A stretch of DNA of 64,000 nt from an uncultured delta proteobacterium (GTDB lineage: Bacteria; Desulfobacterota; WTBG01): NCBI GenBank assembly GCA_963793865.1, contig CAWCBP010000011.1, positions 117,652 through 181,651 on the forward strand, written 5' to 3'. This document shows, in pieces, positions 1 to 64,000 of this stretch. Positions within the stretch are counted from its first letter, which is position 1. Every line of letters starts with the position of its first letter. The position numbers and the translations under genes are program-made. Under the pieces are notes generated by a model. The model was not told where the DNA came from, did no database searches, and worked only from the letters and a program-made list of their open reading frames with translations.

Positions 1-504
1 GAGATCCTGGTTGAAGCTTTCACTTCCGGTGCTATCGGTATGCCCCTCTATCCGGATGGAAGTTTCGGGATAGCGGTTCAGGATAGCTGCCACCCGGTCA
101 ATCTCATCATAGGAGCCGGCTTTTAAAGCCGAGGAACCGGTATCAAACCAGACATCTCCCTGGAAGGTCAGCACCAGGACTTCGACGTCACGTCGCCCGG
201 CTTCATTGGTTGCATCTTCGAGGACCCTCTGCTCGCGTTTGATCGATGCTCCTTCTGCATCGCCAAGAGCCTGTTTGAATTCTTTTTCCTGTTTCTCAAA
301 CATATAGCCAATTACGCCTCCGGCAAGTGCACCCACAGCAGCTCCTATGCCGGCACCTTTACCCCCGCCTATGGCCGCGCCGACGCCGGCCCCGACAGCT
401 GCCCCGGCCACTGTTCCGATTGCCGTCTTTTTGTGCTCCTTAATGGTCGAGCATCCTCCAGCAATAAGCGCAATTGAGATACACAAAACCACACATCTTT
501 TCAT
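1..504 (-). CDS. OmpA-family lipoprotein with glycine zipper (YiaD-like); C-terminus runs off the window start
   Basis: Manual translation, not in the ORF track: MKRCVVLCISIALIAGGC lipobox, GAAVGAGVGAAIGG zipper, VWFDTGSS...IRIEGHTDSTGS OmpA motif; AAGGAGG RBS upstream. Confidence 0.9.
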   Translation of the reverse strand, partial: MKRCVVLCISIALIAGGCSTIKEHKKTAIGTVAGAAVGAGVGAAIGGGKGAGIGAAVGALAGGVIGYMFEKQEKEFKQALGDAEGASIKREQRVLEDATNEAGRRDVEVLVLTFQGDVWFDTGSSALKAGSYDEIDRVAAILNRYPETSIRIEGHTDSTGSESFNQDL

Positions 505-608
505 CGCCTTTCCTCCTTTCCGTTTATTACATACCGCAAAGTACATTCCTTTAATACAATCTATGCCAAAATAATTCATTAGTCAATCTGAATTTCAATG
601 CCGCATAC

Positions 609-2476
609 TTATCTCCTCCCGAAACCCATTGCTTTGGGCTGCAAGTATGAGCGGTTCATGCTGCCTTTATTAGAAGGGGCAGGCCGCTCTGTCTTCAGCC
701 TGGGCGTGCTTTCATGCCTTTGAACATTTAACGTTCGTGGTGCTTCCCGCTTTTGGAACGTAAACCCTGAAGCGCTTGACGGCCTTCGCTGATTAATGTC
801 CGGGAGCACCTGCCTCCGCTCTCCTCCCGGTATTCCAACGCGCTGCTTCCGCTCCGGTGTCGCCCGCAATTGTGGTGCTGTCTGCGGAATCTTTGTTTCC
901 GGTTTATAGCGTTGAATGGGCTTGAATATTGACGCAGTATTGCCCCGGATTGTCTGCACGCCGGATGATTTTTTTGTCTGCGCCGGCAGTGTTTTAACAG
1001 GTTGTTTGAAAGCCTTGCTGCGACCGACCGGGGGCGCGGTTTTCCGAATTGCTGTTGCCTTCCCGGTTGTAAAAGGATTGTCTGCCGCTTTCATCCGGGC
1101 AGTGGTCCTGAATGCTGCCGGCTGCGGTAATTTTTTCCCTTCGCGGGCATCAAAGGCAAACCGCCGCTTCATGGTGGTGAAGTCGTTTATGACCCTGCTG
1201 TTTATGCCTGCTTCCCTCCGGAAATTGTCGATAAAGGCATCAGCCCGGTTCCGGATTCTCTCATTGCTGTAATTGGTAACGCTGTAGAAATTGCTTTTTT
1301 TGACAATGACAGCATGCTTTTTGTACCGGCAGTGTTTGATATCAAAATCCTTCGGGTGATGGCGGGGATCCTTGCCAACCACGCGTGATAGAGAACCCCA
1401 GGACCGGTTGCAGTAATATGGTTCACGGGGTGCCAGGGGAATCCAGCCGACATAGTCGCCCCTGTGGATCCACGACACCCTGCCGGGATACCATGCCGGG
1501 GGGATGGCCGGGAAATAAACATCCCTGCGTCTTCGATGACAGTCCGGCGGCGCCCAGTACCATCGATTGCAGCTGTCTATGTATACCCAGTTTCCGTAGT
1601 GGTGGGTTACGTATCCAAAGGGTTCATAGGGAATCCAGCAGTGGTCGCCGTACCAGCTTGTCCATCTTCCCACCGTGAACGGCGACCAGTACGATGAAAC
1701 GTGCAGCGGTCTCCAGAAGGAGCAATTTCTTCCTTCGTAATAAACTGTTTCCCAGATGCCGTTATTGCGCAGCGCATGGGATTCATAGCCGATCTCCTCG
1801 GGCAGGTAATTGTCCTCATCCCCCTGGTCCTGCAACCGCTCTTCCCACTGTCGGTCCATTTCCCGGTTCCATTCATCCCAGGCTTCATCCATCACCGCTT
1901 CTTCCTCGGTCAGGTTTTCAAAGCCCGCCAGGAGCGAAGCGTTGCCCGCGCTTACTTCATAATTCGAATTGTCATGGGGCCAGTTGAAGGTCACGGTTCC
2001 CTCAAGCGCCCGTATCCGGACTGTGTCAGTCTGCAGGCGTATGTCGCACGCGGTCAGCGGCGGCGCCTGCACGATGCCGAAGGGGGTGGTTACATTTATG
2101 GCGGTATCAGTGCTTTTGTTGTAAAAGCGCGCCATTCCCGAGTCAATCTCCATTTCGGATCTATCCTGTTCCAGGGCGGTGATGTGAAGTCTGGTATTGC
2201 CCCCGGTCCTGACCCAGGTGTTATTGGGTATGATGAATTCAGCCTTTGATCGTCTTCACAGAGCAGGAGATCTTCCGCTCCAACCGGCGAGTCCTTAACC
2301 ATGGGCACCCACTCCTCGTCGTCATCAATGTAGCGCAGGAGATTGCCCTCAACATGGGTCAGATGCCCAACCACTGCCGTGCCCTGCTCCTCAAGTGCCT
2401 GGAGTGCGAAGGCGGAGGGAATGGCCGTGAGCACCGGAATCAATGCTGCAACGATGATGGTTCTTATTGTGTTCAT
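609..2476 (-). CDS. Exported FecR-domain + DUF6600 protein with basic low-complexity tail; frameshift near 2245
   Basis: ORF 2096..2476 (signal peptide, VGHLTHVEG) joins ORF 609..2153 (VTTPFG; Trp-rich WSPFTVGRW...PFGYVTHHYGNW...WYPGRVSW). Confidence 0.75.
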
Positions 2477-2882
2477 GGCTGTCTGTGACCTCGCGCGTTG
2501 TTATTGTGCCTGACACATAAATAAACACGGCCCGGGGTAAGGAAATTGCGCGCTTTTTAATGGATGAACATAAAAAGAGTAACCCGATTTCAGTTCAAAT
2601 GCAAGGTCATGCCACTGCAGGCGCTAAGGGGATGATAAATAAGAAAAATATCAGAAAAGCGTTCAGGTACGGTCTTGCTTTTTAATACCTCCTGCTGCTG
2701 GTCAATAGATTCTTTCTATAGTAAAGCTGTTAAGTATTGAGATTATCAAATTGACATGTGTGCAGGGTGTCTGTCATTCTACCTCACGGGTAATTGTACC
2801 TTAAGGAAGATCGCGAGTAACTGCAGGCTGATTCGGCCTGGAAATGGAAAAATCAGCGTTCAGCTTAAACAAGGGGTAGTAT

Positions 2883-3485
2883 ATGAAGAAAAAAGAAATT
2901 GATACGCGGGGGCTTGCCTGTCCCGAGCCGGTGGTTTTAACCAAAAAGGCGCTCGATGAAACGGGGGCAGGAGAAATCCTGGTCCTGGCAGACACGGAAA
3001 ACGCCCGTGACAACATCGTCCGCTTTGCTCAGAGCCAGGGCTGTGAGGTGAACGTGGCTGAAGATCAGGGATATTACCGGATCAGCATCACAAAGAAAGC
3101 GGGCTCGAAGCCGGTTGCTGAGCCTTATGTTGACACGTGCCCTTCTTCCGGCAGGGAAATTGTGTATCTTTTTGACAGCGACCACGTGGGCAGCAATCGA
3201 GAGCTGGGAAAAGTGCTGTTAAACGGCTTTATGAATGCGGCGCTTTCGCTTCCCTATAAAAAGTGCGCAGTGATATTGATCAGCAAAGGGGTAAAGCTTG
3301 CCATCAGAGGTTCCTACGCGCTTGAGGTGCTGGGCAAGCTGCAAAAACAGGGGGTCAGCATTTTAATCTGCGGAACATGCCTTGACTTTTTCAAAATACG
3401 GGAGGCGGTGGAAATCGGGACCGTTTCAAATGCTCTGGAGATCATGGAGTGTATGACCGGCGCATCTAAAACCATAAAATTGTGA
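2883..3485 (+). CDS. yedF: Sulfurtransferase-like selenium metabolism protein YedF (TusA/SirA + DsrE-like)
   Basis: IDTRGLACPEPVV TusA motif at the N-terminus; ILICGTCLDFF DsrE-like motif at the C-terminus. Confidence 0.85.
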   Translation: MKKKEIDTRGLACPEPVVLTKKALDETGAGEILVLADTENARDNIVRFAQSQGCEVNVAEDQGYYRISITKKAGSKPVAEPYVDTCPSSGREIVYLFDSDHVGSNRELGKVLLNGFMNAALSLPYKKCAVILISKGVKLAIRGSYALEVLGKLQKQGVSILICGTCLDFFKIREAVEIGTVSNALEIMECMTGASKTIKL

Positions 3486-3584
3486 CTTGCCGGCGTTTAT
3501 AAGGGTGAGGTTGATTTTCCTGATGATAATTCTGTTGGTGCGGGGTGTCACCTGGGGTTTTGCTTTTAAGCTTATGCTCCGGCA

Positions 3585-4559
3585 CTACGCAACCAGCTTT
3601 AATCCGGATGCGAGCATGGCATTTTTGGTCATCTGCTTATCGAACGCGGAAAAACTGATTTTGGGCATGCGCAGTTCTCCCCCGGTCATTCCCACCAGGC
3701 CTTCCATGTATTTCCACTGCTGCAGGTTGTAGAGTCCGGTGAGCGGCAGCGTGGTGAGCACGGAGCGGATAAAAAATTTTCTCAGGGGGTCAATGGCCCA
3801 GTACAATTGCATGGCCTCATCCATTTTGCCTTCCTGCACCAGGTGGAACAGGCGGATTTCCCGCGGGTCATCCGGCGTCTGGAACACCTGCCAGGGGGCG
3901 CACCCCGACCACTGCATGCCATATTTTCTGATGAAGGTGGGCCATGCGTCGTCAAAGGGGTAGCTGATGAGAATCTTGTCCCCGAAGAGCCGAAAGCACT
4001 CGTCGATCCATGCCCAGTCCAGGATGCCGATTTTCATTGAGACCACGTTCTCAATCTCAGCAATGCGGTTCAGGAGGGGTGCCGGGAAAATCCCGGGGAA
4101 GGGGAAGTCGTACTTGACGGAGGGGAACAATTCAATGGCCAGATTGGTTGCCCTGCAGATGGCACAGGTGTAATCGTAGATGTCTTCCGGCTTCCGGGGA
4201 TGAAAGTTGGAAGGATAGCTCACCAGAAGGGAGTCGCATCCCACGGCTTCCGCGTAATGGGCCATCCCGATATTGTCCTGCAGAGAATAATAGCGAAGCT
4301 CCGTGGCTATGCCGATTTCGCCCCGGGCCTCGTCGACGCACCACTGGATGAACAGCTTGTCTTCATCCAGCGTGGTCCCGGCGCTGGTCACCAGCGCGGT
4401 GGAGAAAAATCCGTGCTTGATCAGCTCTCTGATATCATGCCGTATCCCTGCTTCATCCAGCCCAAGCGTGTCCGGGGTAAAGGATGGAAGGATGGTGCTT
4501 TCCAGCCCCCGGTAAAAACCCCTTGCCCAGCTTTTCGCCTCCGCCTTTTTGTATTCCAT
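3585..4559 (-). CDS. DHDPS/NAL-family class I aldolase (not a true DapA)
   Basis: LPSFTPD..LDEAGIRHDI, Schiff-base Lys in VVSMKIG; start MEYKK follows AGGAGG. Confidence 0.75.
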   Translation of the reverse strand: MEYKKAEAKSWARGFYRGLESTILPSFTPDTLGLDEAGIRHDIRELIKHGFFSTALVTSAGTTLDEDKLFIQWCVDEARGEIGIATELRYYSLQDNIGMAHYAEAVGCDSLLVSYPSNFHPRKPEDIYDYTCAICRATNLAIELFPSVKYDFPFPGIFPAPLLNRIAEIENVVSMKIGILDWAWIDECFRLFGDKILISYPFDDAWPTFIRKYGMQWSGCAPWQVFQTPDDPREIRLFHLVQEGKMDEAMQLYWAIDPLRKFFIRSVLTTLPLTGLYNLQQWKYMEGLVGMTGGELRMPKISFSAFDKQMTKNAMLASGLKLVA

Positions 4560-4619
4560 GGTTTCCTCCTGGTGTGGATGTGAAGACCGGCATCCGGGCA
4601 CTGCAGGTAAGCGCGCGTC

Positions 4620-6719
4620 TTAGGTGAGGCCCAGTTTTTTCATCTTCCGGTAGAGAGAGGTTCTCCCGATTTTCAGATACTGCGCCGCCAGCGCCCTGTT
4701 GTCGCCCGCCTGCTGAAGCGCCTTGGAGATGATTTCTCTTTCAGCGGATTCGCTGGTGCGGGAGAGGGTCTGCCTGAGACCTTCAGCCTTAAGCCGCCCC
4801 TCTTTTTTGTGCCGGGGGGATGCGGGGTTGATTACTTCAGGCGGCAGATCAGTCGGCCTGATGATGTTGCCTTCGCAGAGAATGCATGCCCGCTCGATGA
4901 TGTTTTCCAGCTCCCGGACATTACCCGGATATGAGTAGCCGAGGAGTATTTTCATGGCCTCACGCGAAAGCGAGATGACTTCGGAGCCGGCCTTGCATTT
5001 GTTTAAGAAGAAATTGATCAGGGGGGGTATGTCCTCAACCCGCTCTCGCAGCGGAGGAATATTGATGGTCACCACATTGATGCGATAGTAGAGGTCCTCG
5101 CGAAACCGTTTTTTCCGGGTTTCCTCAAACAGGTCCTTATGGGTGGCGGTGATGATCCGGACATCTATTTTTACCGAGCGGTTATCCCCCACGCGCCTGA
5201 TTTCATGGTCCTGGATTGTCCGCAGCAGCTTCACCTGCATATCAAGGGGGAGATCGCCGATTTCGTCCAGAAAGATGACGCCGCAATGAGCTTCTTCGAA
5301 AAGGCCGTTTTTGTCGCGGGATGCCCCGGTAAAAGCCCCCTTCACGTGCCCGAACAGCTCGCTCTCAAGCAGGTCATGGGGGATGGCGCCGCAGTTCAGT
5401 GCCACAAAGGGACCTTTGCTCCGGTAGCTTTGATGATAGAGGGCATGGGCGATAAGCTCCTTTCCCGTGCCGCTTTCGCCCTGGATGAGCACCGTGCAGT
5501 CGTTGTCGGCAACCTTGGCGATGAGCCTGAAAATGTTCTGCATTGCCAGGCTCTTGCCGACGATGGTGTCGGGTCCGTACTGCCCGGTGAGCTCCTTTTT
5601 AAGCAGGGTGATCTTTTCATCCTTCTCCATCAGCTCCTGCTCCAGGCGGGCTTTTTCGGACATGTCATGGATGTTGCGCACAAAACCGGTGATCTCGCCG
5701 GTGCCGTCCTTAAGCAGTGAGATATTCACCTCGGTGGGGATCAAAAAACCGTCCTTGTTATTGAAATACTGCCTGAAGCCGTATACCTTTCCCGCCCCGA
5801 AAAGATTGTCGATCATTTCCGCCATGGTAACAAAGTACCCCTCGTCAATGGTAACCGAACCTCCTATGGTGAGCGGATAGGTGCCGATATCCGGAGAAAC
5901 GATGGTTACCGGCTGATTGAACAGCTCCTTCTCAGTGTAGCCCACCAGTTTTTTGAATGACTCATTGGAGGTCATAATCAGTCCCGCGGGGCTGGTGACC
6001 AGGATGGCATCGATGGCATTGCCCATCACATTGTTGATGTTCACCTCGGTCTGCAGCAGATCGGCCACCAGGTCGCGGCGCATCTCGGGCGTGAGCTCGA
6101 TGGTGCTCTGCTGCAAGAGCCCCTGCTTTATATGATTCATGATCTCCTTCAGGGCGTACGAGCAGTCTACGAGCTGCTGGATGTTGAGAATAAGGTAGAG
6201 AAAGCCGATGGTTTCGCCGGCCCAGTTTACCAGGCTGAGCCGGTGCTGCAGTACGGAGATGACCTCTCCGTCGCTGGTTATGTAGGCATCTTCATGAATC
6301 CCATGGTAATGTTTTTGCTTTACCTCATAAATAAGGTAGGCGGCCCTGTTGCTCCGCTGGTCTTCAGCTTTTTTAGGCCGCTCAATCCAGAGCTTGCCCT
6401 TATACGCGCCGATGACTTCGTCTGGTGCGTAGCGGAGGGCGTCAAGCAGGTTTTGTGAGGCGTCGAGCATGATGTCCTGTGTGTCACAGACAATGCACCA
6501 GATTTCCGGGTGATCGATGACGGCGGACAATTCATCGGCGCTTTGCTCGCGGGAGAGCCGCAGAAAGGATGACAGTTGATCCGGCGTCCCGGCCGGGATG
6601 CCCCCGGGGTATATTTCTATCGCCCGTCGAATCAGGTCCTTCAAAAGATCAAGACGGCCGGCCTCTTCGTTTTTCCACTCCCGGAGGCGGTCGAATTCCT
6701 TCTGATAGTCAGTGGCCAT
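4620..6719 (-). CDS. Sigma-54-dependent activator (PAS domains, AAA+, Fis HTH)
   Basis: GESGTGKE Walker A, GAFTGA, FLDEIG, YPGNVRELEN, C-terminal IGRTSLYRKM HTH. Confidence 0.95.
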   Translation of the reverse strand: MATDYQKEFDRLREWKNEEAGRLDLLKDLIRRAIEIYPGGIPAGTPDQLSSFLRLSREQSADELSAVIDHPEIWCIVCDTQDIMLDASQNLLDALRYAPDEVIGAYKGKLWIERPKKAEDQRSNRAAYLIYEVKQKHYHGIHEDAYITSDGEVISVLQHRLSLVNWAGETIGFLYLILNIQQLVDCSYALKEIMNHIKQGLLQQSTIELTPEMRRDLVADLLQTEVNINNVMGNAIDAILVTSPAGLIMTSNESFKKLVGYTEKELFNQPVTIVSPDIGTYPLTIGGSVTIDEGYFVTMAEMIDNLFGAGKVYGFRQYFNNKDGFLIPTEVNISLLKDGTGEITGFVRNIHDMSEKARLEQELMEKDEKITLLKKELTGQYGPDTIVGKSLAMQNIFRLIAKVADNDCTVLIQGESGTGKELIAHALYHQSYRSKGPFVALNCGAIPHDLLESELFGHVKGAFTGASRDKNGLFEEAHCGVIFLDEIGDLPLDMQVKLLRTIQDHEIRRVGDNRSVKIDVRIITATHKDLFEETRKKRFREDLYYRINVVTINIPPLRERVEDIPPLINFFLNKCKAGSEVISLSREAMKILLGYSYPGNVRELENIIERACILCEGNIIRPTDLPPEVINPASPRHKKEGRLKAEGLRQTLSRTSESAEREIISKALQQAGDNRALAAQYLKIGRTSLYRKMKKLGLT

Positions 6720-6860
6720 GACACCCGGTCTCGTGCTAAAAGTTGTCAGATTAATCTTATATGCAGGATCAGAAGACTTTCAGGCATGGGATGCTTGATT
6801 ATTGCACTCTATTAAGTTCTATTCTTACATAGCATATGCGCTGCGGGCAGGCAAGTAAAA

Positions 6861-6966
6861 TGTTGCTTCCGTGGAACGTTTCTTTTGTGGTACACACAGA
6901 AATAAACCAATAATTATTAATTACTTAAATTGTTATAATTGTTTTTTCAAGGTGCAAAAATGGTAC
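6861..6966. promoter_or_regulatory. Candidate upstream activator sites (three RTGGWAC repeats)
   Basis: GTGGAAC 6871, GTGGTAC 6887 and ATGGTAC 6960, lying 85-180 bp upstream of the -24/-12 site across an AT-rich spacer. Confidence 0.35.
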
Positions 6967-7051
6967 ATAATTCCATGAGCATGTGGCAGCGCGCATATGC
7001 CCTATAATAAAATAGTTAATCAAAACAAATGCTTGCGATATTATTTTTGTG

Positions 7052-7067
7052 TGGCACGCATCTTGAA
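7052..7067 (+). promoter_or_regulatory. Sigma-54 (-24/-12) promoter for mmsA
   Basis: TGGCAC-GCATC-TTGAA versus consensus TGGCAC-N5-TTGCW; next to a divergent sigma-54 activator. Confidence 0.7.
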
Positions 7068-7118
7068 TAATACTTGGAGACAGGGCAACTCATTTTATTG
7101 TGAAAAGAGGAGAAAGAT

Positions 7119-8720
7119 ATGAGCGTAGATAAGTCAAAGAATGGATTGGATCAGGAAACTGCTACGACAAATAAGGCAAAAAAGAGGTATCTTGCTGTCG
7201 TCAAATCAAACTTCCGCAAGCTCAACTACTGCGTCAATAATGAGTGGAAGGAATCAAAAACCACAAAATACATGCCGGTCACCGACTCGAGCACCGGCGA
7301 AGCCATTGCCGAGGCCCCCTGCTGTACAAAGGAAGAGGTGCTGGAAGCAGTCAAGGCGGCCAAGGATGCATATCCGGGATGGAGAAGCACGCCGGTTCAG
7401 CAGCGCATTGAGGTGATGTTCAAATTGAAGGCGCTGATGGACGAGCACCTTGACGCACTTACCCTGAGTGTTTCGAAAGAGCTGGGCAAAAACCTTGATG
7501 AGGCCCGCGGCGACGTTATCAAGGCCATCGAGGTGATGGAATGCGCCTGCGCGACACCCTACCTCATGCAGGGTGATTCACTGATGAACGTTTCAAGAGG
7601 CCATGATACGGTGCTTTTCCGTGAACCTCTGGGTGTTTTTGCCGGCATCGTTCCCTTCAACTTCCCGGCGATGATTCCCTGGGGCTGGATGATACCTTTC
7701 TGCATCAGCTGCGGCAACACCTTCGTTCTGAAATCCGCCAGCCTGACACCGATTACCTCAATGAGAATTCTCGAACTTGCCATTGAAGCCGGGCTTCCCA
7801 AGGGGGTGGTAAACCTGGTTACCTGCAGCAGAAATGAGGCAGACCTTCTGCTTGAGCACCCGGATGTCCGGGGCATTTCCTTCGTCGGCTCCACCTCGGT
7901 CGGCAAACACATTTACTCGACCGCGGCCTTAAATGGCAAAAGAGTGCAGTGCCTGACAGAGGCCAAGAATCACGCCCTGGTTTTGCGGGACGCGGAGCTT
8001 GATGTCGCAGCCCAGAGAATCACCAACTCCACCTTCGGGTGCGCCGGGATGCGATGCATGGCGCTGCCGGTTCTGGTGGTTGAAGAATGTGTGGCCGATG
8101 AATTTGTATCCTACTTGAAGCGCTACGCAGAAACACTGAAAATCGGGTGTGCATACGACCCCGCGACGCAGCTGGGACCGGTGGTTTCCGCTGAGCACAA
8201 GAAATTTGTTTTAGACTGGATCAACACGGCTGTGAAGGAGGGCGCAAAGCTGCTTCTTGACGGCAGGAATAAAGTTGTTCCGGGATACGAAAAGGGCTTT
8301 TTCATAGGACCCACCATTTTTGATCATGTCACCGAAGAGATGACCTGCGGACAGCAGGAGGTGTTCGGCCCGGTTACGTTTGTTAAACGGGTGCAAGATT
8401 TTGAGGAAGGCATTACCCTGATGAACAGGAACCAGTTTGCAAACGGCTCGGCCATCTTTACCGAGAGCGGACACTATGCGCGCGAGTTTACCTTCAGGAC
8501 TGACGGCGGCATGGTGGGAGTGAATGTGGGCATACCGGTTCCGGTTTCCTACTTCCCCTTCTGCGGGCACAAGAATTCATTTTTCGGTGATCTGCACTGC
8601 ATGGGAAGGGACGGTGTGCAGTTCTACACCGAGTCCAAAACGATCACCTACCGCTGGCTGAAAGGTACAGTCAAGGCGAAGAAGGTGAGCACCTGGGAAG
8701 GAACCATCGCCCGCGAATAA
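7119..8720 (+). CDS. mmsA: CoA-acylating methylmalonate-semialdehyde dehydrogenase
   Basis: PFNFPAMIP, SFVGSTSVG, AKNH, GCAGMRCMA catalytic Cys, EVFGP, GMVGVNVGIPVP. Confidence 0.9.
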   Translation: MSVDKSKNGLDQETATTNKAKKRYLAVVKSNFRKLNYCVNNEWKESKTTKYMPVTDSSTGEAIAEAPCCTKEEVLEAVKAAKDAYPGWRSTPVQQRIEVMFKLKALMDEHLDALTLSVSKELGKNLDEARGDVIKAIEVMECACATPYLMQGDSLMNVSRGHDTVLFREPLGVFAGIVPFNFPAMIPWGWMIPFCISCGNTFVLKSASLTPITSMRILELAIEAGLPKGVVNLVTCSRNEADLLLEHPDVRGISFVGSTSVGKHIYSTAALNGKRVQCLTEAKNHALVLRDAELDVAAQRITNSTFGCAGMRCMALPVLVVEECVADEFVSYLKRYAETLKIGCAYDPATQLGPVVSAEHKKFVLDWINTAVKEGAKLLLDGRNKVVPGYEKGFFIGPTIFDHVTEEMTCGQQEVFGPVTFVKRVQDFEEGITLMNRNQFANGSAIFTESGHYAREFTFRTDGGMVGVNVGIPVPVSYFPFCGHKNSFFGDLHCMGRDGVQFYTESKTITYRWLKGTVKAKKVSTWEGTIARE

Positions 8721-8775
8721 CCTGTTGGTTTCGTCCCTCGCATAAAAGAGGGATGAAAGAAATTCAGAAGGTAGT

Positions 8776-8811
8776 AAAAGAGCCATTTCCTTGTGGGGAA
8801 ATGGCTCTTTT
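8776..8811. terminator. Bidirectional intrinsic terminator between convergent genes
   Basis: AAAAGAGCCATTTCC-loop-GGAAATGGCTCTTTT. Confidence 0.85.
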
Positions 8812-8844
8812 GTCATGAGCAGTGATAACCATGTTTGCGAAAGC

Positions 8845-10368
8845 TTATTCCGAGAGAGGGAAGGACACGCCGGGTGAGAGAAAACCGGTGGGGTCAATCA
8901 CCTGCTTGATTACCTTTGCCATGGCAAAGTGGGCCGGGCATTCGGTCCAGGTCCTCTTGTCCCGGCCGACGCCGAGTGGCGCCATGCCGATCTCCTGCAT
9001 CAGGCCGTCAAACTTGGCTTTAATGGCCCCGATGTAGGGGAGAAAATCCCTGCGTGCGTAATCCACCAGAAAGATGACCTCGCCCGCCGCGTTGGCATGG
9101 CCTCCCATGGACAGGTAGGTCTGGCCGCAGCTGGCGTAAAGTCGGAGTATGGGATGGGGGTGGTTGAGAAACACCGGGTTTTCCCTGCAGATCTGCTGAT
9201 AGGTTTTCATTCCCCGGTCCATGTAATCTTCAAGTTTTTCCAGAGAGTCGAACACACCACCCGAAACGAAAATGCCGCCGGAGTCGGACTGCCCGTTAAA
9301 GGTGCCGCAAATCTTCGGACTGTTGCACTGCTGCCAGCCTGCGGCGTTTTCCTCGTGCCCGTCAAGAATGGCCACCATCCACGGGGGCATCACCGTGCCT
9401 CCTCCTTCCTCGAGAATGCGGATGCATGCTTTCTGCTCAAACGCGACCTTGGCCGGAGTGCCCCTGAAAGACATGCCGATGAGATTAATGTCCTGGGTGG
9501 CCTTGACAAAATGGGCGCCTTCCTGCCAGTGCTTGCTTGAATACAGCGCATGTGTCCAGCATCCCGGCCCCATGACCGTGGCACCGCAGGCATAATCCTG
9601 CATCATCACGTTATACATGGCCTTCACCGCGCCGCTCAGGGTGGGAAAGGTAACCCAGAGGGACCTGACTTCCTGAGGGGTGGGGAAAAAGCGGAATTCC
9701 ATTTGGCTCACGATGCCGTATCCGCCATTGGAGAAAAAGGGCAGATAGGTGAGCGCCGGTCCCGGGCCGTGGGGCCAGCCCGGGCTTTTGGGGTGGGCCA
9801 TGGAACCGGTTCGTATTATTTCACCGTTTGCCAGTACCAGTTCCATGCCGGCAACGCAGTTAATGCCCATGCCGTCCTGATAACCCGCCATCTTGTTCTG
9901 GCCGGTAAACACCTGGTAGGGTACAAACAGGGATGTTCCCGGACTGCCGCCAAAGTAGGGCCTGTATCCAAGATCCATTTCCCGTATCAGCTGGCTTACC
10001 TGCAGGCCGGTAGCACCCGGTTCCGCCCTGACCACCATCCGTTCCCTGTCAACTGCAACCTTCTGCATGCGGCGGAAATCGAGGACAATGCCGGCATTGG
10101 GCTTGCCGGGTATGGATCCCACCAGCAGAACCGTACCGCCTCCCACCGGGTAAATGGGCAGATCATGCTTGCGGGCAACGTTGATGATGCCCTGCAGGTG
10201 CTTGGCCGACCCGGGATAGACGACAGCCACGGGGAGGTTTTCAGGATAGAGATTGCCCTGACCAAAATGGGTCATCACATCGGAGGCATGGTAATACCTG
10301 CTCAGGGCATCCGTGCGCACCCACTCTGAACCAACAACCTTTTTCAGTTTACTGATTACGTTCTTCAT
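8845..10368 (-). CDS. FAD-binding oxidoreductase (VAO/PCMH/GlcD family)
   Basis: PVAVVYPGS, PVGGGT, LVLANGEIIRTG, GPGP, IDPTGFLSPG; start MKNV overlaps the upstream stop (ATGA). Confidence 0.85.
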   Translation of the reverse strand: MKNVISKLKKVVGSEWVRTDALSRYYHASDVMTHFGQGNLYPENLPVAVVYPGSAKHLQGIINVARKHDLPIYPVGGGTVLLVGSIPGKPNAGIVLDFRRMQKVAVDRERMVVRAEPGATGLQVSQLIREMDLGYRPYFGGSPGTSLFVPYQVFTGQNKMAGYQDGMGINCVAGMELVLANGEIIRTGSMAHPKSPGWPHGPGPALTYLPFFSNGGYGIVSQMEFRFFPTPQEVRSLWVTFPTLSGAVKAMYNVMMQDYACGATVMGPGCWTHALYSSKHWQEGAHFVKATQDINLIGMSFRGTPAKVAFEQKACIRILEEGGGTVMPPWMVAILDGHEENAAGWQQCNSPKICGTFNGQSDSGGIFVSGGVFDSLEKLEDYMDRGMKTYQQICRENPVFLNHPHPILRLYASCGQTYLSMGGHANAAGEVIFLVDYARRDFLPYIGAIKAKFDGLMQEIGMAPLGVGRDKRTWTECPAHFAMAKVIKQVIDPTGFLSPGVSFPLSE

Positions 10369-11513
10369 CGAGCCACCGCCTTTCTCTTGTAACCGAATGC
10401 CTCTGCCATGAGGGATGTTAAATCGACCACGCTGAAGCCTTTGGGCTTGCTCGCTCCCAGGTTGATGTTGCAGAAGGGGCAGGCGGTAACCATGACCCGG
10501 GCACCTGTTGCCTGTGCCTCCTGCCAGCGGTTTGACGCGTATCGTTTGGCGAGCGAAGCATCCGTAAACAGCACACCCCCTCCTGCGCCGCAGCACAGCG
10601 AGTTGTGCCCGGAACGCCACATCTCTTTGAGGGTAAGTCCCAGACCGGCGATGACCTGGCGCGGGGCCATGTATTCCTTCGCGTAGCGTCCCAGGTGGCA
10701 GGGATCCTGGTAGGTAACCGGGGGCATTTTTAATTTTTTATGGGCCTTCTTTGCGATCATCTGGCTGTAGAGCCGGCTGATGGGGATGAATTCAACCCGG
10801 CTGTTGCTGCGTCTGAGCAGCACTGACAGGCTCTCCGGGTTGTAGCAGATGACCTGCCGTATCCCGAATTTTTCCAGGCGGGTGTCAATGTCCTCCATGC
10901 ACTCTTCAAGCAGCTCGCTGCAGCCGGCACTGAGAAGTGCCGTGTCAACAGGGGGAAGGGGATCGTTAATGAAGCACCCGATCCTCCTCCCGCTCTTCTG
11001 CAGTAAAAAGCCTATTTCCTGCAGCTTGGGGGTGTTAGCCATAATTGTTTTGTCGGCAAAGAGGATGGTTTCTATCCTGCTGTCTTCCGCGGGGTCGGCA
11101 ATGCCGTATGCTTTCAGGACATCGAGGTTATGGCCCGTGGCGGTGCTCAGGGATTGTGCCATCCTGATGAGGCTTTGCGGCTTCAACTCATCCGGTACCA
11201 TCCTGCGCAGCTCTTCCATGATGGTGATGGCCGGGGTGTGACGGTAACCGCGGCTGCACAGATCTTCGCAATAACCGCAGAGCGTGCATGAATAGAGGAA
11301 GTTGGCGAGCTCCTTGTCCCAGTTCAGGGCGCCCAGGGCAAGACCGCGGGCGATATACATCAATCCCGCCGGTTCGTAGGCACCGAGAAGCGTCATTCCG
11401 GAAGGGCATTGCAGTGAGAATGACGTGTCCGGAACTGTGTCCTGAGAAACCCCCCGGCAACTCCCGCATCGGTTGCAAGAAAGCGCTTTGTCCAGTAATT
11501 CTTCCCTGGTCAC
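10365..11513 (-). CDS. Fe-S-binding CCG-domain protein (GlcF/HdrD-like)
   Basis: CNRCGSC, CTLCGYCEDLC, YQDPCHLGR, SLCCGAGGG, TACPFC. Confidence 0.9.
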   Translation of the reverse strand: MTREELLDKALSCNRCGSCRGVSQDTVPDTSFSLQCPSGMTLLGAYEPAGLMYIARGLALGALNWDKELANFLYSCTLCGYCEDLCSRGYRHTPAITIMEELRRMVPDELKPQSLIRMAQSLSTATGHNLDVLKAYGIADPAEDSRIETILFADKTIMANTPKLQEIGFLLQKSGRRIGCFINDPLPPVDTALLSAGCSELLEECMEDIDTRLEKFGIRQVICYNPESLSVLLRRSNSRVEFIPISRLYSQMIAKKAHKKLKMPPVTYQDPCHLGRYAKEYMAPRQVIAGLGLTLKEMWRSGHNSLCCGAGGGVLFTDASLAKRYASNRWQEAQATGARVMVTACPFCNINLGASKPKGFSVVDLTSLMAEAFGYKRKAVAR

Positions 11514-11527
11514 GGTTTGTACCTCCT

Positions 11528-12811
11528 TTAAAGCCCCAGTTTGCCCGGGTTCATGATGTTGTTGGGGTCGACGGCTTTTTTGATGGAACGAAGCAGTTTA
11601 AAAGAAAGAGGATAGGCGGCAGCAACCTGCCTGGCAATCAGGGCTGATGGCCGCGGAAAGGTGACGCCTTCCTTTAACAGCTTGCCGCAGATGGTGCTGT
11701 ATTTCTTCCGGGACTCCCTTTCAGTTCCCTTGGGGTAGCGGAGGTCGGGCTGGTAATAAAAGCACCCGCCGGACTGGAGGGGCATGAGCAGCGCCCCCGA
11801 GTTTTTGGGGAACAGGCTTGAACACTTCTGAACCTGCGCGGCCGTGGCAACGGTAACAACGGGAACCCACTCGAGTTCCGCCTCCTGGTGGAGCGAGGGC
11901 CCGGTGGGATGGTCAATCTCGGACAGGATGGTATCTCCGGCATTCTTTATCCCTTTGAGACCCGGGGACAACTCACCTTTCAGATTCCTGGCAATGGCGG
12001 AGAGGTCGTTTTTCTTGTATGCGATTTCAGCCTTCTCAAAGCCGCGCAGACCCACCACCACCGTCCAGGCGGGAAGCTTTGCCGCACCGTCCAGGGCCAG
12101 CAGATCCCGAAGGTATGTGCTGTTTACCGCGAAGATTTCGTTGGGCTCTTCGGTGGCGGTAAAAAGCTGCATTGCCTTAAGCGCTGTATTGATGTTCGCA
12201 CATGGTAAAAAGAACACCTGGTTTTCCGGTGATGCCGTCTTCAGGGTCACTGCCGCTTCAGTGATGATGCCCAGCGTACCCTGGGCCTGGCAGTAAATGC
12301 GGGATACCATGGCAAGCGACGTACCCCAGGAGTACTTGTCAGGCCTGTTTTGTGACATGGCCATCTGCCCGGTGGCGAATGCTTCCCCGTCCGCCCTGAA
12401 GCCCTGCATGGTGAGCATTTCCCAGGGATGGTACTTCGTCCACCCGAAGAGGGGCATCATTTCCAGGTAGGTTGCCAGAACGGAAGCATGTCCGGGGACA
12501 TCAATGGCGGCAAGGGTGCGCCGCCCCTCAGCCGCGCATGCCTTTTCAAGCTGGCTGAAGGTTACGCCCGGCTGGATGACCGCGTTGCGGTTCCGGGCAT
12601 CAAAATATGTTATTTTATTGAGCCGGGAAAGGTCAACCGCCGTGGCGCCCTTTACCGAGGGCAGATGGGTGTCCTGCAGATTGGTCCCGGAGCTCACCGG
12701 TACAAGCGGCGTGCGGTCTCTGTTGGCCTTGAGAATAATTTCCCGGACTTCCCCCGGGCTGGTCGGGGTTACTGTCTGCTGCGGCTGATAATCGGAAAAG
12801 AACGTGGTCAT
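11528..12811 (-). CDS. FAD-binding oxidoreductase (VAO/GlcD family)
   Basis: VPVSSGT, VIQPGVTF, QGTLGIIT, VDPNNIMNPGKL; ATGA overlap with the upstream gene. Confidence 0.85.
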   Translation of the reverse strand: MTTFFSDYQPQQTVTPTSPGEVREIILKANRDRTPLVPVSSGTNLQDTHLPSVKGATAVDLSRLNKITYFDARNRNAVIQPGVTFSQLEKACAAEGRRTLAAIDVPGHASVLATYLEMMPLFGWTKYHPWEMLTMQGFRADGEAFATGQMAMSQNRPDKYSWGTSLAMVSRIYCQAQGTLGIITEAAVTLKTASPENQVFFLPCANINTALKAMQLFTATEEPNEIFAVNSTYLRDLLALDGAAKLPAWTVVVGLRGFEKAEIAYKKNDLSAIARNLKGELSPGLKGIKNAGDTILSEIDHPTGPSLHQEAELEWVPVVTVATAAQVQKCSSLFPKNSGALLMPLQSGGCFYYQPDLRYPKGTERESRKKYSTICGKLLKEGVTFPRPSALIARQVAAAYPLSFKLLRSIKKAVDPNNIMNPGKLGL

Positions 12812-13200
12812 CTGTTCGCACCTCCTTCCATGCATTCCTGAAGCATGACCAAAAAGCTGACCACCAGCGAGCCATTGTGATGGTCTTTGCCCATGCGTAT
12901 GTTAGCCTGGTCATTGTTCATCGCCACCAGAAGCGGAGGGCAGGTCCCGAGGAAAAGGCGGTTGAAGGCATCCTCAGTCATGGCCCATGAACAGAAGGGT
13001 TTTTTTGCCTCCCGCTGCGCCACGCTGATCTCTGATCCGTCCCAGCTAACCACCAGCGGCGTGTTATCACCCACCGTGAGACAGAGCAGGTCTCCGCGCA
13101 CGGTTGCCGGTAAGCCCGCGGCGTTGAGGCGCCTCAGCCGTTCTTCAAGCGCGGGGTCGGTTCGAAGTGTTGCTTCCCATTTTTCTCTGTTGATATTCAT
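12808..13200 (-). CDS. Small protein, possible SCP2 (sterol-carrier)-like fold
   Basis: 130 aa; KPFCSWAMTEDAFNRLFLG resembles the SCP2 PDxTxxxSxEDFxxLxxG segment; translationally coupled. Confidence 0.45.
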   Translation of the reverse strand: MNINREKWEATLRTDPALEERLRRLNAAGLPATVRGDLLCLTVGDNTPLVVSWDGSEISVAQREAKKPFCSWAMTEDAFNRLFLGTCPPLLVAMNNDQANIRMGKDHHNGSLVVSFLVMLQECMEGGANR

Positions 13201-13259
13201 TGCTGCAGACCTCCCTGTACAGGTGTCATCCGGATTTGACTGCGGAACGCTGAAACGGA

Positions 13260-14264
13260 TCAGGCCTTGCTCTTCCAGTTGAGGAATTTTCTGAAGTTGT
13301 CCCCCATCAGCTTGTACTTGAAATCCATGGAAAGAGGAAGGTTCATGATGTTATCGATCATCGGTTTATACACCGGCAGCGTGAGAGGGAAGTCCGTGCC
13401 GTAAAACACCTTGTCAGGCATGAAGAATTCGAGAAAGCGCAGGTGGTCCAGGTCCCAGTAATACTTGAATTGCATCAGCGTGGGATGGGGAACGGTAATG
13501 TCGGTGTACATGTTGTCAAACTTCATGACATTCCAGAGTCCCTGCATGGGGTTATTAAAAAGGCCGCAGTGCAGCTGCAGGATTTTCAGGTTGGGGAAAT
13601 CCATGGCCACATCATCGAGGTAGACAGGGTCCTGGTATTTGGCCCTGGTGCCCGGGAGTTCCTCCTGTCCGGTATGCACCTGGAGGTGCAGTCCCAGTTC
13701 CACCATTTTCTCGTAAGCAGGGTAGAGGTCGGGGTTGTTGGGATAGCCGGCGGTCGGGGTGTGAAACTTGCAGCCCGGGAATCCGCACTCATGGGCCGAT
13801 ATGACCATTTCCACCGCCGCCTGCTTCCCGTAACGGGCATGGACGCCGCCAACAGCGGTAAAGCGTCCGGGGAAGGCGTCGATGAAGTTCTTCTTCACAT
13901 ATTCATTGGGCACATACCACTTCCAGCCGTCCTTGTTGCCGGGGTAGGGGTCGGAGATGCCGTGGATGCATTGCAGGCACATGGCCTCAACATTGGCGCT
14001 GTCCATGAAGGCAATGAATGTTTCCGGGGTGAGGTTGGGGCACTCTTCGGGCTTGGTGATGATTTTGGTGGGGTTGGGATCACCGAGGAACGCCCGCGCG
14101 CCCATCAGGCTTCGGGAGCCCACCGTGTTGCCGGCCCACATGTCAAAACAGCCCGGCCGGCTCATAATATCCTTTTTCTCCAGTCCGGGATGGGCGTGAC
14201 TGTCGAAAAACTTAAAGGGCTTGGGAAGCATCATTTTTTCAATGGTTCCTTCCATTTCCGTCAT
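13260..14264 (-). CDS. Amidohydrolase-2 family metal-dependent hydrolase/decarboxylase
   Basis: DSHAH, KFH, QVHTG, LHCG, YTD, YGTDFP motifs. Confidence 0.9.
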   Translation of the reverse strand: MTEMEGTIEKMMLPKPFKFFDSHAHPGLEKKDIMSRPGCFDMWAGNTVGSRSLMGARAFLGDPNPTKIITKPEECPNLTPETFIAFMDSANVEAMCLQCIHGISDPYPGNKDGWKWYVPNEYVKKNFIDAFPGRFTAVGGVHARYGKQAAVEMVISAHECGFPGCKFHTPTAGYPNNPDLYPAYEKMVELGLHLQVHTGQEELPGTRAKYQDPVYLDDVAMDFPNLKILQLHCGLFNNPMQGLWNVMKFDNMYTDITVPHPTLMQFKYYWDLDHLRFLEFFMPDKVFYGTDFPLTLPVYKPMIDNIMNLPLSMDFKYKLMGDNFRKFLNWKSKA

Positions 14265-14327
14265 AGCAGTCTCCTTTCGTAACGTAAAAGGCTGGACAGC
14301 GTTCAGGCCGTCCAGCCGAATCGGTGA

Positions 14328-16019
14328 TTAAAGTACCTTGGTCATCTCTGCCAGCTGTTCAGGCGGCACCACGTTGGGCGTGGTGGCATAGGGCGGATTG
14401 GAAACGTTGTTGGGATCAAATTCCCGCTTCATGGCCTTGACCAGCAGATGCACGTTAAAGAACTGCGGTCCGAGCAGATCATACACGGGTCCGAGCAACA
14501 CCACCGTCGAAGCCGCGCTCTTGGTTTTTACCCATTCCTTGAGATTGCCCAGGAGGAAAGTGATTGCCTCGGATGCCTTCGCCGGTTCCTGTTCCGGCCA
14601 GAGGTCGGTGGTCATTAATGCGCCGTAGCCCTTTTCAGTGGGGCTGATCCAGCCGCCGTGAAAGCTGATGGGAAGCAGGTGGCTGCCCTCGCCCTTTGCC
14701 CGCCGCTCCCGCTGGATGCGGTTGGCCCGCAGGATTTCTTCGGCCACGGTGTCGATGGAGTCGAGGCAGGCGGTACCCTGGTGGAAGCAGTCGCTGGGAC
14801 GGCTCAGGCGCATGGAGTGGCCGACCCGGATCCAGTCGTTGGTGATGCGCATCCAGACCTTGTAACGCTCCCGGTCCATTGGATCCGGTGAGTTTTCAGA
14901 AAGGAAGCTGCCGCCCATTTTGTCCACGATATGCTTCAGGACCTTTTCTTCATAGTCAAGCTGCTCGACGCTGGTCAGGGCAGCCAGGGCGACAATGTTG
15001 TAGCCGTGGGGGAAGAAATCCTCGTTGGCGCCCTTGTGGAACTCCTCCTTGGTGCGCGCCGCCCAGGTCCACATGAACTGCTTGGCGTTGTGCTGAACCA
15101 CCATGGCCAGCTCGGCCCGCGCTATCTCGTAATGGAGATCGCACGACCAGCGGAGCTGCTTCTCTTCATTTTCAGGATAGGGCTTGATGGCCTTGGGGAA
15201 ATCGATCATATACCATCGCAGCTTGTCCTTGGGGAAGTGAGACTCCTTCAACAGGGCAGTGCCCGAGGTGGGAAAGGTTGAAGGACCCGGCCAGGGGAAA
15301 AGGCGGGTGGAAATCTTGGTGACCATGCCCATGCCGCCGGCGTGGCTGAACTGGGCGCCGCGCTGGAACCCGCGCAGGTCGGGACCGGGGCCGTCGTTCC
15401 ATATCCAGTCGTCGCTTCCTTCCTGGGCGATGGAGCCGCTTCGGAGAAGCTCGCCGTTGGGCAGAACCAGCTCGAAGGCCAGCAGCTGGTTGGCTCCCAG
15501 CGCGGCAAGCCAGGAGGTGCCGTAGGCGCCGTGCCATTGTATATTGGCAAGGGCTGATATTTGCGCTCCGGCAGGCGGCGTGGGTACGGTACATCCCACC
15601 TGCATTGCCTCGGCCTGGAGGGAGGCAAAGCTCACGTACGGCTCTATGACCGCGTACATATTGTTGGCATCAACCTTGAGTATCCTGTCCATGCGCTTGG
15701 GGTCGATGATGACCACCCCCTTGCCCATCATTGCCTGCCCGGGATTGGGGAAGGCGCTGTTGATCATGCCCGTTCCCCGGGGAATGAAAAAGAAATCATA
15801 GCGGTTGGCAAGCTTGATGATCGCCTGCACCTCCTCGGTTGACTGGGGCAGGACCACGCAGTCCGGCCGCATCTTGGTGCCGAGCTGCGATCGCTGCACG
15901 CAGCCGTCTGCGGTCCACTGGACACGCGAGTAAGACTGGCACATGACCGGATCGTTGGTCAGGTTTTCTTTGCCGACAACGTCCTGCAGGGCCCTATAGG
16001 CAATATCCGAAAACGACAT
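14328..16019 (-). CDS. FAD-binding oxidoreductase (VAO/p-cresol methylhydroxylase family)
   Basis: PDCVVLPQSTEEVQ, IPRGTG, LVLPNGELLRSG, GPGPDLRG, FDPNNVSNP; RBS AAGGAGG before MSFSD. Confidence 0.88.
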   Translation of the reverse strand: MSFSDIAYRALQDVVGKENLTNDPVMCQSYSRVQWTADGCVQRSQLGTKMRPDCVVLPQSTEEVQAIIKLANRYDFFFIPRGTGMINSAFPNPGQAMMGKGVVIIDPKRMDRILKVDANNMYAVIEPYVSFASLQAEAMQVGCTVPTPPAGAQISALANIQWHGAYGTSWLAALGANQLLAFELVLPNGELLRSGSIAQEGSDDWIWNDGPGPDLRGFQRGAQFSHAGGMGMVTKISTRLFPWPGPSTFPTSGTALLKESHFPKDKLRWYMIDFPKAIKPYPENEEKQLRWSCDLHYEIARAELAMVVQHNAKQFMWTWAARTKEEFHKGANEDFFPHGYNIVALAALTSVEQLDYEEKVLKHIVDKMGGSFLSENSPDPMDRERYKVWMRITNDWIRVGHSMRLSRPSDCFHQGTACLDSIDTVAEEILRANRIQRERRAKGEGSHLLPISFHGGWISPTEKGYGALMTTDLWPEQEPAKASEAITFLLGNLKEWVKTKSAASTVVLLGPVYDLLGPQFFNVHLLVKAMKREFDPNNVSNPPYATTPNVVPPEQLAEMTKVL

Positions 16020-16079
16020 ACGTCCTCCTTTGCGGCACGGTGGCGGACGGGGTCCGCCAGAGGCCAATAGATGCGGTTG

Positions 16080-17567
16080 TTACAGGGCAAGCTTTCCCGG
16101 GTTAAGGATGGTATTGGGATCGAGTATTTTTTTCAGCCGCCTGATCATCTCGTGGGTGTAGCCTGCCCGCGCGTAGATCAGCTGCGCCCAATCGTAGTAG
16201 GGCCGGTAGAAAAAGGCGCCGGCGCTCATCAGCCCTTCGAATGCCGCCCGCTGAAATCCCTTCACCTGTGCCACTTCTGCCGCGTCATTGGGATCGCAGG
16301 GAATGTGGAACTCGACGTGGCAGACGCGGGCGCGCTGGCGGGGCTGAATGTAGAGGCCGAGATTGGTGGTGTCAATGCCGTGCTCCCCGGCCATGGTCTT
16401 GAAGAGCTTCCAGTAGGAGGGCACTTTATCCAGGCCGGATTCAAATACCATTTCCAGACACCCGCCCGACTGGCGCTCCTTCCAGTACACCTCGCCCTCC
16501 CAGGGCCGGTTGAGCATTTTCTGAAAGCGCAGGTTGGCCTCGGGCACGCCGTCAAGCCGCTCGCCGACCTCCAGGTTGTACCGCTCGGCGATTTCGCCCA
16601 CCGCCTTTTCTTCAAAGGCAATCCGGTCCTCGGGGAAGAACTGCCCGCCCCAGAGATTCAAGACGATGGCATAGCGGGGTATTTTTTTCGCCAGCCCGGG
16701 GATGTCGCCCTGGTTCTGGGCCATGATGGCGGCGATGTCATAACCGTTGAGCAGAAAGCATTCATGCCCGATTTCCCTTCTCTGTATGGCGTAGAAGGGC
16801 GTGACCGCGTCTTCCAGGGAATCGAAGGTGATAAACACCACCTTCTGCTTGATCGGTTTGTGGAAAATTTTCACGTTCATGATGGTGACCACGCCGAAGG
16901 TACCCTGGCATCCGGTCAGAAGCCGCCACCAGTCAATGCCGGGCCCGCCGACGCTGCACAGGTCGGAGTTGGTTTTATCGGGGATCTCCTCCGCCGGGAT
17001 GGTGTCGACGCACATGGAGCCGGTCCGCAGCAGCTCACCGGTCCCCCAGACCAGTTCCATGGTCCGGAGCGGCTCATCGCATTCGGTTTTACAGGTAAGC
17101 ACCGGCTCGCGTTCCAAAACGCTGGTAATGACCGACTTGTCCTTCCGGGGCAGAAGCGGGTTGAGCGGCTGCATGCCGTGCCTGGCAAGCTCTTGCTCGA
17201 GCTCTCCGAAGGTCGCCCCCGGCTCAATCAGCACCCATCTGTTCCTGGTGTCGGTGCGGGGAATGCGCTTCATGCCCGAGAGGTCGAGCACCAGCCCGCC
17301 CTCCTCGGGAATACCGGTTCCATAGGTGCCGGTTCCCGAGCTGCGGGGAACAACCGGGTAGTTGTTGGCGTTGGCGATCCTGAGTACCCCCTGCACCTCA
17401 TCCCGGGTGCGCACCTTCACCGCCATGTCCGGCAGGTGACAGGGTGAAAGGCTGGTGTCGCACGAGTAGCGTTTGAGGGTGTCGGCGTCGGTGAGGACGT
17501 TCGCTTTGCCCACCACCCCTTCAATCGATTCCTTGATCTGTGCTATTGATGCTGCAGGTGTGTTCAT
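16080..17567 (-). CDS. FAD-binding oxidoreductase (VAO/GlcD family)
   Basis: VPRSSGT, IEPGATF, GGPG, QGTFGVVT, LDPNTILNPGKL; GGAGG before MNTP. Confidence 0.88.
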   Translation of the reverse strand: MNTPAASIAQIKESIEGVVGKANVLTDADTLKRYSCDTSLSPCHLPDMAVKVRTRDEVQGVLRIANANNYPVVPRSSGTGTYGTGIPEEGGLVLDLSGMKRIPRTDTRNRWVLIEPGATFGELEQELARHGMQPLNPLLPRKDKSVITSVLEREPVLTCKTECDEPLRTMELVWGTGELLRTGSMCVDTIPAEEIPDKTNSDLCSVGGPGIDWWRLLTGCQGTFGVVTIMNVKIFHKPIKQKVVFITFDSLEDAVTPFYAIQRREIGHECFLLNGYDIAAIMAQNQGDIPGLAKKIPRYAIVLNLWGGQFFPEDRIAFEEKAVGEIAERYNLEVGERLDGVPEANLRFQKMLNRPWEGEVYWKERQSGGCLEMVFESGLDKVPSYWKLFKTMAGEHGIDTTNLGLYIQPRQRARVCHVEFHIPCDPNDAAEVAQVKGFQRAAFEGLMSAGAFFYRPYYDWAQLIYARAGYTHEMIRRLKKILDPNTILNPGKLAL

Positions 17568-17612
17568 GTTTTCCTCCGCCCAATTTCCAAAGATGTTGTA
17601 CTCCAATTAAAA

Positions 17613-17626
17613 ATGAGTGCACTCAT
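17613..17626. promoter_or_regulatory. Perfect palindrome ATGAGTGCACTCAT, candidate TetR operator
   Basis: Lies just downstream of a minus-strand TTGACA-N17-TTTTAT promoter; a 13/14 copy precedes the TetR gene. Confidence 0.75.
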
Positions 17627-17687
17627 ATAAAATCAAAGTTCTACCCCCCTGTCAAGCAAAAAATGTGCAGGGTTGATTATGTGGCGA

Positions 17688-19008
17688 TTAATCAGCCCGC
17701 TTGGCCAGAACGGTTGCTATTTTAGCCATGTCCGCCTGCTTAACCGTTTTACATTTTTCCTGCAATGCGGGCGAGAGGCCGGGCATGCTTAAAAAATGAT
17801 TCATGACCGCCTCGGTATAGTTGTAGACCCCCGCCTCCATTGCATCGGCGACTGCGGGGTATTGTTTTGTCAGGTTAAAGAGAAAATCTATCTCCTCCTG
17901 GGTGAAGAAACGCATCCAGACCACGCGCTTCACATAATCCGCCATGCGCTGGGGGTTTACATTCCACTCGAAGGTGGAACCCCACCAGGCGGTGTAGTCC
18001 TTGAATCCGCTTTTGCCCTTGAGCTCGTCGGCCATGCAGTGGCCGGCCATGTACCCGCAGCAGGTAGCGCCCTGGTACAGGCATTCGGCAAAAGCGGCTG
18101 CGTCACCCACCAGCAGGACGTTGCCGCGGTAGGGGACTTTGATGGGGGTGAAGATTTCAACAATGGCTCCGCTCTTTTCCACTATTTTCGCTTTTTTGAA
18201 CCATGACGCCAGGGGGCTTTTGTTCATGAAAAATTCGATGATGTCATACGCCATTTTGCCCGGCAGGGCGCCCGTGGTCTCAAATCGATAGGCGCCATTC
18301 CCCCGCGGGCTGGGGACTGCTATGATGGATCCGCGGGTGCCGATGTTGTTTTCGCCGGTGAAATACATGTCCCCGCGGTCGAGGGGACAGTCAACATCCG
18401 TTATCTCGTATTCGATGGTGGGGCCTTTGCCGAAGCACATGCGCTCCCGGTTGAAACCGAGGGTCCTGGCGATGCGGGAGGAAAGGCCGTCGGAGGCAAT
18501 CAGCTTTCTGCAGGTTTTGGTGGTGGTTTTGCCCCTGGTCCTCAGGGTCAGCTCAACCCCCCCGCTGATCTCACTGGCGCGCAGGAAGGTGGTGCCGGTC
18601 ATGAAGGAGACACCCAGCTTTTTTGCCCGCTTGTAGCGGTCGGAGAGCCAGGTAGTGGGATTGAAGAGATGGTAGAAGGGTTTCACACGGGAGGTGGCCT
18701 GAAAGTGGCTCCCGGAATTGGAAATGATATGGCTGTGGTGGATGCCTTCCATGAAGCCTGAATATTCAAGGGAAAAACCGCACATGCGTGTAAGTGATTT
18801 TGGTCTTGCCGTTCAAGGGCTCCAGTTTGACATTTTCACCGTTAAAATCCTGGTCATCCATGCAAAAACCGGAGGCGGATCTGACATTCACATCAAGCCG
18901 CGGTTTTCTGTCTATGCCGAGCACCTTGATGCCCTTTTCCTGGAGTTCAGCAGCCGCCATAAGCCCTGCCGGACCGCAGCCCGCAACAATCACATCATAA
19001 TCAAACAT
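17688..19008 (-). CDS. Geranylgeranyl reductase/FixC-family flavoprotein; frameshift near 18785
   Basis: YDVIVAGCGPAGL Rossmann motif, LIASDGLSSRIAR, VLLVGDAA; ORFs 18766..19038 and 17688..18785 join. Confidence 0.8.
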
Positions 19009-19124
19009 TATTGCTACCTCCTTCGTTGATTGACTCAAGAACTCCTGAAGATTGCACCTGCTTTATCACAGGTGTTTTTCCATATCACCATTATCCTTGC
19101 TTGTAAACAAAATATTTCCCTACC

Positions 19125-19148
19125 AGGTTGTTGAAAAACACCCATCTG
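19125..19148 (+). repeat. Partial copy (left end) of the MITE-like element at 42429
   Basis: TGTTGAAAAACACCCATCTG is shared exactly with 42435-42454. Confidence 0.55.
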
Positions 19149-19238
19149 TTTCGTGGCTCAAGGGGAGGGGCTTTTGACGCCACAACAATGTATCTTTACG
19201 CAGCTCAATCGGGCAATATGAACATTACTCGCCATGAA

Positions 19239-19994
19239 TCAAAATTTTACCACCGGCGGAAGGTTGTGGAGCATAAAACTTTCCGCGGGTGCACCGAACT
19301 GCATGCCGCCCAGAAAAAAACGGTTTTCCAGGAAGTTGAAGCGAATCCACTCCGCCCGCTGCCGGAACATCTCGCTCACCTGATCCGGGGAGGGTTTCAT
19401 TTCATTTCTTTTGTCCACCAGCTCGAAATATATGGTAAACATGGCCAGGGCGGCATCGTGAAAGTAATCGAAATCCTCCTCCTCGGGCCCAAAAGCCATT
19501 CCCACGCCGTAGCCGACCCCGGTCCCGGCTTTTTTCAGCTGGAACATCTTCATGTAGCCCTCCGCCAGGTCCTGCAACTCCTTGCCATGCTTTTTTGCAA
19601 CCGCCTCCATTGCCGTTCTTGCATATCGCCTGTCCTCCTCGAAGGGGATTACAGGATAAATGTCGTAGTAGCCGGGGGTATGCTCCTGCCCCGTCTCTGA
19701 CACATGTTCATAGACGCCCATGGTGAGGGGAACGCAGGGATTGGAGGGAAAGGTCTGCACCCCGAGCCACTGGATGCTGCTTTCATAGTCCCTTCCCGGT
19801 ATGGTCACCCGGGCGCTTATGCTGGACACGCAGGCCTTTTCAAATACCGGGCCTCTGCTGGTGTTTACCTCCACCGTACCCACTTTGGTGGTGAAATCCC
19901 ATTGCCGCGTTTCAAGGGGAGCTCCCTGGTTGTAACGGGTGATGGTTTCGATGTACTTCTTCTTGAGGTCAATCAAAAACGGATCGGTAAGCAT
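19239..19994 (-). CDS. Divergent homolog of oxygen-dependent coproporphyrinogen III oxidase (HemF fold)
   Basis: GPVFEKACV, FPSNPCVP, DIYPVIPFEED and RQRAEWIRFNFLENRFFLGGMQFGAPAESFMLHNLPPVVKF parallel HemF motifs; conserved His residues and the DRGT Asp are altered. Confidence 0.75.
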   Translation of the reverse strand: MLTDPFLIDLKKKYIETITRYNQGAPLETRQWDFTTKVGTVEVNTSRGPVFEKACVSSISARVTIPGRDYESSIQWLGVQTFPSNPCVPLTMGVYEHVSETGQEHTPGYYDIYPVIPFEEDRRYARTAMEAVAKKHGKELQDLAEGYMKMFQLKKAGTGVGYGVGMAFGPEEEDFDYFHDAALAMFTIYFELVDKRNEMKPSPDQVSEMFRQRAEWIRFNFLENRFFLGGMQFGAPAESFMLHNLPPVVKF

Positions 19995-20103
19995 ACACAT
20001 CTCCTGGTAAGTATTGTTTGCGAAGTTCGCGGCTACCATAGCACACTGCCGGGTAACTGCAAAAATAAAAATGCAGTATTACCATACCGTGGTTGTTTCT
20101 TCC

Positions 20104-21899
20104 TTATCGCGGAAAGTACATGGCCTTGCCGAACCGTTTCTTGAATCCGGGATGGTGCATCAGTTCCACATGGCAGATCTGCCGGGCGAGGGCAGATGCC
20201 TTTGTCCGTTCTGAAGTGGACATGAGGCAGCGCAGGGCGCCGGCTCCGGCTCCGTTTTCCATCGTCCGGATGCGGTCAGTCTTGAAAGGAGGAAACATGC
20301 CGATGTCAATGGCCGATGCCGGGTCGAGCACCGTGCCAAATCCTCCGGTGAGTATTACCTCATCCACTGTTTCCAGGTGATTCCCGTTTTATCGAGGAGG
20401 ATATCAATTCCTGCGCGAATGGCGGCTTTGGCCAGCTGGATTTCACTGATATCCTTCTGGCTGATAGTGATTGCCCTGCCTGTTGCCGTTTGTTCCGGGG
20501 GAACCAGGACGAAGGCAACGTTTTCTTGACTGAAACCAGTGTCCCGGCCGATGGTGAGGCGTCCCTGCCGGTCAATGGTGCCGAGGCGCGAAAGTCCTGC
20601 TATGGCATCGAGGATGCCCGATCCGCACAGTCCATGGGGAGGGATTTGGCCGATGGTATGAAAGGTAACTCCAGTTGTACCTATGCTCACCCTGTCTATG
20701 GCTCCGGCGGTTGCCCAGGTGCCGTGAGTGAGATGGCCTCCCTCAAAGGCGGGGCCTGAGGCACAGGAGATGCTTTTTATCTTGCCCCGGTGCGTCAGGG
20801 CCGCTTCAGTATTGGTGCCCACATCCAATGCCAGCACCGTTCTTTCAGTTTTGTCGATGCCGGCCGCGATGATCATGGCAACATGATCTGAGCCCACGAA
20901 ACCGCCCACCGGGGGCGGCAGATGTACATAAGCCCCGGGTGCAACCGCCAATCCCAGGTCACGGGACTTGCAATCAATAGTCTCACGAACGCTGGGCTGA
21001 TAGGGTGCCCGACCCAGCTGCTGTACCGGCATTCCCAGAAAAATATGGTGCATGGCGGTATTGCCAACCAGGGTGAGATCGACGATTCTTTCGGGTTCAT
21101 CGCACAGTGCGGTGATAAGAGTGTTGATGCCGTCAGCTGCCGCCCGGCGAAGCTCCCGGTCACCCTTTTCAAGAACGCAGGCCATGCGGCTCATGACATC
21201 CTCTCCGAAGGCATGCTGGGGATTCATGATCGCACGGGCAGACAGAAGCGTTCCGTTTTCGAGATCGACCAGATAGCCCGCTATGGTGGTGGTGCCGAGA
21301 TCGATGGCCAATCCACAGGGTGTGCTGTCGGCCTGGCGGATGGATATGGCTTCTCTTGCGCGGATGCTGATTCTCAACCTTTCCCGCGCTTTCCCGGAGC
21401 GCATCAGGAAGGGAGGCGAGAACCGCGGCATCTGTTCGGTGGCATCCTGATGATGCCTTTGCTCAGCTCTGTAAAGCCTCTCCAGATGGCTTGCGCATCA
21501 TGCGGGATACCGCGTTCAGTCGCCTCGACGGTAAAATCATGCACCGATGGCTCGATGCGGTACTGCGGGGTCCATCTACCCTGAGAGGGATGGTGAGCTG
21601 CGTGAACAAGGGAAGGGAAGGGGAATGTCGACAGTGGTGTCGCCCGCAACGCGGACCTGACAGGCCAGTCGATACCCATCGGACAGATCCGTATCAGGAA
21701 TGTGCTATTATTTCTTCGGCATTCGGCGGTTGCATCTGCTGCCTGAGAGGATCCTGACCCGGCAGCGGCCGCAGGTGCCGTTTCCTCCGCAGGAGGATTG
21801 CAGCAGTATGCCTGCCCGGCGCGCAACCTCGACGAGAGACGTGCCCTTCTTGCAGGTGACCGAGAGACCGGCGGGTTTGAAGATAACCGTGCAGGGCAT
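20104..21899 (-). CDS. ASKHA-family corrinoid reductive activator (RACE/RamA-like) with N-terminal 2Fe-2S domain; several frameshifts
   Basis: SSCGGNGTCGRC; AIDLGTTT, FGEDVMSR, GNTAMHH, DVGTNTE, SCASGPAFEG, GLCGSG, QLAKAAI, LTGGFG. Confidence 0.88.
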
Positions 21900-21908
21900 G
21901 ATGGAGTG

Positions 21909-22811
21909 CTAAAATATTTTATAGAGGGGGTGTTCCCGGCCGGCAGGTCGTATTCCGCGCAGCCTTCCACCGTAGGCAAGCAGGGCATCGGTCGCGGCGC
22001 ACGCCGGATATGCCCAGGGCGCGAAACGCATGGGGCCGTAGAAAAGGAAGTTTGCGCCCATGAGCTGGGTTGCGGCGAAAACTGCCGCCGCCGCGGCCTG
22101 AAAGACCGATTCACCCCGGCCGCGCATCTTCTCCCACTGCAGCAGGGCATTGGAAGGAGCGCACCCTGCCGGGTAACCCAGCTCCTCTTTTATCATCTGA
22201 ATGGCCTGTGCCGTCCAGCTGATGCTGGGAATATCCAGCACGCCGGGATCGATCAGCATCTGCTCAATGCCGGCCCGCTCGGCCGCGGGCAGCAGTTTGT
22301 CCTTGAGCAGGCTCAGGCGGTCGGCCGGCTTTATGGCCCTGGTGCTGAAGGCCAGGATGATGGCGCTTTTGACCCCGCATTCCCTGATGCAGGCAAGCTC
22401 CTCTTCGGTGAAATCTTCACCGATGGAGTTGTATATCAGCCGGCTGATCACCGGAGTTCCGGCAAAATGGCGGAGGGCCTGCAGCCGTGCCTTTTGCGCC
22501 GGTGAGTCGACCAGGATGGGGGCTTCGGTATGGTCGGCAATGAACCGGATGTAGTTGATCAGCGCCTCGCCGGTATCCCCTATGGGGTCGATGATGCGCG
22601 GGTTGGCGGTGGCGCGGGATGCCTCTGCCTCGCGTTCAAGCAGCTGCAGTGCCTTCCCGGTATCGAACGTCCCTTTGGACGGATCGGTGACAATCCGGTG
22701 CCTGCTGAAGAAAATGCTTCCCATGAGCACCGTCGGCCATTCACCCGGCTGCCCGCCGATGGTCACGCCGGCGATGGAATATACTTTTTGTTCCGCGGAG
22801 AATTTTTTCAT
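21909..22811 (-). CDS. mtgA: Methylcorrinoid:tetrahydrofolate methyltransferase (MtgA/MtrH family)
   Basis: IGGQPGEWPTVLMGSIF, LIYNSI, DPGVLD, GCAPSNA, FYGP, HPLYKIF match the MtrH/MtgA family. Confidence 0.85.
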   Translation of the reverse strand: MKKFSAEQKVYSIAGVTIGGQPGEWPTVLMGSIFFSRHRIVTDPSKGTFDTGKALQLLEREAEASRATANPRIIDPIGDTGEALINYIRFIADHTEAPILVDSPAQKARLQALRHFAGTPVISRLIYNSIGEDFTEEELACIRECGVKSAIILAFSTRAIKPADRLSLLKDKLLPAAERAGIEQMLIDPGVLDIPSISWTAQAIQMIKEELGYPAGCAPSNALLQWEKMRGRGESVFQAAAAAVFAATQLMGANFLFYGPMRFAPWAYPACAATDALLAYGGRLRGIRPAGREHPLYKIF

Positions 22812-24153
22812 TGTTGTCGGTTCCGTTTAGCTGACCGGGCAACCCCCGACCCCCGGACATGGCGGCTATATATTCCTGAAGCGACTCCCGCTCGGGTACG
22901 GTAACCGCAATCTCATCCGGGTCTTTTCCCGGCGGCAGATTACTGCAGGCGCGGGTTGCTGCCACTGCGGTGTGTATATGGCGGGGCGGCGTGTCGGCCG
23001 GTATATTGGCAAGCACGATGGCCAGGTTGTGGGCCTTGCCCAGCACCTTGATAAATCGTTTGACCGCCCCGACAATCCGTTCCGGGGGGCCGTCCCTGAG
23101 CAGACGGGCATTCAGGTTGGCCATGATGGATGCGCGTATTCCCCTGTCCTGGTATTTCTTCAGGTATTCCACGACCGGCTCCAGGGGATATTCGTGCCAG
23201 CGTCCCATGCCCAGGATAAGCATGGGCGTGTTCAGCAGGAGTTTCTGCTGGATGGCAAAGCACCGGTGAAGGATCTGCTTGTCAAACTTTTCAATCCGCT
23301 CCTCGCAGTAATCTCCCCCGCCTCCCGCCGCCATGGTAATAAGGCCGAAGTCGGTGCATTTCTTAAAGAGCCGGTCTGCGTAGGGGACAACCCACTGCTC
23401 GGTGAGTTCGGGGGTGAGGTTGGGAAACACCGCCCAGGCGTCGGCGCCGGTTGCCGCCTTGATGCCGCAGTATTTTTTCTGAACCTTCAGATAGGAGGCG
23501 AGGACTTCATCGACGAGGAAGGTCAGGAGGTCATGGGCAAACCCGGGATCCTTGCGCAGGTCCCTTATCAGCTTCGGGTAGGTTCGCAGCGAGACCGCGA
23601 GGCTGAACGGCGCGCTGAACTTGCCGGTGGCGAATCCCATTTCGGCATTCATCCTGATGACCTCGAGGATGAAAGGAATGCGTGCCGCCCTTTCCCAGTC
23701 CGGCACCCTGACCTTCTTCAGGTCGGCGGTTTCCCTGATCAGGGGTTCGCGGGAATCAATGTCGGGCATGGCATGGTCGCTGTGAATCATCTTCTGCCCC
23801 AGTGCCTCCGCCTCGTAATTGTAGGTGTCTCCTCCCCCGGTGGCAGCGTCAAGGCGGTAATAGGCTGAGACCGCCGCTATGGTAGAAATGTGCGTCCGGG
23901 CATCGGAGTAAAACTTCTGTGCCGGGACGCCGGCCAGAAACATGGCGTGGTCGTACATCTGAGCCATGACCGGGATGGGGTTCTTTGCCCCTGACGCGCC
24001 TGCCATCCACCAGGTCCCGGGATCCGAAGGGTCGGGCTGCACCCCCTTCCGTACCTTCGGGGTGAGCAGCGACGGGCCGCTTCCGGTCCTCATGGTGCTG
24101 AGACGGATGAGCAGCGGCAGCGATGACCTGATGAGCATGCCTCGTATTCCCAT
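22741..24153 (-). CDS. Uroporphyrinogen decarboxylase/MtaA-family methyltransferase (substrate:corrinoid); true stop may be slightly earlier
   Basis: IPVMAQM, DTYNYEAEALG, SAPFSLA, IPADTPPRHI; sits between the corrinoid protein and MtgA. Confidence 0.8.
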   Translation of the reverse strand: MGIRGMLIRSSLPLLIRLSTMRTGSGPSLLTPKVRKGVQPDPSDPGTWWMAGASGAKNPIPVMAQMYDHAMFLAGVPAQKFYSDARTHISTIAAVSAYYRLDAATGGGDTYNYEAEALGQKMIHSDHAMPDIDSREPLIRETADLKKVRVPDWERAARIPFILEVIRMNAEMGFATGKFSAPFSLAVSLRTYPKLIRDLRKDPGFAHDLLTFLVDEVLASYLKVQKKYCGIKAATGADAWAVFPNLTPELTEQWVVPYADRLFKKCTDFGLITMAAGGGGDYCEERIEKFDKQILHRCFAIQQKLLLNTPMLILGMGRWHEYPLEPVVEYLKKYQDRGIRASIMANLNARLLRDGPPERIVGAVKRFIKVLGKAHNLAIVLANIPADTPPRHIHTAVAATRACSNLPPGKDPDEIAVTVPERESLQEYIAAMSGGRGLPGQLNGTDNNEKILRGTKSIFHRRRDHRRAAG

Positions 24154-24154
24154 C

Positions 24155-24799
24155 TCATTTCTCCATCAGCGCGCGGGCCTTTTCCACCGCATCCAGCGCA
24201 TCTTTACCCCATGCGTCAGCGCCGACCTCGTCGGCAAATGACTGGGTGGTGGGGACGCCGCCAACCATTACCTTGATCCCGCCTCTCAAGCCGTTTTCGC
24301 TCAGTCCCTTCATCACCTCGTGCAGTTCCAGCATGGTGGTGGTCATGTAACAGCCGATGCCGAGAATATGAGGTTTCAGATCTTTCACCTTCTCAATGAA
24401 GGTCGGGGTTGGGACGTCAACACCCAGGTCTATCACCTCGAATCCCGCCCCGGTGAGCATTGCCGCGACAATATTTTTCCCCAGATCGTGCATGTCACCG
24501 GCAACCACGCCCATGAGATATCTTCCCCGGCTGTCCGCGGCAAGGGCGGCAAGATGCGGCTCCACCGCGTTCATTGCCGCCTTGAAGGCCTCGGTGCTCA
24601 GGACCACGTCAGGCATGAAGTAGACATTTTCCTTCCACAGCTCGCCGGTCCGTTCAATGCCGGGCACGATGGCCTCTTTGACCACCGCGAGGGGACTGAC
24701 CCCCTGATGAAGGGCTGCGCCCGCATGCGCCTGCGCGGCGTCTTCATCACCTTCAATAATTGCCTGCTTCACTTGTTCCAGGATGGTGGACACGCGCAT
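24155..24799 (-). CDS. Corrinoid (B12-binding) protein
   Basis: GDMHDLGKNIV (DxHxxG), IDLGVDVP, VMVGGVP, GADAWG. Confidence 0.95.
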   Translation of the reverse strand: MRVSTILEQVKQAIIEGDEDAAQAHAGAALHQGVSPLAVVKEAIVPGIERTGELWKENVYFMPDVVLSTEAFKAAMNAVEPHLAALAADSRGRYLMGVVAGDMHDLGKNIVAAMLTGAGFEVIDLGVDVPTPTFIEKVKDLKPHILGIGCYMTTTMLELHEVMKGLSENGLRGGIKVMVGGVPTTQSFADEVGADAWGKDALDAVEKARALMEK

Positions 24800-24889
24800 A
24801 CCTCCTCTGAAAGTGGATTATATTCTTACGAACGCAGTTAGGTGATGTACTGCGGTTGGTAACTTGTCTCCCGCATATGCATGATCCCT

Positions 24890-24931
24890 GGAGCGGCTTT
24901 GCCGCGATTTATCGCGCATGAAGCGTCTACC
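24890..24931. repeat. Degenerate REP doublet
   Basis: GGAGCGGCTTTGCCGCGATTTATCGCGCATGAAGCGTCTACC aligns with the copy at 57720. Confidence 0.5.
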
Positions 24932-24991
24932 GCGGTAGGTATAAAAAATATTGTTACTAACGATTGCCGTTGTTTATCACAGGTTTCTCTC

Positions 24992-25991
24992 AGGTCAAAA
25001 ATTATAGCAAATCCGGTAATCACTTTTTTCATAGATCCGTGGGTCGGGTTCGGTGTAGCGGCGCTGCTTTTCACGGCATGCCTTAAGGAAATCAGGGTCA
25101 ATGTTCCGCCGTTACTAATCCTGTGATGCCTTCCGTTATGCACGCATGACCGATCCGTCGGGAGCCGACAATGGTAGAACCGCCGCCGAACCGGATGCGT
25201 TGCGCTTTGCCGCGAACCATCGCTGTTTCCCGCGCTGGAACGGCGGAAAGCCAGTAGACGCCATGCGTGTAGGCGAGAGCCTGGCGTATGGCCTGGTAGG
25301 GTGGATAGCCGGGCCCATTGTGCTGGGCGGTGGGATGAAGGATAATCTCGGCGCCTTTCCTGCGCAATGTTGCCGTCGCTTCAGGAACGAGAAACTCGGT
25401 TTCTACCAGACAGCCCAGCCTGCCCGCGGGTGTTTCCGCCACGGGGAGAATGGCATCAGGGCCAAAGTGATCGGTATATTCTTTATGGAAATCTTTGAGC
25501 AGGGTGATTCCGGGGGAGGTCGGTGCCTGCGTCTTGGGAGAGCGCAGGACCAGCCCTTCGGGTCCCAGTATGAAACCGGTGTGAAAATACCTGCCGGGGA
25601 AGGCGGTGATTTTCTCAACGCAGGAGGAGGAGATGTAGCAGGAGTATGTGGCACAAACCCTGAGCAGCGGGTCAAGCCTTGCATCATGCGAGAGGTTCAC
25701 GGCAATCGCTTCCGGGTCAACCCGGGGGGCGATGCCGAGCTTTTGCAGCACTGCTCCAATGCCTGTGAGGCAGAGAACAGGAAGGACGATAATCCGCGGG
25801 GTGACACCGGCGGAAGGGATAAGCTCTTCAATAAGCCGGGCGGTGCGCCGGGCATTTCTCTCAACCATCTCGCCGGTGACCAGGGCGTCACCGAACCCCC
25901 GCAGCTCCATTTGAACAACTGCCGCTGTCAGCCCCCTGTTCTTTATACACGCGCCGTTTTGATCAGGATTCAATGTTTCATCGATATCCAC
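24992..25991 (-). CDS. Carbon-nitrogen hydrolase (nitrilase) fold protein, degenerate active site; 3' end approximate because of frameshifts
   Basis: VVQME, IIVLPVLCLTG, RSPKT, TPAGRLGCLVETEFLVPE, GAEIILHP, GGSTIVG. Confidence 0.7.
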
Positions 25992-26075
25992 GCTTAATCA
26001 CCGGGTTTTTTATTGCGTATCAATGTTGCTTGATTCATGAATGCTCAGGAATGTACCCCAATATTTTATATGCAG

Positions 26076-26111
26076 AGAGGGTGCTTAACACTTTTTTGCT
26101 AAGCACCCTCT
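26076..26111 (-). terminator. Hairpin after the DUF1329 gene
   Basis: 12-bp inverted repeat AGAGGGTGCTTA/TAAGCACCCTCT. Confidence 0.5.
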
Positions 26112-26135
26112 TGGCATGTGAGTTGTCAGACGTGA

Positions 26136-27389
26136 CTACCGCCCATATTCCTGCAGGTACTTGAAGGTGAAAATGTCTCGTTCAAATTCCACGCCGAATT
26201 CCTGTGTGGCTTGCGCGACGGTGGAATGAATGCGCTGCACGTCAATCATCTGATTGCCGTTAAAATGCCCGAATTGCACGCCGCCGTACCCCTTGCCCAC
26301 CATGCCATGCTGGTCCAGCACCTTCCATAATCTTCCCCGCCGGTCATACCGGTCGGAATAGAGTATCTGCCAGCTTTCGGGGTCGAGATACCAGACCGAC
26401 TTTTGGTAGAAAAAGTTGGGGTCTTTGCTCACCGCTTCAATCACCTGAGCTTTTACCCGTTCTCTCTGGGTGCCGTCCATGATACAATCGCCCGGCGTGT
26501 GGACCAGTTTGGAGTTATCGTTGTGGCGCACCAGCAGCAGATCCTTGGCGCCGACATAGGTGTAGGTGTTTTCCTGAATTTCGCCATCCCATCCCAGATT
26601 GTCGTACGCGGCGTTGTCTCCACCGCCCTTGGGGTCCTGCCGCTCGGTGGTGGAACTGCGCCGCACCCTGCGGATGGATGGTGTCCACATCCAGCGGTCA
26701 TAGGGCTTGGTGCGGTCGATGTAATGTATCTCCAGTATCCGCATGTCCCGCACTTCCGGCGGATCAATCTGTTCCATGGTAAAGGTCCGCCAGATTCTTT
26801 TGGGGTTCGGAGTGAGCTCCGGCACCGGCAGGGCATCGGTGCGGCCGGCGAAAAAGCACATCTTGTTTCTGATCAGGATGCTCATGTCATACTTCAGCCG
26901 CCCGTCGACAATAAACCCCTTCTCTTCGCTTTGGTATGAATCACCGAAGCTGCGGCAGCGAAAGTTGTGCGCCATCTCGATTGCTGTCGTGGTGTCCGGG
27001 AAAGGAACACCGGATACAAAGTTCAACAACTCACCATCGGGTCCCAACGTGGATTTGCCGTATTGTTCCTTGGTAAACTTGATGTTGCCGGGTGTAACCG
27101 GAACCTGGCGGTAGGGAACAATTTCGAACCAGCTTTCTCCCCACCGGTCAGTTTCTTTCATGATGGTATATAAAGTTTCGGGCAAAAACTCCTTTACCTC
27201 ATCTACATTGGCGCTACTGATCTTCTTGCCTGCCCACGTTTTCTCCCATGCCTGCACTTTGGCCAGTTCTGCACCCTGATAACAGGGGACCGGGTACTGA
27301 AGATCCTTGGCCAGCCCGGCAACAGGTGCCAGCAGCAGGCAGATCAGCCCCAGGAGAGAAAGCATTGTCGTGAATGTACGCTGTAGCAT
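26136..27389 (-). CDS. DUF1329 periplasmic protein
   Basis: Signal peptide; GVPFP, WMWTPSIRRVRR, YLDPESWQ, YDRRGRLWK. Confidence 0.85.
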   Translation of the reverse strand: MLQRTFTTMLSLLGLICLLLAPVAGLAKDLQYPVPCYQGAELAKVQAWEKTWAGKKISSANVDEVKEFLPETLYTIMKETDRWGESWFEIVPYRQVPVTPGNIKFTKEQYGKSTLGPDGELLNFVSGVPFPDTTTAIEMAHNFRCRSFGDSYQSEEKGFIVDGRLKYDMSILIRNKMCFFAGRTDALPVPELTPNPKRIWRTFTMEQIDPPEVRDMRILEIHYIDRTKPYDRWMWTPSIRRVRRSSTTERQDPKGGGDNAAYDNLGWDGEIQENTYTYVGAKDLLLVRHNDNSKLVHTPGDCIMDGTQRERVKAQVIEAVSKDPNFFYQKSVWYLDPESWQILYSDRYDRRGRLWKVLDQHGMVGKGYGGVQFGHFNGNQMIDVQRIHSTVAQATQEFGVEFERDIFTFKYLQEYGR

Positions 27390-27410
27390 GGTTACCTCCC
27401 TTCCTCGCCG

Positions 27411-28928
27411 TTAGAATTCGTAAGTGATATCGAACAGTACGAAATCCAGATTCTCTATGATGCTTCCGTAATCAATGTAATTGATGTACCGAACCATGTA
27501 CGTCCAGCTGAAGGTGGGCTTAAATGCGATGGTGGGCGCGTAAAACGACCGGCCGTCGTCGATGGCATGCGAGAGATAGACGGCAGGGATGATCCGGCTG
27601 TTCCAGAAGTCATAGGAGAACGACTGGGTGACGGTTGAGGCATGGTGCCTTGTCGGGCCATAGGTAACCCAAGGGTAGATGAAGTCATCCCGGTGTTTGC
27701 CCGGAACCCACTCCATGAAGAGCTGGGTGGAGGAGGAGAGCTTTCTGTTCCGGTTCCAGGTTGAAAGCCAGGGAATTTGAATGTAGGTGTCCCATCCGAG
27801 CACGAAGGCGTATCGGTTGTGTTCGGTAACATTCGGGGTGTACCCGCGGTCGTGGTCCTTATCAAGTTCCAGGACAAATTCGCCGCGCCAGATGTTTCCG
27901 GACATGTTGAAGGAGGGGACGCCGGGAAGCAGGGTGAACTGCTTGTTAATGGGTTTGTTGAAGGTGAAGCCAATGGTGCTCTGATGGCCAAACTCCGTGA
28001 CGTCCTCGGCCCTGCCTCTGCCGAGAAGAACCGGAAGCTGTGACGCAACACCTTGGCCCTCTCTCACGATTCCGGTGGGATTGCGATGGTAGAGGTACTG
28101 GAGGGACCAGTCGAATCCATAGGTGAGACCCCTTATCCTGAATCCCAAAGCGGGATCGTGGTATCCGATATCATCCGCATCGCGATAGGCAGGCTTGAAT
28201 AGTTCGTTGGGATTTTTCAGAGAATTCATGGTTGGCGGATGGGTGAGATGATAACCCGCGGGCCAGCCCCGGTTAGGCTCAAAATCGGGGATGACCAGGA
28301 ATTCGAAAAACATATCCTGCCAGAAGTCGGGCGGGGTGATGGTGAGCCGCGCCATCCACAGCCCCCGCTTGATTTCATCAAAGTCGGGATAGGCAGGATT
28401 GAGATTGCCCCGTGCATCTATGGGATTGACCACGTCCGCCATCCGCTCAAAGCCGGCTTCACCCCAGGAAATGATCTGCTTCCCAAGGCGTATCTGCCAG
28501 ACCGGATTGGTCAGTTCTACATAGAGTTCCCTGCAGATGTCGGTGAATGATTCATAGGATTTGAGTTCTTCTATTGCACGGGAATTACCTCCGCTCCCCC
28601 ATCTTAAGTAATCCTCGTAACCGCTATCGATATCGTGGGCGGCATCATAGAAATTGGTAAAAACACTGTAGAAGGTCAGGTCATACTTGTCGCCCTTGAG
28701 GGCATCCCATCGTGTCTCCAGCTTAAACGTGCTTCTTAAGTGAAAGAAATCATAATCATACAGTTCATAGGGCCTTTTGTTTTTGGTCCTCACGGCGAGC
28801 TGTTCAGATGCCTTCCCGTGAATGACCAAGTCCCCGTCCAGATACTCAAGGGCTCGGACCTCATTCACCGCAACGAGAGAGGCCGCAAAAAGAATGCATA
28901 GACTAATTACCAGGATCCTCTGTTTCAT
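27411..28928 (-). CDS. DUF1302-family outer-membrane beta-barrel
   Basis: Signal peptide; RELYV, RLGKQIISWGE, DVVNPID; C-terminal ITYEF. Confidence 0.85.
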   Translation of the reverse strand: MKQRILVISLCILFAASLVAVNEVRALEYLDGDLVIHGKASEQLAVRTKNKRPYELYDYDFFHLRSTFKLETRWDALKGDKYDLTFYSVFTNFYDAAHDIDSGYEDYLRWGSGGNSRAIEELKSYESFTDICRELYVELTNPVWQIRLGKQIISWGEAGFERMADVVNPIDARGNLNPAYPDFDEIKRGLWMARLTITPPDFWQDMFFEFLVIPDFEPNRGWPAGYHLTHPPTMNSLKNPNELFKPAYRDADDIGYHDPALGFRIRGLTYGFDWSLQYLYHRNPTGIVREGQGVASQLPVLLGRGRAEDVTEFGHQSTIGFTFNKPINKQFTLLPGVPSFNMSGNIWRGEFVLELDKDHDRGYTPNVTEHNRYAFVLGWDTYIQIPWLSTWNRNRKLSSSTQLFMEWVPGKHRDDFIYPWVTYGPTRHHASTVTQSFSYDFWNSRIIPAVYLSHAIDDGRSFYAPTIAFKPTFSWTYMVRYINYIDYGSIIENLDFVLFDITYEF

Positions 28929-29045
28929 TGTTCCCTCCTTTCAATGACAAGAAACCGGTTTGAGGAGTTTCAAAGCCTCGAACTTTCCCTATTATCTCAG
29001 CAATTCAAAAGTACTCCTGCTGGAATAAAAGTAAAGAGTTTTATT

Positions 29046-31443
29046 TTAATTGATGACTTCATGTCGATTGCGGTAAAGTGCTTTCCTCTTAGTTTTCTCA
29101 TCCCCGCTGAGAAATCGTGGTTTGAAGAGCAGCACCAGCACCGGAACCATGAATATCGCCCCCAGGCAATTGAGAAAGAGGATGACTGCCAGCATCAGTC
29201 CCATCTGCGCCTGGAACTTGAAGGCGGACAGATCCAGACCAATAGCCCGGCAACCAGTGTGCCCGCGATGACATAATCGATTTTCCATAGGTCTGAATGG
29301 TGCGGGTCATGATCGTGTTAAGCGAGCTGGATGGATCACGTTTTTTTTCCTCGGTCCATCCGGGCGATGCAGTAAATCCCGTAGTCCACCCCCATGCCGA
29401 TTCCTGCGGCCGACACCGGCAGGGTTGAAACCGAAAGGCCGATACTGCGTTATGGCCATATAGGCAAACGCCATGAAGTTGGAAAGCGCCAGGGGAAGGG
29501 TCAGGACAAGGCCTGCCGTGATGGACATGAAGTTAAGCGCGCAGAACAGGAATACGCCAAGAGGGCAATAGATAAGGGTCTGCACCTGCTTGGAAGCGAC
29601 CATTTCATTGATGGCGGCCTCGGTACCGATAACCCCGCCTGCAAGACTGTATTGAAAGCCCTCCGGCAAATTGGAATATTCCTTGATATACTGCTTGGCG
29701 GTGGCGATGGCGCGATCGATGGTGGGGCCGGTTTTGTCCTTGTAGTATACAACCACATTAGTCTGCATGATTTTGGGATCGATAAACTTGTTCATGTCCC
29801 CCGGCTCAAATGCGAAAAGCAGTCCTACCAGATTGGCGCTGGCAGCGGCGGGGTCATCCGCCAGGCCGATCCACTTGGGATCATCTTCGTGATATTTCTG
29901 GGGCATAATCATGAGCGGGGCGACGATGTTCTGAAAACCGGCAGCCCCGGAGTTTTTCATCATGTACTCGGAAAAGTTTTTAACATCCTCCATCACCCGG
30001 GGATTGGTCAGGGATCGCTGCTTATCTCCTTTAACCACAACGAAAAGAGGATTGATCAACGGCAGGTTCTGGTTGATGCGCACGCTGTCCTGATTATAGC
30101 GGGAACTGGGATAGAGCAGGTTTGAGCCGACCTGGGCATCGCCGATAATCAGCTTTCCAGACCAGTAGTAGGAAAATCCAAGTATGATCAGTATGATGAT
30201 GGATACGGTGTAAAGCCCCTTCTTCGAAATGAGCCAGGGGCCCAGCCAGTCGGCAAAGCGGTTGGCAAATCCCTCGCGCCGCTCATCGATGAGCCGTTCC
30301 CGTTCCATCTGCTCAACGAATTTGGGCGATATGGGGACATAGCTTAAAAGAACCGGCGTCAGAATGAGACCGACGATGACGGTTATGATGGACCAGAAGG
30401 CGCCGGCGATGGCGATGTTTTTTAGAACCGGTATGGGGGCAAGGGCGACAATGGCAATGCCGAAGGCATCAGTGATAATGCTGGTCAGTCCGGCCATGAA
30501 CATGTTTTCGATGATCACGCGTATGCCGGCCAGGTTGTCCTTGGTCTTGGCATATTCTTCGTAATAGCGGTTGTACAGCTGATGCGAATGGCGGAAGGCC
30601 ATGAGCGAGATAAGAAAGGGCATGACAAAAATGAGCGGGTCGAGATTGTAGCGCATGATGCCCATGAATCCCAGTCCCCAGATGCCGGAAACGATACCGG
30701 CGAGGGGTACAATGATCGTGGCCCAGATGGAACGGTAGGCGAAAAAGAGCAGGATGGGAGATTACAATTGCCGTGCCCAGCATGATCAGGTTGATCATTC
30801 TGATCATGCTCGCCACCACCCCCAGGTGCATGGGATGCCCGACGATGGAAACGGTGGTGTTGCTGTCTTCGGTCTTCTTGCGCATCTCCTCAAGCTGTTT
30901 ATACACAGCAGTATAATTCAAGTCTCCTTCAAAGAAATCCGCAAAGATGAGTGATTTCTTTGAGTCCAGGGAAACGTAGAAACCGTAGTAGGCCTCATTG
31001 GAGTAAATGGCATTCTTCAGGGTTTCCATTCCCTTGTCGTCTTTGGGAACCTCGGGGTACATCAGGGCCACCGCCTCCAGGCCCCAGGAGGTAATCTGGG
31101 TGTTTTTAAGCTTGCGTGAGGCAATGGAGACTATCTTATAGCGGTCAATACCCGGCAGGCCTTCCAGCTCGTTGGTGAGGTAGCGGATCTTTTCCAGCGT
31201 CTCCCGGTTGAAGATGGTGCCGTCCTTGACGGACACCATAATGACCAGAAAGTTGGCCCCGCCGAAGACCTCGCGAAATTCATTGTGGATTTTTACGTAG
31301 GGGTGAGTCTGGGGAAGCAGGTCATTAAAGTTGGTGGCGACGGTGAGATGCCGGCACTGGTAGCCGAAGTAGACGGTAATGACGGTGATGACGACCAGTA
31401 CCAGCAACCGTCTGTTAATAATAAAATCCGCGAGTTTCTTCAT
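29046..31443 (-). CDS. RND/MMPL-family transporter permease; several frameshifts
   Basis: LLPQTHPYV, FGGAN, TSIITDAFG, GGVIG, FQAQMGLML; pieces 30469..31443, 29307..30665 and 29046..29288. Confidence 0.85.
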
Positions 31444-31473
31444 AATAACGCGCCAAACATATTAGGCTTTTCG

Positions 31474-31523
31474 GTAGGAGCGCCTTCAGGCGCGATGCAT
31501 TCGCGGCTTGAAGCCGCTCCTAC
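31474..31523. repeat. GTAG-type REP doublet (REPIN-like)
   Basis: GTAGGAGCGCCTTCAGGCGCGA...TCGCGGCTTGAAGCCGCTCCTAC, 50 bp, intergenic. Confidence 0.8.
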
Positions 31524-31559
31524 CGGTTGTAATGATTGCTAAGAGAACGATTCTCAGAG

Positions 31560-32012
31560 TTACTTTACAATTATTTTTCCCTTAATATCCGGTGGCTCAG
31601 CAGGTATGGCTGCAAGTTTGCGCGGTTCCCGTTTTACCACGTATTCAAACTCTCCCGCTTCAGTAAAGCACAGGCTTGCAACGGTACCCCGGAAAATCTT
31701 TTCCGATACATAGGTGCCACGATTATCAACCACAAAGCGCACCGGGCTCCCGCAGGCCAGGGTGACCTGTTTATCGGTGAACTCAATCTCCGCGAGGCTC
31801 TTGGATTCGTTGATCCAGATCACGGTGGTGCCGGGCTGGACGGTGAGCTGCTGCGGCTCAACCCCCCCCTTCTCGTAGAGACGAACGATTTTGTGCTGCA
31901 ATTCCGGTGTTGCTTCCGTATCCACCCCATATGCCGTTTGCACGGAGATAAAACTGATGATGCAGAAGAGCGCACACAGAGCCGTCACCATGTTCCCATT
32001 TGCTTTTAGCAT
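31560..32012 (-). CDS. Exported cupredoxin-fold-like protein
   Basis: Signal peptide; PQQLTVQPGTTVIWIN, FTEAGEFEY, KGKIIVK; no type-1 Cu His/Cys/Met ligand set. Confidence 0.6.
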   Translation of the reverse strand: MLKANGNMVTALCALFCIISFISVQTAYGVDTEATPELQHKIVRLYEKGGVEPQQLTVQPGTTVIWINESKSLAEIEFTDKQVTLACGSPVRFVVDNRGTYVSEKIFRGTVASLCFTEAGEFEYVVKREPRKLAAIPAEPPDIKGKIIVK

Positions 32013-32093
32013 AACACAACCCCCTTTCTTGTCTTTGACTGAAAGAATACTGACCGGTTAAGGCGTTAAGAAAAATTGATTGTCATCTGTCTG

Positions 32094-33155
32094 CTATTGT
32101 TCAATTAAAAGGGGAATGCCGGATAACATCTTCCAGCTCCCCCCGCCGTCTTCGGTTTTGATGATTGTGCCTCGGGAACCGACTGCCCAGCCGGTTGTCG
32201 CGTCGGAAAAATCCATGTCCCGCAGCCAAAACTTGGTGTTGGTGGCATCCTCAGGCCGCTCCCAGGTCAGGCCACCGTCCTTAGAATGGATGTAAACCCC
32301 TTTCTGTCCGACCACCCACACTGTGCTGCTGTGTGCGGCGATTTTGTAAAAAGTCAGTCTTTCCTGTTCCAGGGGGTTCTTGACTTTCTTCCAGGTGACG
32401 CCGCCGTCGTTCGTGGCAATGGTGACGCTGTCCATGCCTGATGCCCAGCCATGGAGCGTATCAGTGAAGCAGATGCTGTACAGGGAAGGGGTCGGGGTTT
32501 CCCATTGCGTCTCATCCACCTTGCAGATTATATCCTGGCACATTTGCAGCTCCCAGGTGGAGCCTGAGTTCTGCGTGTGATAAATCAGCCCGTACTCACC
32601 CGCGACCCATGCGTTCTGCCGGTCTACACAAAAGATGTCATTATAAATTCTGTCCTCACCCGATCCCTGGGAAACCCAATTTGCGCCGCCGTCGGCAGTG
32701 TGCAGGATGGTGCCGAATTCTCCCACCGCCCAGCCGCAGGTTCATCGGCAAAGTCAATCCCGAAAAGCTGGCGGCTGGTGCCGCTTGACTGCGGTTGCCA
32801 GGTTCTTCCCGCCGTCCTTTGTATGCAGGATGGTCCCTCGGGCACCCGCTATCCAGCCGGTCTGAGGATTGACAAACGAGACATCATAGAGAGGAGCAGT
32901 TACGCCGCCATTCTGGATTTCCCACTTTGCACCCCCGCCGCAGCTGTGCACGATTATGGCGTTGAATCCGACGACCCAGGCATTGTTGGAATCAGGGGCG
33001 CTGACGGCGAAAAGATTTTCACCGGTAACCATGGGGAAGGGAGCTTGTTGAGCGACGGGCTGTTTTTCAGGCCCGCATCCGGCGAAGAGGATGACAAGGA
33101 TGGTTATAATTGAATGGAATGAAAGCAGGTTGTCTTTTAAGCGCCAGGGATTCAC
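32094..33155 (-). CDS. YCF48/BNR (Asp-box) beta-propeller lipoprotein; frameshifted near 32730-32790
   Basis: LFAGC lipobox; repeated TxDGGxxW and GWxxGxxG motifs. Confidence 0.85.
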
Positions 33156-33200
33156 AGTGAAGTCCGCAGCGGATAGTGTATGCGTAGATTAAAAATTTTT

Positions 33201-33214
33201 AATACTGCATTCAT
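33201..33214 (-). promoter_or_regulatory. Degenerate copy of the candidate TetR operator
   Basis: ATGAATGCAGTATT on the minus strand (10/14 match), overlapping the -10 of TTGCAC-N17-TTAGAT upstream of the transport operon. Confidence 0.5.
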
Positions 33215-33371
33215 CTAAGCATATTAATTCGCGTGGTGCAAGTTTTTTTTAAATTATTTTAGTCTTTAAACTCATTTAATGACCGCAGTCAGCACAAAAG
33301 CCGATTTGCATGAATCGCTGAGCAAACCGGCTTTCTGACGCTTTACCTCTTTGATGGTAAGAATGAACCCC

Positions 33372-34181
33372 CTAGTCCAGGCCGAACATCACCGTGCGGA
33401 CGTATTCCTTCTGCTTCTCGGGCCCGAGGAGGGTTTTGAAGACATTTACCGCGGGACCGCCCTTGGCAATGAGGGTGTCGACATACCATTCCATGCCCGC
33501 CTTGACCTTTGCGCTCTCTTCGGCGCCCAGCGGCTGCGCATTCTTCGCCATATCGAGATAGGTGTTGAGATATGAGGTGTAGACATCAAAGAGCAGATCG
33601 TCGCGGGTGCGGTCCGCGCGGCTGTGGATGCTCACATCCCGCACCGCTTCTTCCGCCCACTCCATGGATACTTCCATTTTTTCCAGGGTGCCCTCCGCCG
33701 GCTTCAGGGAGCGCATCTTCGCGTAGCCCGCTTCAAGGTTGTCGTCCCTGATGCCTGCCGGGTCAATAAGCTCGATGACAAAGACCCTTTTGCCTCCCAT
33801 GAAAATGATATCCACCGAGAGCATGGGCAGATTATAATTATAGTTGGGGAGGATGAGCAGGGTATACATCTTCATGAAGATCATGAGCGAGGCGTCGAGG
33901 TTGTTGATGCGCTTGAACTTATCAGTCTGCCAGGCCTCAATGGCGAATCTGAGCAGCTTCAGCCCCTTCCAGGGATGAACGATCCGGTACTCCTCCCTGA
34001 TGGGATAGGGGGCGAGCGGAAGGGCCTGTGCCAGGACATCCTCGGTGTAGCGGTCATACTTCTCGTACATACGCTGCCCCTCGCTGCGCGCCTTGATGAT
34101 GAGAGGGGCGGCGACGAGCGCGGCCAGGATGACGATTCCCGCCAGGGTGTAAGCGAGGTATTTTATTATTTTAAGCGCCAT
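33372..34181 (-). CDS. Ferredoxin-dependent bilin reductase (PcyA/PebA/PebB/RCCR)-like protein with N-terminal membrane anchor
   Basis: AWQTDKFKRI, LILPNYNYNLPMLSVDII (spacing of PcyA FPxxxYxLPxFGxD105), YLNTYL, GPAVNVFKTLLGPEKQKEYVRTVMF. Confidence 0.7.
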   Translation of the reverse strand: MALKIIKYLAYTLAGIVILAALVAAPLIIKARSEGQRMYEKYDRYTEDVLAQALPLAPYPIREEYRIVHPWKGLKLLRFAIEAWQTDKFKRINNLDASLMIFMKMYTLLILPNYNYNLPMLSVDIIFMGGKRVFVIELIDPAGIRDDNLEAGYAKMRSLKPAEGTLEKMEVSMEWAEEAVRDVSIHSRADRTRDDLLFDVYTSYLNTYLDMAKNAQPLGAEESAKVKAGMEWYVDTLIAKGGPAVNVFKTLLGPEKQKEYVRTVMFGLD

Positions 34182-34229
34182 GGTTGTTCCCCATGTGGTA
34201 AAGGCACGGTTACCCGGCTGTTGCAGGGA

Positions 34230-35360
34230 TCATTGCATGCGGGCAATGATTTCCTGAATGGTCTGCCGCTGCTCTCCCTCGATCTTTCTTCCTTCCGCCC
34301 AGAGCAGTTCCTCCGCCTTGGCAACATCCGCCTCCGCGCCTTTTCTGGCGTCGGGCTTTTCGTAGGAGCGGAATGATATGTGCACGTTCCCGGGGTCCTC
34401 GGTGAGCACCGCGGCGACCACATGAAGGGTATGCTCCGTGCCGTCATATGATTTCACCGCATGATAATAAATATTAAAGGGGGATTTTTTCTGTTCCTGG
34501 AGGTTGATGCCCTGCTGCTGCGCCCAGGTCTCGAGGAGCGAAATTGCATTTTCCATGGTGCTCCTGATGCGTGAGCGGGTATAAAAGATCCGGTCCGTGC
34601 TGTGGTGTTCATTGTAGGGCTTGGGCTTGAATTTTGCTTTTGAAGGGTCGGCCAGCGATCCCGGCTGGAGGGATGTCCAGTATCCCCGGTACTGTTCCAC
34701 GTCCTCCCGCATCGGGAGGCCAAGAATAGTGGTCCTGATTTCGTTGGCAAAGACCTCCACGCGCTCCACCATGAGCGATTCCCAGATATCCAGCCCCTGC
34801 CAGGGAGCGCCTTCCTTTGCCAGCTTGCCCAGGAGCCAGGTAAATAAGGTATCCTTGGTGTTCATCTTAGTCAGCACCTGACGGCCGCCGAATCCCCCGA
34901 TCACCACCGGCTTAACCGCGGGGTATTTTTCCATGATGTCGGAAAGGTAATTCCGCCCGGCGATGAGGTGGGGCGTGCCTCCGGGGGTCTTGAGAATCTG
35001 GGTCTCGTCGTTGTCACCGCAGGTAAGAAAATAGGCCACCTCTTTTCTGGAAAGCTCGTCCTGGTTCGCCTCCACAAATTTGTAGATTTCCGGCGCGGGT
35101 TTTTCATTCCTGATCAAACTGCCGATGATCACGTAGTCGTAGGGCTTGATGGTGATAATCTGGCTGAGCGGCTTCACATCCAGCAGGTTTTCGGGACCGA
35201 TAAGCTGCTTGATCCAGTAGGCAACCTCGACGGTTGAACCGTAGATGGAGCTGTATACCAGCAGTCCCTTCTTGCCTTCGGCAGGTGCTGCCGGGGGGGT
35301 GATGAGTGCTGCCAGCATGAGCAGCACAACGATGTAAAAGGTTCTGGTCTTGAGTTTCAT
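34230..35360 (-). CDS. Exported flavodoxin-domain protein (HemG/Flavodoxin_5-like) with extra C-terminal domain
   Basis: Sec signal; LLVYSSIYGSTVEVA FMN loop, YDYVIIGS, KEVAYFLT, FGG. Confidence 0.75.
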   Translation of the reverse strand: MKLKTRTFYIVVLLMLAALITPPAAPAEGKKGLLVYSSIYGSTVEVAYWIKQLIGPENLLDVKPLSQIITIKPYDYVIIGSLIRNEKPAPEIYKFVEANQDELSRKEVAYFLTCGDNDETQILKTPGGTPHLIAGRNYLSDIMEKYPAVKPVVIGGFGGRQVLTKMNTKDTLFTWLLGKLAKEGAPWQGLDIWESLMVERVEVFANEIRTTILGLPMREDVEQYRGYWTSLQPGSLADPSKAKFKPKPYNEHHSTDRIFYTRSRIRSTMENAISLLETWAQQQGINLQEQKKSPFNIYYHAVKSYDGTEHTLHVVAAVLTEDPGNVHISFRSYEKPDARKGAEADVAKAEELLWAEGRKIEGEQRQTIQEIIARMQ

Positions 35361-35402
35361 GACTTCCCTCCTTTGTTGCCGGTGCGTGTTGGTTTTTTAA
35401 GC

Positions 35403-36768
35403 TCAGATGGTAAAGTTGCAGTGAAAGCCCGACCTGATGGTGTTCCGCAGGACCACGTGCGCGGGGATAGGAGCTGAATTCCTCGATTTTTTTCAGCAGC
35501 TCCGGCCTTTGCTTCTTGAATGGTGGGGATGACTTTGGCCATGGCAACTGGCCCATGAGCGCCGGAATCTCGTAGGGGTCCAGCACGGTGGGAAGCGTCT
35601 CGTTGATGATGCTGAAGAGATAGTCAATTTCGCCGTCCGAACAGAGCATGGGCATGTACAGGTTCTTGAGGAACACATTGTAATCCAGCTTGTCGAGGTA
35701 GGCGGATTTCCACCACGTGAGATAGGGCGCCATGCCCGCCGCGTTGTACTGCTTCTCCTGCATGGCAAAGACCACGGTATTCCCGGCCTTCCAGCCGCTC
35801 ATCACCGCGCCGGTCATCTCGGCTTCCTGGCACCAGCCCGCATCACCCACAAAGAGCACATTGTCCTTATAGGGGTAAAACAGGGGGGCATACATGTTGC
35901 CGGTGCAGCCGCACCGGCGAATCTTGCGGGCCTTTTTGAACCAGGGGGCAAACCTGCTCCGCTGCGTCAATTCATCAAAGACGCCTTCATGGTCCGCCTG
36001 CATGTTAACATTTGATATCATCACCAGCCACACGTCTTCCCCTTCATGGTCCCAGGCGCGCGGACAGATGAACCCCATCATGGGCGGATCACCGCTTTTG
36101 AACAGCGGCTGATGGAGCGCGTAGGGATGTTCCAGGGTGAGGTTGGTCATCTCGTACCCGATGGAGGTGACCGTGGCGTAAAGCCGGCGGCCCCTGTTCA
36201 TGCCCATGCTGCGGGCCATCCGTGACTGTCGCCCGTCGGCGGCGATGACGAACATGCCTTTGAACGCCCGGCCTCCGGCCGTGTAGACCACGACCCCTTG
36301 GCCGTCCTTTGCCGCACGGATGACGTTCTGCCCGGTGAACAGCTTAACCCCGAGGCGCCTGCATTCTTCGGTCAAACCGGCCAGGAGGCGGCCCTTGTGA
36401 TATACCGCGCTGGCCCGGCCCGCCCGACCTTTTTGGACATTGGCCGTATAGTTGCCGAAGGTGATGCTTTCCCCGCCGGGTGAGTAAATTTCCCAGGCGA
36501 AAAAATCCTTGGTGGGGCCGTCGTATTTCAGGCTGAACCCGTGATGGGGAAAGCCCAGCACGCCGCTTTGTTCGTTGTGGGTAAGACGTTCCCCCATGTA
36601 GTTCCCGGTGAGGGTGACCAGCATCATGCCGCACATCCTCAGGATGTCCGAGGGGCTGTCCTTCCGCTCGAGCAGGGCAACCGAAAGCCCGTTTTCCGCC
36701 GCCATCTTGGCCGCGGTCAGTCCGGCAGGTCCGGCACCGACTACGACGAGATCATAGGTCTTGCTCAT
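35403..36768 (-). CDS. Geranylgeranyl reductase/FixC-family flavoprotein; C-terminal frameshifts
   Basis: YDLVVVGAGPAGL, IAADGRQSRMAR, VLFVGDAG; paralog of 17688..19008; likely true end ...GFHCNFTI*. Confidence 0.82.
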
Positions 36769-36805
36769 AGTGTCTCTTCCTCCTGTAAAATGAATAAAAG
36801 AACCT

Positions 36806-37435
36806 TTACGCGGCCGGCCCCTCCGGTTGTATCATGCCTTCCAATACGAGATCAAGCCGCTGAAAAAGATCCTCAGATGTCATGCTATAGCTTTTTTTAA
36901 TCAGGCAGTCAATGATAAAAAGGGTGAAAATCCCTTCCAGCATGGTTGCCAGCTTGAGCGCCGGCACATCGCTTCGCATCTGGCCCTGCTGCTGCCCCTT
37001 GTCTATGATCAGGGAGAGGGACTGCCTGAAATCATCAAAAAAGAGGCCGTTGTACTCTTTGTTGTTGAAGCTTGATAAATTCTTAAGCAGTATGGCCCGG
37101 GTAATTTCCTGGTTCTGGGCGGCAATGCGGGCGGTGGCGGCAAATACCTTGTTGATCTTTGTTTTCATCGGTGCGTCGGTGGAGACAATTTCCTGGCACT
37201 TTTTCCTCAGGAAGGGAATCTTTTTCTTGAAAATCTCGACCAGCACATCCTCCTTGCGGGGGAAGTAATTGAAGAAGGTGCTCTGGGCGATGTCGATCTT
37301 CTCGGTAATATCTTCGACGGAGGTATTCTCAAACCCCTTCTCATTGAAGAGCTTTTGTGCCACCGTGAAGATGGCATCCCGCGTGGCCTGCTTCTTCCGT
37401 TCTCTCCGCCTGACCGGTGTGCGCTTGCCGAACAT
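36806..37435 (-). CDS. TetR/AcrR-family transcriptional repressor
   Basis: RRERKKQATRDAI..A..LFNEKGFENTSVEDITEKIDIAQSTFFNYFPRKED HTH. Confidence 0.95.
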   Translation of the reverse strand: MFGKRTPVRRRERKKQATRDAIFTVAQKLFNEKGFENTSVEDITEKIDIAQSTFFNYFPRKEDVLVEIFKKKIPFLRKKCQEIVSTDAPMKTKINKVFAATARIAAQNQEITRAILLKNLSSFNNKEYNGLFFDDFRQSLSLIIDKGQQQGQMRSDVPALKLATMLEGIFTLFIIDCLIKKSYSMTSEDLFQRLDLVLEGMIQPEGPAA

Positions 37436-37501
37436 TGGTTTCTTTTCAGGTGATGTGGTTATGACGTGGGAATAAACTGCCAATAAGCTGCTCAAACATT
37501 T

Positions 37502-37515
37502 ATAAGTGCACTCAT
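37502..37515. promoter_or_regulatory. Candidate TetR autoregulatory operator
   Basis: ATAAGTGCACTCAT (13/14 to the 17613 palindrome), 19 nt downstream of a minus-strand TTGACA. Confidence 0.75.
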
Positions 37516-37677
37516 ATATCGTAACCGGAAGTGATGTCAAGAAAATTTGTTTCCACCCCGGCACGCATCGTCCCCCTCAGCGGGTAATGCGTTGACTTTT
37601 AGGCGGGGAGCTACTACTATAGCATATGCCCGACACGGGACAGAAGAGAAACGGTGAGGGAACAGGGGGCGTGGGCC

Positions 37678-38445
37678 ATGAAAATTGCGGTTACCGGCAA
37701 AGGGGGCGTGGGAAAGACGACCGTAGCAGCGGCGCTCTGCTATGCCTTCGCTGAAAAAGGCTATACGGTTGTGGCCATCGACGCCGACCCGGATGCGAAT
37801 CTGGCTTCGGCCCTGGGCATCCCGGCGGATATCCATCCGGCGCCCATCAGCACGCTTGCCGACCTGATTGAGGAGCGCACCGGTGCGCGGCCGGGCGCCT
37901 CCGGCGGCATGTTCAAATTAAATCCGAAGGTTGATGACCTGCCGGAAAAACTGTGGGTGGAGCATAACGGGATCCGGCTGATGGTCATGGGATCGGTAAA
38001 GAAGGGGGGAGGCGGATGCGTGTGCCCGGAGAGCGTCCTGCTCAAGTCGCTCGTGCAGCACCTTATACTTTACAGGAAGGAAGTGGTCATCATGGATATG
38101 GAGGCGGGCGTTGAGCACCTTGGCCGTGCCACCGCCCAGGCGGTGAATCACTTTATGGTAGTGCTGGAACCGGGAATGCGCAGCATTGAGACGGCTCGCC
38201 AGATAAAGAAGCTGGCTCATGATATCGGCATAAAAAGCGTATACGGGATTGGCAATAAGATCCGCAGGCAGTCCGACCGGGATTTTTTTCGGGAGGCGGC
38301 TGCCGACATTCCTATCCTCGCGTACATTCCCTATGATGAAAAAATCATCGAAGCGGACCTCACCCGGAGCTCCATCTGGCAGGAGGGCCGGGAAGTTGTG
38401 GCGGAAGTGAGGAGGCTGGTGAGCAGCCTGGCCGGGGATGGATAA
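37678..38445 (+). CDS. cooC: CooC/AcsF-family nickel-insertion ATPase
   Basis: MKIAVTGKGGVGKTT, IDADPDANL, GGGCVCPE, DMEAGVEHLGR. Confidence 0.9.
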   Translation: MKIAVTGKGGVGKTTVAAALCYAFAEKGYTVVAIDADPDANLASALGIPADIHPAPISTLADLIEERTGARPGASGGMFKLNPKVDDLPEKLWVEHNGIRLMVMGSVKKGGGGCVCPESVLLKSLVQHLILYRKEVVIMDMEAGVEHLGRATAQAVNHFMVVLEPGMRSIETARQIKKLAHDIGIKSVYGIGNKIRRQSDRDFFREAAADIPILAYIPYDEKIIEADLTRSSIWQEGREVVAEVRRLVSSLAGDG

Positions 38446-39415
38446 GATGAAGATAGCTGTCATCGGCGCAGGAGCCATGGGGAGCTTATTTGCCTGTTTT
38501 CTGCACCGTGCCGGACACGAGGTCTGGCTGCTCGATAAGGACGGGGAGCGGGTGGAGGCCATACGGCGGTCCGGACTGACGCTTGAGGACGCTTCCGGCA
38601 CACACCGGCTGGACATTTCCACCGTAACCGGCTGTGCCGGCGATATCGGTGCGGCCGACCTGGTGATCGTCTTTGTCAAGTCCTATGATACGGCGGAAGC
38701 CCTGCGCGACGCCCGCCCCGTGGTCCGGGATGATACGAGGGTACTGAGCCTGCAAAACGGTCTCAATAACCTGGAAACCATTGCCGCCGCGACCGGCAAA
38801 GGCCGCCTGCTCGGCGGCACCACCGCTCACGGCGCCACCCTGATTGCCCACGGCCGCGTCCGGCATGCCGGCAGCGGTGATACGGTGATCGGCGCCTTCG
38901 GGAGCGCCGGGGCAGGTGAGCTCGATGGCGTGGCCGGGCTTTTGAACGGCGCCGGCATCAGAACCGCCGTGACCGGCGATCTGACCGCAACCCTTTGGAC
39001 GAAGCTTATGGTTAATGCCGCCATCAATCCCCTTACCGCACTTACCGGATTGTGCAACGGGGAAATCATGGGGCACCCCGGATTGGCGGATATTCAGGAG
39101 CGCATCGTCATGGAGGCGTGCGCGGTTGCGGCCGCGCGGGGGATCAGCCTCGGCGCGGGTGATCCCCTGGCCACGGTCAGGGATGTGTGCCGGCGCACTG
39201 CCTCCAACCGGTCATCAATGCTGCAGGATGTCCTCAACCGGAGGCGGACGGAAATTGATGCCATCAACGGGGCGCTTGTCGCGTCGGGCGCGGCATGCGC
39301 TGTTCCCACGCCGTACAATACCGTCGTAACCATGCTGGTGAAGGCCCTGGAGCTCAACCGCCGGTCATACTGTGCGGATGATCACTGCGGCCGCAAAGAC
39401 ACGGTCATGCAATGA
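38438..39415 (+). CDS. panE: 2-dehydropantoate 2-reductase
   Basis: IGAGAMG, VKSYDT, LQNGL, WTKLMVNAAINPLTAL, SSMLQD, TEIDAING. Confidence 0.93.
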   Translation: MDKMKIAVIGAGAMGSLFACFLHRAGHEVWLLDKDGERVEAIRRSGLTLEDASGTHRLDISTVTGCAGDIGAADLVIVFVKSYDTAEALRDARPVVRDDTRVLSLQNGLNNLETIAAATGKGRLLGGTTAHGATLIAHGRVRHAGSGDTVIGAFGSAGAGELDGVAGLLNGAGIRTAVTGDLTATLWTKLMVNAAINPLTALTGLCNGEIMGHPGLADIQERIVMEACAVAAARGISLGAGDPLATVRDVCRRTASNRSSMLQDVLNRRRTEIDAINGALVASGAACAVPTPYNTVVTMLVKALELNRRSYCADDHCGRKDTVMQ

Positions 39416-39451
39416 GCGCGGGGGTACAAAAGCCTTGATGCGGGGTGAGAA

Positions 39452-40972
39452 ATGCGTCAGTTGAAGCATGTGCTCATGGTGATAACCTTCGGAACCTTCC
39501 TTCTGTGCCGGGGGCTTGCCTGCGGTCTGAGCCTTGAGGGGCGGGTGCAGGAGTTCGATCTCAGGAACGGCATGAAGGTGCTGATCCTGGAGCGGCACGT
39601 CGCCCCGGTGGCCTCCTTCTACCTGCGTTTCAAGGTCGGGGCGGTGGATGAGCCGCGGGGGGAGACGGGAACCGCTCACCTGCTTGAGCATATGCTGTTC
39701 AAGGGTACGAAAACCCTCGGGACCAGGGACTATCAACAGGAGGAAAAGCTGCTCCAGGCAATGGATGCGGTTGCTGAAAAGATAGACCGGGAAATGATGC
39801 GGGGAGAAAAGGCTGATCAATCCGGCATCGCCGCCTGGAGGGAGCAGCTGAAGGCCCTGCAGGAGGAGCATGGAAAACTGGTCATTAAAGACGAGATCAG
39901 TTCGCTCTACGAAGAGAACGGGGCGGAGGGCCTGAATGCATCCACCGGCTATGATCTCACCACCTATCAGGTGAGCCTTCCGGCCGATCGCATGGAGCTC
40001 TGGGCGCGCATTGAGTCGGACCGGATGGTGAACCCCGTTTTCAGGGAATTCTATCCGGAGCGGGATGTGGTGAGGGAGGAAAGAAGACAGCGGGAGGAGA
40101 CCCAGCCCGAGGGAATGCTGACGGAGAACTTTTTCGCGGCGGCCTACATGGCGCATGCCTATGGAAGGCCCATAATCGGCTGGGATTCCGACCTGCGGTA
40201 TTTAAGCCGGAAGCGGGTGGAGCGGTTTTTCAAACAGCACTATGCCCCCAACAATGCGGTGGTTGCCGTGGTGGGGGCGGTCCCTGCGGCGGCGGCCCTG
40301 AAGATCATAGAGGACTATTTTGGAAACATCCCCCCACAGGTAATGCCGGAGCTGCCCGGAGATGAAGAGCCGAAGCAGGCGGGTGAGCGGCGGGTAAACG
40401 TCGAGTTTGATGCCTATCCCCAGGTGCTGATCGGCTATCATAAGCCGACCATGCCCCATTTTGACGATTATGTCTTTGACGTGATCGACATGATCCTTTC
40501 CAGCGGCAGAACCTCCCGGCTTTACAAGTCGCTGGTTGAAGAGAAAAAGATAGCGGTCAGCGTGAGCACGGCAAACGGCATGCCGGGGAGCAGATGCCCC
40601 AATCTTTTTACCATTGCCGCAACGCCCCGGAGTCCGCACACCTGCGCGGAAGTGGAGGAGGAGATTTACCTGCAGCTTAAGCTCCTGCAGGACCGGCCGG
40701 TGACGACCCGCGAACTTGAAAAGGTGAAGAACAACCTGGAGGCCGATTTCATCAGGGCGCTTTCTTCCAACGCCGGGCTGGCGGCGCAGCTTTCCTACTA
40801 TCAGTCCATCGCCGGAAACTGGAGGTACATTGAGAACCATCTCCAGGTAATCGGCAGGATTACCGCTGAGGACGTGAGGCGGGTGGCGCAGAGCTATCTG
40901 GTGGAACGGAACCGGACCGTGGCCACCCTGGTGAAACAAGAGGCCGCCGCACTGAAGGGTAACCGCCAATGA
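39452..40972 (+). CDS. M16 (pitrilysin) zinc peptidase, catalytic subunit, exported
   Basis: HLLEHMLFKGT (HxxEH), LNAST, ERDVVREERR. Confidence 0.92.
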   Translation: MRQLKHVLMVITFGTFLLCRGLACGLSLEGRVQEFDLRNGMKVLILERHVAPVASFYLRFKVGAVDEPRGETGTAHLLEHMLFKGTKTLGTRDYQQEEKLLQAMDAVAEKIDREMMRGEKADQSGIAAWREQLKALQEEHGKLVIKDEISSLYEENGAEGLNASTGYDLTTYQVSLPADRMELWARIESDRMVNPVFREFYPERDVVREERRQREETQPEGMLTENFFAAAYMAHAYGRPIIGWDSDLRYLSRKRVERFFKQHYAPNNAVVAVVGAVPAAAALKIIEDYFGNIPPQVMPELPGDEEPKQAGERRVNVEFDAYPQVLIGYHKPTMPHFDDYVFDVIDMILSSGRTSRLYKSLVEEKKIAVSVSTANGMPGSRCPNLFTIAATPRSPHTCAEVEEEIYLQLKLLQDRPVTTRELEKVKNNLEADFIRALSSNAGLAAQLSYYQSIAGNWRYIENHLQVIGRITAEDVRRVAQSYLVERNRTVATLVKQEAAALKGNRQ

Positions 40973-42429
40973 GCACACGACGCACGCTGCACAGAAGGGA
41001 TGGAAAACATGTCATGGCGGCAGCCGCGCTCCGGCTGGCGCTCCTGCTCTTCGCCGCGCTGAGCGCCTGCAAGCCGCCGCTCCTCCCATCTCCGGCGGAT
41101 ATGGTTTTTCAGCCGGTACGCTTTTCCTTCCCGCAGGCCGACCGGGTGCAGCTGTCCAACGGCATGGTGCTCTACCTCCGGGAGGACCACGAGCTTCCGC
41201 TGCTTAATCTGGTTGCCGTGATCCGGACCGGAGCCGTTTACGAGCCCGAGGAAAAGCTGGGACTGGCGTCATTAACCGGGACGGTGATGAGAACCGGGGG
41301 GACAAGCGCCCTCTCCGGAGATGAGATCAATGAGCAGCTGGAATTCATCGCCGCATCAATGGAGACCGGCATCAGCAGGGAGTCGGGCAGCGCTTCGCTC
41401 TCCGTTCTGAGCAAGGACCGGGAGATCGGCTTTCGCATCTTCGCCGATGTCCTGATGCACCCCGTCTTTGCACAGGATAAAGTGGACCTGGCAAAAAAGA
41501 AGGAGCTGGAGGCCATACGGCGCAGGAATGATAATCCGCAGGATATTGCCTTCCGCGAGTTTCGCAGAACGCTCTTCCGGGGCAATCCCCGGGGGCGCGT
41601 GCCGACGCTGAAAACGGTTTCCGCTGTTACACGCGAGGACATGATCGCCTTTCACCGGACCCATGTTCGGCCCAACACGATGATTCTGGGGGTGTCGGGG
41701 GACTTCAAGCGGGAGGAGATGATCGGGACCCTGGAGAGATTGTTTGCGGGATGGGAACCTGCGGAAGCGAACTTGCCTTCCATACCCATCCAGGAAGCGC
41801 CTGCAAAGACCCTTATTGAGTATGCCCGCAAGGACCTTCCCCAGTCTACCATTGTTATGGGCCATCCCGCCATCGGAAAACGGCATCCCGATTTTTTCGC
41901 CTTTGAGGTGCTCAACTTCATACTGGGTGACGGGGGCTTCAGGTCTCGCCTCATGTCGGAAGTGCGCTCCAGCCGGGGTCTGGCCTACAGCGTGGGAAGC
42001 ATTTATAATGCCGAGGCGGATCACGGCCTCTTTGCCACCTACTGCTTTACCAAGTCAGGATCCACCCTGGAATCCATCAGGCTCATGTCGGACATCGTGA
42101 GGAACCTGAAGGAAAAGGGCATATCGCCGGAGGAGCTTGACTGGGCCAGGAGCAGCATCATCAATAACTTCGTCTTTAAGTTCACCTCCCCGGCCCGGAT
42201 TGTCGGGGCGCAGGTTGGAATTGCCTACGACAAATTGCCTCAAGAGTTTTTGCAAACCTACCGAGACAGCATCATGGCCATCACTGTGGAGGACGTCAAC
42301 AGGGCGGCTGCAGAGCATTTGCAGCCCGATCGCATGGCGGTGATGGTGGTGGGGAACGGGGAAGGTTTTGACGGAAAGCTGAGCGAACTGGGAACGGTAC
42401 GAGAGATCAACCTGGATGAAACCTTCTAG
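40969..42429 (+). CDS. M16 peptidase non-catalytic subunit, lipoprotein
   Basis: LSAC lipobox, LSNGM, SRLMSEVRSSRGLAYSV; no HxxEH. Confidence 0.9.
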   Translation: MSTRRTLHRRDGKHVMAAAALRLALLLFAALSACKPPLLPSPADMVFQPVRFSFPQADRVQLSNGMVLYLREDHELPLLNLVAVIRTGAVYEPEEKLGLASLTGTVMRTGGTSALSGDEINEQLEFIAASMETGISRESGSASLSVLSKDREIGFRIFADVLMHPVFAQDKVDLAKKKELEAIRRRNDNPQDIAFREFRRTLFRGNPRGRVPTLKTVSAVTREDMIAFHRTHVRPNTMILGVSGDFKREEMIGTLERLFAGWEPAEANLPSIPIQEAPAKTLIEYARKDLPQSTIVMGHPAIGKRHPDFFAFEVLNFILGDGGFRSRLMSEVRSSRGLAYSVGSIYNAEADHGLFATYCFTKSGSTLESIRLMSDIVRNLKEKGISPEELDWARSSIINNFVFKFTSPARIVGAQVGIAYDKLPQEFLQTYRDSIMAITVEDVNRAAAEHLQPDRMAVMVVGNGEGFDGKLSELGTVREINLDETF

Positions 42430-42579
42430 CAGTCTGTTGAAAAACACCCATCTGCTGCGTTACGCTTATCCTTCGTCATTGCAGCGTACTTGCATGTACG
42501 CCTCATTCCTCAGGATTTCGCGTGCCTTGCATCTGGATGTTTTTGAACAGCCTGCGGCAAACTACTTTTTCAACAACCT
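42429..42579. mobile_element. MITE-like non-coding element with inverted termini
   Basis: GCAGTCTGTTGAAAAAC...GTTTTTGAACAGCCTGC plus an outer TTTTTCAACAACCT; partial copy at 19125. Confidence 0.6.
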
Positions 42580-42807
42580 TCCATGGGGCAGTTGAAAAGC
42601 ACCCCTCCCCCGCGGGAAACTGCCTGTGCAACAACCTTCCGGGCAGAGAGACCGCGAACCGCATGCAAATTGCACCCGCAATAATTTTGTGGTATGATAA
42701 TAGTGTATTCAGCCACGGGTTTAAACATCGCTTAGTATCGAGCTGCTTTCAGGCTCTTTTTTCTCGTGCGTAAGCACGTGACGTTGAAAGGTGGAAATAC
42801 CGGTTCC

Positions 42808-44538
42808 ATGAACACGAGACATCTGTTCTTCTGGTTATTGCTCATTCCCCTCATAAGCGCCTGCGCGGGAGCTAAAAAAAGCGTCATCACCGAAGCTGTG
42901 CCTGCTGCGCCGTCGCCGCACAAGATCGACCGGAAGGAGCAAACACCTCCCGCGCTCTACTACAATTTCCTCATGGCCCAGATGTGCCGCTCCCGGGGAG
43001 ATGCGGAGGGTGCCATTAAGCATTATAACCTGGCGCTCTCTTTTGATCCCGAGTCACCGGTCCTGCTGCTTGATACTGCCGGCCTCTATCTGCAGTCGGG
43101 CAAACTGGAGGAGGCGCTGCAGGCATGCTTAAAGATCGTGCAAAGGGATCCCGCGCATCTCCACGCCCATATTCTTCTGGCGGGCATATACTCGACACTG
43201 CAGAATAAGGAAGCGGCCATTGAGGAGTACGCCACAATCCTGCGCCAGGCTCCGGACTATGACGAGGTGTACGTTTACCTCAATAATCTGTATCTGGAGT
43301 CGGGAGATTATAAACGGGCAAAAGAGAACATGCGGGCGTATGCCCGCCTCCGGCCCGATTCCCCGATCCCCTATTATTACCTGGGCAGGATATATGCGCA
43401 GGAGGAAGATGAGCGCGGCGCGGAGAAGTACTACCGGAAGGCGCTGGAGCGGGAGCCCGGACACGAAGCGTCACTCATGGACCTGGCGGCCCTGTACGAG
43501 CAGCGCAAGGAATTCGACAAGGCCGCGGCCGCTTACCGGGACGTTCTTGCATATGATCCCCAGCATGCCGGCGCCCAGGGTCATCTCGCGCAGCTGTACC
43601 TGCAGGAAGGCAAACTGGATGAGGCCCTGGAGCAGTACCGGCAGCTGGATGAGGTGGTGATTGAGAACGACCAGGTGAGAGTGCGGATGGCGCTTATACT
43701 CATGGAGCAGAAGAAATACGACAGCGCCATTGAGATCCTGGGCTCCGTAGCCGGCCGTGACCCGGGCAACGACAAGGCCCGGTACTTCCTGGGCCTGGCC
43801 TATGAAGGCGGAAAGGATTGGGAGCGATGCATCGCCGAGCTCGGAACGATCGGGCCGGAATCGGAAATGTATACTGAAGCGCGCATGCACATGGCCTCTG
43901 TCTATGAGGAGCAGGGTGATCTGGAGAAGGCCATTGAAATCACCCGGGGGGCGCTGCAGGAAAAGGCTGATGACATGGCGCTCTACAGGCTTTTGGGAGC
44001 CCTGCTGGAACGGGCGAAACGCTACGAGGAGGGCATTGCCGTATTGCAGAAAGCACTGGAGATCGACCGGGAAAACGAGGATATCCACTTTCTGCTCGGG
44101 GTGCTGTATGAAAAGGCGGTCAAGATTGAGGACAGCATCAGCGCCATGGAGAAGGTGCTGCAGATAAATCCCGATAACGCGGATGCGCTGAACTACATAG
44201 GATATACCTACGCGGAGCAGGGCATTAATCTTGATCAGGCGGAGGAGCTGGTAAAGAAGGCCCTCAGGCTGAAGCCCCGTGACGGCTATATCATAGACAG
44301 CCTGGGGTGGGTGTATTTTAAGAAAGGCGACTATAAAAAGGCGGTCAGGCACCTGGAAGAGGCGGCGGAGTATGCCGCTGAAGACCCGCTGATCAAGGAG
44401 CATCTGGGCGATGCTTATCTGAAAGCGGACTTCAAGGACAAGGCCCTGGAAATGTATGAAAAAGCCCTGGCGCTGGAGCCGGGCAAGGAAGAGCTCAAAA
44501 AAAAGATCGACATGCTTCGGGGCAGCCGGTTTGACTGA
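42808..44538 (+). CDS. Tetratricopeptide-repeat lipoprotein
   Basis: LISAC lipobox, many TPRs, ALNYIGY...IIDSLGWVYFK, EHLGDAY. Confidence 0.9.
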   Translation: MNTRHLFFWLLLIPLISACAGAKKSVITEAVPAAPSPHKIDRKEQTPPALYYNFLMAQMCRSRGDAEGAIKHYNLALSFDPESPVLLLDTAGLYLQSGKLEEALQACLKIVQRDPAHLHAHILLAGIYSTLQNKEAAIEEYATILRQAPDYDEVYVYLNNLYLESGDYKRAKENMRAYARLRPDSPIPYYYLGRIYAQEEDERGAEKYYRKALEREPGHEASLMDLAALYEQRKEFDKAAAAYRDVLAYDPQHAGAQGHLAQLYLQEGKLDEALEQYRQLDEVVIENDQVRVRMALILMEQKKYDSAIEILGSVAGRDPGNDKARYFLGLAYEGGKDWERCIAELGTIGPESEMYTEARMHMASVYEEQGDLEKAIEITRGALQEKADDMALYRLLGALLERAKRYEEGIAVLQKALEIDRENEDIHFLLGVLYEKAVKIEDSISAMEKVLQINPDNADALNYIGYTYAEQGINLDQAEELVKKALRLKPRDGYIIDSLGWVYFKKGDYKKAVRHLEEAAEYAAEDPLIKEHLGDAYLKADFKDKALEMYEKALALEPGKEELKKKIDMLRGSRFD

Positions 44539-44608
44539 GCCTGCCGGTGTCTTTGCGGTCACCGGTGCTTTTCACATCAAACAACGGACCAATGGATTAT
44601 CCACCGGC

Positions 44609-45403
44609 GTGATATCCTGCAGACGTGCGGCACCTGTTTTGTATCTGCTGCTGCTTATCAGCGTTGCCTGCTGCTCCCATCTCAGGCCGGCACCTTCCCC
44701 CTATGCCGGTCAGTGCCCCCCGGAGGATGAGTTGCTTGCTGCCGTGCGCGTCCCGGCTCCCCCGGTTTTAAAGGCCATAGCCAAAATCAAAGTTGAGTCA
44801 CCGGACGGGAACTTTTCGGTTAAGGAGCTCATCGTCGCGCAAAAACCGAACCGTCTGAGGCTGGAAACGCTGAGCCCCCTGGGGCAGCCCGGATTCTATG
44901 CAGCGACCGACGGGCAGGAGCTTTTCCTCTTTGACCCTTCCGAGAACACCTACTACCACGGAAGTTCCACACCACGTAACCTGGCCTTAATCATTCCCCT
45001 GCATCTGGCGTTGGAGGAAATGGTTCCCGTCATCCTGGGATGCGTTCCCGTCATCCATCACCATGCTGATGCTACACGCTGCACGGCAAACGAGAATGGT
45101 TACGTGATGCGCCTGGAGGGGAGGGATGATGGCACCGCCCAGGTGCTCACCCTGTCAAGGAATGAACTGAGGGTGGCGGCAAGCGAAACCTATGTCAATG
45201 ATGGATTGACATGGTCGGTCAATTACGCCGACTATGAAATCACCGGCAGCATGGCCTTTCCCCGGACGGTTACCGTCTTCCTCCCTCCCGAGAAGACCAC
45301 GGTCAGGATAAGCTATAAGAAAGTGGAATTTCTCCCGGAGATCGATCCCTCACTCTTCAGACTGAGCGCTCCCCGGGGCGCAAAGATCGTGCCCCTTGAG
45401 TGA
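44609..45403 (+). CDS. LolB-like/DUF4292 lipoprotein (start uncertain)
   Basis: Lipobox-like ISVAC, PNRLRLETLSPLGQ, FPR, IDPSLFRLSAPRGA. Confidence 0.65.
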   Translation: MISCRRAAPVLYLLLLISVACCSHLRPAPSPYAGQCPPEDELLAAVRVPAPPVLKAIAKIKVESPDGNFSVKELIVAQKPNRLRLETLSPLGQPGFYAATDGQELFLFDPSENTYYHGSSTPRNLALIIPLHLALEEMVPVILGCVPVIHHHADATRCTANENGYVMRLEGRDDGTAQVLTLSRNELRVAASETYVNDGLTWSVNYADYEITGSMAFPRTVTVFLPPEKTTVRISYKKVEFLPEIDPSLFRLSAPRGAKIVPLE

Positions 45404-45433
45404 ATCTTAATCAGCTGCCGGTTGTGCTCAGGG

Positions 45434-46177
45434 TCAGGCGTCTTTCTTGATAAACGCTTTGAAGAGATCAATCGGTATGGGAAAAATTATAGTAGAATTT
45501 TTCTCGCTCGAAATTTCAGAGAGCGTTTGTAAATAGCGCAATTGCAGGGCAGTTGGTTCTTTGGAGATGATGACTGCTGCCTCTGCAAGCTTGGCAGACG
45601 CCTGGAATTCCCCGTCGGCATGAATCACCTTTGCCCTTCGCTCCCTCTCCGCCTCCGCCTGTTTGGCCATTGCCCGCTGCATCTCCGGCGGCAAATCAAT
45701 GTGCTTTACTTCTACCTTGGCAACCTTGATGCCCCAGGGATCGGTATCTTTATCCAGTATCTCCTGCAGGCGGATACTTATCTTGTCACGTTCAGCCAGC
45801 AGTTCGTCAAGCTCGGCCTGCCCGCAAATACTCCGCAAGGTGGTCTGTGCGAGCTGCGAGGTGGCGTAAGCGTAATTGGCAACTTCCACCACCGACTTGT
45901 TGGGATCCATGACCCGGTAATACACCACCGCATTGACTTTGATGGAGACGTTATCACGGGTGATGACGTCCTGGGGGGGCACATCGAGGGTTTCAAGCCG
46001 GAGGCTGATGCGCACCACCTTATCAACGAAGGGGATGATGAAGATGATGCCGGGCCCCTTGGAGGCGATTAACCTGCCCAGACGGAAGACTACCGCCCGC
46101 TCGTATTCATTGAGTATCTTGACGACCTGGGTTAAGATGAAAAAAATGATGAACGCTGCAACCAGAATTGGTGTCAT
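45434..46177 (-). CDS. SPFH/slipin (stomatin-like) protein
   Basis: [38 protein letters not shown]. Confidence 0.95.
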
Positions 46178-46216
46178 ACCTCCTCCTCTCTCAAACTGCT
46201 TGCTGTGTCACGTTGG

Positions 46217-47539
46217 CTAGGCCTTCCTCACTTTGAGCTTACTGTCTTTGACTTCCACTACTTTTACCGGTGTGCCTTCGGGAATGGCTTCATCGCTTGA
46301 GGCATCCCAATACTCTCCGTGAACATACACTTTGCCTTCAGGATCGATAGCTGATTTGGAAATGCCAATTTCTCCCGTTAATCCCTCCCGGCCGGTGGTG
46401 GGCTTTCTGCTGTAAGCCCTTATGGCCAGGTAGACGATTAGAACACAGCAGACAGAGGTAATGAGCACAACCGGGATAAGCACATCATAGGATACCCGCG
46501 CGAAGGGTGCTGCCCGGGAATCAAACAGCATCAGCGACCCCAGGGTCAGGGAAATAACCCCGCCCACGGTCAGCATGCCGAAGCTGGTCACCTTGATTTC
46601 AAGGATGAAGAGGATGAGGGCAAGAATGATGAGCAGTATGCCGGCATAATTCACCGGCAATGTCTGAAATGCAAAGAAAGCCAGTATTAAGCTGATTCCC
46701 CCGATGATACCGGGGAAGAAGGCCCCGGGATTGGAGAGCTCGAAGTAGAGCCCCAGAAGGCCGACCATCATGAGAATATAGGCAATGTTGGGATTGCTGA
46801 GCGTGTCCAGAACTTTTTCACGCAGTCCCATCTCGATTTCATTGACCTCGATGTTTTCCGTTTCGAGGATGGTAACGCCCGCTGCCGTGGTTATCTTTCT
46901 TCCGTCCAGCTGGCGCAGCAGATCGTCCAGATCCGAAGCGATGAGATCGATTACCTTGAGCTTGAGGGCCTCGTTCTCGGTTATGGAGACGCTTTCGCGT
47001 ACCGCCTTGACGGCCCATTCCTTGTTCCGGTTCCGCTTGGCGGCAATGCTCTCGGCATAGGCGGCCGCGTCATTTTCAACCTTGGAGGCCATTTCATCTT
47101 CCATCTTGCCTCCCCCGAGGGCGACCGGGTGGGCCGCGCCGATGTTGGTCCCCGGCGCCATTGCGGCAATGTCGGCGGCCATGGTAATAAGCGCCCCCGC
47201 CGATGCCGCCCGCGCCCCGGCGGGACCGACGTAAACGATAACCGGGATGCCGGCGCTCATCATCTCCTTGATGATGGAGCGCATGGACAGGTCCAATCCC
47301 CCGGGGGTGTCCATCCGGATGATAAGGCACTGTGCCCCTTCGGCAGTTGAGCGTTTGATGGTTCCGGCGATGAATTCCGCCACAGCGGGATTGATAATAC
47401 CGTCGATGGTAACCACGTCGGCACGTTTTGCGTCCGCCTGTCCCAATCCTGCAATAAGCAAAGCGCAAAAAAAGGCGGCGTTGATGAAGGCTCTTCTCAT
47501 GGCGGGTAAAAAAAGATGAGGTGGAAGTTTGTGATGCAT
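46217..47539 (-). CDS. nfeD: NfeD-family membrane-bound serine protease
   Basis: DTPGG, ARAASAG, PGTNIGAAHPV, TM bundle, C-terminal OB fold (GKVYVHGEYW); typical slipin partner. Confidence 0.93.
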   Translation of the reverse strand: MHHKLPPHLFLPAMRRAFINAAFFCALLIAGLGQADAKRADVVTIDGIINPAVAEFIAGTIKRSTAEGAQCLIIRMDTPGGLDLSMRSIIKEMMSAGIPVIVYVGPAGARAASAGALITMAADIAAMAPGTNIGAAHPVALGGGKMEDEMASKVENDAAAYAESIAAKRNRNKEWAVKAVRESVSITENEALKLKVIDLIASDLDDLLRQLDGRKITTAAGVTILETENIEVNEIEMGLREKVLDTLSNPNIAYILMMVGLLGLYFELSNPGAFFPGIIGGISLILAFFAFQTLPVNYAGILLIILALILFILEIKVTSFGMLTVGGVISLTLGSLMLFDSRAAPFARVSYDVLIPVVLITSVCCVLIVYLAIRAYSRKPTTGREGLTGEIGISKSAIDPEGKVYVHGEYWDASSDEAIPEGTPVKVVEVKDSKLKVRKA

Positions 47540-47676
47540 CAGGCTATACGGTATCCTACCGGGAGAAGTTTTTCAACTAAAAAATGGCGAGACATTTTGC
47601 TTGACTTATCAACCTGTGTGCGTTACAACCCCCCTAGATTTGCAGGGACTTTGCGCCGCAACAACCGTTTTGGAGT

Positions 47677-47752
<76 letters not shown>

Positions 47753-47993
47753 TACTAATCAAGGGGTTAGAGCCGCCGGAGAGGCGCTTTAACCTCTTTT
47801 ATTATGCTCAGGATACCGGTGTTGTGCCCGGTCATGAAAGGAGAAGCAACACGGTTGCTGCCGTACCCATAACATCATTTTCTCATCCCCGTTCCGCGAA
47901 TTTTGGCAAACTCCCGCCGTCTTGACACCTCCCGATAATTGTGATATTTCGTCATCCTGTAAGCAGATCTCAAAGGACGGAATTAATAAGGTC

Positions 47994-48659
47994 ATGGTCA
48001 TAAATATCCCCTCTGACGGAAAACGGTACGATTCTTTTTACTGCAGGAGCCTCGTGCATGCTGTGAACGTTTTTGCCCTGCTGCTGGGAGTCATTGTGCT
48101 GCTTTCTGCCGCTGAGCAGGTCAGCGCTGAAGAGAGTGACAGGGAAGTGCTCAAGGGGCTTCAGGGCATCGGCATTAAGATTGACAGGCTCTCCCGCAAA
48201 GCGAGAGCACTGGGCATTACCTATGAGAGTGTAACCATAAATATTGTATCAAAACTGCGGCAGGCCGGGATCAAAGTTGTGAGCAGCGATGTTTTGCAGA
48301 AGGACCCGTCCCTGTCCTTTTTGAAAATCAGTTTGATGCTTGATTACAATGAACCCAGGTATAAATATACCGTCGTGGTTGGCCTCAATGAGAGGGTTTA
48401 TTTTGAAAAGGATCCGCAAATAATTTCTTATGCAATGCCATGGTGGAGAATAGTAAAAGGAGAGGATGTCGGAGATGGCGATGTTGCCAAACATGTGCTG
48501 GAAACGCTGCAGTATATAATTAATGAGTTTATTGCCAACTATAACGAGGTCAATCCTAAGGAAAATAGGCCGGAAATGAAAATGGACGAGCAGCAAGATG
48601 GTACCCGACTTGACGATAGACAAGATTTGATGAAAAATAATCTACAAGAAATAAAATAA
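47994..48659 (+). CDS. Hypothetical exported/membrane-anchored protein
   Basis: AT-richer ORF with a hydrophobic segment (VFALLLGVIVLLSAA); start uncertain. Confidence 0.55.
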   Translation: MVINIPSDGKRYDSFYCRSLVHAVNVFALLLGVIVLLSAAEQVSAEESDREVLKGLQGIGIKIDRLSRKARALGITYESVTINIVSKLRQAGIKVVSSDVLQKDPSLSFLKISLMLDYNEPRYKYTVVVGLNERVYFEKDPQIISYAMPWWRIVKGEDVGDGDVAKHVLETLQYIINEFIANYNEVNPKENRPEMKMDEQQDGTRLDDRQDLMKNNLQEIK

Positions 48660-48810
48660 AAATAATTCACTTTTCATTAAAAATAGTGTATTATTGATAC
48701 AATAAAATATTCAATTATATGTGAAATGCTTTAGCGATGGTTGAAAAAAGCCTTAACATCAAAACCGGTAGTGGAATCCGCGAAGTTATTCTGAAAGAAG
48801 GAGGCTGGTA

Positions 48811-49758
48811 ATGTCTGTGTATATCCCGAAAAAGCTTTTCTCAGTACTGGCGGTGACCGTGTTTTGCTTGATCCTGTCTCAGCCCTCCTGGGGTCAGTGA
48901 GGGACGTGCACAACAACGACATCGGTCGGATGTTACAGCGATGTTACCCCGGAAGCCGCAAAGGCCATGATTGACTCCAATCCCGGGCTGATTGTGGTGG
49001 ATGTAAGGGAGTTAACCGAGTACTGCAGCGAGACGGCAACTCCGCCCGGTCACATACCAGGTGCTCGCAATTATCCCTGGAACTCGGAAGTGTTGCAGGA
49101 TCGCTATGAAGAACTTCCCATCAATGGTGATATCCTGGTTTACTGCGGGATGAGCATCCGCAGTCCCCAGGCTGCAGCTTTTCTCTGCACCCATGGCTTT
49201 ACCTCTGTCTATAATATGAACCCCGGCTTGACTTCCTGGCCGTATGAGACGGTCGGCTGTGTTGACACAGACGGTGACGGCATCAATGATGACCTGGATC
49301 ATTGCACGGATACTGACAATGATGGCTTTGGTGACCCGGGATTTGCCCTGAACACCTGCTATCTGGACAATTGTCCTGATACGCCCAACTCAAATCAAGC
49401 TGATGCTGATGGCGACTGTATCGGGGACGTGTGTGATCCCGAACCGGCTGTGTATGATCCCTTAACCGTTGACTCCTATCCTCCGGGCGGCAATAACTGC
49501 GGGGATCTCTGTGAGTGCGAGGGCAACTTCGATGGTGACAATGATGTGGATGGGACTGACGCCTCCGCCTTCAAGGCTGATTTCGGCCGGAACACAATTA
49601 TAGACCCCTGCACTAATGAGTCACCCTGCAATGGTGACTTTGAGTGCGATAAGGATGTGGATGGGAATAATGCGTCACGATTCAAGGGGGATTTCGGAAG
49701 AAACGCATACCAGAAGCCCTGCCCGGATTGCTTAACCGACCCCTGTGTCTATCCATAA
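48811..49758 (+). CDS. Exported rhodanese + TSP3 + dockerin-like protein; probable selenoprotein (in-frame TGA 48898-48900)
   Basis: AAGGAGG RBS, ATG 48811, signal peptide ending SWG, Q-TGA-G-T-C, then in frame into ORF 48967; DVRE..EY, GHIPGA, VYCGMSIRS. Confidence 0.75.
48901..48950 (+). promoter_or_regulatory. SECIS-like hairpin directly 3' of the UGA
   Basis: Upper stem GACATC/GATGTT closes a GGTCG loop 23 nt after the UGA; lower pairing GGG/CCC, ACGT/ATGT, GC/GC. Confidence 0.6.
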
Positions 49759-49774
49759 TGGATGCTGTGGTGAT

Positions 49775-49812
49775 GAAAAAGCCTCTCAGACAAATCCTGA
49801 GAGGCTTTTTTC
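49775..49812. terminator. Bidirectional terminator
   Basis: GAAAAAGCCTCTCAG...CTGAGAGGCTTTTTTC between convergent genes. Confidence 0.85.
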
Positions 49813-49839
49813 TGCCTTGTTTCTTCCCGATGGTCATCT

Positions 49840-50736
49840 TTAATCGGCTTCGCGCACAATCGTGCCGAAAGATCCGATTAAGGTAAGGCCAAGGTTGATT
49901 TTTACATTCTGGGTGTTGTAATCATTGGTGGTGTAGCGCTGTAAAAACGGAAACCAGTAGTCACGTTTCCACCCGTCCCTAGGCACGACCACTACCGGAA
50001 GCGAAAAGGGGAGAAGCACCACCTGTTCCCCGGCGTCGGATGGCACCGTGATGATTTCTATCATACCGGCGGTGGCTATCTGCACATTGTGCTCTTCCGC
50101 CACATAAAGGCCGTCAAAGTTGAGGTCGGCTGTGCCGCCCGAGCCGGTAAGGCTGAAAAAGCTGAAGTCCGTGTTGCCGATATTGGAAACGGCAAGATTC
50201 ATGGCCCGGCCGTTTATGATGAACTGCTCAACGGGCCTGGTCGTCGGGGCGTCAAAGTCAAGCTCAAACGTTCCCTTGATAAGCTTCAGATTGCACCGGG
50301 TGAGAGGCAGCCCCCCAAGGTTCAGGTCAGCGGCGGTGTTGCTGCACACGATGCTGAGAGCGGTTGCCACATCGTAGTTTCCGATGCTTATATCCCACTC
50401 CTCAAGGTTGGTATTTGTATACGGCAGGACTCTCACGCCCGATCTGAACTCGGCAATGAACGTGCTGCCCGAGCTTTCGGTGAAGAGCTTGGGTTCTTTT
50501 AATTCCCTCCGGCCGGTATTGTAGGTAATGGCGGCCCGCACAATGATATCGTCGTCATTTATTCTGCGGATGACCATCCGGGTTCCGGATAGCGCAAAGG
50601 AGAGCGAAAACCCGGTTTTCCCGAGGATGTTGTTTTTGGTAATTTCAAGCGTCTGGGTCGCGCCGATCGCGGTCGTCGCCAGGGGAAAACTGAAAATAGA
50701 CAGTACCATGGTGCAGATAAGAACAGCTTTTCTCAT
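49840..50736 (-). CDS. Exported beta-rich protein (toast-rack/DUF2154-like)
   Basis: Signal peptide; repeated ADLNLGG / ELDFD / ADLNFDG beta segments; AAGGAG RBS. Confidence 0.55.
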   Translation of the reverse strand: MRKAVLICTMVLSIFSFPLATTAIGATQTLEITKNNILGKTGFSLSFALSGTRMVIRRINDDDIIVRAAITYNTGRRELKEPKLFTESSGSTFIAEFRSGVRVLPYTNTNLEEWDISIGNYDVATALSIVCSNTAADLNLGGLPLTRCNLKLIKGTFELDFDAPTTRPVEQFIINGRAMNLAVSNIGNTDFSFFSLTGSGGTADLNFDGLYVAEEHNVQIATAGMIEIITVPSDAGEQVVLLPFSLPVVVVPRDGWKRDYWFPFLQRYTTNDYNTQNVKINLGLTLIGSFGTIVREAD

Positions 50737-50797
50737 GAACATCTCCTTTGCGGTCAACCGGTGGCTGATGCCCGAAGCATGTGCCGGTTCCCTCTCG

Positions 50798-51127
50798 TCA
50801 GCAGAAATAAGAGAAGAACAGCGCATTAATAATGGCAGAACGGCAATCGTAGCTGGTATAATAAATAATGCAGTCAATGAAATCAATAATGGCGCTGAGA
50901 GCGATATAGTAGCACACATAGGACTGTAAATTAGCCTCGGGGGTTATCTCATCAGCCGGGAATCCCGCGGGGTTCAGCAGGTGTGCCATAAATGAGCGCA
51001 GCTCGTCCACAGGTATGGTTTCTTGGCTGAGCATGTCCGGCAGTGATGCAATATCCGGCTGATCTGCATGAGCCAGAACAGGTATGAGTAAGCAGACGAC
51101 GCACAGCACGGTCGCATATTTTTTCAC
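50798..51127 (-). CDS. Small exported protein with a C-X13-C-X8-C-X13-C hydrophobic tail
   Basis: GTG start after GGGAGG, signal peptide ending AHA, acidic linker, Tyr/Cys-rich C-terminus. Confidence 0.65.
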   Translation of the reverse strand: MKKYATVLCVVCLLIPVLAHADQPDIASLPDMLSQETIPVDELRSFMAHLLNPAGFPADEITPEANLQSYVCYYIALSAIIDFIDCIIYYTSYDCRSAIINALFFSYFC

Positions 51128-51312
51128 GGGCTTGACCCTCCCTCGCTGTCTTGGAATAAACGCGGAACCTCATAAACAATCTTCTCACATGATATATGCC
51201 GCATGGATGAATAGCAAGTAAATTTAAGATTGTGCCCTATTTTTTGATCGGTCAGGCGTGAAAAAAATTTTTCGTCGGGGAAATTGTGTTATAGTACCTG
51301 TAAGCATGGTTG

Positions 51313-51321
51313 TGGTATAAT
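51313..51321 (+). promoter_or_regulatory. Extended -10 promoter upstream of the LysM gene leader
   Basis: TGGTATAAT. Confidence 0.55.
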
Positions 51322-51509
51322 CACAGACAAAAGCCGGCAGGGGCGCAGGACTAAACGTGTGCCGGTTTTTGCAAACGAACCCGGCAGAGGGGTGCTTTAT
51401 GAAAGCCGGGTTTAAGACCCGACGCTGAAGTGAGGGCGAGCGCGTACCCGAGCAACGTTCCGGCTTCACACGGGGAACCAACCAAGCATTGTAAACAAAG
51501 GAGGAACAC

Positions 51510-51995
51510 ATGAGCACACATTCACCGTCCCGGCACCACATAACCAGCACACTGCTTGCGGGTGCCTTTTTCGCACTGATTTCGGCATGCGGCCGGCAGC
51601 CTGCCCCGGATCTCCTTAACCAGATGAATGCACGGCTTGAACAGCTGGAGCAGAAGGTTGCGCAGTTTGAGGCAAAGGATGTCGAACTGACCGAGCTGGT
51701 GAACGTAGGCAAGGCAGACACCATGAAGCTGGAAGGAGCTCTGGCCACCCTGACCCAGCAGGTTGAAAAGATCGCTTCCCGGCCTTCAGCGCCTGCCGCC
51801 CCGAAATCTCCCCAGCTGTCAACAAGCCCCTCTCCGCGGAAGAAGCACCATACCGTCGCCCGCGGGGAAACGCTTTACAGCCTTGCCAAACGGTACGGGC
51901 TTTCGGTGGATGAACTGCGCCGGATCAATAACCTCACCCCTGATCAGCCGATCCAGGCAGGACAGTCGCTGGCGGTGGCGCCGGAAGTGCAGTAG
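51510..51995 (+). CDS. LysM-domain lipoprotein with coiled coil
   Basis: LISAC lipobox; HTVARGETLYSLAKRYGLSVDELRRINNL. Confidence 0.92.
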   Translation: MSTHSPSRHHITSTLLAGAFFALISACGRQPAPDLLNQMNARLEQLEQKVAQFEAKDVELTELVNVGKADTMKLEGALATLTQQVEKIASRPSAPAAPKSPQLSTSPSPRKKHHTVARGETLYSLAKRYGLSVDELRRINNLTPDQPIQAGQSLAVAPEVQ

Positions 51996-52107
51996 CAGCC
52001 GGCTGTTTGGTTAATGCTGATGGTAACGGGTTTTCGGCGGGAAGGGTGGGGAAGTCCCGCGGTTAAGCGGCGGGGTACCGGAATTGATGAAACGCCATCG
52101 ATGAAAG

Positions 52108-53931
52108 CTAGCCGTACTTCTCCTTCTTCCTGGTCGCGGCACGCTTCGACGCGTCCAGTTCCATTTTGCGGAGGCGGATGTTCTTGGGCGTCACTTCCGC
52201 CAGCTCATCCTCGGCGATAAAAGCTATCGACTGATCAAGGGAGAGGGCGCGCGGCGGGCGAAGGGTTATAGTGGCGTCGGATGTGGAGCTGCGCATGTTG
52301 GTGAGTTTCTTCTCCTTGGTGATGTTGACCACCAGGTCTTCAGGGCGGTTGCGCTCGCCGATGACCATGCCCGCATACACCTCCGTTCCCACCTCCACGA
52401 GCAATTCACCCCGATCAGCCATTCCGTGGCTGGCGTAGGTGGTCACTCTGCCCGGCCGGTCGGCAATCAGCGCTCCGTTGATGCGCTGCGGAATGGGGCC
52501 GGCCCACTCGGCGTAGTCCTCGAAAAGGGTATTCATCACCCCCGCACCTTTTGTTTCCGACATGAACTGGCTGCGGAAACCGATCAGCCCCCGGGAGGGA
52601 ATGATAAACTCCATGGTTATGCGCCCGTGGCCATGGTTTTGCATAAGCAGCATGATCCCTTTTCGTGCTGCCATGGCTTCGGTAATGGTGCCGACTTTTT
52701 CCTCCGGTATGTCGAGGAATACCCGCTCCCGCGGCTCCGTCATCTTCCCGTTTTCCTCCCTGGTAATGACGCGCGGCTTGGAAACCATGAATTCGTAGCC
52801 CTCGCGTCGCATGGTTTCTATGAGCACCGCCATTTGCAGCTCTCCGCGGCCGCAGACCTCGAAGGAGTCGGTGAGCGCGCTTTCTTTTACCTGGAGCGAC
52901 ACGTTGCCGAGAATCTCCTTTTGCAATCGAGACCGCAGGTGACGGGAGGTGAGATACCTGCCTTCCAGGCCGGCGAACGGCCCATTGTTTACAGAAAAGA
53001 TCATCGACACGGTGGGTTCATCGATTTGTATGCGGGGCAGCGGTGCGGGATCTTCCTCGGAAGAGATGGTGTCGCCTATGGCGACAGTCTCCAGGCCGCT
53101 GACCGCGATAATATCGCCGGACTCAACCCGTTCCACCCTTTTCTTTTCCAGTCCCTCGAAGGTATAGCAGGCTGAAAAGGTGACGCCCCGGGTAATGTTC
53201 CCCTCGCCGCACAGGCTGTAGCGCTTGCTCATTTCGATCACGCCGTTGCTGAGCCTCCCGATGGCAACCTGACCGACGTACGGGTCGTAATCAATGTTGG
53301 TCACCAGCAGCTGGGTTGTCCTGGTGTCGCTGGCTACGGGTCCCGGTATGTGGGACAGAATGGCTTCAAAAAGCGGGCGGAGGTTCTCTGATCCGTCACC
53401 CATCTCGTCGTGTGCCACGCCGGCCTTGGCATTGGTGTAGAGGATGGGAAACTCGATGTGCTCATCCCCCGCATCGAGGTCGATAAACAGGTCATAGACT
53501 TCATTGATGACCGCTTCGATGCGCGCATCGCCGCGGTCGATCTTGTTGATGACCAGGATGATGGGCAGGTTTTTCTCCAGGGTTTTTTTTACCACGAAGC
53601 GCGTCTGCGGCAGCGGCCCTTCGCTCGCGTCCACCAGCAGCAGGACGCCGTCGACCAGGTTGAGGCTGCGCTCGACCTCACCGCCGAAATCGGCATGCCC
53701 GGGCGTATCCACGATGTTAATCTTAACCTCCCGGTACCGGACGGCAGTGTTTTTGGCCATGATGGTAATGCCCCGCTCCCGCTCAAGGGCCATGGAATCC
53801 ATCACCCGCTCGGCGACCTCCTGGTTTTCCCTGAAGGTGCCGCTCTGTTTCAGCATGCCGTCAAGCAGGGTTGTCTTGCCGTGGTCTACGTGCGCGATGA
53901 TGGCGATATTGCGAAAGTTCTCTTTTCTCAT
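52108..53931 (-). CDS. typA: Translational GTPase TypA/BipA
   Basis: [54 protein letters not shown]. Confidence 0.97.
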
Positions 53932-54147
53932 GATCATCATGTCTTATGGGAAGACAGGGTATTCCTGTCCGGATGTGGATACATACAGAAAAAAGGCTCC
54001 AATGTCAATCTTAGTATGGGCAAGCATTATTTTCCTTCGCATGAAATAGGGGCATGGCTGCTTTAAAGCTTCTCCTTTACTAATAAACCGGCCTGTGCTA
54101 TAAGTGCGGAAAGTGATCGGGTCAATTTTTCCTTGCCGGGCAGGCCT

Positions 54148-54315
54148 ATGAGCGTAACTGCAATCATAATCATCGCCTTTTACTTTGCCGTCATTATTGT
54201 GCCGCTGGTGGTGGTCATACGCCAGTCGCTGAGGGAGATCTCCAGGCTGGAGCCGGAGATCCATGAAAAGGAAAGAAAAGATAAAAAAACCAAAGCGGCG
54301 TTTTGTATGGACTAG
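54148..54315 (+). CDS. Small single-TM protein
   Basis: Hydrophobic N-terminus and charged tail; lies just upstream of the decarboxylase genes. Confidence 0.4.
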   Translation: MSVTAIIIIAFYFAVIIVPLVVVIRQSLREISRLEPEIHEKERKDKKTKAAFCMD

Positions 54316-54324
54316 GAGAACGGC

Positions 54325-54456
54325 ATGGATAACATGACATTGGCATCACATTCATTGTGGCATGGGAGGGACGATCATCACCTCTGGGTAATGAGCCTTA
54401 TCATGCGTCTTCTCACCAGGATCTTTCCTCACAAGGAAGGGGAAGACGGGAATTAA
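54325..54456 (+). CDS. OadG-like Na+-decarboxylase gamma subunit (indel-damaged)
   Basis: Reconstructed MDNMT.GITFIV.GMGGTIITLWVMSLIMRLLTRIFPHKE; RBS AGGAG; directly upstream of the beta subunit. Confidence 0.5.
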   Translation: MDNMTLASHSLWHGRDDHHLWVMSLIMRLLTRIFPHKEGEDGN

Positions 54457-54483
54457 CCTGAGCTTTGGCAGCAGGGGAGGGGT

Positions 54484-55638
54484 ATGGCTATGCTGGAGGC
54501 AATAAGTAACGGATTATCTGGGCTGGCCGCGGGTACGCTTCATATGCACTGGTCCAACCCGGTGATGATCGCCGTGGGCGGCCTGTTGCTCTACCTGGCC
54601 ATCAAAAAAGACGTGGAACCGTTGCTGCTGGTCCCCATCGGATTCGGCGCCATCCTGGTCAACATCCCGCTGGCCGGTTTGATGGAAGAAGAAGGGTTTC
54701 TGCGCACCATTTACAACATGGGCGTGGCCAATGAACTTTTTCCTTTGCTGATCTTCATCGGCATCGGCGCCATGACCGATTTCGGCCCTCTGCTGGAGAA
54801 CCCCAAGATTTTCCTGCTGGGGGCCGCCGGCCAGTTCGGCATCTTTCTGACCCTGGGTCTGGCCCTTTTCTTAGGCTTTACCAAACTGGAGGCGGTGGCC
54901 ATCGGCGTCATCGGCGCCTGCGACGGCCCCACCGCCATCTATGTGACCTCCAAATTCGCCCCCCATCTGTTGGGGGCGGTTTCCGTGGCGGCCTATTCGT
55001 ATATGTCTCTGGTGCCGGTGATTCAACCGCCCATCATGCGACTGCTGACCACCGAAAAAGAGCGCAAGATCAGTCATGGACAGCGACGAGACCAAGACGG
55101 TCTCCAAGAAGGCACAAGCATCGTCTTTCCCATCGTCGATCACGATCATCGGCGGGCTGATCGCGCCCAAGGGGCTGCCGCTCTTCGGCACCATCATGCT
55201 GGGCAACCTCATGCGGAGAGTCGGGCGTGGTCAGCCGCCTCACCAAGGCCTCGGAGAATGAAATCGCCAACGTGGTAACGCTTTTTTTGGGCATCTCCAT
55301 CGGTGCCACCATGGACGGACCGGCTCTTTTTGAAGACCCCAGACCCTGCTGATCCTGGCCTTCGGTTTCCTGGCCATCTGCCTGGATACCGTGTGCGGCG
55401 TGCTCTTCGGCAAGCTGATGTACGTGTCACCGGCGGCAAGGTCAATCCCCTGATCGGCGCGGCGGGTATTTCGGCCTTTCCCATGGCCGCCCGGGTGGTG
55501 CAGCGGAAGGGCAGAAGTACAACAAGCAGAACTTTCTGCTCATGCATGCCATGGGCGCCAATGCAGGCGGTCAGAGTCGGTTCGGTCATGGCGGCGGCAG
55601 TCATGCTGTCCGTGCTGAAGGGCATGGGTATTATCTGA
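54484..55638 (+). CDS. oadB: Na+-translocating decarboxylase subunit beta (OadB/GcdB/MmdB); many frameshifts in the 3' half
   Basis: EPLLLVPIGFG, GAMTDFGPL, GAAGQFGIF, IGACDGPTAI, AAYSYM, NPLIGAAGISAFPMAARV. Confidence 0.9.
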
Positions 55639-55677
55639 TTCTTTATTATCAATCAATCTGAATAAGGAGAATGCTAG

Positions 55678-55893
55678 ATGAGCGTGACAGTGGAAGCGCC
55701 AATGCCGGGGAAGATTATTGAAATAAAGGTGAAAGCGGGCGACACGGTTAAGGAAGACGATGAACTGGCCGTTCTGGAGGCCATGAAGATGGAGAACCTC
55801 ATTTACGCCCCTGCCGGCGGCACGGTAAAGGATGTCAAGGTTGAAGCCGGCCAAAATGTAGATACGGGTCAGGTTTTGCTTACTATCGAATAG
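55678..55893 (+). CDS. Biotin carboxyl carrier protein
   Basis: APMPGKI, LEAMKMEN biotinylation motif. Confidence 0.95.
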   Translation: MSVTVEAPMPGKIIEIKVKAGDTVKEDDELAVLEAMKMENLIYAPAGGTVKDVKVEAGQNVDTGQVLLTIE

Positions 55894-56174
55894 TAGTGCG
55901 CATTATGAGAGAACGGGTCACTACCCCTTTCTCCTCATCAAATTTTTGCTGCAAGGACTTGCGGCTTAATAGGCTTGCAACCCTCTCTGCTTTGTGTTCT
56001 ATTTACACAACAAGTTACCCATTGCCAGGGAGAGGGTATGCGTGCAATAAGCGATTTTAAAAACCCCATCTTTTCTCTGTTCGACTTTTTGTTAAGAGAA
56101 GATGGGGTAATTTTTGGACGAATGCTTATCAGTTTTGCACGTAGTCTGCCGGAAGAGAATGCACAGGAGGGCAC

Positions 56175-57478
56175 ATGAAAACATTCTCCTGGATTTTATT
56201 AGTCGGGCTTGTCGCTGGCGAGATAACCGCACCGTTGGCTGAAGGAGCATACCCTGCAGATCCTACCGCAGATGTTGCATGGCTGTCATCATGCGGATAT
56301 TCGGGCGTTGCGAGCATCCAGTGTGCTTTTAACAACGCCCGTTCAGCTGAAAATGGCCAGCTGGGTGGGTCCGTTCCAGCTCTGGTGCTGCCATCGCAGA
56401 CGACGTGGAATACCATGAGCGATAAAGAAAAAGCGCTCTGGCTGACCAACCGGGAGCGTATTGACCGGGGGGCGACCCCTTGGCGGATGTAGAGACGAAC
56501 GTGACAGGTGTTGCTGAAACCTATGCAAATTACATGTTGGATAACGATTGCTGGGGACATGAATGCGATGGCCGTACCCCCTGGGAGCGGCTTGCGGACA
56601 ACCCGGACATCGGAGCCTGTCATGATTTCCTGTCTGTTGCGGAGAATCTTGCAGCCTTTCGTGCATCCGGCGGCTCCATTCCACTTCCTGTTGAGCGGTC
56701 TGTGTATGAGTGGATGTATAAGGATACCGCAAGCTCCTGGGGCCACCGGCATACCATTTTATGGTACCCCTATAACGATAACAGCGGTGCAGCGGGGATG
56801 GAAGGGTTCCTGGGAATCGGCCGGGCGAGCGGATCCTGGCAGAGTTACCCGGTTGCCGAAATTATCGTAATGAATGTATTTGATCCCTGTGCCGGCTGGG
56901 CAGATGCGGATGGCGACGGTATCCCCGATGATGAGGACAACTGCCCCATGGAGGATAACCCCGGTCAGGAAAATGGAGATGGTGACGTAACGGGGGATGC
57001 ATGTGATACCTGTACTGATACTGACAGTGACAGCTTTGGTAACCCGGGATTCCCGGTTAACACCTGCACTGCAGATAATTGCCCTTCTGTAGCCAATCCG
57101 GATCAGGCTGATAATGACGGTGACTGCATCGGGAATGCCTGTGATCCTGAGCCTGAGGTGTATGATCCGTCTGCACCCGACTCATATCCCCCGCAGGGTA
57201 ACGATATTGGAGATGCCTGTGATTGCGAGGGCAACTTTAACTGCGCGGCGGACCAGGACGTGGATGGAAGCGATGCATCGATCTTCAAGGCGGATTTCGG
57301 TCGCAATTCCATGATTGAGCCCTGCAATGCCGGAGATCCCTGCAACGGCAATTTTGATTGTGACTTTGACGTCGACGGTTCGGACGCATCCCTCTTCAAA
57401 TCTGACTTTGGCAGAAGCACATTCAGCAACCCCTGTCCCGTGTGTCCAAGCGGCATGGAGTGGTGTGTGTATCCATAG
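56175..57478 (+). CDS. Exported CAP/SCP-domain + TSP3 + dockerin-like protein; frameshift near 56480
   Basis: Signal peptide; LTNRERIDRG, WGH, AENLA, WMY...WGHRHTIL; TSP3 repeats; shared C-terminal module. Confidence 0.78.
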
Positions 57479-57719
57479 TTTTACCATGAGGAAGAGAGTA
57501 TGAAAAAATTTGCTCTGTTATTCCTGCCGTGGTGGGCATAATGGCGGATGATAAAATTAAGGCAGGCGTCAAGACAATGCTGGATGCTATGTTGCCGTTC
57601 ATCAGGCATGAGATGAACAAGCAGCCACTTTTAAGGAAGGGTCATTAGATTCTTATATGCTCAGATCTAAAAATGTACTAGCCGATGGCTGGTTTTTCTC
57701 TCAGAAATATTGATAACCG

Positions 57720-57769
57720 GTAGAAGCGGCTTTAAGCCGCGAAGGTATCGCGCATAAATGCGCTCCTAC
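57720..57769. repeat. GTAG-type REP doublet
   Basis: GTAGAAGCGGCTTTAAGCCGCGA...TCGCGCATAAATGCGCTCCTAC, 50 bp like the copy at 31474. Confidence 0.78.
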
Positions 57770-58146
57770 CGGAATTTCAAATATCTTTGGCTGGAATTTA
57801 GTCTAAGAATATAGCAGTCTAAGGCAGGAGTTCAATTCCTCGTGCCTTTTTTCTTGTATACAGATTCAGAGAGCGCAACAGAGAGTTTATTTCTATTGCC
57901 GAATTAAGAGCATTGCATGGGTGAGCTGATTTACATTTCTGCCTGGGTCACTTTCCTTGACGTGTTAATATCCTGCGCTCTCACTTATAAGATGCAAAAA
58001 AGTGGAGACTGGTCAATAAGGCAGAGAAAAATATAGAAGCCCGCGAATAAGATAAAAAAACTTTACTTTTTAATATAAATCATGTATTATATGTGAATTG
58101 TTTTTAAATATCTGATTGATATAATTAGCTTTGAGCGGAGGATTAA

Positions 58147-59106
58147 ATGCACAAAAATGGTATAGCATTCACGTCTTTTTTCTTTTTCTTGATGTTTTTA
58201 TGGCTTCCTGTGTTTGCCTGGGGGCACATTAATGTGTCACCTGAGCAGGCAAAGGCAATGATCGGTACCAATAATGAGTTGATAGTCATTGATGTAAGGG
58301 AGCCGGGTGAATATTGCGGTTTTAATGGTCATATCCCCGGGGCGCTCAATTATCCGTGGAACTCCGGTGTGCTTCAGGCGCGCTACACGGAACTGCCTGT
58401 TAACGGGGAAATACTGGCTGTCTGTGGAAGCGGTGCCCGCAGTAACTCAGCTGCAAACTTTCTTGATTCCCAGGGTTATCTCCACGTCTATGATATGTCG
58501 GGCGGGATGTCTGTCTGGACATATGATCAGGTCCGGTGCGTAGACACAGATGGTGATGGCATTAATGATGATCTGGATAATTGTTCTTCTATCCCGAATT
58601 CTAATCAGGGGGATGCGGATGGCGATGAGGCAGGTGATCTGTGTGACAACTGTCCCAATCATTATAATCGGCACCAAATTGATTGTGATAACGATGGCAC
58701 AGGAGATGTGTGTGACGCAGATACTGTAGACCAAGATGGCGATGGGGTAGATGACGGAGAAGGTGCAGGTCATGGATGTGACAACTGCCCCGCCACATCA
58801 AACAATGATCAGTCAGATTTCTACCCTCCGGCAGGTAATACCTGCGGGGATCTCTGTGAGTGTGAGGGCAACTTCGATGGTGACACGGATGTGGACGGTA
58901 GTGACGCATCCGCCTTCAAAGTTGATTTCGGCCGGAGCAAAATCTTAGACCCGTGTTCCAATGCATTACCCTGCAGCGGTGACTTTGTGTGCGATAATGA
59001 TGTAGACGGGGGTGATGCGGCATTATTCAAGGGGGATTTTGGAAGGAGCTCTTTTAAGAATCCCTGTTCCAACTGTGTAACAGCACCCTGGTGTGTGTAT
59101 CCATAG
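58147..59106 (+). CDS. Exported rhodanese + TSP3 + dockerin-like protein
   Basis: Signal peptide ending AWG; IDVREPGEY, GHIPGA, VCGSGARS; shared C-terminal module. Confidence 0.88.
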   Translation: MHKNGIAFTSFFFFLMFLWLPVFAWGHINVSPEQAKAMIGTNNELIVIDVREPGEYCGFNGHIPGALNYPWNSGVLQARYTELPVNGEILAVCGSGARSNSAANFLDSQGYLHVYDMSGGMSVWTYDQVRCVDTDGDGINDDLDNCSSIPNSNQGDADGDEAGDLCDNCPNHYNRHQIDCDNDGTGDVCDADTVDQDGDGVDDGEGAGHGCDNCPATSNNDQSDFYPPAGNTCGDLCECEGNFDGDTDVDGSDASAFKVDFGRSKILDPCSNALPCSGDFVCDNDVDGGDAALFKGDFGRSSFKNPCSNCVTAPWCVYP

Positions 59107-59175
59107 TGAGGAGATTCATAAATTATGCCTCGCGCAGTCCTTTTTTTGTTGAAGCTGCTTATCAAGGGGTATTCT

Positions 59176-60765
59176 ATGAAACGGTTATCAATAATGGCGA
59201 TTTTCCCACTGCTATTATTGCCGGCTTCTTCCTGGTCAACAGCTGTTCCCGACTCGGGGCAGACCAGGTGTTATGACAGCAGTGAGCAAATCGTCTGTCC
59301 GCAACCTGGAGCGGATTTTTATGGTCAGGATGCTCAATATGGCGCCAACCGGCAGTCCTATACCAAGCTTGATGCGAACGGCAATGAATTGCCTGATGAT
59401 GCCGCTGCCTGGGCTATGATACGGGACAATATCACCGGGTTGATCTGGGAGAATAAAACTGCTGACGGTTCAATTCATGATACAGGTACCGCCACTAACT
59501 GGAACATTGCTCAAATTTTTATTATCTCTCAGTTCAACGCACAGAAATTTGGCGGATATAACGACTGGCGATTGCCAACGGTTAAAGAGTTGAGCTCCAT
59601 TGTCGACAGAAGCATCATATTGGCCAGCCCGGCAATAAATACAGACTATTTTCCAAACACAGCCTCGTCCTCCTACTGGTCGTCTACTACCTATGCTTCC
59701 ATTCCGGAGAGTGCCTGGCTCGTATCGTTTCGCAGCGGCGGCTTGAGCTATGGGAAAAAATCATGCAGCGGCGGTCAGGTGCGGGCGGTCCGCAGCGGTC
59801 TGTGCAGGTCACCAGGCAATTACGTCGATAATGGTGACGGAACAGTCACTGATACCGTAACCGGTTTGGTCTGGCAAGCATATACCGCCTCAGGGACGTA
59901 CACCTGGCGGCAAGCACTTGCCTATGGCGAAAGTCTTCAGCTGGCAGGGTATACTGATTGGCGGCTGCCGAATATAAATGAACTTCAGTCACTGGCAGAA
60001 TATGGTCGCTACGATACCTCCATAGATACAGCTGCGTTTCCCGGCACGTTGTCGTCCTATTACTGGTCCTCTACGACCGACTCCCGTTCTGAGGAGAATG
60101 CATGGTTTGTCAGTTTCAGCAATGGCTACATGGACAGTACCACTAAGTCAGTCAGCTACTACGTGCGGGCGGTTCGCGGGGGGCAGTGCGCGTTTAATGG
60201 TGATGCGGATTGCGATAGCATTCTCAATGAAAATGACAGCTGCCCGTATTGTTACAATTCGGGACAGGAGAATGCGGACGGGGATGGATTGGGTGACGGT
60301 TGTGATAATTGCCCTGAGGCCACCAATCCGGGACAGGAGGATGCTGACGCGGATGCGATAGGTGACGCCTGCGATTCCTGCCCTCATGACCATGACAATG
60401 ATATTGATAGCGATACCATCTGCGGTAACGTTGACAGCTGTCCCACTGCTCCCAACGAAGATCAATTGGATTCTTACCCGCCGCAGGGTAACGGCATGGG
60501 TGATACCTGTGATTGTGAAGGCAATTTCAACTGCTCAGTGGATCAGGACGTTGATGGCTCTGATGCCGCAACCTTCAAGGCAGACTTTGGGCGAAATGTC
60601 CTAACGAATACGTGTACAGCGATAAGCCCCTGCGCCGGTGACTTCTCATGTGATAGAGATGTCGATGGTTCTGATGCGAGCTTATTTAAACAGGATTTCG
60701 GCCGCAGCCAGATTAAAAATCCATGCCCTGTGTGTAAGAGTGGTCCATGGTGCGTTTATCCATAG
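59176..60765 (+). CDS. Exported tandem DUF1566 (Lcl C-terminal) + TSP3 + dockerin-like protein
   Basis: PDSGQTRCY, DNITGLIWE, DWRLPTVKEL, YWSSTT and VRAVR motifs twice; shared C-terminal module. Confidence 0.88.
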   Translation: MKRLSIMAIFPLLLLPASSWSTAVPDSGQTRCYDSSEQIVCPQPGADFYGQDAQYGANRQSYTKLDANGNELPDDAAAWAMIRDNITGLIWENKTADGSIHDTGTATNWNIAQIFIISQFNAQKFGGYNDWRLPTVKELSSIVDRSIILASPAINTDYFPNTASSSYWSSTTYASIPESAWLVSFRSGGLSYGKKSCSGGQVRAVRSGLCRSPGNYVDNGDGTVTDTVTGLVWQAYTASGTYTWRQALAYGESLQLAGYTDWRLPNINELQSLAEYGRYDTSIDTAAFPGTLSSYYWSSTTDSRSEENAWFVSFSNGYMDSTTKSVSYYVRAVRGGQCAFNGDADCDSILNENDSCPYCYNSGQENADGDGLGDGCDNCPEATNPGQEDADADAIGDACDSCPHDHDNDIDSDTICGNVDSCPTAPNEDQLDSYPPQGNGMGDTCDCEGNFNCSVDQDVDGSDAATFKADFGRNVLTNTCTAISPCAGDFSCDRDVDGSDASLFKQDFGRSQIKNPCPVCKSGPWCVYP

Positions 60766-60799
60766 AGAAGTAGCTGACGTCAGTTTTATCTCTCCTGGC

Positions 60800-60836
60800 A
60801 ACACCCCTTCAGCAGCCGGCGCTGAGGGGGTGTTTT
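60800..60836 (+). terminator. Intrinsic terminator (paralogous to 63751)
   Basis: AACACCCCTTCAGC...GCTGAGGGGGTGTTTT. Confidence 0.8.
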
Positions 60837-60892
60837 ATAAAACGGTGCCGGAACAGATAAACCTCCGGCAAGAGAACCTGTTCAGCCTAATG

Positions 60893-60935
60893 CACTTTTC
60901 TCTTTGACACCATATAGCGCAAATGATATGAGAAA
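60893..60935 (+). promoter_or_regulatory. Sigma-70-like promoter, duplicated at 63897
   Basis: TTGACA-CCATATAGCGCAAATGA-TATGAG. Confidence 0.6.
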
Positions 60936-61255
60936 CTTATATTAGTGAATTAACAGAAGCCCAAAAGTTGAGCTCAACACAACAATTAATCATTTATTTA
61001 AGCTGCCTTATGCTATATCCGTCGAAAAACCCGCCAGATCTCATTTATCTCATCATGGCTTGAAAATTTTACCCCACATTTTGTCAAAGCTGATCTTTAC
61101 TTTATTAAATCGATATGCTAAATTTACATTAATTTAAAAAGCGCTATAAGATACCCGATTGCTCATCGACACTTAAGGCCTTTAGCACAGTTTCTACACA
61201 GGAGCGTAAGTTGTAATCTATATTAATATATATTTATTTTAGCGAAGAAGGAGGA

Positions 61256-63723
61256 ATGGGCATGAGATACAAAAATTTTTTTCTTACTTTTATGACGATC
61301 TGTTTATTTGCAGGTAATGCCATAGCGCAGCCGCCGGTTGAGGATCGGGTTGCTGTGCTCATTACCGGCTGGTGCATGCCCGCTGGCTACAATTTTGACT
61401 ATGCCTGGACAACCAGCGATTACCCTCGTATCGGAGATAAAACTGAGGTTGAGGGTCAGTCGTGCAAAATAGGCCACCTGGGAGATTTTCCTTACCAGTC
61501 GCACATCAGCATGATTCCCTGGGCAATTACCTTTCTTACGCCGGGCTATGAGGACTTTTTTGATTATCATGGTATTTACACTTATAATGAGACGCTTGAT
61601 GTGTATGAACATCCCAACCCTGACGTTCCTGATGTTAATGCAGCGGACATACCTGCCGGAACTCCAATAACACCCTTGGTGAAGTGCTGCGAGAGGGGTA
61701 CCGGAGTATCCGCCGGATCCAAGAACCGGTGAAGACCTTCTGGCAGGATGGTACCGGATCGGCAGTTTTCAGGTTCCATATCGAAACGGCGTGCATGATC
61801 TGGTTGAAGCCGGCCCTGCACTCTATGTTCGCTACTACGGGATTATGGGCGTGCCCGAAGGAACAACTGATCCCAGCGAACCGCCTCCTGCAATCAAGGC
61901 ACAGGATGAACATCTTGATTTGCTTATGACCAATGCTTTCGGGGATAACATTGACCTGCGTTACGGGTGTTATACGGCCATGCCGGGATACACAAAACTT
62001 CATGATGAGGTAGCGGAGGAGTTTGCAACAGAAGGATACCGGAAGCTGCTCGATTGCCCGCGAGACGACAGACCACAACCGCTACGCCAATGAGTTTTTA
62101 TCGGGGAATTTTGTCAAGGAGCGGCTGTGCGAACTCGGGGTGCTGGACGGTACGGAGATTCACCAGTCCCGCCAGGTGGGAAGGACGCCGGAGTTCAACA
62201 GCATGAATGTAATGAACCTCAAATCCTACATCGAGGCTTACCCGGAGGGAAGCACCATCGGCATCATTTATGTAACCCGGGGGCTTACCTGGTATAAGGA
62301 GGAGACAACCGGTCCCTTCGGTAGTGCCCATCCCTGGAGCAAGGAAGTGTATCATGATAATGCCTATCTCAACTATCTCTCATGGAAAAAGGCCCTGCAG
62401 GCTGCCTACGGTGACCGCTACAATCTTGTATTCACCAGGGATGGGGTGGCAACAGACCTGCGGGAGGAGAATTTCTTCACCTATGGATTGGCAACTGACA
62501 TTGATCTAAAGGGATACGGGGGAGCAACGGTGTTTTACAGTATCCGGGACGCCATCGAACTGGCGATTGCAGATGGTCTTGAGCAGATAATCGTCGCTCC
62601 CTGTCACTGGAATTATGACAGCCTGGATACCATTTTTCGCATGCAGGAGTACAACACGCTTCCGGTAGCGCCCAAGGCCCAGCTTGAAGCTGGAAACTTT
62701 GCCTACACCCACTGTGAGGATGTATCGGGTAATGTGGTGGATTGTGCCTCTGTCAATTCGGTTGTTGAAATCACTGTGGCGCCCTCTTACAGCAATCTGC
62801 CGGAAGAGTTTGCCACGGCTTACTATGTTGTGCTGCGAGGGGCGCTCGAACGGTTTGGTCTCAGCCCGGCGGGGGAAGCGCCTTCTATTGAAGCATCGCA
62901 ACTGGTAACCAAGCTTGCCGGCGGCACGGTTGAAGTGACCGCGTCCGCAAGCCCGATCAAAGGGGCTAAGATTGCCGTACCGGCTGATCCTTATCCCACC
63001 CGGCCGGAAGAGTTTACGCCGGCGACTGCCATACCTGTCAATGATCCGGAAGACACCAATGATTGCATGTGGGAGGACACGCTCATAACCCTTGGGTATC
63101 GATCCACGCCTCCGGCGATGAGCGTTACCCAGCCGGCGGGACCGGCCGTCGCATGCGGGCCCTATCGCACGTTCTTTAACCGGGATGTCACCATCACCAT
63201 TCCCTATGACAGTGAGTCGGCCGGTGTCCAGCCGGTACGCGTGGGCATGTATAATCATGTTACCGAAGACTGGAATACCATTGTGCCCGACAGTGTGGAT
63301 GCGGTGAATAGCACCGTGACTTTCAGCACCCAGGTTCTCGGCCTTTTTCAGGCCTCAGTGGGAGACCGGGATGCTGACGGCGTGGCTGATGCAAGCGATA
63401 ATTGTGTTGTGCAATCTAACCCTGCCCAGCGGGACACCTATCCTCCCGCAGGGAATGGGATAGGGGATATCTGTGATTGCGAGGGGAATTTTGATTGTGA
63501 TAGCGACTGTGACGGGTCCGACGCAGCGATCTTCAAAGTGGATTTTGGTCGCAGCTCCATGAGTGGGCCCTGTAATGCCGGCGATCTATGTAATGGAGAT
63601 TTTTCGTGTAACGGCAATGTGGATGGAACTGACGCGGCACGCTTCAAGTCTGATTTTGGCAGAACCGGACTTACTAACCCCTGTCCTGCGTGTGAAGCCG
63701 GAGTGCCATGGTGTCAGTATTAG
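61256..63723 (+). CDS. Exported ferrochelatase-like (class II chelatase fold) + ZU5-like + dockerin-like protein; frameshifts near 61690 and 62050
   Basis: Signal peptide; VAVLITGW, GIIYVTRGL, DAIELAIADGLEQIIVAPCHWNYDSLDTI; GGTV..GAKIAVP..FNRDVTITIPY; shared C-terminal module. Confidence 0.65.
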
Positions 63724-63750
63724 TGATGATAGGGTAGCCCTGGTTTTTTC

Positions 63751-63789
63751 AATGCCCCTTCAGCAGCGTGCGCTGAGGGGGCATTTTTT
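63751..63789 (+). terminator. Intrinsic terminator (paralogous to 60800)
   Basis: AATGCCCCTTCAGC...GCTGAGGGGGCATTTTTT. Confidence 0.8.
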
Positions 63790-63896
63790 ATGATCATAAC
63801 TAATGCCGGTGGCCGATCCCCCGCGCCCATCTCACGCATGGCTCGTTTTAGGAAACAGACGACACCTTTTTCACTCAGCAACGATTCTGTTGAAAT

Positions 63897-63939
63897 CACT
63901 TTTCCCTTTGACAGCATATAGCGCACATGATATGAGAAA
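63897..63939 (+). promoter_or_regulatory. Second copy of the duplicated sigma-70-like promoter
   Basis: TTGACA-GCATATAGCGCACATGA-TATGAG. Confidence 0.6.
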
Positions 63940-64000
63940 GCCTGTATTTATCAATGAGAAACATCGAAAAAGCCTGCATAGACGGGTATGAGGAAGTTAA

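Follow-up and report, generated by a model that had tools for sequence, protein, structure and literature searches.

A putative TetR regulon for a lipophilic substrate in an uncultured Desulfobacterota bacterium, with divergent members of tetrapyrrole enzyme families

Introduction

What kind of substrate is handled by an island in which relatives of bilin reductase and HemF lie among transporters, flavoproteins and a corrinoid methyltransferase set, in a non-phototrophic bacterium that, judging by its lineage, is probably a strict anaerobe? This question is raised by a 64,000-nt stretch of the genome of an uncultured delta proteobacterium of the sulfate-reducer type (hereafter the window). A sequence-only reading of the window had proposed that the island imports and dismantles a tetrapyrrole-like compound. 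Here, we compare its genes with sequence families, solved structures and related genomes, and weigh this reading against other substrates and roles.

Results

Layout of the island

The ORF list, Pfam and NCBIfam bear out the 23 same-strand genes of named families that had been described, all of them minus-strand and within 8845-37564 (Table 1), and the transport module, corrinoid set, four VAO proteins, CCG protein, amidohydrolase and nitrilase-fold protein were each found. A Pfam family was matched at E ≤ 0.001 by 21 of the 27 island ORFs submitted. These matches include TetR_N, BNR/Ycf48-like (two ORFs), DUF1302 and DUF1329 for regulation and transport; CN_hydrolase, Amidohydro_2, FAD_binding_4 (four ORFs) and CCG with Fer4_8 among the enzymes; and B12-binding with B12-binding_2, URO-D, MtrH and RACo in the corrinoid set. 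Pfam returned nothing for two RND pieces, GGR2, h130, h101 and h248. NCBIfam assigned the RND pieces to HAE3 and GGR2 to TIGR02032, while h101 and h248 look like wrong-frame artefacts. Family searches of the island ORFs found no core heme-biosynthesis genes, as had been claimed, and no heme oxygenase or anaerobic heme-opening radical SAM enzyme.

Table 1 Features of the island, by position in the window
Feature	Position	Strand	Evidence or remark
Promoter P1 and putative TetR operator	37498..37541	-	TTGACA 37536-37541; 17-mer TATATGAGTGCACTTAT 37502-37518; imperfect palindrome 37498-37519
TetR-family regulator	36806..37435	-	Pfam TetR_N 45.9 bits
GGR1, geranylgeranyl-reductase-type FAD protein	35404..36768	-	Pfam, NCBIfam, relatives
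HemG-type (Flavodoxin_5) flavodoxin	34230..35360	-	N-terminal signal/anchor helix; predicted C-terminal KA1-like domain
FDBR-family protein	33372..34181	-	N-terminal transmembrane helix; D124 kept, distal Asp replaced by Gly-Gly
BNR/Ycf48-like lipoprotein	32094..33155	-	Two ORFs in window; Pfam, NCBIfam
Small exported cupredoxin-like protein	31560..32012	-	Weak match
HAE3-type RND transporter	29100..31443	-	NCBIfam; several 1-nt indels in window
DUF1302 protein	27411..28928	-	Pfam
DUF1329/LolA-like protein	26136..27389	-	Pfam
Carbon-nitrogen hydrolase (nitrilase-fold)	25098..25991	-	Pfam
Corrinoid (B12-binding) protein	24155..24799	-	Pfam, NCBIfam
URO-D-family protein, read as methyltransferase I	22741..24153	-	ORF ends uncertain
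MtrH/MtgA-like methylcorrinoid:pterin methyltransferase	21909..22811	-	Pfam, NCBIfam
RACo-type corrinoid reductive activase	20355..21431	-	Middle part only; N- and C-terminal parts appear frame-shifted
HemF-fold protein	19239..19994	-	Without HemF His/Asn/Arg motif
GGR2, second GGR-type flavoprotein	17688..19038	-	NCBIfam; frame break 18783
Promoter P2 and second operator copy (putative)	17613..17653	-	TATATGAGTGCACTCAT 17613-17629; TTGACA 17648-17653
VAO-type flavoprotein 1	16080..17606	-	Pfam, NCBIfam
VAO-type flavoprotein 2	14328..16019	-	Pfam, NCBIfam
Amidohydrolase_2 protein	13260..14264	-	Pfam
130-aa protein (h130)	12808..13200	-	Weak SCP2-like match, E 0.0052, below cut-off
VAO-type flavoprotein 3	11528..12835	-	Pfam, NCBIfam
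CCG-domain Fe-S protein	10365..11513	-	Pfam, NCBIfam
VAO-type flavoprotein 4	8845..10368	-	Likely start is Met at 10368

Frame breaks in the window divide or lengthen the ORFs of GGR1, GGR2 and RND, and appear to do the same to those of BNR, RACo and possibly CN_hydrolase; the GGR1 window ORF, for instance, runs to 35104 past a 1-nt break near 35468. The short-read MAG L032, from the same genus, has intact single ORFs for GGR1 (453 aa), BNR (349 aa) and RND (at least 752 aa, with an open end). Contigs from three DNA runs and one RNA-library run show single-base differences from the window at 35468, 30759, 29325-29444, 22834 and 18783, and applying these differences gives lengths of 454 aa for GGR1, 780 aa for RND, 449 aa for GGR2 and 441 aa for the UroD-family protein. 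Several of the breaks are probably assembly errors, since they match 1-nt indels that are absent from independent metagenome contigs. The cupredoxin-like gene is missing in the relatives L031 and L032.

Three modules and a shared putative operator

The island is three modules, not one unit. The core (module 1) consists of the BNR/RND/DUF1302/DUF1329 transport set, a GGR-type flavoprotein, the HemG-type flavodoxin and the membrane-anchored FDBR homologue. Module 2 holds the HemF-fold protein, the second GGR, the four VAO flavoproteins, the CCG protein, the amidohydrolase and the weakly SCP2-like h130, which is conserved in L012, L023 and L024. Module 3 is the genus-specific corrinoid methyltransferase set with its UroD-family member, flanked by gaps of 145 and 316 nt.

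Modules 1 and 2 are tied together by one 17-nt putative operator, TATATGAGTGCACT[T/C]AT, which lies behind a TTGACA at the tetR promoter and again at the VAO1 promoter. The likely TetR start is the Met at 37435, the upstream part of its ORF overlapping the promoter, and the palindrome mentioned in the sequence-only reading is present there. Within the window the 17-mer has four matches (two sites, both strands) against 0.13 expected, a number reached in 0/100 shuffles. Across the whole genome, with at most one mismatch, the P1 and P2 sites are its only matches, and the reversed-pattern control of this search also gave one match. Both sites are conserved in genome G003, and a pattern search of the window found no copy before the corrinoid block. 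Judged from these sequences, the stretch would be a real regulon under the control of a TetR repressor, serving a lipophilic substrate. The lipophilic character is suggested by the helices of the flavodoxin and FDBR homologue, the KA1-like domain and the weak SCP2 match of h130.

The FDBR, HemF and flavodoxin homologues

The bilin-reductase assignment survives HMM searches, with 77 bits against a cut-off of 31 for Fe_bilin_red (PF05996), the family shared with the PebB/HY2 lineage (GtPEBB 6qwq/6qx6), PcyA, PebA and pre-PcyA. The closest solved relative is GtPEBB 6qwq (E 5.7e-10 with the single sequence, 6.4e-13 with a profile); with GtPEBB and PcyA the homologue can be aligned along about 200 residues, and it shares with them the central beta-sheet Asp, which is invariant among aligned orthologues. 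Unlike canonical FDBRs, it carries an N-terminal transmembrane helix, and in 13/13 aligned orthologues Gly-Gly stands where PebB has its distal Asp (D221 in the 6qwq chain). Its neighbour is a flavodoxin, whereas the partner of canonical FDBRs is ferredoxin. It also differs from the pre-PcyA clusters of heterotrophic bacteria, for which heme oxygenase, V4R and globin (BBAG) neighbours are described (PMC10151467; PMC13446030) that the island gene lacks. RCCR of plants, an FDBR-fold member that reduces a chlorophyll breakdown product after oxygen-dependent ring opening, did not appear in sequence searches with the homologue.

The HemF assignment likewise holds, both in HMM searches (Coprogen_oxidas 37.9 bits, cut-off 31.8) and in structure (model pLDDT 88.9), where HemF structures match at TM 0.72-0.79, query-normalised; fold and Pfam family are in common with HemF (8t7w, 3ejo, 2aex). 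The next structural matches are only FDBR and RCCR chains (TM 0.44-0.60, two from PcyA-bearing complexes; RCCR 0.49-0.60), so the chains listed at E ≤ 0.001 all handle tetrapyrroles. However, the protein reaches 54 bits against the HemF NCBIfam cut-off of 297 bits and has FPSNPCVPLTMGVYE in place of the HPxNPxVPTSHANVR motif of solved HemFs. RRGRY has become RQRAEW and GGRTES has become FGAPAES, with loss of Arg residues in both, while the Asp of GGGFDLTP is retained as YYDIYP. Several carboxylate-binding and catalytic positions are thus lost.

The flavodoxin (Flavodoxin_5, 65.5 bits) and the FDBR homologue both have hydrophobic N-termini with transmembrane or signal helices. That of the flavodoxin, inspected by eye, looks like a Sec-type signal cleaved at an AXA site, and the FDBR protein has an ambiguous topology, so the two could face different compartments. 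In structure comparison, the C-terminal domain of the flavodoxin is predicted to be KA1-like (Z 11.1-11.3). The HmuW/HmuF (ChuW-type) and FldH systems offer a parallel, in that a flavodoxin-fold protein is paired with oxygen-free tetrapyrrole reduction; HmuF/FldH is described as a heme-binding protein that reduces anaerobilin (PMC10404700). Structure comparison places FldH (8g64) high among the matches to the flavodoxin domain (Z 14.6), but it ties with ordinary flavodoxins (Z 15.0), and sequence similarity is undetectable. The island also differs in lacking the radical SAM ring-opening enzyme, and in bearing the KA1-like module where FldH has a helical cap.

Accompanying genes

The GGR family call is weakened: GGR1 matches TIGR02032 with 72.8 bits but under the 158.8 cut-off, and GGR proteins lie below the NCBIfam cut-off. 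The same four-protein set of DUF1302, DUF1329, BNR and RND is found in AmeABCD-type clusters of Pseudomonas and Castellaniella, and the literature ties such clusters to fatty acid, alcohol and monoterpene handling. What sets the island apart is that its set goes with reductases of pigment-type folds, arranged divergently or in line. In their FAD domains, VAO1 and VAO2 resemble p-cresol methylhydroxylase, eugenol oxidase and vanillyl-alcohol oxidase (E 1e-12 to 1e-19), and Amidohydro_2 has aromatic-acid decarboxylases, ACMSD for one, among its relatives.

The UroD-family protein had been counted as tetrapyrrole evidence, which we reject because it belongs to the four-part corrinoid system as its methyltransferase. 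The one-block layout is that of the Mto/Mtv O-demethylases (Methermicoccus MtoABCD, Moorella MtvABC), in which a methyltransferase I, a corrinoid protein, an MtrH-type methyltransferase II and an activase occur together (PMC8630106). In contrast to these, the island methyltransferase I is without a solved relative (27.7 bits to the MtaA/CmuA model) and its block sits inside a lipophile-handling island.

Conservation and genome context

The synteny sample comprised 36 loci in genome contigs, 35 of them with an FDBR orthologue (≥35% identity). Of these 35, 27 have the flavodoxin no more than 2.5 kb from this orthologue and 19 have GGR1 no more than 4.5 kb from it; at up to 10 kb, RND/DUF1302/DUF1329 are present in 17 and HemF in just two. 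The core thus stays together across uncultured Thermodesulfobacteriota, but HemF does not stay with FDBR, and the island as a whole is not conserved as a unit. The corrinoid module turned up in no genus but the window's own (L031/L012), and the VAO module in no family but f1, to which the window belongs (G003, G008, G009); in G008 the HemF/VAO module directly follows the FDBR gene with no gap genes. FDBR and HemF orthologues each occur in 31/41 genomes searched, with the same spread (f1 10/10, f4 4/4, f6 15/16, f2 0/8).

PF05996 has 14 matches in the genome (11 above cut-off) and PF01218, the HemF family, five, all above cut-off. ALAD was found, while the genome search gave no ferrochelatase above cut-off and no canonical UroD to make the substrate of HemF, which argues that the HemF- and HemG-like genes do not serve ordinary heme synthesis. 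FDBR paralogues adjoin a nitrogenase-like (DPOR-like) pair with a protochlorophyllide-reductase C-terminal domain, and paralogues also lie next to B12-radical-SAM and PNPOx-like proteins and to a second HemF and Amidohydro_2 pair. The Spirochaete orthologue lies near a SOUL heme-binding protein.

Discussion

The proposal of a tetrapyrrole substrate retains the FDBR and HemF families, their folds and their context, and loses the single unit, the UroD evidence and the catalytic residues (distal Asp; His/Asn/Arg). We tentatively favour a system that takes up a lipophilic tetrapyrrole-derived pigment, such as a bilin or a chlorophyll or heme breakdown product, and reduces it with the flavodoxin as driver; the DPOR-like pair and the SOUL protein point to such a substrate. 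The BNR lipoprotein, HAE3 RND pump, DUF1302 and DUF1329 would carry the oily substrate across the envelope, and at the membrane the flavodoxin would pass electrons one at a time to the anchored FDBR homologue, in the role that ferredoxin has with canonical FDBRs. The latter may reduce a conjugated C=C bond, with further double bonds saturated by the GGR-type flavoproteins. The HemF-fold protein could bind the reduced macrocycle or a bilin-like intermediate, and it is proposed to act without oxygen since its oxidase motif is gone. The four VAO-type flavoproteins and the CCG Fe-S protein might act on side chains by dehydrogenation or hydroxylation and provide an outlet for electrons, the amidohydrolase and nitrilase-fold enzyme would cleave C-N or C-C bonds and, in this genus only, the corrinoid system would take off a methyl group. 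Ligand binding would release TetR from both promoters.

For GGR, SCP2-like, DUF1302/DUF1329 and VAO proteins, isoprenoid, sterol or alkylphenol substrates are just as good a fit, and the sequence-only reading had itself named another hydrophobic substrate as its alternative. It is somewhat unlikely, in our estimate, that the same regulon and reductive logic serve a non-tetrapyrrole lipophile, i.e., an isoprenoid quinone (ubiquinone or menaquinone), tocopherol-like alkylphenol, carotenoid, sterol or hopanoid, and that the two folds, FDBR and HemF, have become scaffolds on which a flat hydrophobic molecule is bound. The GGR-type reductases, the transport literature, the VAO1 and VAO2 matches and the weak SCP2 match would suit such a compound, as would the loss of catalytic motifs from both tetrapyrrole-fold proteins. 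HemG-type flavodoxins act with quinones, the corrinoid set would suit the methoxy groups of ubiquinone, and in the relative L019 a UbiD-family decarboxylase directly precedes the FDBR gene. Against this stand the tetrapyrrole-handling structures matched by both folds at E ≤ 0.001, the DPOR-like and SOUL neighbours, and the invariant central Asp of FDBR.

A mosaic of separate adjacent units is less probable still: the corrinoid set, with or without the VAO, CCG and amidohydrolase genes, would degrade methoxylated lignin-derived aromatics and the core would be unrelated. While the restricted spread of modules 2 and 3, the Mto/Mtv-like layout, the ACMSD-type relatives and the flanking gaps agree with it, the common operator and the arrangement in G008 link the VAO module to the core. 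This explanation is kept for the corrinoid block only, since no operator copy precedes it. Very improbable, finally, is an endogenous, constitutive role, for example one in which the core and HemF-like genes tailor a tetrapyrrole, quinone or membrane lipid that the cell makes itself and the transporter exports or places the product. The equal spread of FDBR and HemF orthologues would suit it, and so would the adjoining of the core to ValRS and NadC in G024; HAE3-type RND pumps include exporters such as the hopanoid-associated HpnN, to which ours is a weak match. In the sister family f6, the HemF orthologue ends a coaX-yggT-divIVA housekeeping block in three loci (L013, L029, L030), which hints at such a role. 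Yet a TetR repressor whose operator overlies its promoter typically goes with inducible catabolism or efflux, the many paralogues in each genome suit substrate diversity better than a single cofactor, and the genome lacks the classic pathway to feed HemF.

With a tetrapyrrole-derived pigment as the candidate substrate, the island may be a first genetic handle on the anaerobic processing of heme- and chlorophyll-type pigments.

Gene content and integrity of the island

The minus strand carries a run of co-oriented ORFs, listed in transcription order in the table, and the count of 23 genes made from the sequence alone is borne out once two further ORFs, h101 and h248, are set aside because they look like wrong-frame artefacts. 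Pfam families were assigned at E ≤ 0.001 to 21 of the 27 island ORFs tested, and NCBIfam supplied HAE3-type RND and geranylgeranyl-reductase-type (GGR) assignments for three more. The island is flanked on one side by an aldehyde dehydrogenase, convergent with VAO4, and a sigma-54 activator, both in the same placement in the related genome G003 (locus L012), and on the other by a ParA/CbiA ATPase, PanE and M16 peptidases. The pathway may involve aldehyde chemistry, since tungsten AOR genes accompany paralogues of the bilin reductase and HemF homologues elsewhere in the genome. As the sequence-only reading had stated, no heme-synthesis gene was found by family searches in the island or the flanks examined.

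Features of the gene island and of associated loci (window coordinates unless a contig or locus is named; genes numbered in transcription order)
Feature	Position	Strand	Description
Island	8845-37564	-	23 genes
Gene 1		-	TetR
Gene 2		-	GGR1, GGR-type FAD protein
Gene 3		-	Flavodoxin_5 (HemG-type)
Gene 4		-	Fe_bilin_red (FDBR)
Gene 5		-	BNR/Ycf48-like lipoprotein
Gene 6		-	Small exported cupredoxin-like protein
Gene 7		-	HAE3 RND transporter
Gene 8		-	DUF1302
Gene 9		-	DUF1329
Gene 10		-	CN_hydrolase
Gene 11		-	Corrinoid protein
Gene 12		-	URO-D-family protein
Gene 13		-	MtrH/MtgA-like methyltransferase
Gene 14		-	RACo activase
Gene 15		-	Coprogen_oxidas (HemF)
Gene 16		-	GGR2
Gene 17		-	VAO1
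Gene 18		-	VAO2
Gene 19		-	Amidohydro_2
Gene 20		-	h130 (130 aa)
Gene 21		-	VAO3
Gene 22		-	CCG/Fer4 protein
Gene 23		-	VAO4
Frame break	35468
Frame break	30759
Frame break	29325-29444
Frame break	22834
Frame break	18783
Palindromic element	31469-31527		Intergenic
Palindromic element	~19124-19201		Intergenic
Flanking genes	4620-8720	-/+	PAS/sigma-54 activator (-), aldehyde dehydrogenase (+)
Partial ORF	54484-55278		Oxaloacetate decarboxylase beta subunit
Gene pair	58147-60765		Rhodanese protein and Lcl_C protein
Weak FDBR-family ORF	G000:C11:113920-114657 (L072 13921-14658)		Own genome, before the window
Nitrogenase-like locus	G000:C14:238000-257999 (L071)		Own genome
FDBR orthologue locus	L065 8126-10768		Spirochaetes MAG

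Several reading frames of the window are interrupted: GGR1 extends into the flavodoxin gene, GGR2 is without its N-terminus, and BNR, RND and RACo lie in pieces. In L032, a locus from a short-read MAG of the same genus with proteins 85-92% identical, GGR1, BNR and RND are each a single ORF, of 453, 349 and at least 752 aa respectively, and contigs from three DNA runs and one RNA-library run show single-base differences from the window exactly at the breaks. When these differences are applied, the window ORFs become a GGR1 of 454 aa, an RND of 780 aa, a UroD-family protein of 441 aa and a GGR2 of 449 aa. Because the relative is intact and matching 1-nt differences occur in contigs of four runs, the breaks are most likely indel errors of the assembly; true pseudogenes were rejected on the same evidence, and strain-specific decay is a less likely source of the broken frames. 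Further along the window, the beta-subunit ORF of an oxaloacetate decarboxylase, which spans profile positions 3-190 of 349 only, may be another such break.

Contigs of the metatranscriptome library X18 are at least 90% alike on parts of GGR2, HemF, MtrH, FDBR and TetR (8 pieces of 243-458 nt among the matches listed, with some depth in 24 of 30 bins). They are not counted as expression, because contigs cannot show transcription and such libraries may contain DNA. Rfam gave nothing at gathering scores between 8000 and 38500, and no repeats of at least 30 nt were found within 17600-37600. Two short palindromic intergenic elements, exemplified by GGTAGGAGCG...CGCTCCTACC, look like REP- or MITE-like repeats common to other genomes; at both, summed contig depth lay 10- to 20-fold above the surroundings in all four runs compared, many contigs have loose ends there, and inverted joints connect one site with the other.

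The bilin reductase and HemF homologues

The product of gene 4 is a homologue of the ferredoxin-dependent bilin reductases (FDBRs), an assignment proposed from the sequence which survives the HMM test (Pfam PF05996, Fe_bilin_red, 77 bits against a cut-off of 31). Its closest solved relative in a PDB profile search is the cryptophyte PebB (GtPEBB, 6qwq; E 6.4e-13), with PcyA and PebA next. D124 aligns with the Asp of LGLDLV in 6qwq, the central Asp on the beta-sheet that acts as proton donor in FDBRs, and is invariant in 13/13 orthologues. At the second site the distal Asp of the PebB/PebS/HY2 type gives way to Gly-Gly: EKDPAR of 6qwq aligns with KGGPAV, and G241 and G242 are invariant across orthologues. 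Unlike canonical FDBRs, all FDBR orthologues aligned have a hydrophobic helix at the N-terminus. The orthologue group is small: among 1.84 billion representative proteins it counts 23 clusters at E ≤ 1e-30, rising to 165 with the threshold at 1e-10 and to 378 at 0.001. A protein atlas returned FDBR-type and unnamed clusters only (scores 0.90-0.92, recognition below the mark), adding nothing beyond Pfam. Published pre-PcyA clusters include heme oxygenase, V4R and globin genes, whereas all three are missing from the island (PMC10151467; PMC13446030).

The assignment of gene 15 to HemF holds for family and fold. The protein scores 37.9 bits against Pfam PF01218 (cut-off 31.8), and its model (pLDDT 88.9) matches HemF structures in Foldseek with a query-normalised TM of 0.72-0.79 (E ~1e-13). 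It does not hold at equivalog level (NCBIfam PRK05330, 54 bits, below the cut-off of 297), and the motifs common to solved HemFs are changed: HPxNPxVPTSHANVR becomes FPSNPCVPLTMGVYE, RRGRY becomes RQRAEW and GGRTES becomes FGAPAES, with the same pattern in orthologues, while the Asp of GGGFDLTP is retained. After the HemFs, the only structural matches were FDBR and RCCR chains (TM 0.44-0.60); the island's two folds are therefore related, and every solved relative of either one handles tetrapyrroles.

The host genome (3.85 Mb, 14 contigs, 98.6% complete) holds 14 matches to PF05996, 11 of them over the cut-off, and five to PF01218, all over it. ALAD is present; profile searches of the genome found no ferrochelatase over cut-off and no canonical UroD, PF01208 giving only the island methyltransferase at 71.6 bits and one partial match at 44 bits. 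In one paralogue context a PNPOx-like protein stands with HemF and AOR, and close by are an FDBR, another AOR, a GGR-like protein and a 2-oxoacid:ferredoxin oxidoreductase; another context has two HemF genes, Amidohydro_2 and a nitroreductase. At a third (L071), a nitrogenase-like NB-type pair, one member of which has a protochlorophyllide-reductase C-terminal domain (PCP_red), neighbours DUF169, MarR, a P-type ATPase and two FDBR paralogues, together with SAM synthetase, SAH hydrolase and a radical SAM enzyme of the B12-binding kind. A Spirochaetes MAG has an FDBR orthologue (36% identical) in divergent orientation next to an esterase and a SOUL protein, which binds heme (168 bits). Some 3 kb ahead of the window, an O-methyltransferase gene (Methyltransf_2) is followed directly by an ORF that matches the FDBR family weakly (27.3 bits, below cut-off). 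Within the window, a protein with two Lcl C-terminal domains is encoded next to a rhodanese protein that bears a thrombospondin type 3 repeat; in relatives (L022, L028), Lcl_C proteins are also found in the vicinity of HemF and FDBR loci.

Other proteins of the island

The flavodoxin protein scores 65.5 bits against Flavodoxin_5 (cut-off 27) and 31 bits against HemG PRK11104, below the cut-off of 142. Whereas PRK11104 is a single domain of ~180 aa, the window protein is 376 aa long and combines a hydrophobic N-terminal helix (residues 6-19 of a model with pLDDT 78) with a well-predicted C-terminal domain (residues 248-361) that resembles KA1 membrane-binding domains (Z 11.3 and 11.1, rmsd 2.1-2.2, 92-95 residues). 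Its flavodoxin domain (residues 30-215) matches plain flavodoxin at Z 15.0 and the heme-binding FldH at Z 14.6; kinship with HmuF/FldH is not claimed, as the FldH match is no better than that of ordinary flavodoxins. A PDB sequence search gave no match at E ≤ 10. The protein may be secreted, because the N-termini of its orthologues end, by eye, in AXA-like sites. Gene adjacency suggests that the flavodoxin and the FDBR form a donor-acceptor pair.

GGR1 (72.8 bits) and GGR2 (54.9 bits) both fall under the TIGR02032 cut-off of 158.8, and only the FAD Rossmann part of GGR1 matches the PDB (3oz2), which says nothing on substrate. VAO1 and VAO2, two of the vanillyl-alcohol-oxidase-type flavoproteins, match D-lactate dehydrogenases, p-cresol methylhydroxylase and eugenol/vanillyl-alcohol oxidases, mostly over the FAD domain; the Amidohydro_2 protein weakly matches ACMSD-type decarboxylases, and h130 has a sub-threshold SCP2 match.

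Within the corrinoid block, Pfam scores are 72 bits for URO-D, 95 for B12-binding, 222 for MtrH, and 160 and 154 for RACo; the MtrH-type methyltransferase reaches 390 bits against the MtgA-like NCBIfam model, below its cut-off of 550. In its four parts (methyltransferase I, corrinoid protein, MtrH-type methyltransferase II, RACo) the block is laid out like the Mto/Mtv O-demethylases (PMC8630106). For the UroD-family methyltransferase I, a PDB sequence search found no solved relative at E ≤ 0.001.

Conservation and modularity

The host genome, like all its close relatives, is an uncultured Thermodesulfobacteriota MAG. The FDBR protein was matched in 31 of the 41 genomes searched and the HemF protein likewise, with one spread over families: 10/10 in the window's own (f1), 0/8 in f2, 1/1 in f3, 4/4 in f4, 0/1 in f5 and 15/16 in the sister family f6, which is a pattern and not a test, kin genomes not being independent. 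Metagenomes from freshwater, soil, sediment and wetland contain near-identical DNA (0.25-0.48 of sampled 31-mers shared) or part of it (20 runs, 13 studies).

An FDBR orthologue (at least 35% identity) was found in 35 of 36 genome_contigs loci. It had been proposed to ask whether the bilin reductase, HemF, GGR and DUF1302/DUF1329 genes stay together across relatives. Linkage to the FDBR was found for RND/DUF1302/DUF1329 (≤10 kb, 17/35 loci) and GGR1 (≤4.5 kb, 19/35) but hardly for HemF (≤10 kb, 2/35), with TetR within 5 kb in 8/35, and as some contigs are short, misses are partly truncation. DUF1302, DUF1329, BNR and RND are all adjacent in the island, and it is this cluster that lies beside the core in those 17 loci. 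Family searches found no heme oxygenase or ferredoxin gene in the island; the conserved neighbour of the FDBR is the flavodoxin (≤2.5 kb, 27/35).

The set from HemF to VAO4 (HemF, GGR2, VAO1, VAO2, Amidohydro_2, h130, VAO3, CCG, VAO4) recurs within the window's family (G003, G009 and G008), in G008 directly after the FDBR. The corrinoid block with CN_hydrolase was found in the same genus only (G003; L012, L031). The parts thus differ in spread across relatives, and the island is therefore modular. At three f6 loci (L013, L029, L030) the HemF orthologue ends a ValRS-NadC-CoaX-YggT-DivIVA(-DUF167) block, and a CCG-domain protein adjoins HemF in two of the three, which suggests that the two work as a pair.

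A putative TetR operator

Upstream of tetR, TTGACA is followed after a 16-nt gap by TATATGAGTGCACTTAT, and upstream of VAO1 after a 20-nt gap by TATATGAGTGCACTCAT. Both promoters carry the same palindromic 17-mer, a putative operator. At up to three mismatches the window holds four matches, i.e., the two sites on both strands, against 0.13 expected, and 0/100 shuffles reached four; across the whole genome a 16-mer at up to one mismatch matched these two sites only (reversed-pattern control, one match). Both sites are retained in G003. From these motifs we infer that one TetR regulon may span the core operon and the VAO operon. The window scan found no operator copy before the corrinoid block, and promoter and terminator consensus scans of 17000-36999 gave no excess over shuffles (11 vs 12.1; 17 vs 22.3).

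Discussion

The best-supported reading, which we favour tentatively, is that the island, under TetR control, would take up a lipophilic pigment, putatively tetrapyrrole-derived, reduce it step by step with the flavodoxin as driver and break it down further. That the lipophilic substrate is something other than a tetrapyrrole is a possibility we rate somewhat lower. The narrow spread of the corrinoid block bears on a further reading, in which the island is a mosaic of unrelated units, at least for that block; the HemF-to-VAO4 set directly after the FDBR in G008 and the shared operator speak for the other parts belonging together, and we consider such a mosaic unlikely. An endogenous tailoring role seems improbable.

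Should uptake and breakdown of a tetrapyrrole-derived pigment be correct, a bolder and rather doubtful extension is that sediment and soil bacteria would here have their first genetically defined O2-free route for taking up and dismantling pigments derived from chlorophyll, heme or bilins. In such a route the TetR regulon would couple the lipophile transporter to a membrane bilin-reductase homologue with the flavodoxin as driver, to GGR-type reductases, and to a HemF-fold enzyme that would have traded O2 for CCG/VAO-type electron acceptors. The host lineage has multiplied both folds, with 11 genes of the FDBR family and 5 of the HemF family in 3.85 Mb. Our literature search found no description of FDBR homologues in Desulfobacterota, and no enzymatic route for the anaerobic breakdown of chlorophyll or heme derivatives.

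Few pigments are buried in anoxic sediments and soils in larger amounts than the derivatives of chlorophyll and heme, and FDBRs and HemF are known from textbooks as enzymes of phototrophs and aerobes. The lineage studied here is non-phototrophic, of sulfate-reducer type and without the classic heme pathway; in it both folds are multiplied, and one FDBR homologue is tied to a ligand-sensing repressor as well as to a flavodoxin and a lipophile transporter. This offers three experimental handles: a TetR with a defined, putative 17-nt operator, an enzyme-donor pair, and a small, delimited orthologue group. If the substrate is not a tetrapyrrole, the island would represent a chemistry new to both folds, of which tetrapyrrole enzymes are so far the only known examples.

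Follow-up and report, generated by a model that had tools for sequence, protein, structure and literature searches.

An exported rhodanese of an uncultured deltaproteobacterium with a predicted selenocysteine in an N-terminal arm outside the active site

In several of the rhodanese selenoproteins described so far, namely the forms numbered 1, 2, and 4 below, selenocysteine (Sec, U) is carried at the active site. A 2026 review counts 119 prokaryotic selenoprotein families, and the five rhodanese forms in its Table 1 display the motifs UxxS, UxxG, CxU, UxxG, and UxxxxU (forms 1 to 5; PMC13188914). The protein analyzed here resembles these forms in its rhodanese domain, its predicted Sec, and its association with Sec-rich anaerobes, but its active-site loop is without Sec, which is instead predicted 12 residues before the domain, in a U-x(0-2)-C motif absent from the five forms of that table. 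It scored far below the cut-offs of NF041203 (LYCAU, form 3; 24.2 bits, cut-off 115) and NF045694 (TsoB, form 5; 13.2 bits, cut-off 805), no NCBIfam model exceeded its cut-off for this protein, and the motifs of forms 1, 2, and 4 (PF00581 with UxxS or UxxG), which were compared by motif only, do not occur in its family. A full-text literature search returned no description of this protein; supplements or the BSepDB site might list it, and one BSepDB supplement (PMC13326102) has no match to the word "rhodanese", which says nothing on the presence of the family. From sequence comparison, the gene likely represents a sixth rhodanese selenoprotein form, with Sec outside the active site and predicted to lie outside the cell.

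Other described proteins share parts of this design. A comparable layout, by analogy, is that of SelTryp from trypanosomatids, whose rhodanese domains keep the active-site Cys while Sec belongs to a separate C/U motif at an end predicted to be flexible, although SelTryp is eukaryotic, about 800 aa long, and includes a metallo-beta-lactamase domain and a C-terminal CxxU (PMC1557815). In the mobile Cys loop of Staphylococcus CstB and the swinging arm of CoA-persulfide reductase, a tethered thiol covers as much as ~27 A to meet a rhodanese Cys, with which it exchanges sulfur; these arms are cytoplasmic, handle sulfur only, and are fused to a dioxygenase or a flavin reductase (PMC12934615). Unlike them, the protein described here has no second catalytic domain and its arm is a 13-residue peptide; PDB entries 3icr, 3nta, and 8a56 are among its fold matches. 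GlpE (1gmx), PspE (2jtq), and periplasmic Sud (1qxn), the latter two of which are exported, have the same fold and a six-residue Cys loop (VIA-align: GlpE Z 15.2, rmsd 2.3 A, 104 residues; Sud Z 12.6), but no arm, Sec, Ca-binding repeats, or dockerin-like tail. Finally, arm-less exported rhodaneses (signal peptide-H-T-D-V-T-P..., e.g., the paralog at 58147) are 50-64% identical across the domain and likewise exported, with EYC and a terminal Cys; they differ in that the mature protein begins at the domain and in that Asp replaces Cys126 in 135 database entries. Planctomycetota-named entries are found among these arm-less matches.

The gene is located in a 64,000-nucleotide stretch of contig CAWCBP010000011.1 (assembly GCA_963793865.1), hereafter the window. 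A continuous frame extends from ATG 48811 to TAA 49756-49758 and yields 315 aa with the UGA decoded (Table 1). Residues G-T-C-T-T-T-T-S-V-G-C-Y-S-D-V-T-P follow U30, and the sequence after the TGA, GTCTTTTSVGCYSDVTPEAAKAM, joins ORF 48967-49758 in frame. The ribosome-binding site, start codon, and in-frame TGA without frameshift given in the original prediction were exact, and the translation was confirmed. The encoded protein comprises, in order, a hydrophobic leader, the arm, the rhodanese domain, Asp/Cys-rich repeats, and a duplicated tail. The gene looks monocistronic, and the inverted repeat after it is likely a bidirectional terminator.

Table 1. Coordinates of the features discussed (window positions unless a genome contig is named)
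Feature	Position	Strand	Basis or remark
Shine-Dalgarno AAGGAGG	48798-48804	+	6 nt upstream of ATG 48811; from sequence
Predicted signal peptide, residues 1-28, ending S-W-G	48811-48894	+	hydrophobic core 3.2; paralog N-termini
Gln29, predicted first mature residue	48895-48897	+	Gln in 8/10 UGA genes
In-frame TGA, predicted selenocysteine U30	48898-48900	+	codon 30
Partner Cys33	48907-48909	+	1-3 residues after U in 10/10 genes
Thr-rich linker TTTT-SVG	48910-48930	+	same codons also make RNA hairpin
Predicted SECIS hairpin GACATC[GGTCG]GATGTT	48918-48934	+	loop starts 23 nt after UGA
Cys41, predicted arm anchor	48931-48933	+	co-occurrence with Cys126
Rhodanese domain, residues 42-150	48934-49260	+	Pfam PF00581, AlphaFold2, fold matches
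Catalytic Cys112 loop CGMSIR	49144-49161	+	six-residue loop
Cys126	49186-49188	+	within rhodanese domain
Asp/Cys-rich predicted Ca-binding repeats and duplicated dockerin-like tail	49261-49755	+	ortholog/paralog Pfam matches
14-bp inverted repeat with A and T runs, after TAA	49776-49811	strandless	sequence; missing from terminator scan list
Arm-less paralog	58147-59106	+	54% identical from residue 42; Asp for Cys126
selA	G000:C1:969976-971350 (host genome)	-	two frames in this assembly (one-base frameshift near start)

Comparative evidence makes it very probable that this TGA is decoded as selenocysteine. The same UGA lies within a continuous frame in ten distinct genes, from 4/4 genomes of the genus and six metagenome contigs; two of these genes (L057 and L060) are divergent and AT-richer, and several of the ten are close kin (L025 and L056 are alike at 50/51 fourfold sites). 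The metagenome scan covered 32 loci, i.e., the six of the UGA form, one (L058) with the linker and neither U nor partner Cys, and a remainder of arm-less or distant genes. Over 48852-49007, a contig of RNA run X17 matches the window with 0 differences, which together with the TGA in the nine other genes indicates that this codon is no sequencing or assembly slip. Contigs that span the UGA come from runs X17 and X20, and one of run X18 covers 49383-49566; these runs were chosen through their match to the rhodanese gene, and their contigs give neither strand nor expression level. Translation signals are also placed upstream of the UGA: the duplex energy of the Shine-Dalgarno sequence is -11.7 in the window and -9.3 to -12.4 across the eight of ten UGA genes in which it is strong (it is weak in L057 and L060), whereas starts beyond the UGA are without a Shine-Dalgarno sequence (-3.5 or weaker in the window, -3.6 or weaker for the UGA genes).

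The host carries genes for each part of the Sec machinery that the original prediction proposed to look for. selB, selD (itself with a TGA), and the gene for tRNA-Sec (selC) are above cut-offs in the genome, as is selA in 4/4 genomes of the genus. While selA occupies two frames in this assembly, it is unbroken in 3/3 congeners, and alignment with two of them reveals one extra base near its start here. Given these intact copies, the presence of other frameshifts in the assembly (C8:320211-321627, and split frames in the window as listed below), and the occurrence of UGA in further frames, the break is likely an assembly error. These further frames, retrieved by a genome scan, comprise four fdhA-like, two hdrA-like, and two mvhD-like frames, labels that we assume from their motifs. 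An alternative genetic code was ruled out since long frames end in TGA more often than in any other stop (438/1087), consistent with the standard code. yedF, which had been offered as selenium context, is indeed in the window (2898-3482) but about 45 kb away and thus no neighbor; that context is instead provided by selA, selB, selC, and selD elsewhere in the genome. Three window regions (54484-55652, 56175-57478, and 61256-63723) hold frames apparently split by frameshifts, which suggests indel noise.

The hairpin noted in the original prediction exists, with a G-starting loop 23 nt after the UGA, but its stability does not support it as a SECIS element. Bacterial SECIS elements have been modeled with a 3-9 nt loop, a 4-16 bp stem, G at loop position 1-2, a distance of 16-37 nt from the UGA, and an energy <= -7.5 kcal/mol, and non-conforming elements exist (PMC13188914). 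This geometry is found (6-7 bp stem, loop 23-27 nt from the UGA) in nine genes, these being the ones where our script picked this hairpin; the L059 stem is identical in sequence to that of the window. In our own constrained version of the published model, the window hairpin reaches -6.3 vs the required -7.5 kcal/mol, and 5/10 UGA genes pass (one via another hairpin), as do 96/438 ordinary TGA stops. The hairpin is not the lowest-energy fold (pair probability 0.14) and its region folds no better than chance against shuffles (z +0.4 to -0.9), and these values rule out stability as proof of a SECIS element. ACATC can alternatively pair with a second GATGT downstream, a pairing favored in the window and L057, RNAalifold picked an alternative long pairing, and no covariation was detected in the short stem, whose base pairs never vary among UGA genes.

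Support for the predicted element comes instead from frozen synonymous sites, which give a strong comparative signal. Stem third positions of T37, R/G40, and C41 are invariant in 10/10 UGA genes, vs 0/17 of the other fourfold sites of invariant residues, so that Thr37 (ACA, in the stem) is the sole invariant site of 18. The third bases of Asp44 and Val45, in the second GATGT, are likewise invariant, and L058, which has no U, changes all three stem third positions. Although kinship inflates these counts, distant pairs reach a fourfold identity of only 0.27-0.58 (7/26 sites identical between the window gene and L027). Among UGA genes, linker length compensates motif length so that the loop-UGA distance is held at 23 or 26 nt. 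With its sequence GGTC(G/C), the loop is similar to the GGTCT one located 18 nt after the UGAs of the four fdhA-like frames in the same genome, and the exact hairpin sequence occurs once in that genome.

The original proposal that Sec lies in an N-terminal arm, and that the exported protein keeps an intact Cys active site, was borne out by comparison across the family. A hydrophobic leader is encoded in every UGA gene, and its S-W-G end in the window protein aligns with the A-W-G that precedes His in the paralogs, from which cleavage is predicted before Gln29, with U30 becoming roughly the second mature residue. The arm motif had been described as UxxC, a spacing found in only 7/10 genes; two have UxC and one UC, and the family motif is better written U-x(0-2)-C (the U+3 residue is C in seven genes and P, D, or T in the rest). 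The distance from U to Cys41 is 11-12 residues throughout, with a Thr run that varies to hold it. Two known types of protein were considered and rejected. A thioredoxin-fold UxxC oxidoreductase is at odds with the spacing of 1-3, the low-confidence coil in the structural model, and the lack of a thioredoxin match. In lipoproteins, G, A, or S directly precedes the modified residue of the lipobox; the residue before U is Gln in eight genes, Thr in one, and Gly only in L057, and a Sec-lipoprotein with Sec at the lipobox Cys would fit one gene in ten.

The rhodanese domain exceeds the Pfam cut-off (PF00581 at residues 46-143, E 1e-13, 51.9 bits, cut-off 22.2), and only rhodaneses are among the fold matches listed (e.g., 3tp9: Z 17.1, rmsd 2.1 A, 105 residues). 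Cys112 and the loop Arg are invariant within an active-site loop that otherwise varies among UGA genes (CGMSIR in six, then CGLNIR, CGIGMR, CQSGYR, and CRSGGR). An AlphaFold2 model from 83 sequences reached a mean pLDDT of 90 (above 90 for the domain, 57 for the first 10 residues), an earlier one from 11 sequences being too weak (pLDDT 57); in the 83-sequence model, helix 117-127 follows Cys112, and T36-V39 form a docked strand that leaves less of the arm free. Cys72 and Cys150 likely pair within the domain. Cys41 and Cys126 co-occur in 11/11 aligned arm genes. In the database tally, which covers the 178/189 proteins above the score filter, three full-length entries have both and 135, with Asp at 126, have neither; one has a Cys in its signal peptide only, and 19 are either unscored or of other types. 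This co-occurrence leads us to infer a disulfide that likely pins the arm to the distal end of the active-site helix.

Beyond the domain, TSP_3 and Dockerin_1 matches were obtained in orthologs and the paralog, with Dockerin_1 on the tail in two orthologs and no Pfam match for this part of the window protein itself. The genome has 40 occurrences of the dockerin-like tail motif, on many exported proteins, hinting at a surface display system. A cluster of exported CAP, rhodanese, and Lcl-domain proteins with a common duplicated dockerin-like tail was also observed at window positions 56480-63723. The paralog at 58147, said at the outset to be without the arm segment, does align only from residue 42 and reads FAWG-HINV at the junction; in all, four paralogs in the genome have no arm and start A-W-G-H. 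Near-identical arm-less rhodanese genes at C2:36841-37677 and C6:5425-6260 of the same genome (G000), each beside an OS_HP2-like fragment, may stem from a recent duplication or from redundancy in the assembly. Among the neighbors of the rhodanese genes, none was recognized as a sulfur or redox gene and none points to a pathway; these neighbors are conserved only among close relatives. Neither dsrA nor an MccSep-type cytochrome was found over cut-off in the genome, and the host is thus likely not a classical sulfate reducer.

The UGA form has a narrow distribution. Outside the genus, none was detected in 42 genomes of the class, and 401 genomes of the phylum (many incomplete, as in the class set) returned two TGA matches, both within the genus; runs holding the rhodanese gene are mostly from sediment, wetland, and soil samples, at a low word share. 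Homologs had been expected to carry either UGA or Cys at this position: UGA is present in the ten genes, and Cys in none of 189 proteins from three word-based searches, only four of which, all clade members, have a readable N-terminus. The Sec/Cys pair by which bacterial selenoproteins are usually recognized was thus not found, and in these four members without U the partner Cys is missing as well, while 18 clade database entries begin at a downstream Met or Val beyond the UGA; for most of these entries a UGA is predicted in the DNA ahead of the annotated start. In a midpoint-rooted tree of 83 domains (98 columns, arm columns excluded), the ten UGA genes, 16 truncated entries, L058, and three short-N-terminus forms (reading QCY, QCR, and ECY) make up one branch of 30 rows (98/96), within which the four U-less members are scattered. 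This scatter fits repeated loss of the U/Cys pair, although a short form may instead be ancestral.

A linker already present in this genome may have given rise to the arm, since Thr tracts are common in its frames, one of them reading TTTTTSVR. A bolder possibility, which we regard as doubtful, is that there was no Cys ancestor, and that a ready-made cassette of UGA, Cys, Thr linker, and SECIS entered an ordinary exported rhodanese at the point of signal-peptide cleavage, giving a selenium swinging arm for extracellular sulfur chemistry, with N-terminal Sec arms forming a wider class. If so, N-terminal Sec arms would escape Sec/Cys-pair searches. A pattern scan of a set of genome contigs for the arm cassette on other proteins gave 52 loci, 49 without a visible signal-peptide frame and three that are the rhodanese gene itself and add no new sequence. 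One UGA-form gene (L060:1103-1759) has a second rhodanese domain in tandem, the junction reading VGC-YSDVTP, identical in sequence to the end of the arm; this may reflect duplication through this repeat or be a clue to the origin of the arm.

As to function, our preferred but tentative reading, to which we would give a little less than an even chance, is that the U-x(0-2)-C pair acts as a tethered redox arm, accepting sulfur from the protein's own Cys112. Cys112 would be loaded with sulfane sulfur from thiosulfate or polysulfide, the U30 selenolate would attack the resulting persulfide and take its sulfur, and Cys33 would resolve the adduct, with sulfide released and a selenenylsulfide left for an exported thiol-disulfide system to re-reduce. 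Inside the cell, thioredoxin or glutathione are the usual sulfur acceptors of rhodaneses, and the arm would be their substitute outside it. Rough geometry makes it plausible that U30 reaches Cys112, the 11-residue helix measuring ~16 A and six free residues ~20 A. That Sec is inserted and the arm instead acts in trans, either handing sulfur, selenium, or electrons over to a different surface protein or itself attacking sulfur rings or polysulfide, with the rhodanese domain a separate station, seems unlikely to us. The predicted Cys41-Cys126 anchor sits at the end of a helix leading away from Cys112, the common C-terminal tail suggests display among many exported proteins, and a periplasmic Sec enzyme of Geobacter reduces polysulfide (PMC13510729), all of which would suit such a role; however, no partner gene is conserved adjacent to the rhodanese across distant loci, and the U-to-anchor distance is fixed, a constancy for which SECIS spacing alone could account.

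Less probable again, in our view, is a role in which the U/C pair at the free N-terminus would hold soft metals or metalloids (Hg, Cu, Ag, As), either to sequester them as sulfide or to detoxify them. The pair's variable spacing (UC, UxC, UxxC) would be tolerable for a chelator, metal-linked selenoproteins with CU, UxC, and UxxC have been catalogued (PMC13188914, Table 1), and a second signal-peptide-U gene in the genome is near an ArsR-like gene (a label from sequence reading). Yet no metal-resistance gene was recognized next to the rhodanese loci, and vicinal or near-vicinal U/C pairs on flexible ends are typical of redox arms too (PMC1557815). Sec could also serve mainly as a switch, with the full-length protein made only when selenium is available and the four Sec-free paralogs serving other conditions. 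Termination at so early a UGA would waste just a 29-residue peptide, arm-less paralogs are at hand, and the linker codons double as the hairpin, but a switch has no need of the partner Cys, which lies within three residues of U in 10/10 genes and is absent whenever U is, and we hold this reading improbable. The least credible reading, which the data largely refute, is that the TGA truly terminates translation or is erroneous, leaving a pseudogene or a restart at Met53. The weak hairpin energy, the frameshifted selA and other indels in the assembly, and the 18 entries starting downstream would agree with it, while the same TGA in ten genes with diverged synonymous sites and the independent RNA contig without differences argue against it. 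Met53, which gene callers use as the start, is without a Shine-Dalgarno sequence and missing in L059 and L060, and starting there would cut into the domain, at the cost of its first strand and of half its first helix in the AlphaFold2 model.

The family also bears on how selenoproteins are found. According to a 2025 paper, Cys homologs seem to exist for every selenoprotein known, and its method discards any that have none (PMC12013277); a family with no Cys form among 189 proteins falls in the blind spot of Cys-homolog-based methods, and may represent a second route to a selenoprotein, through the addition of a Sec-bearing arm. Gene callers meanwhile cut such proteins at the UGA, and the clade entries that start behind it appear cytoplasmic. 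Although limited to uncultured sediment bacteria, the unit of arm plus domain, 125 residues long and with arm-less paralogs at hand as natural controls, offers a small test system for the contribution of selenium to sulfur transfer.

Two further frames with an early TGA were noted in the host genome. The frame at G000:C1:314206-314970 (- strand; L165:1707-2471) has a signal-like leader followed by UGA (AG-U-GGKSGC), a G-loop hairpin 18 nt after the UGA, and a remainder like the C-terminal part of OS_HP2/DUF1573, and sits between an ABC transporter pair and the ArsR-like gene mentioned above. Its N-terminal part has no match in the three congeners, which makes this single-copy evidence, and AG-U is also lipobox-like; it is a candidate for a second N-terminal Sec arm, on an unrelated exported protein. 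The other, at G000:C1:873652-874584 (- strand; L166:1153-2085), has a TGA within its predicted signal peptide, encodes 311 aa with no Pfam or NCBIfam match, and may reflect a Trp-to-stop change or an error.
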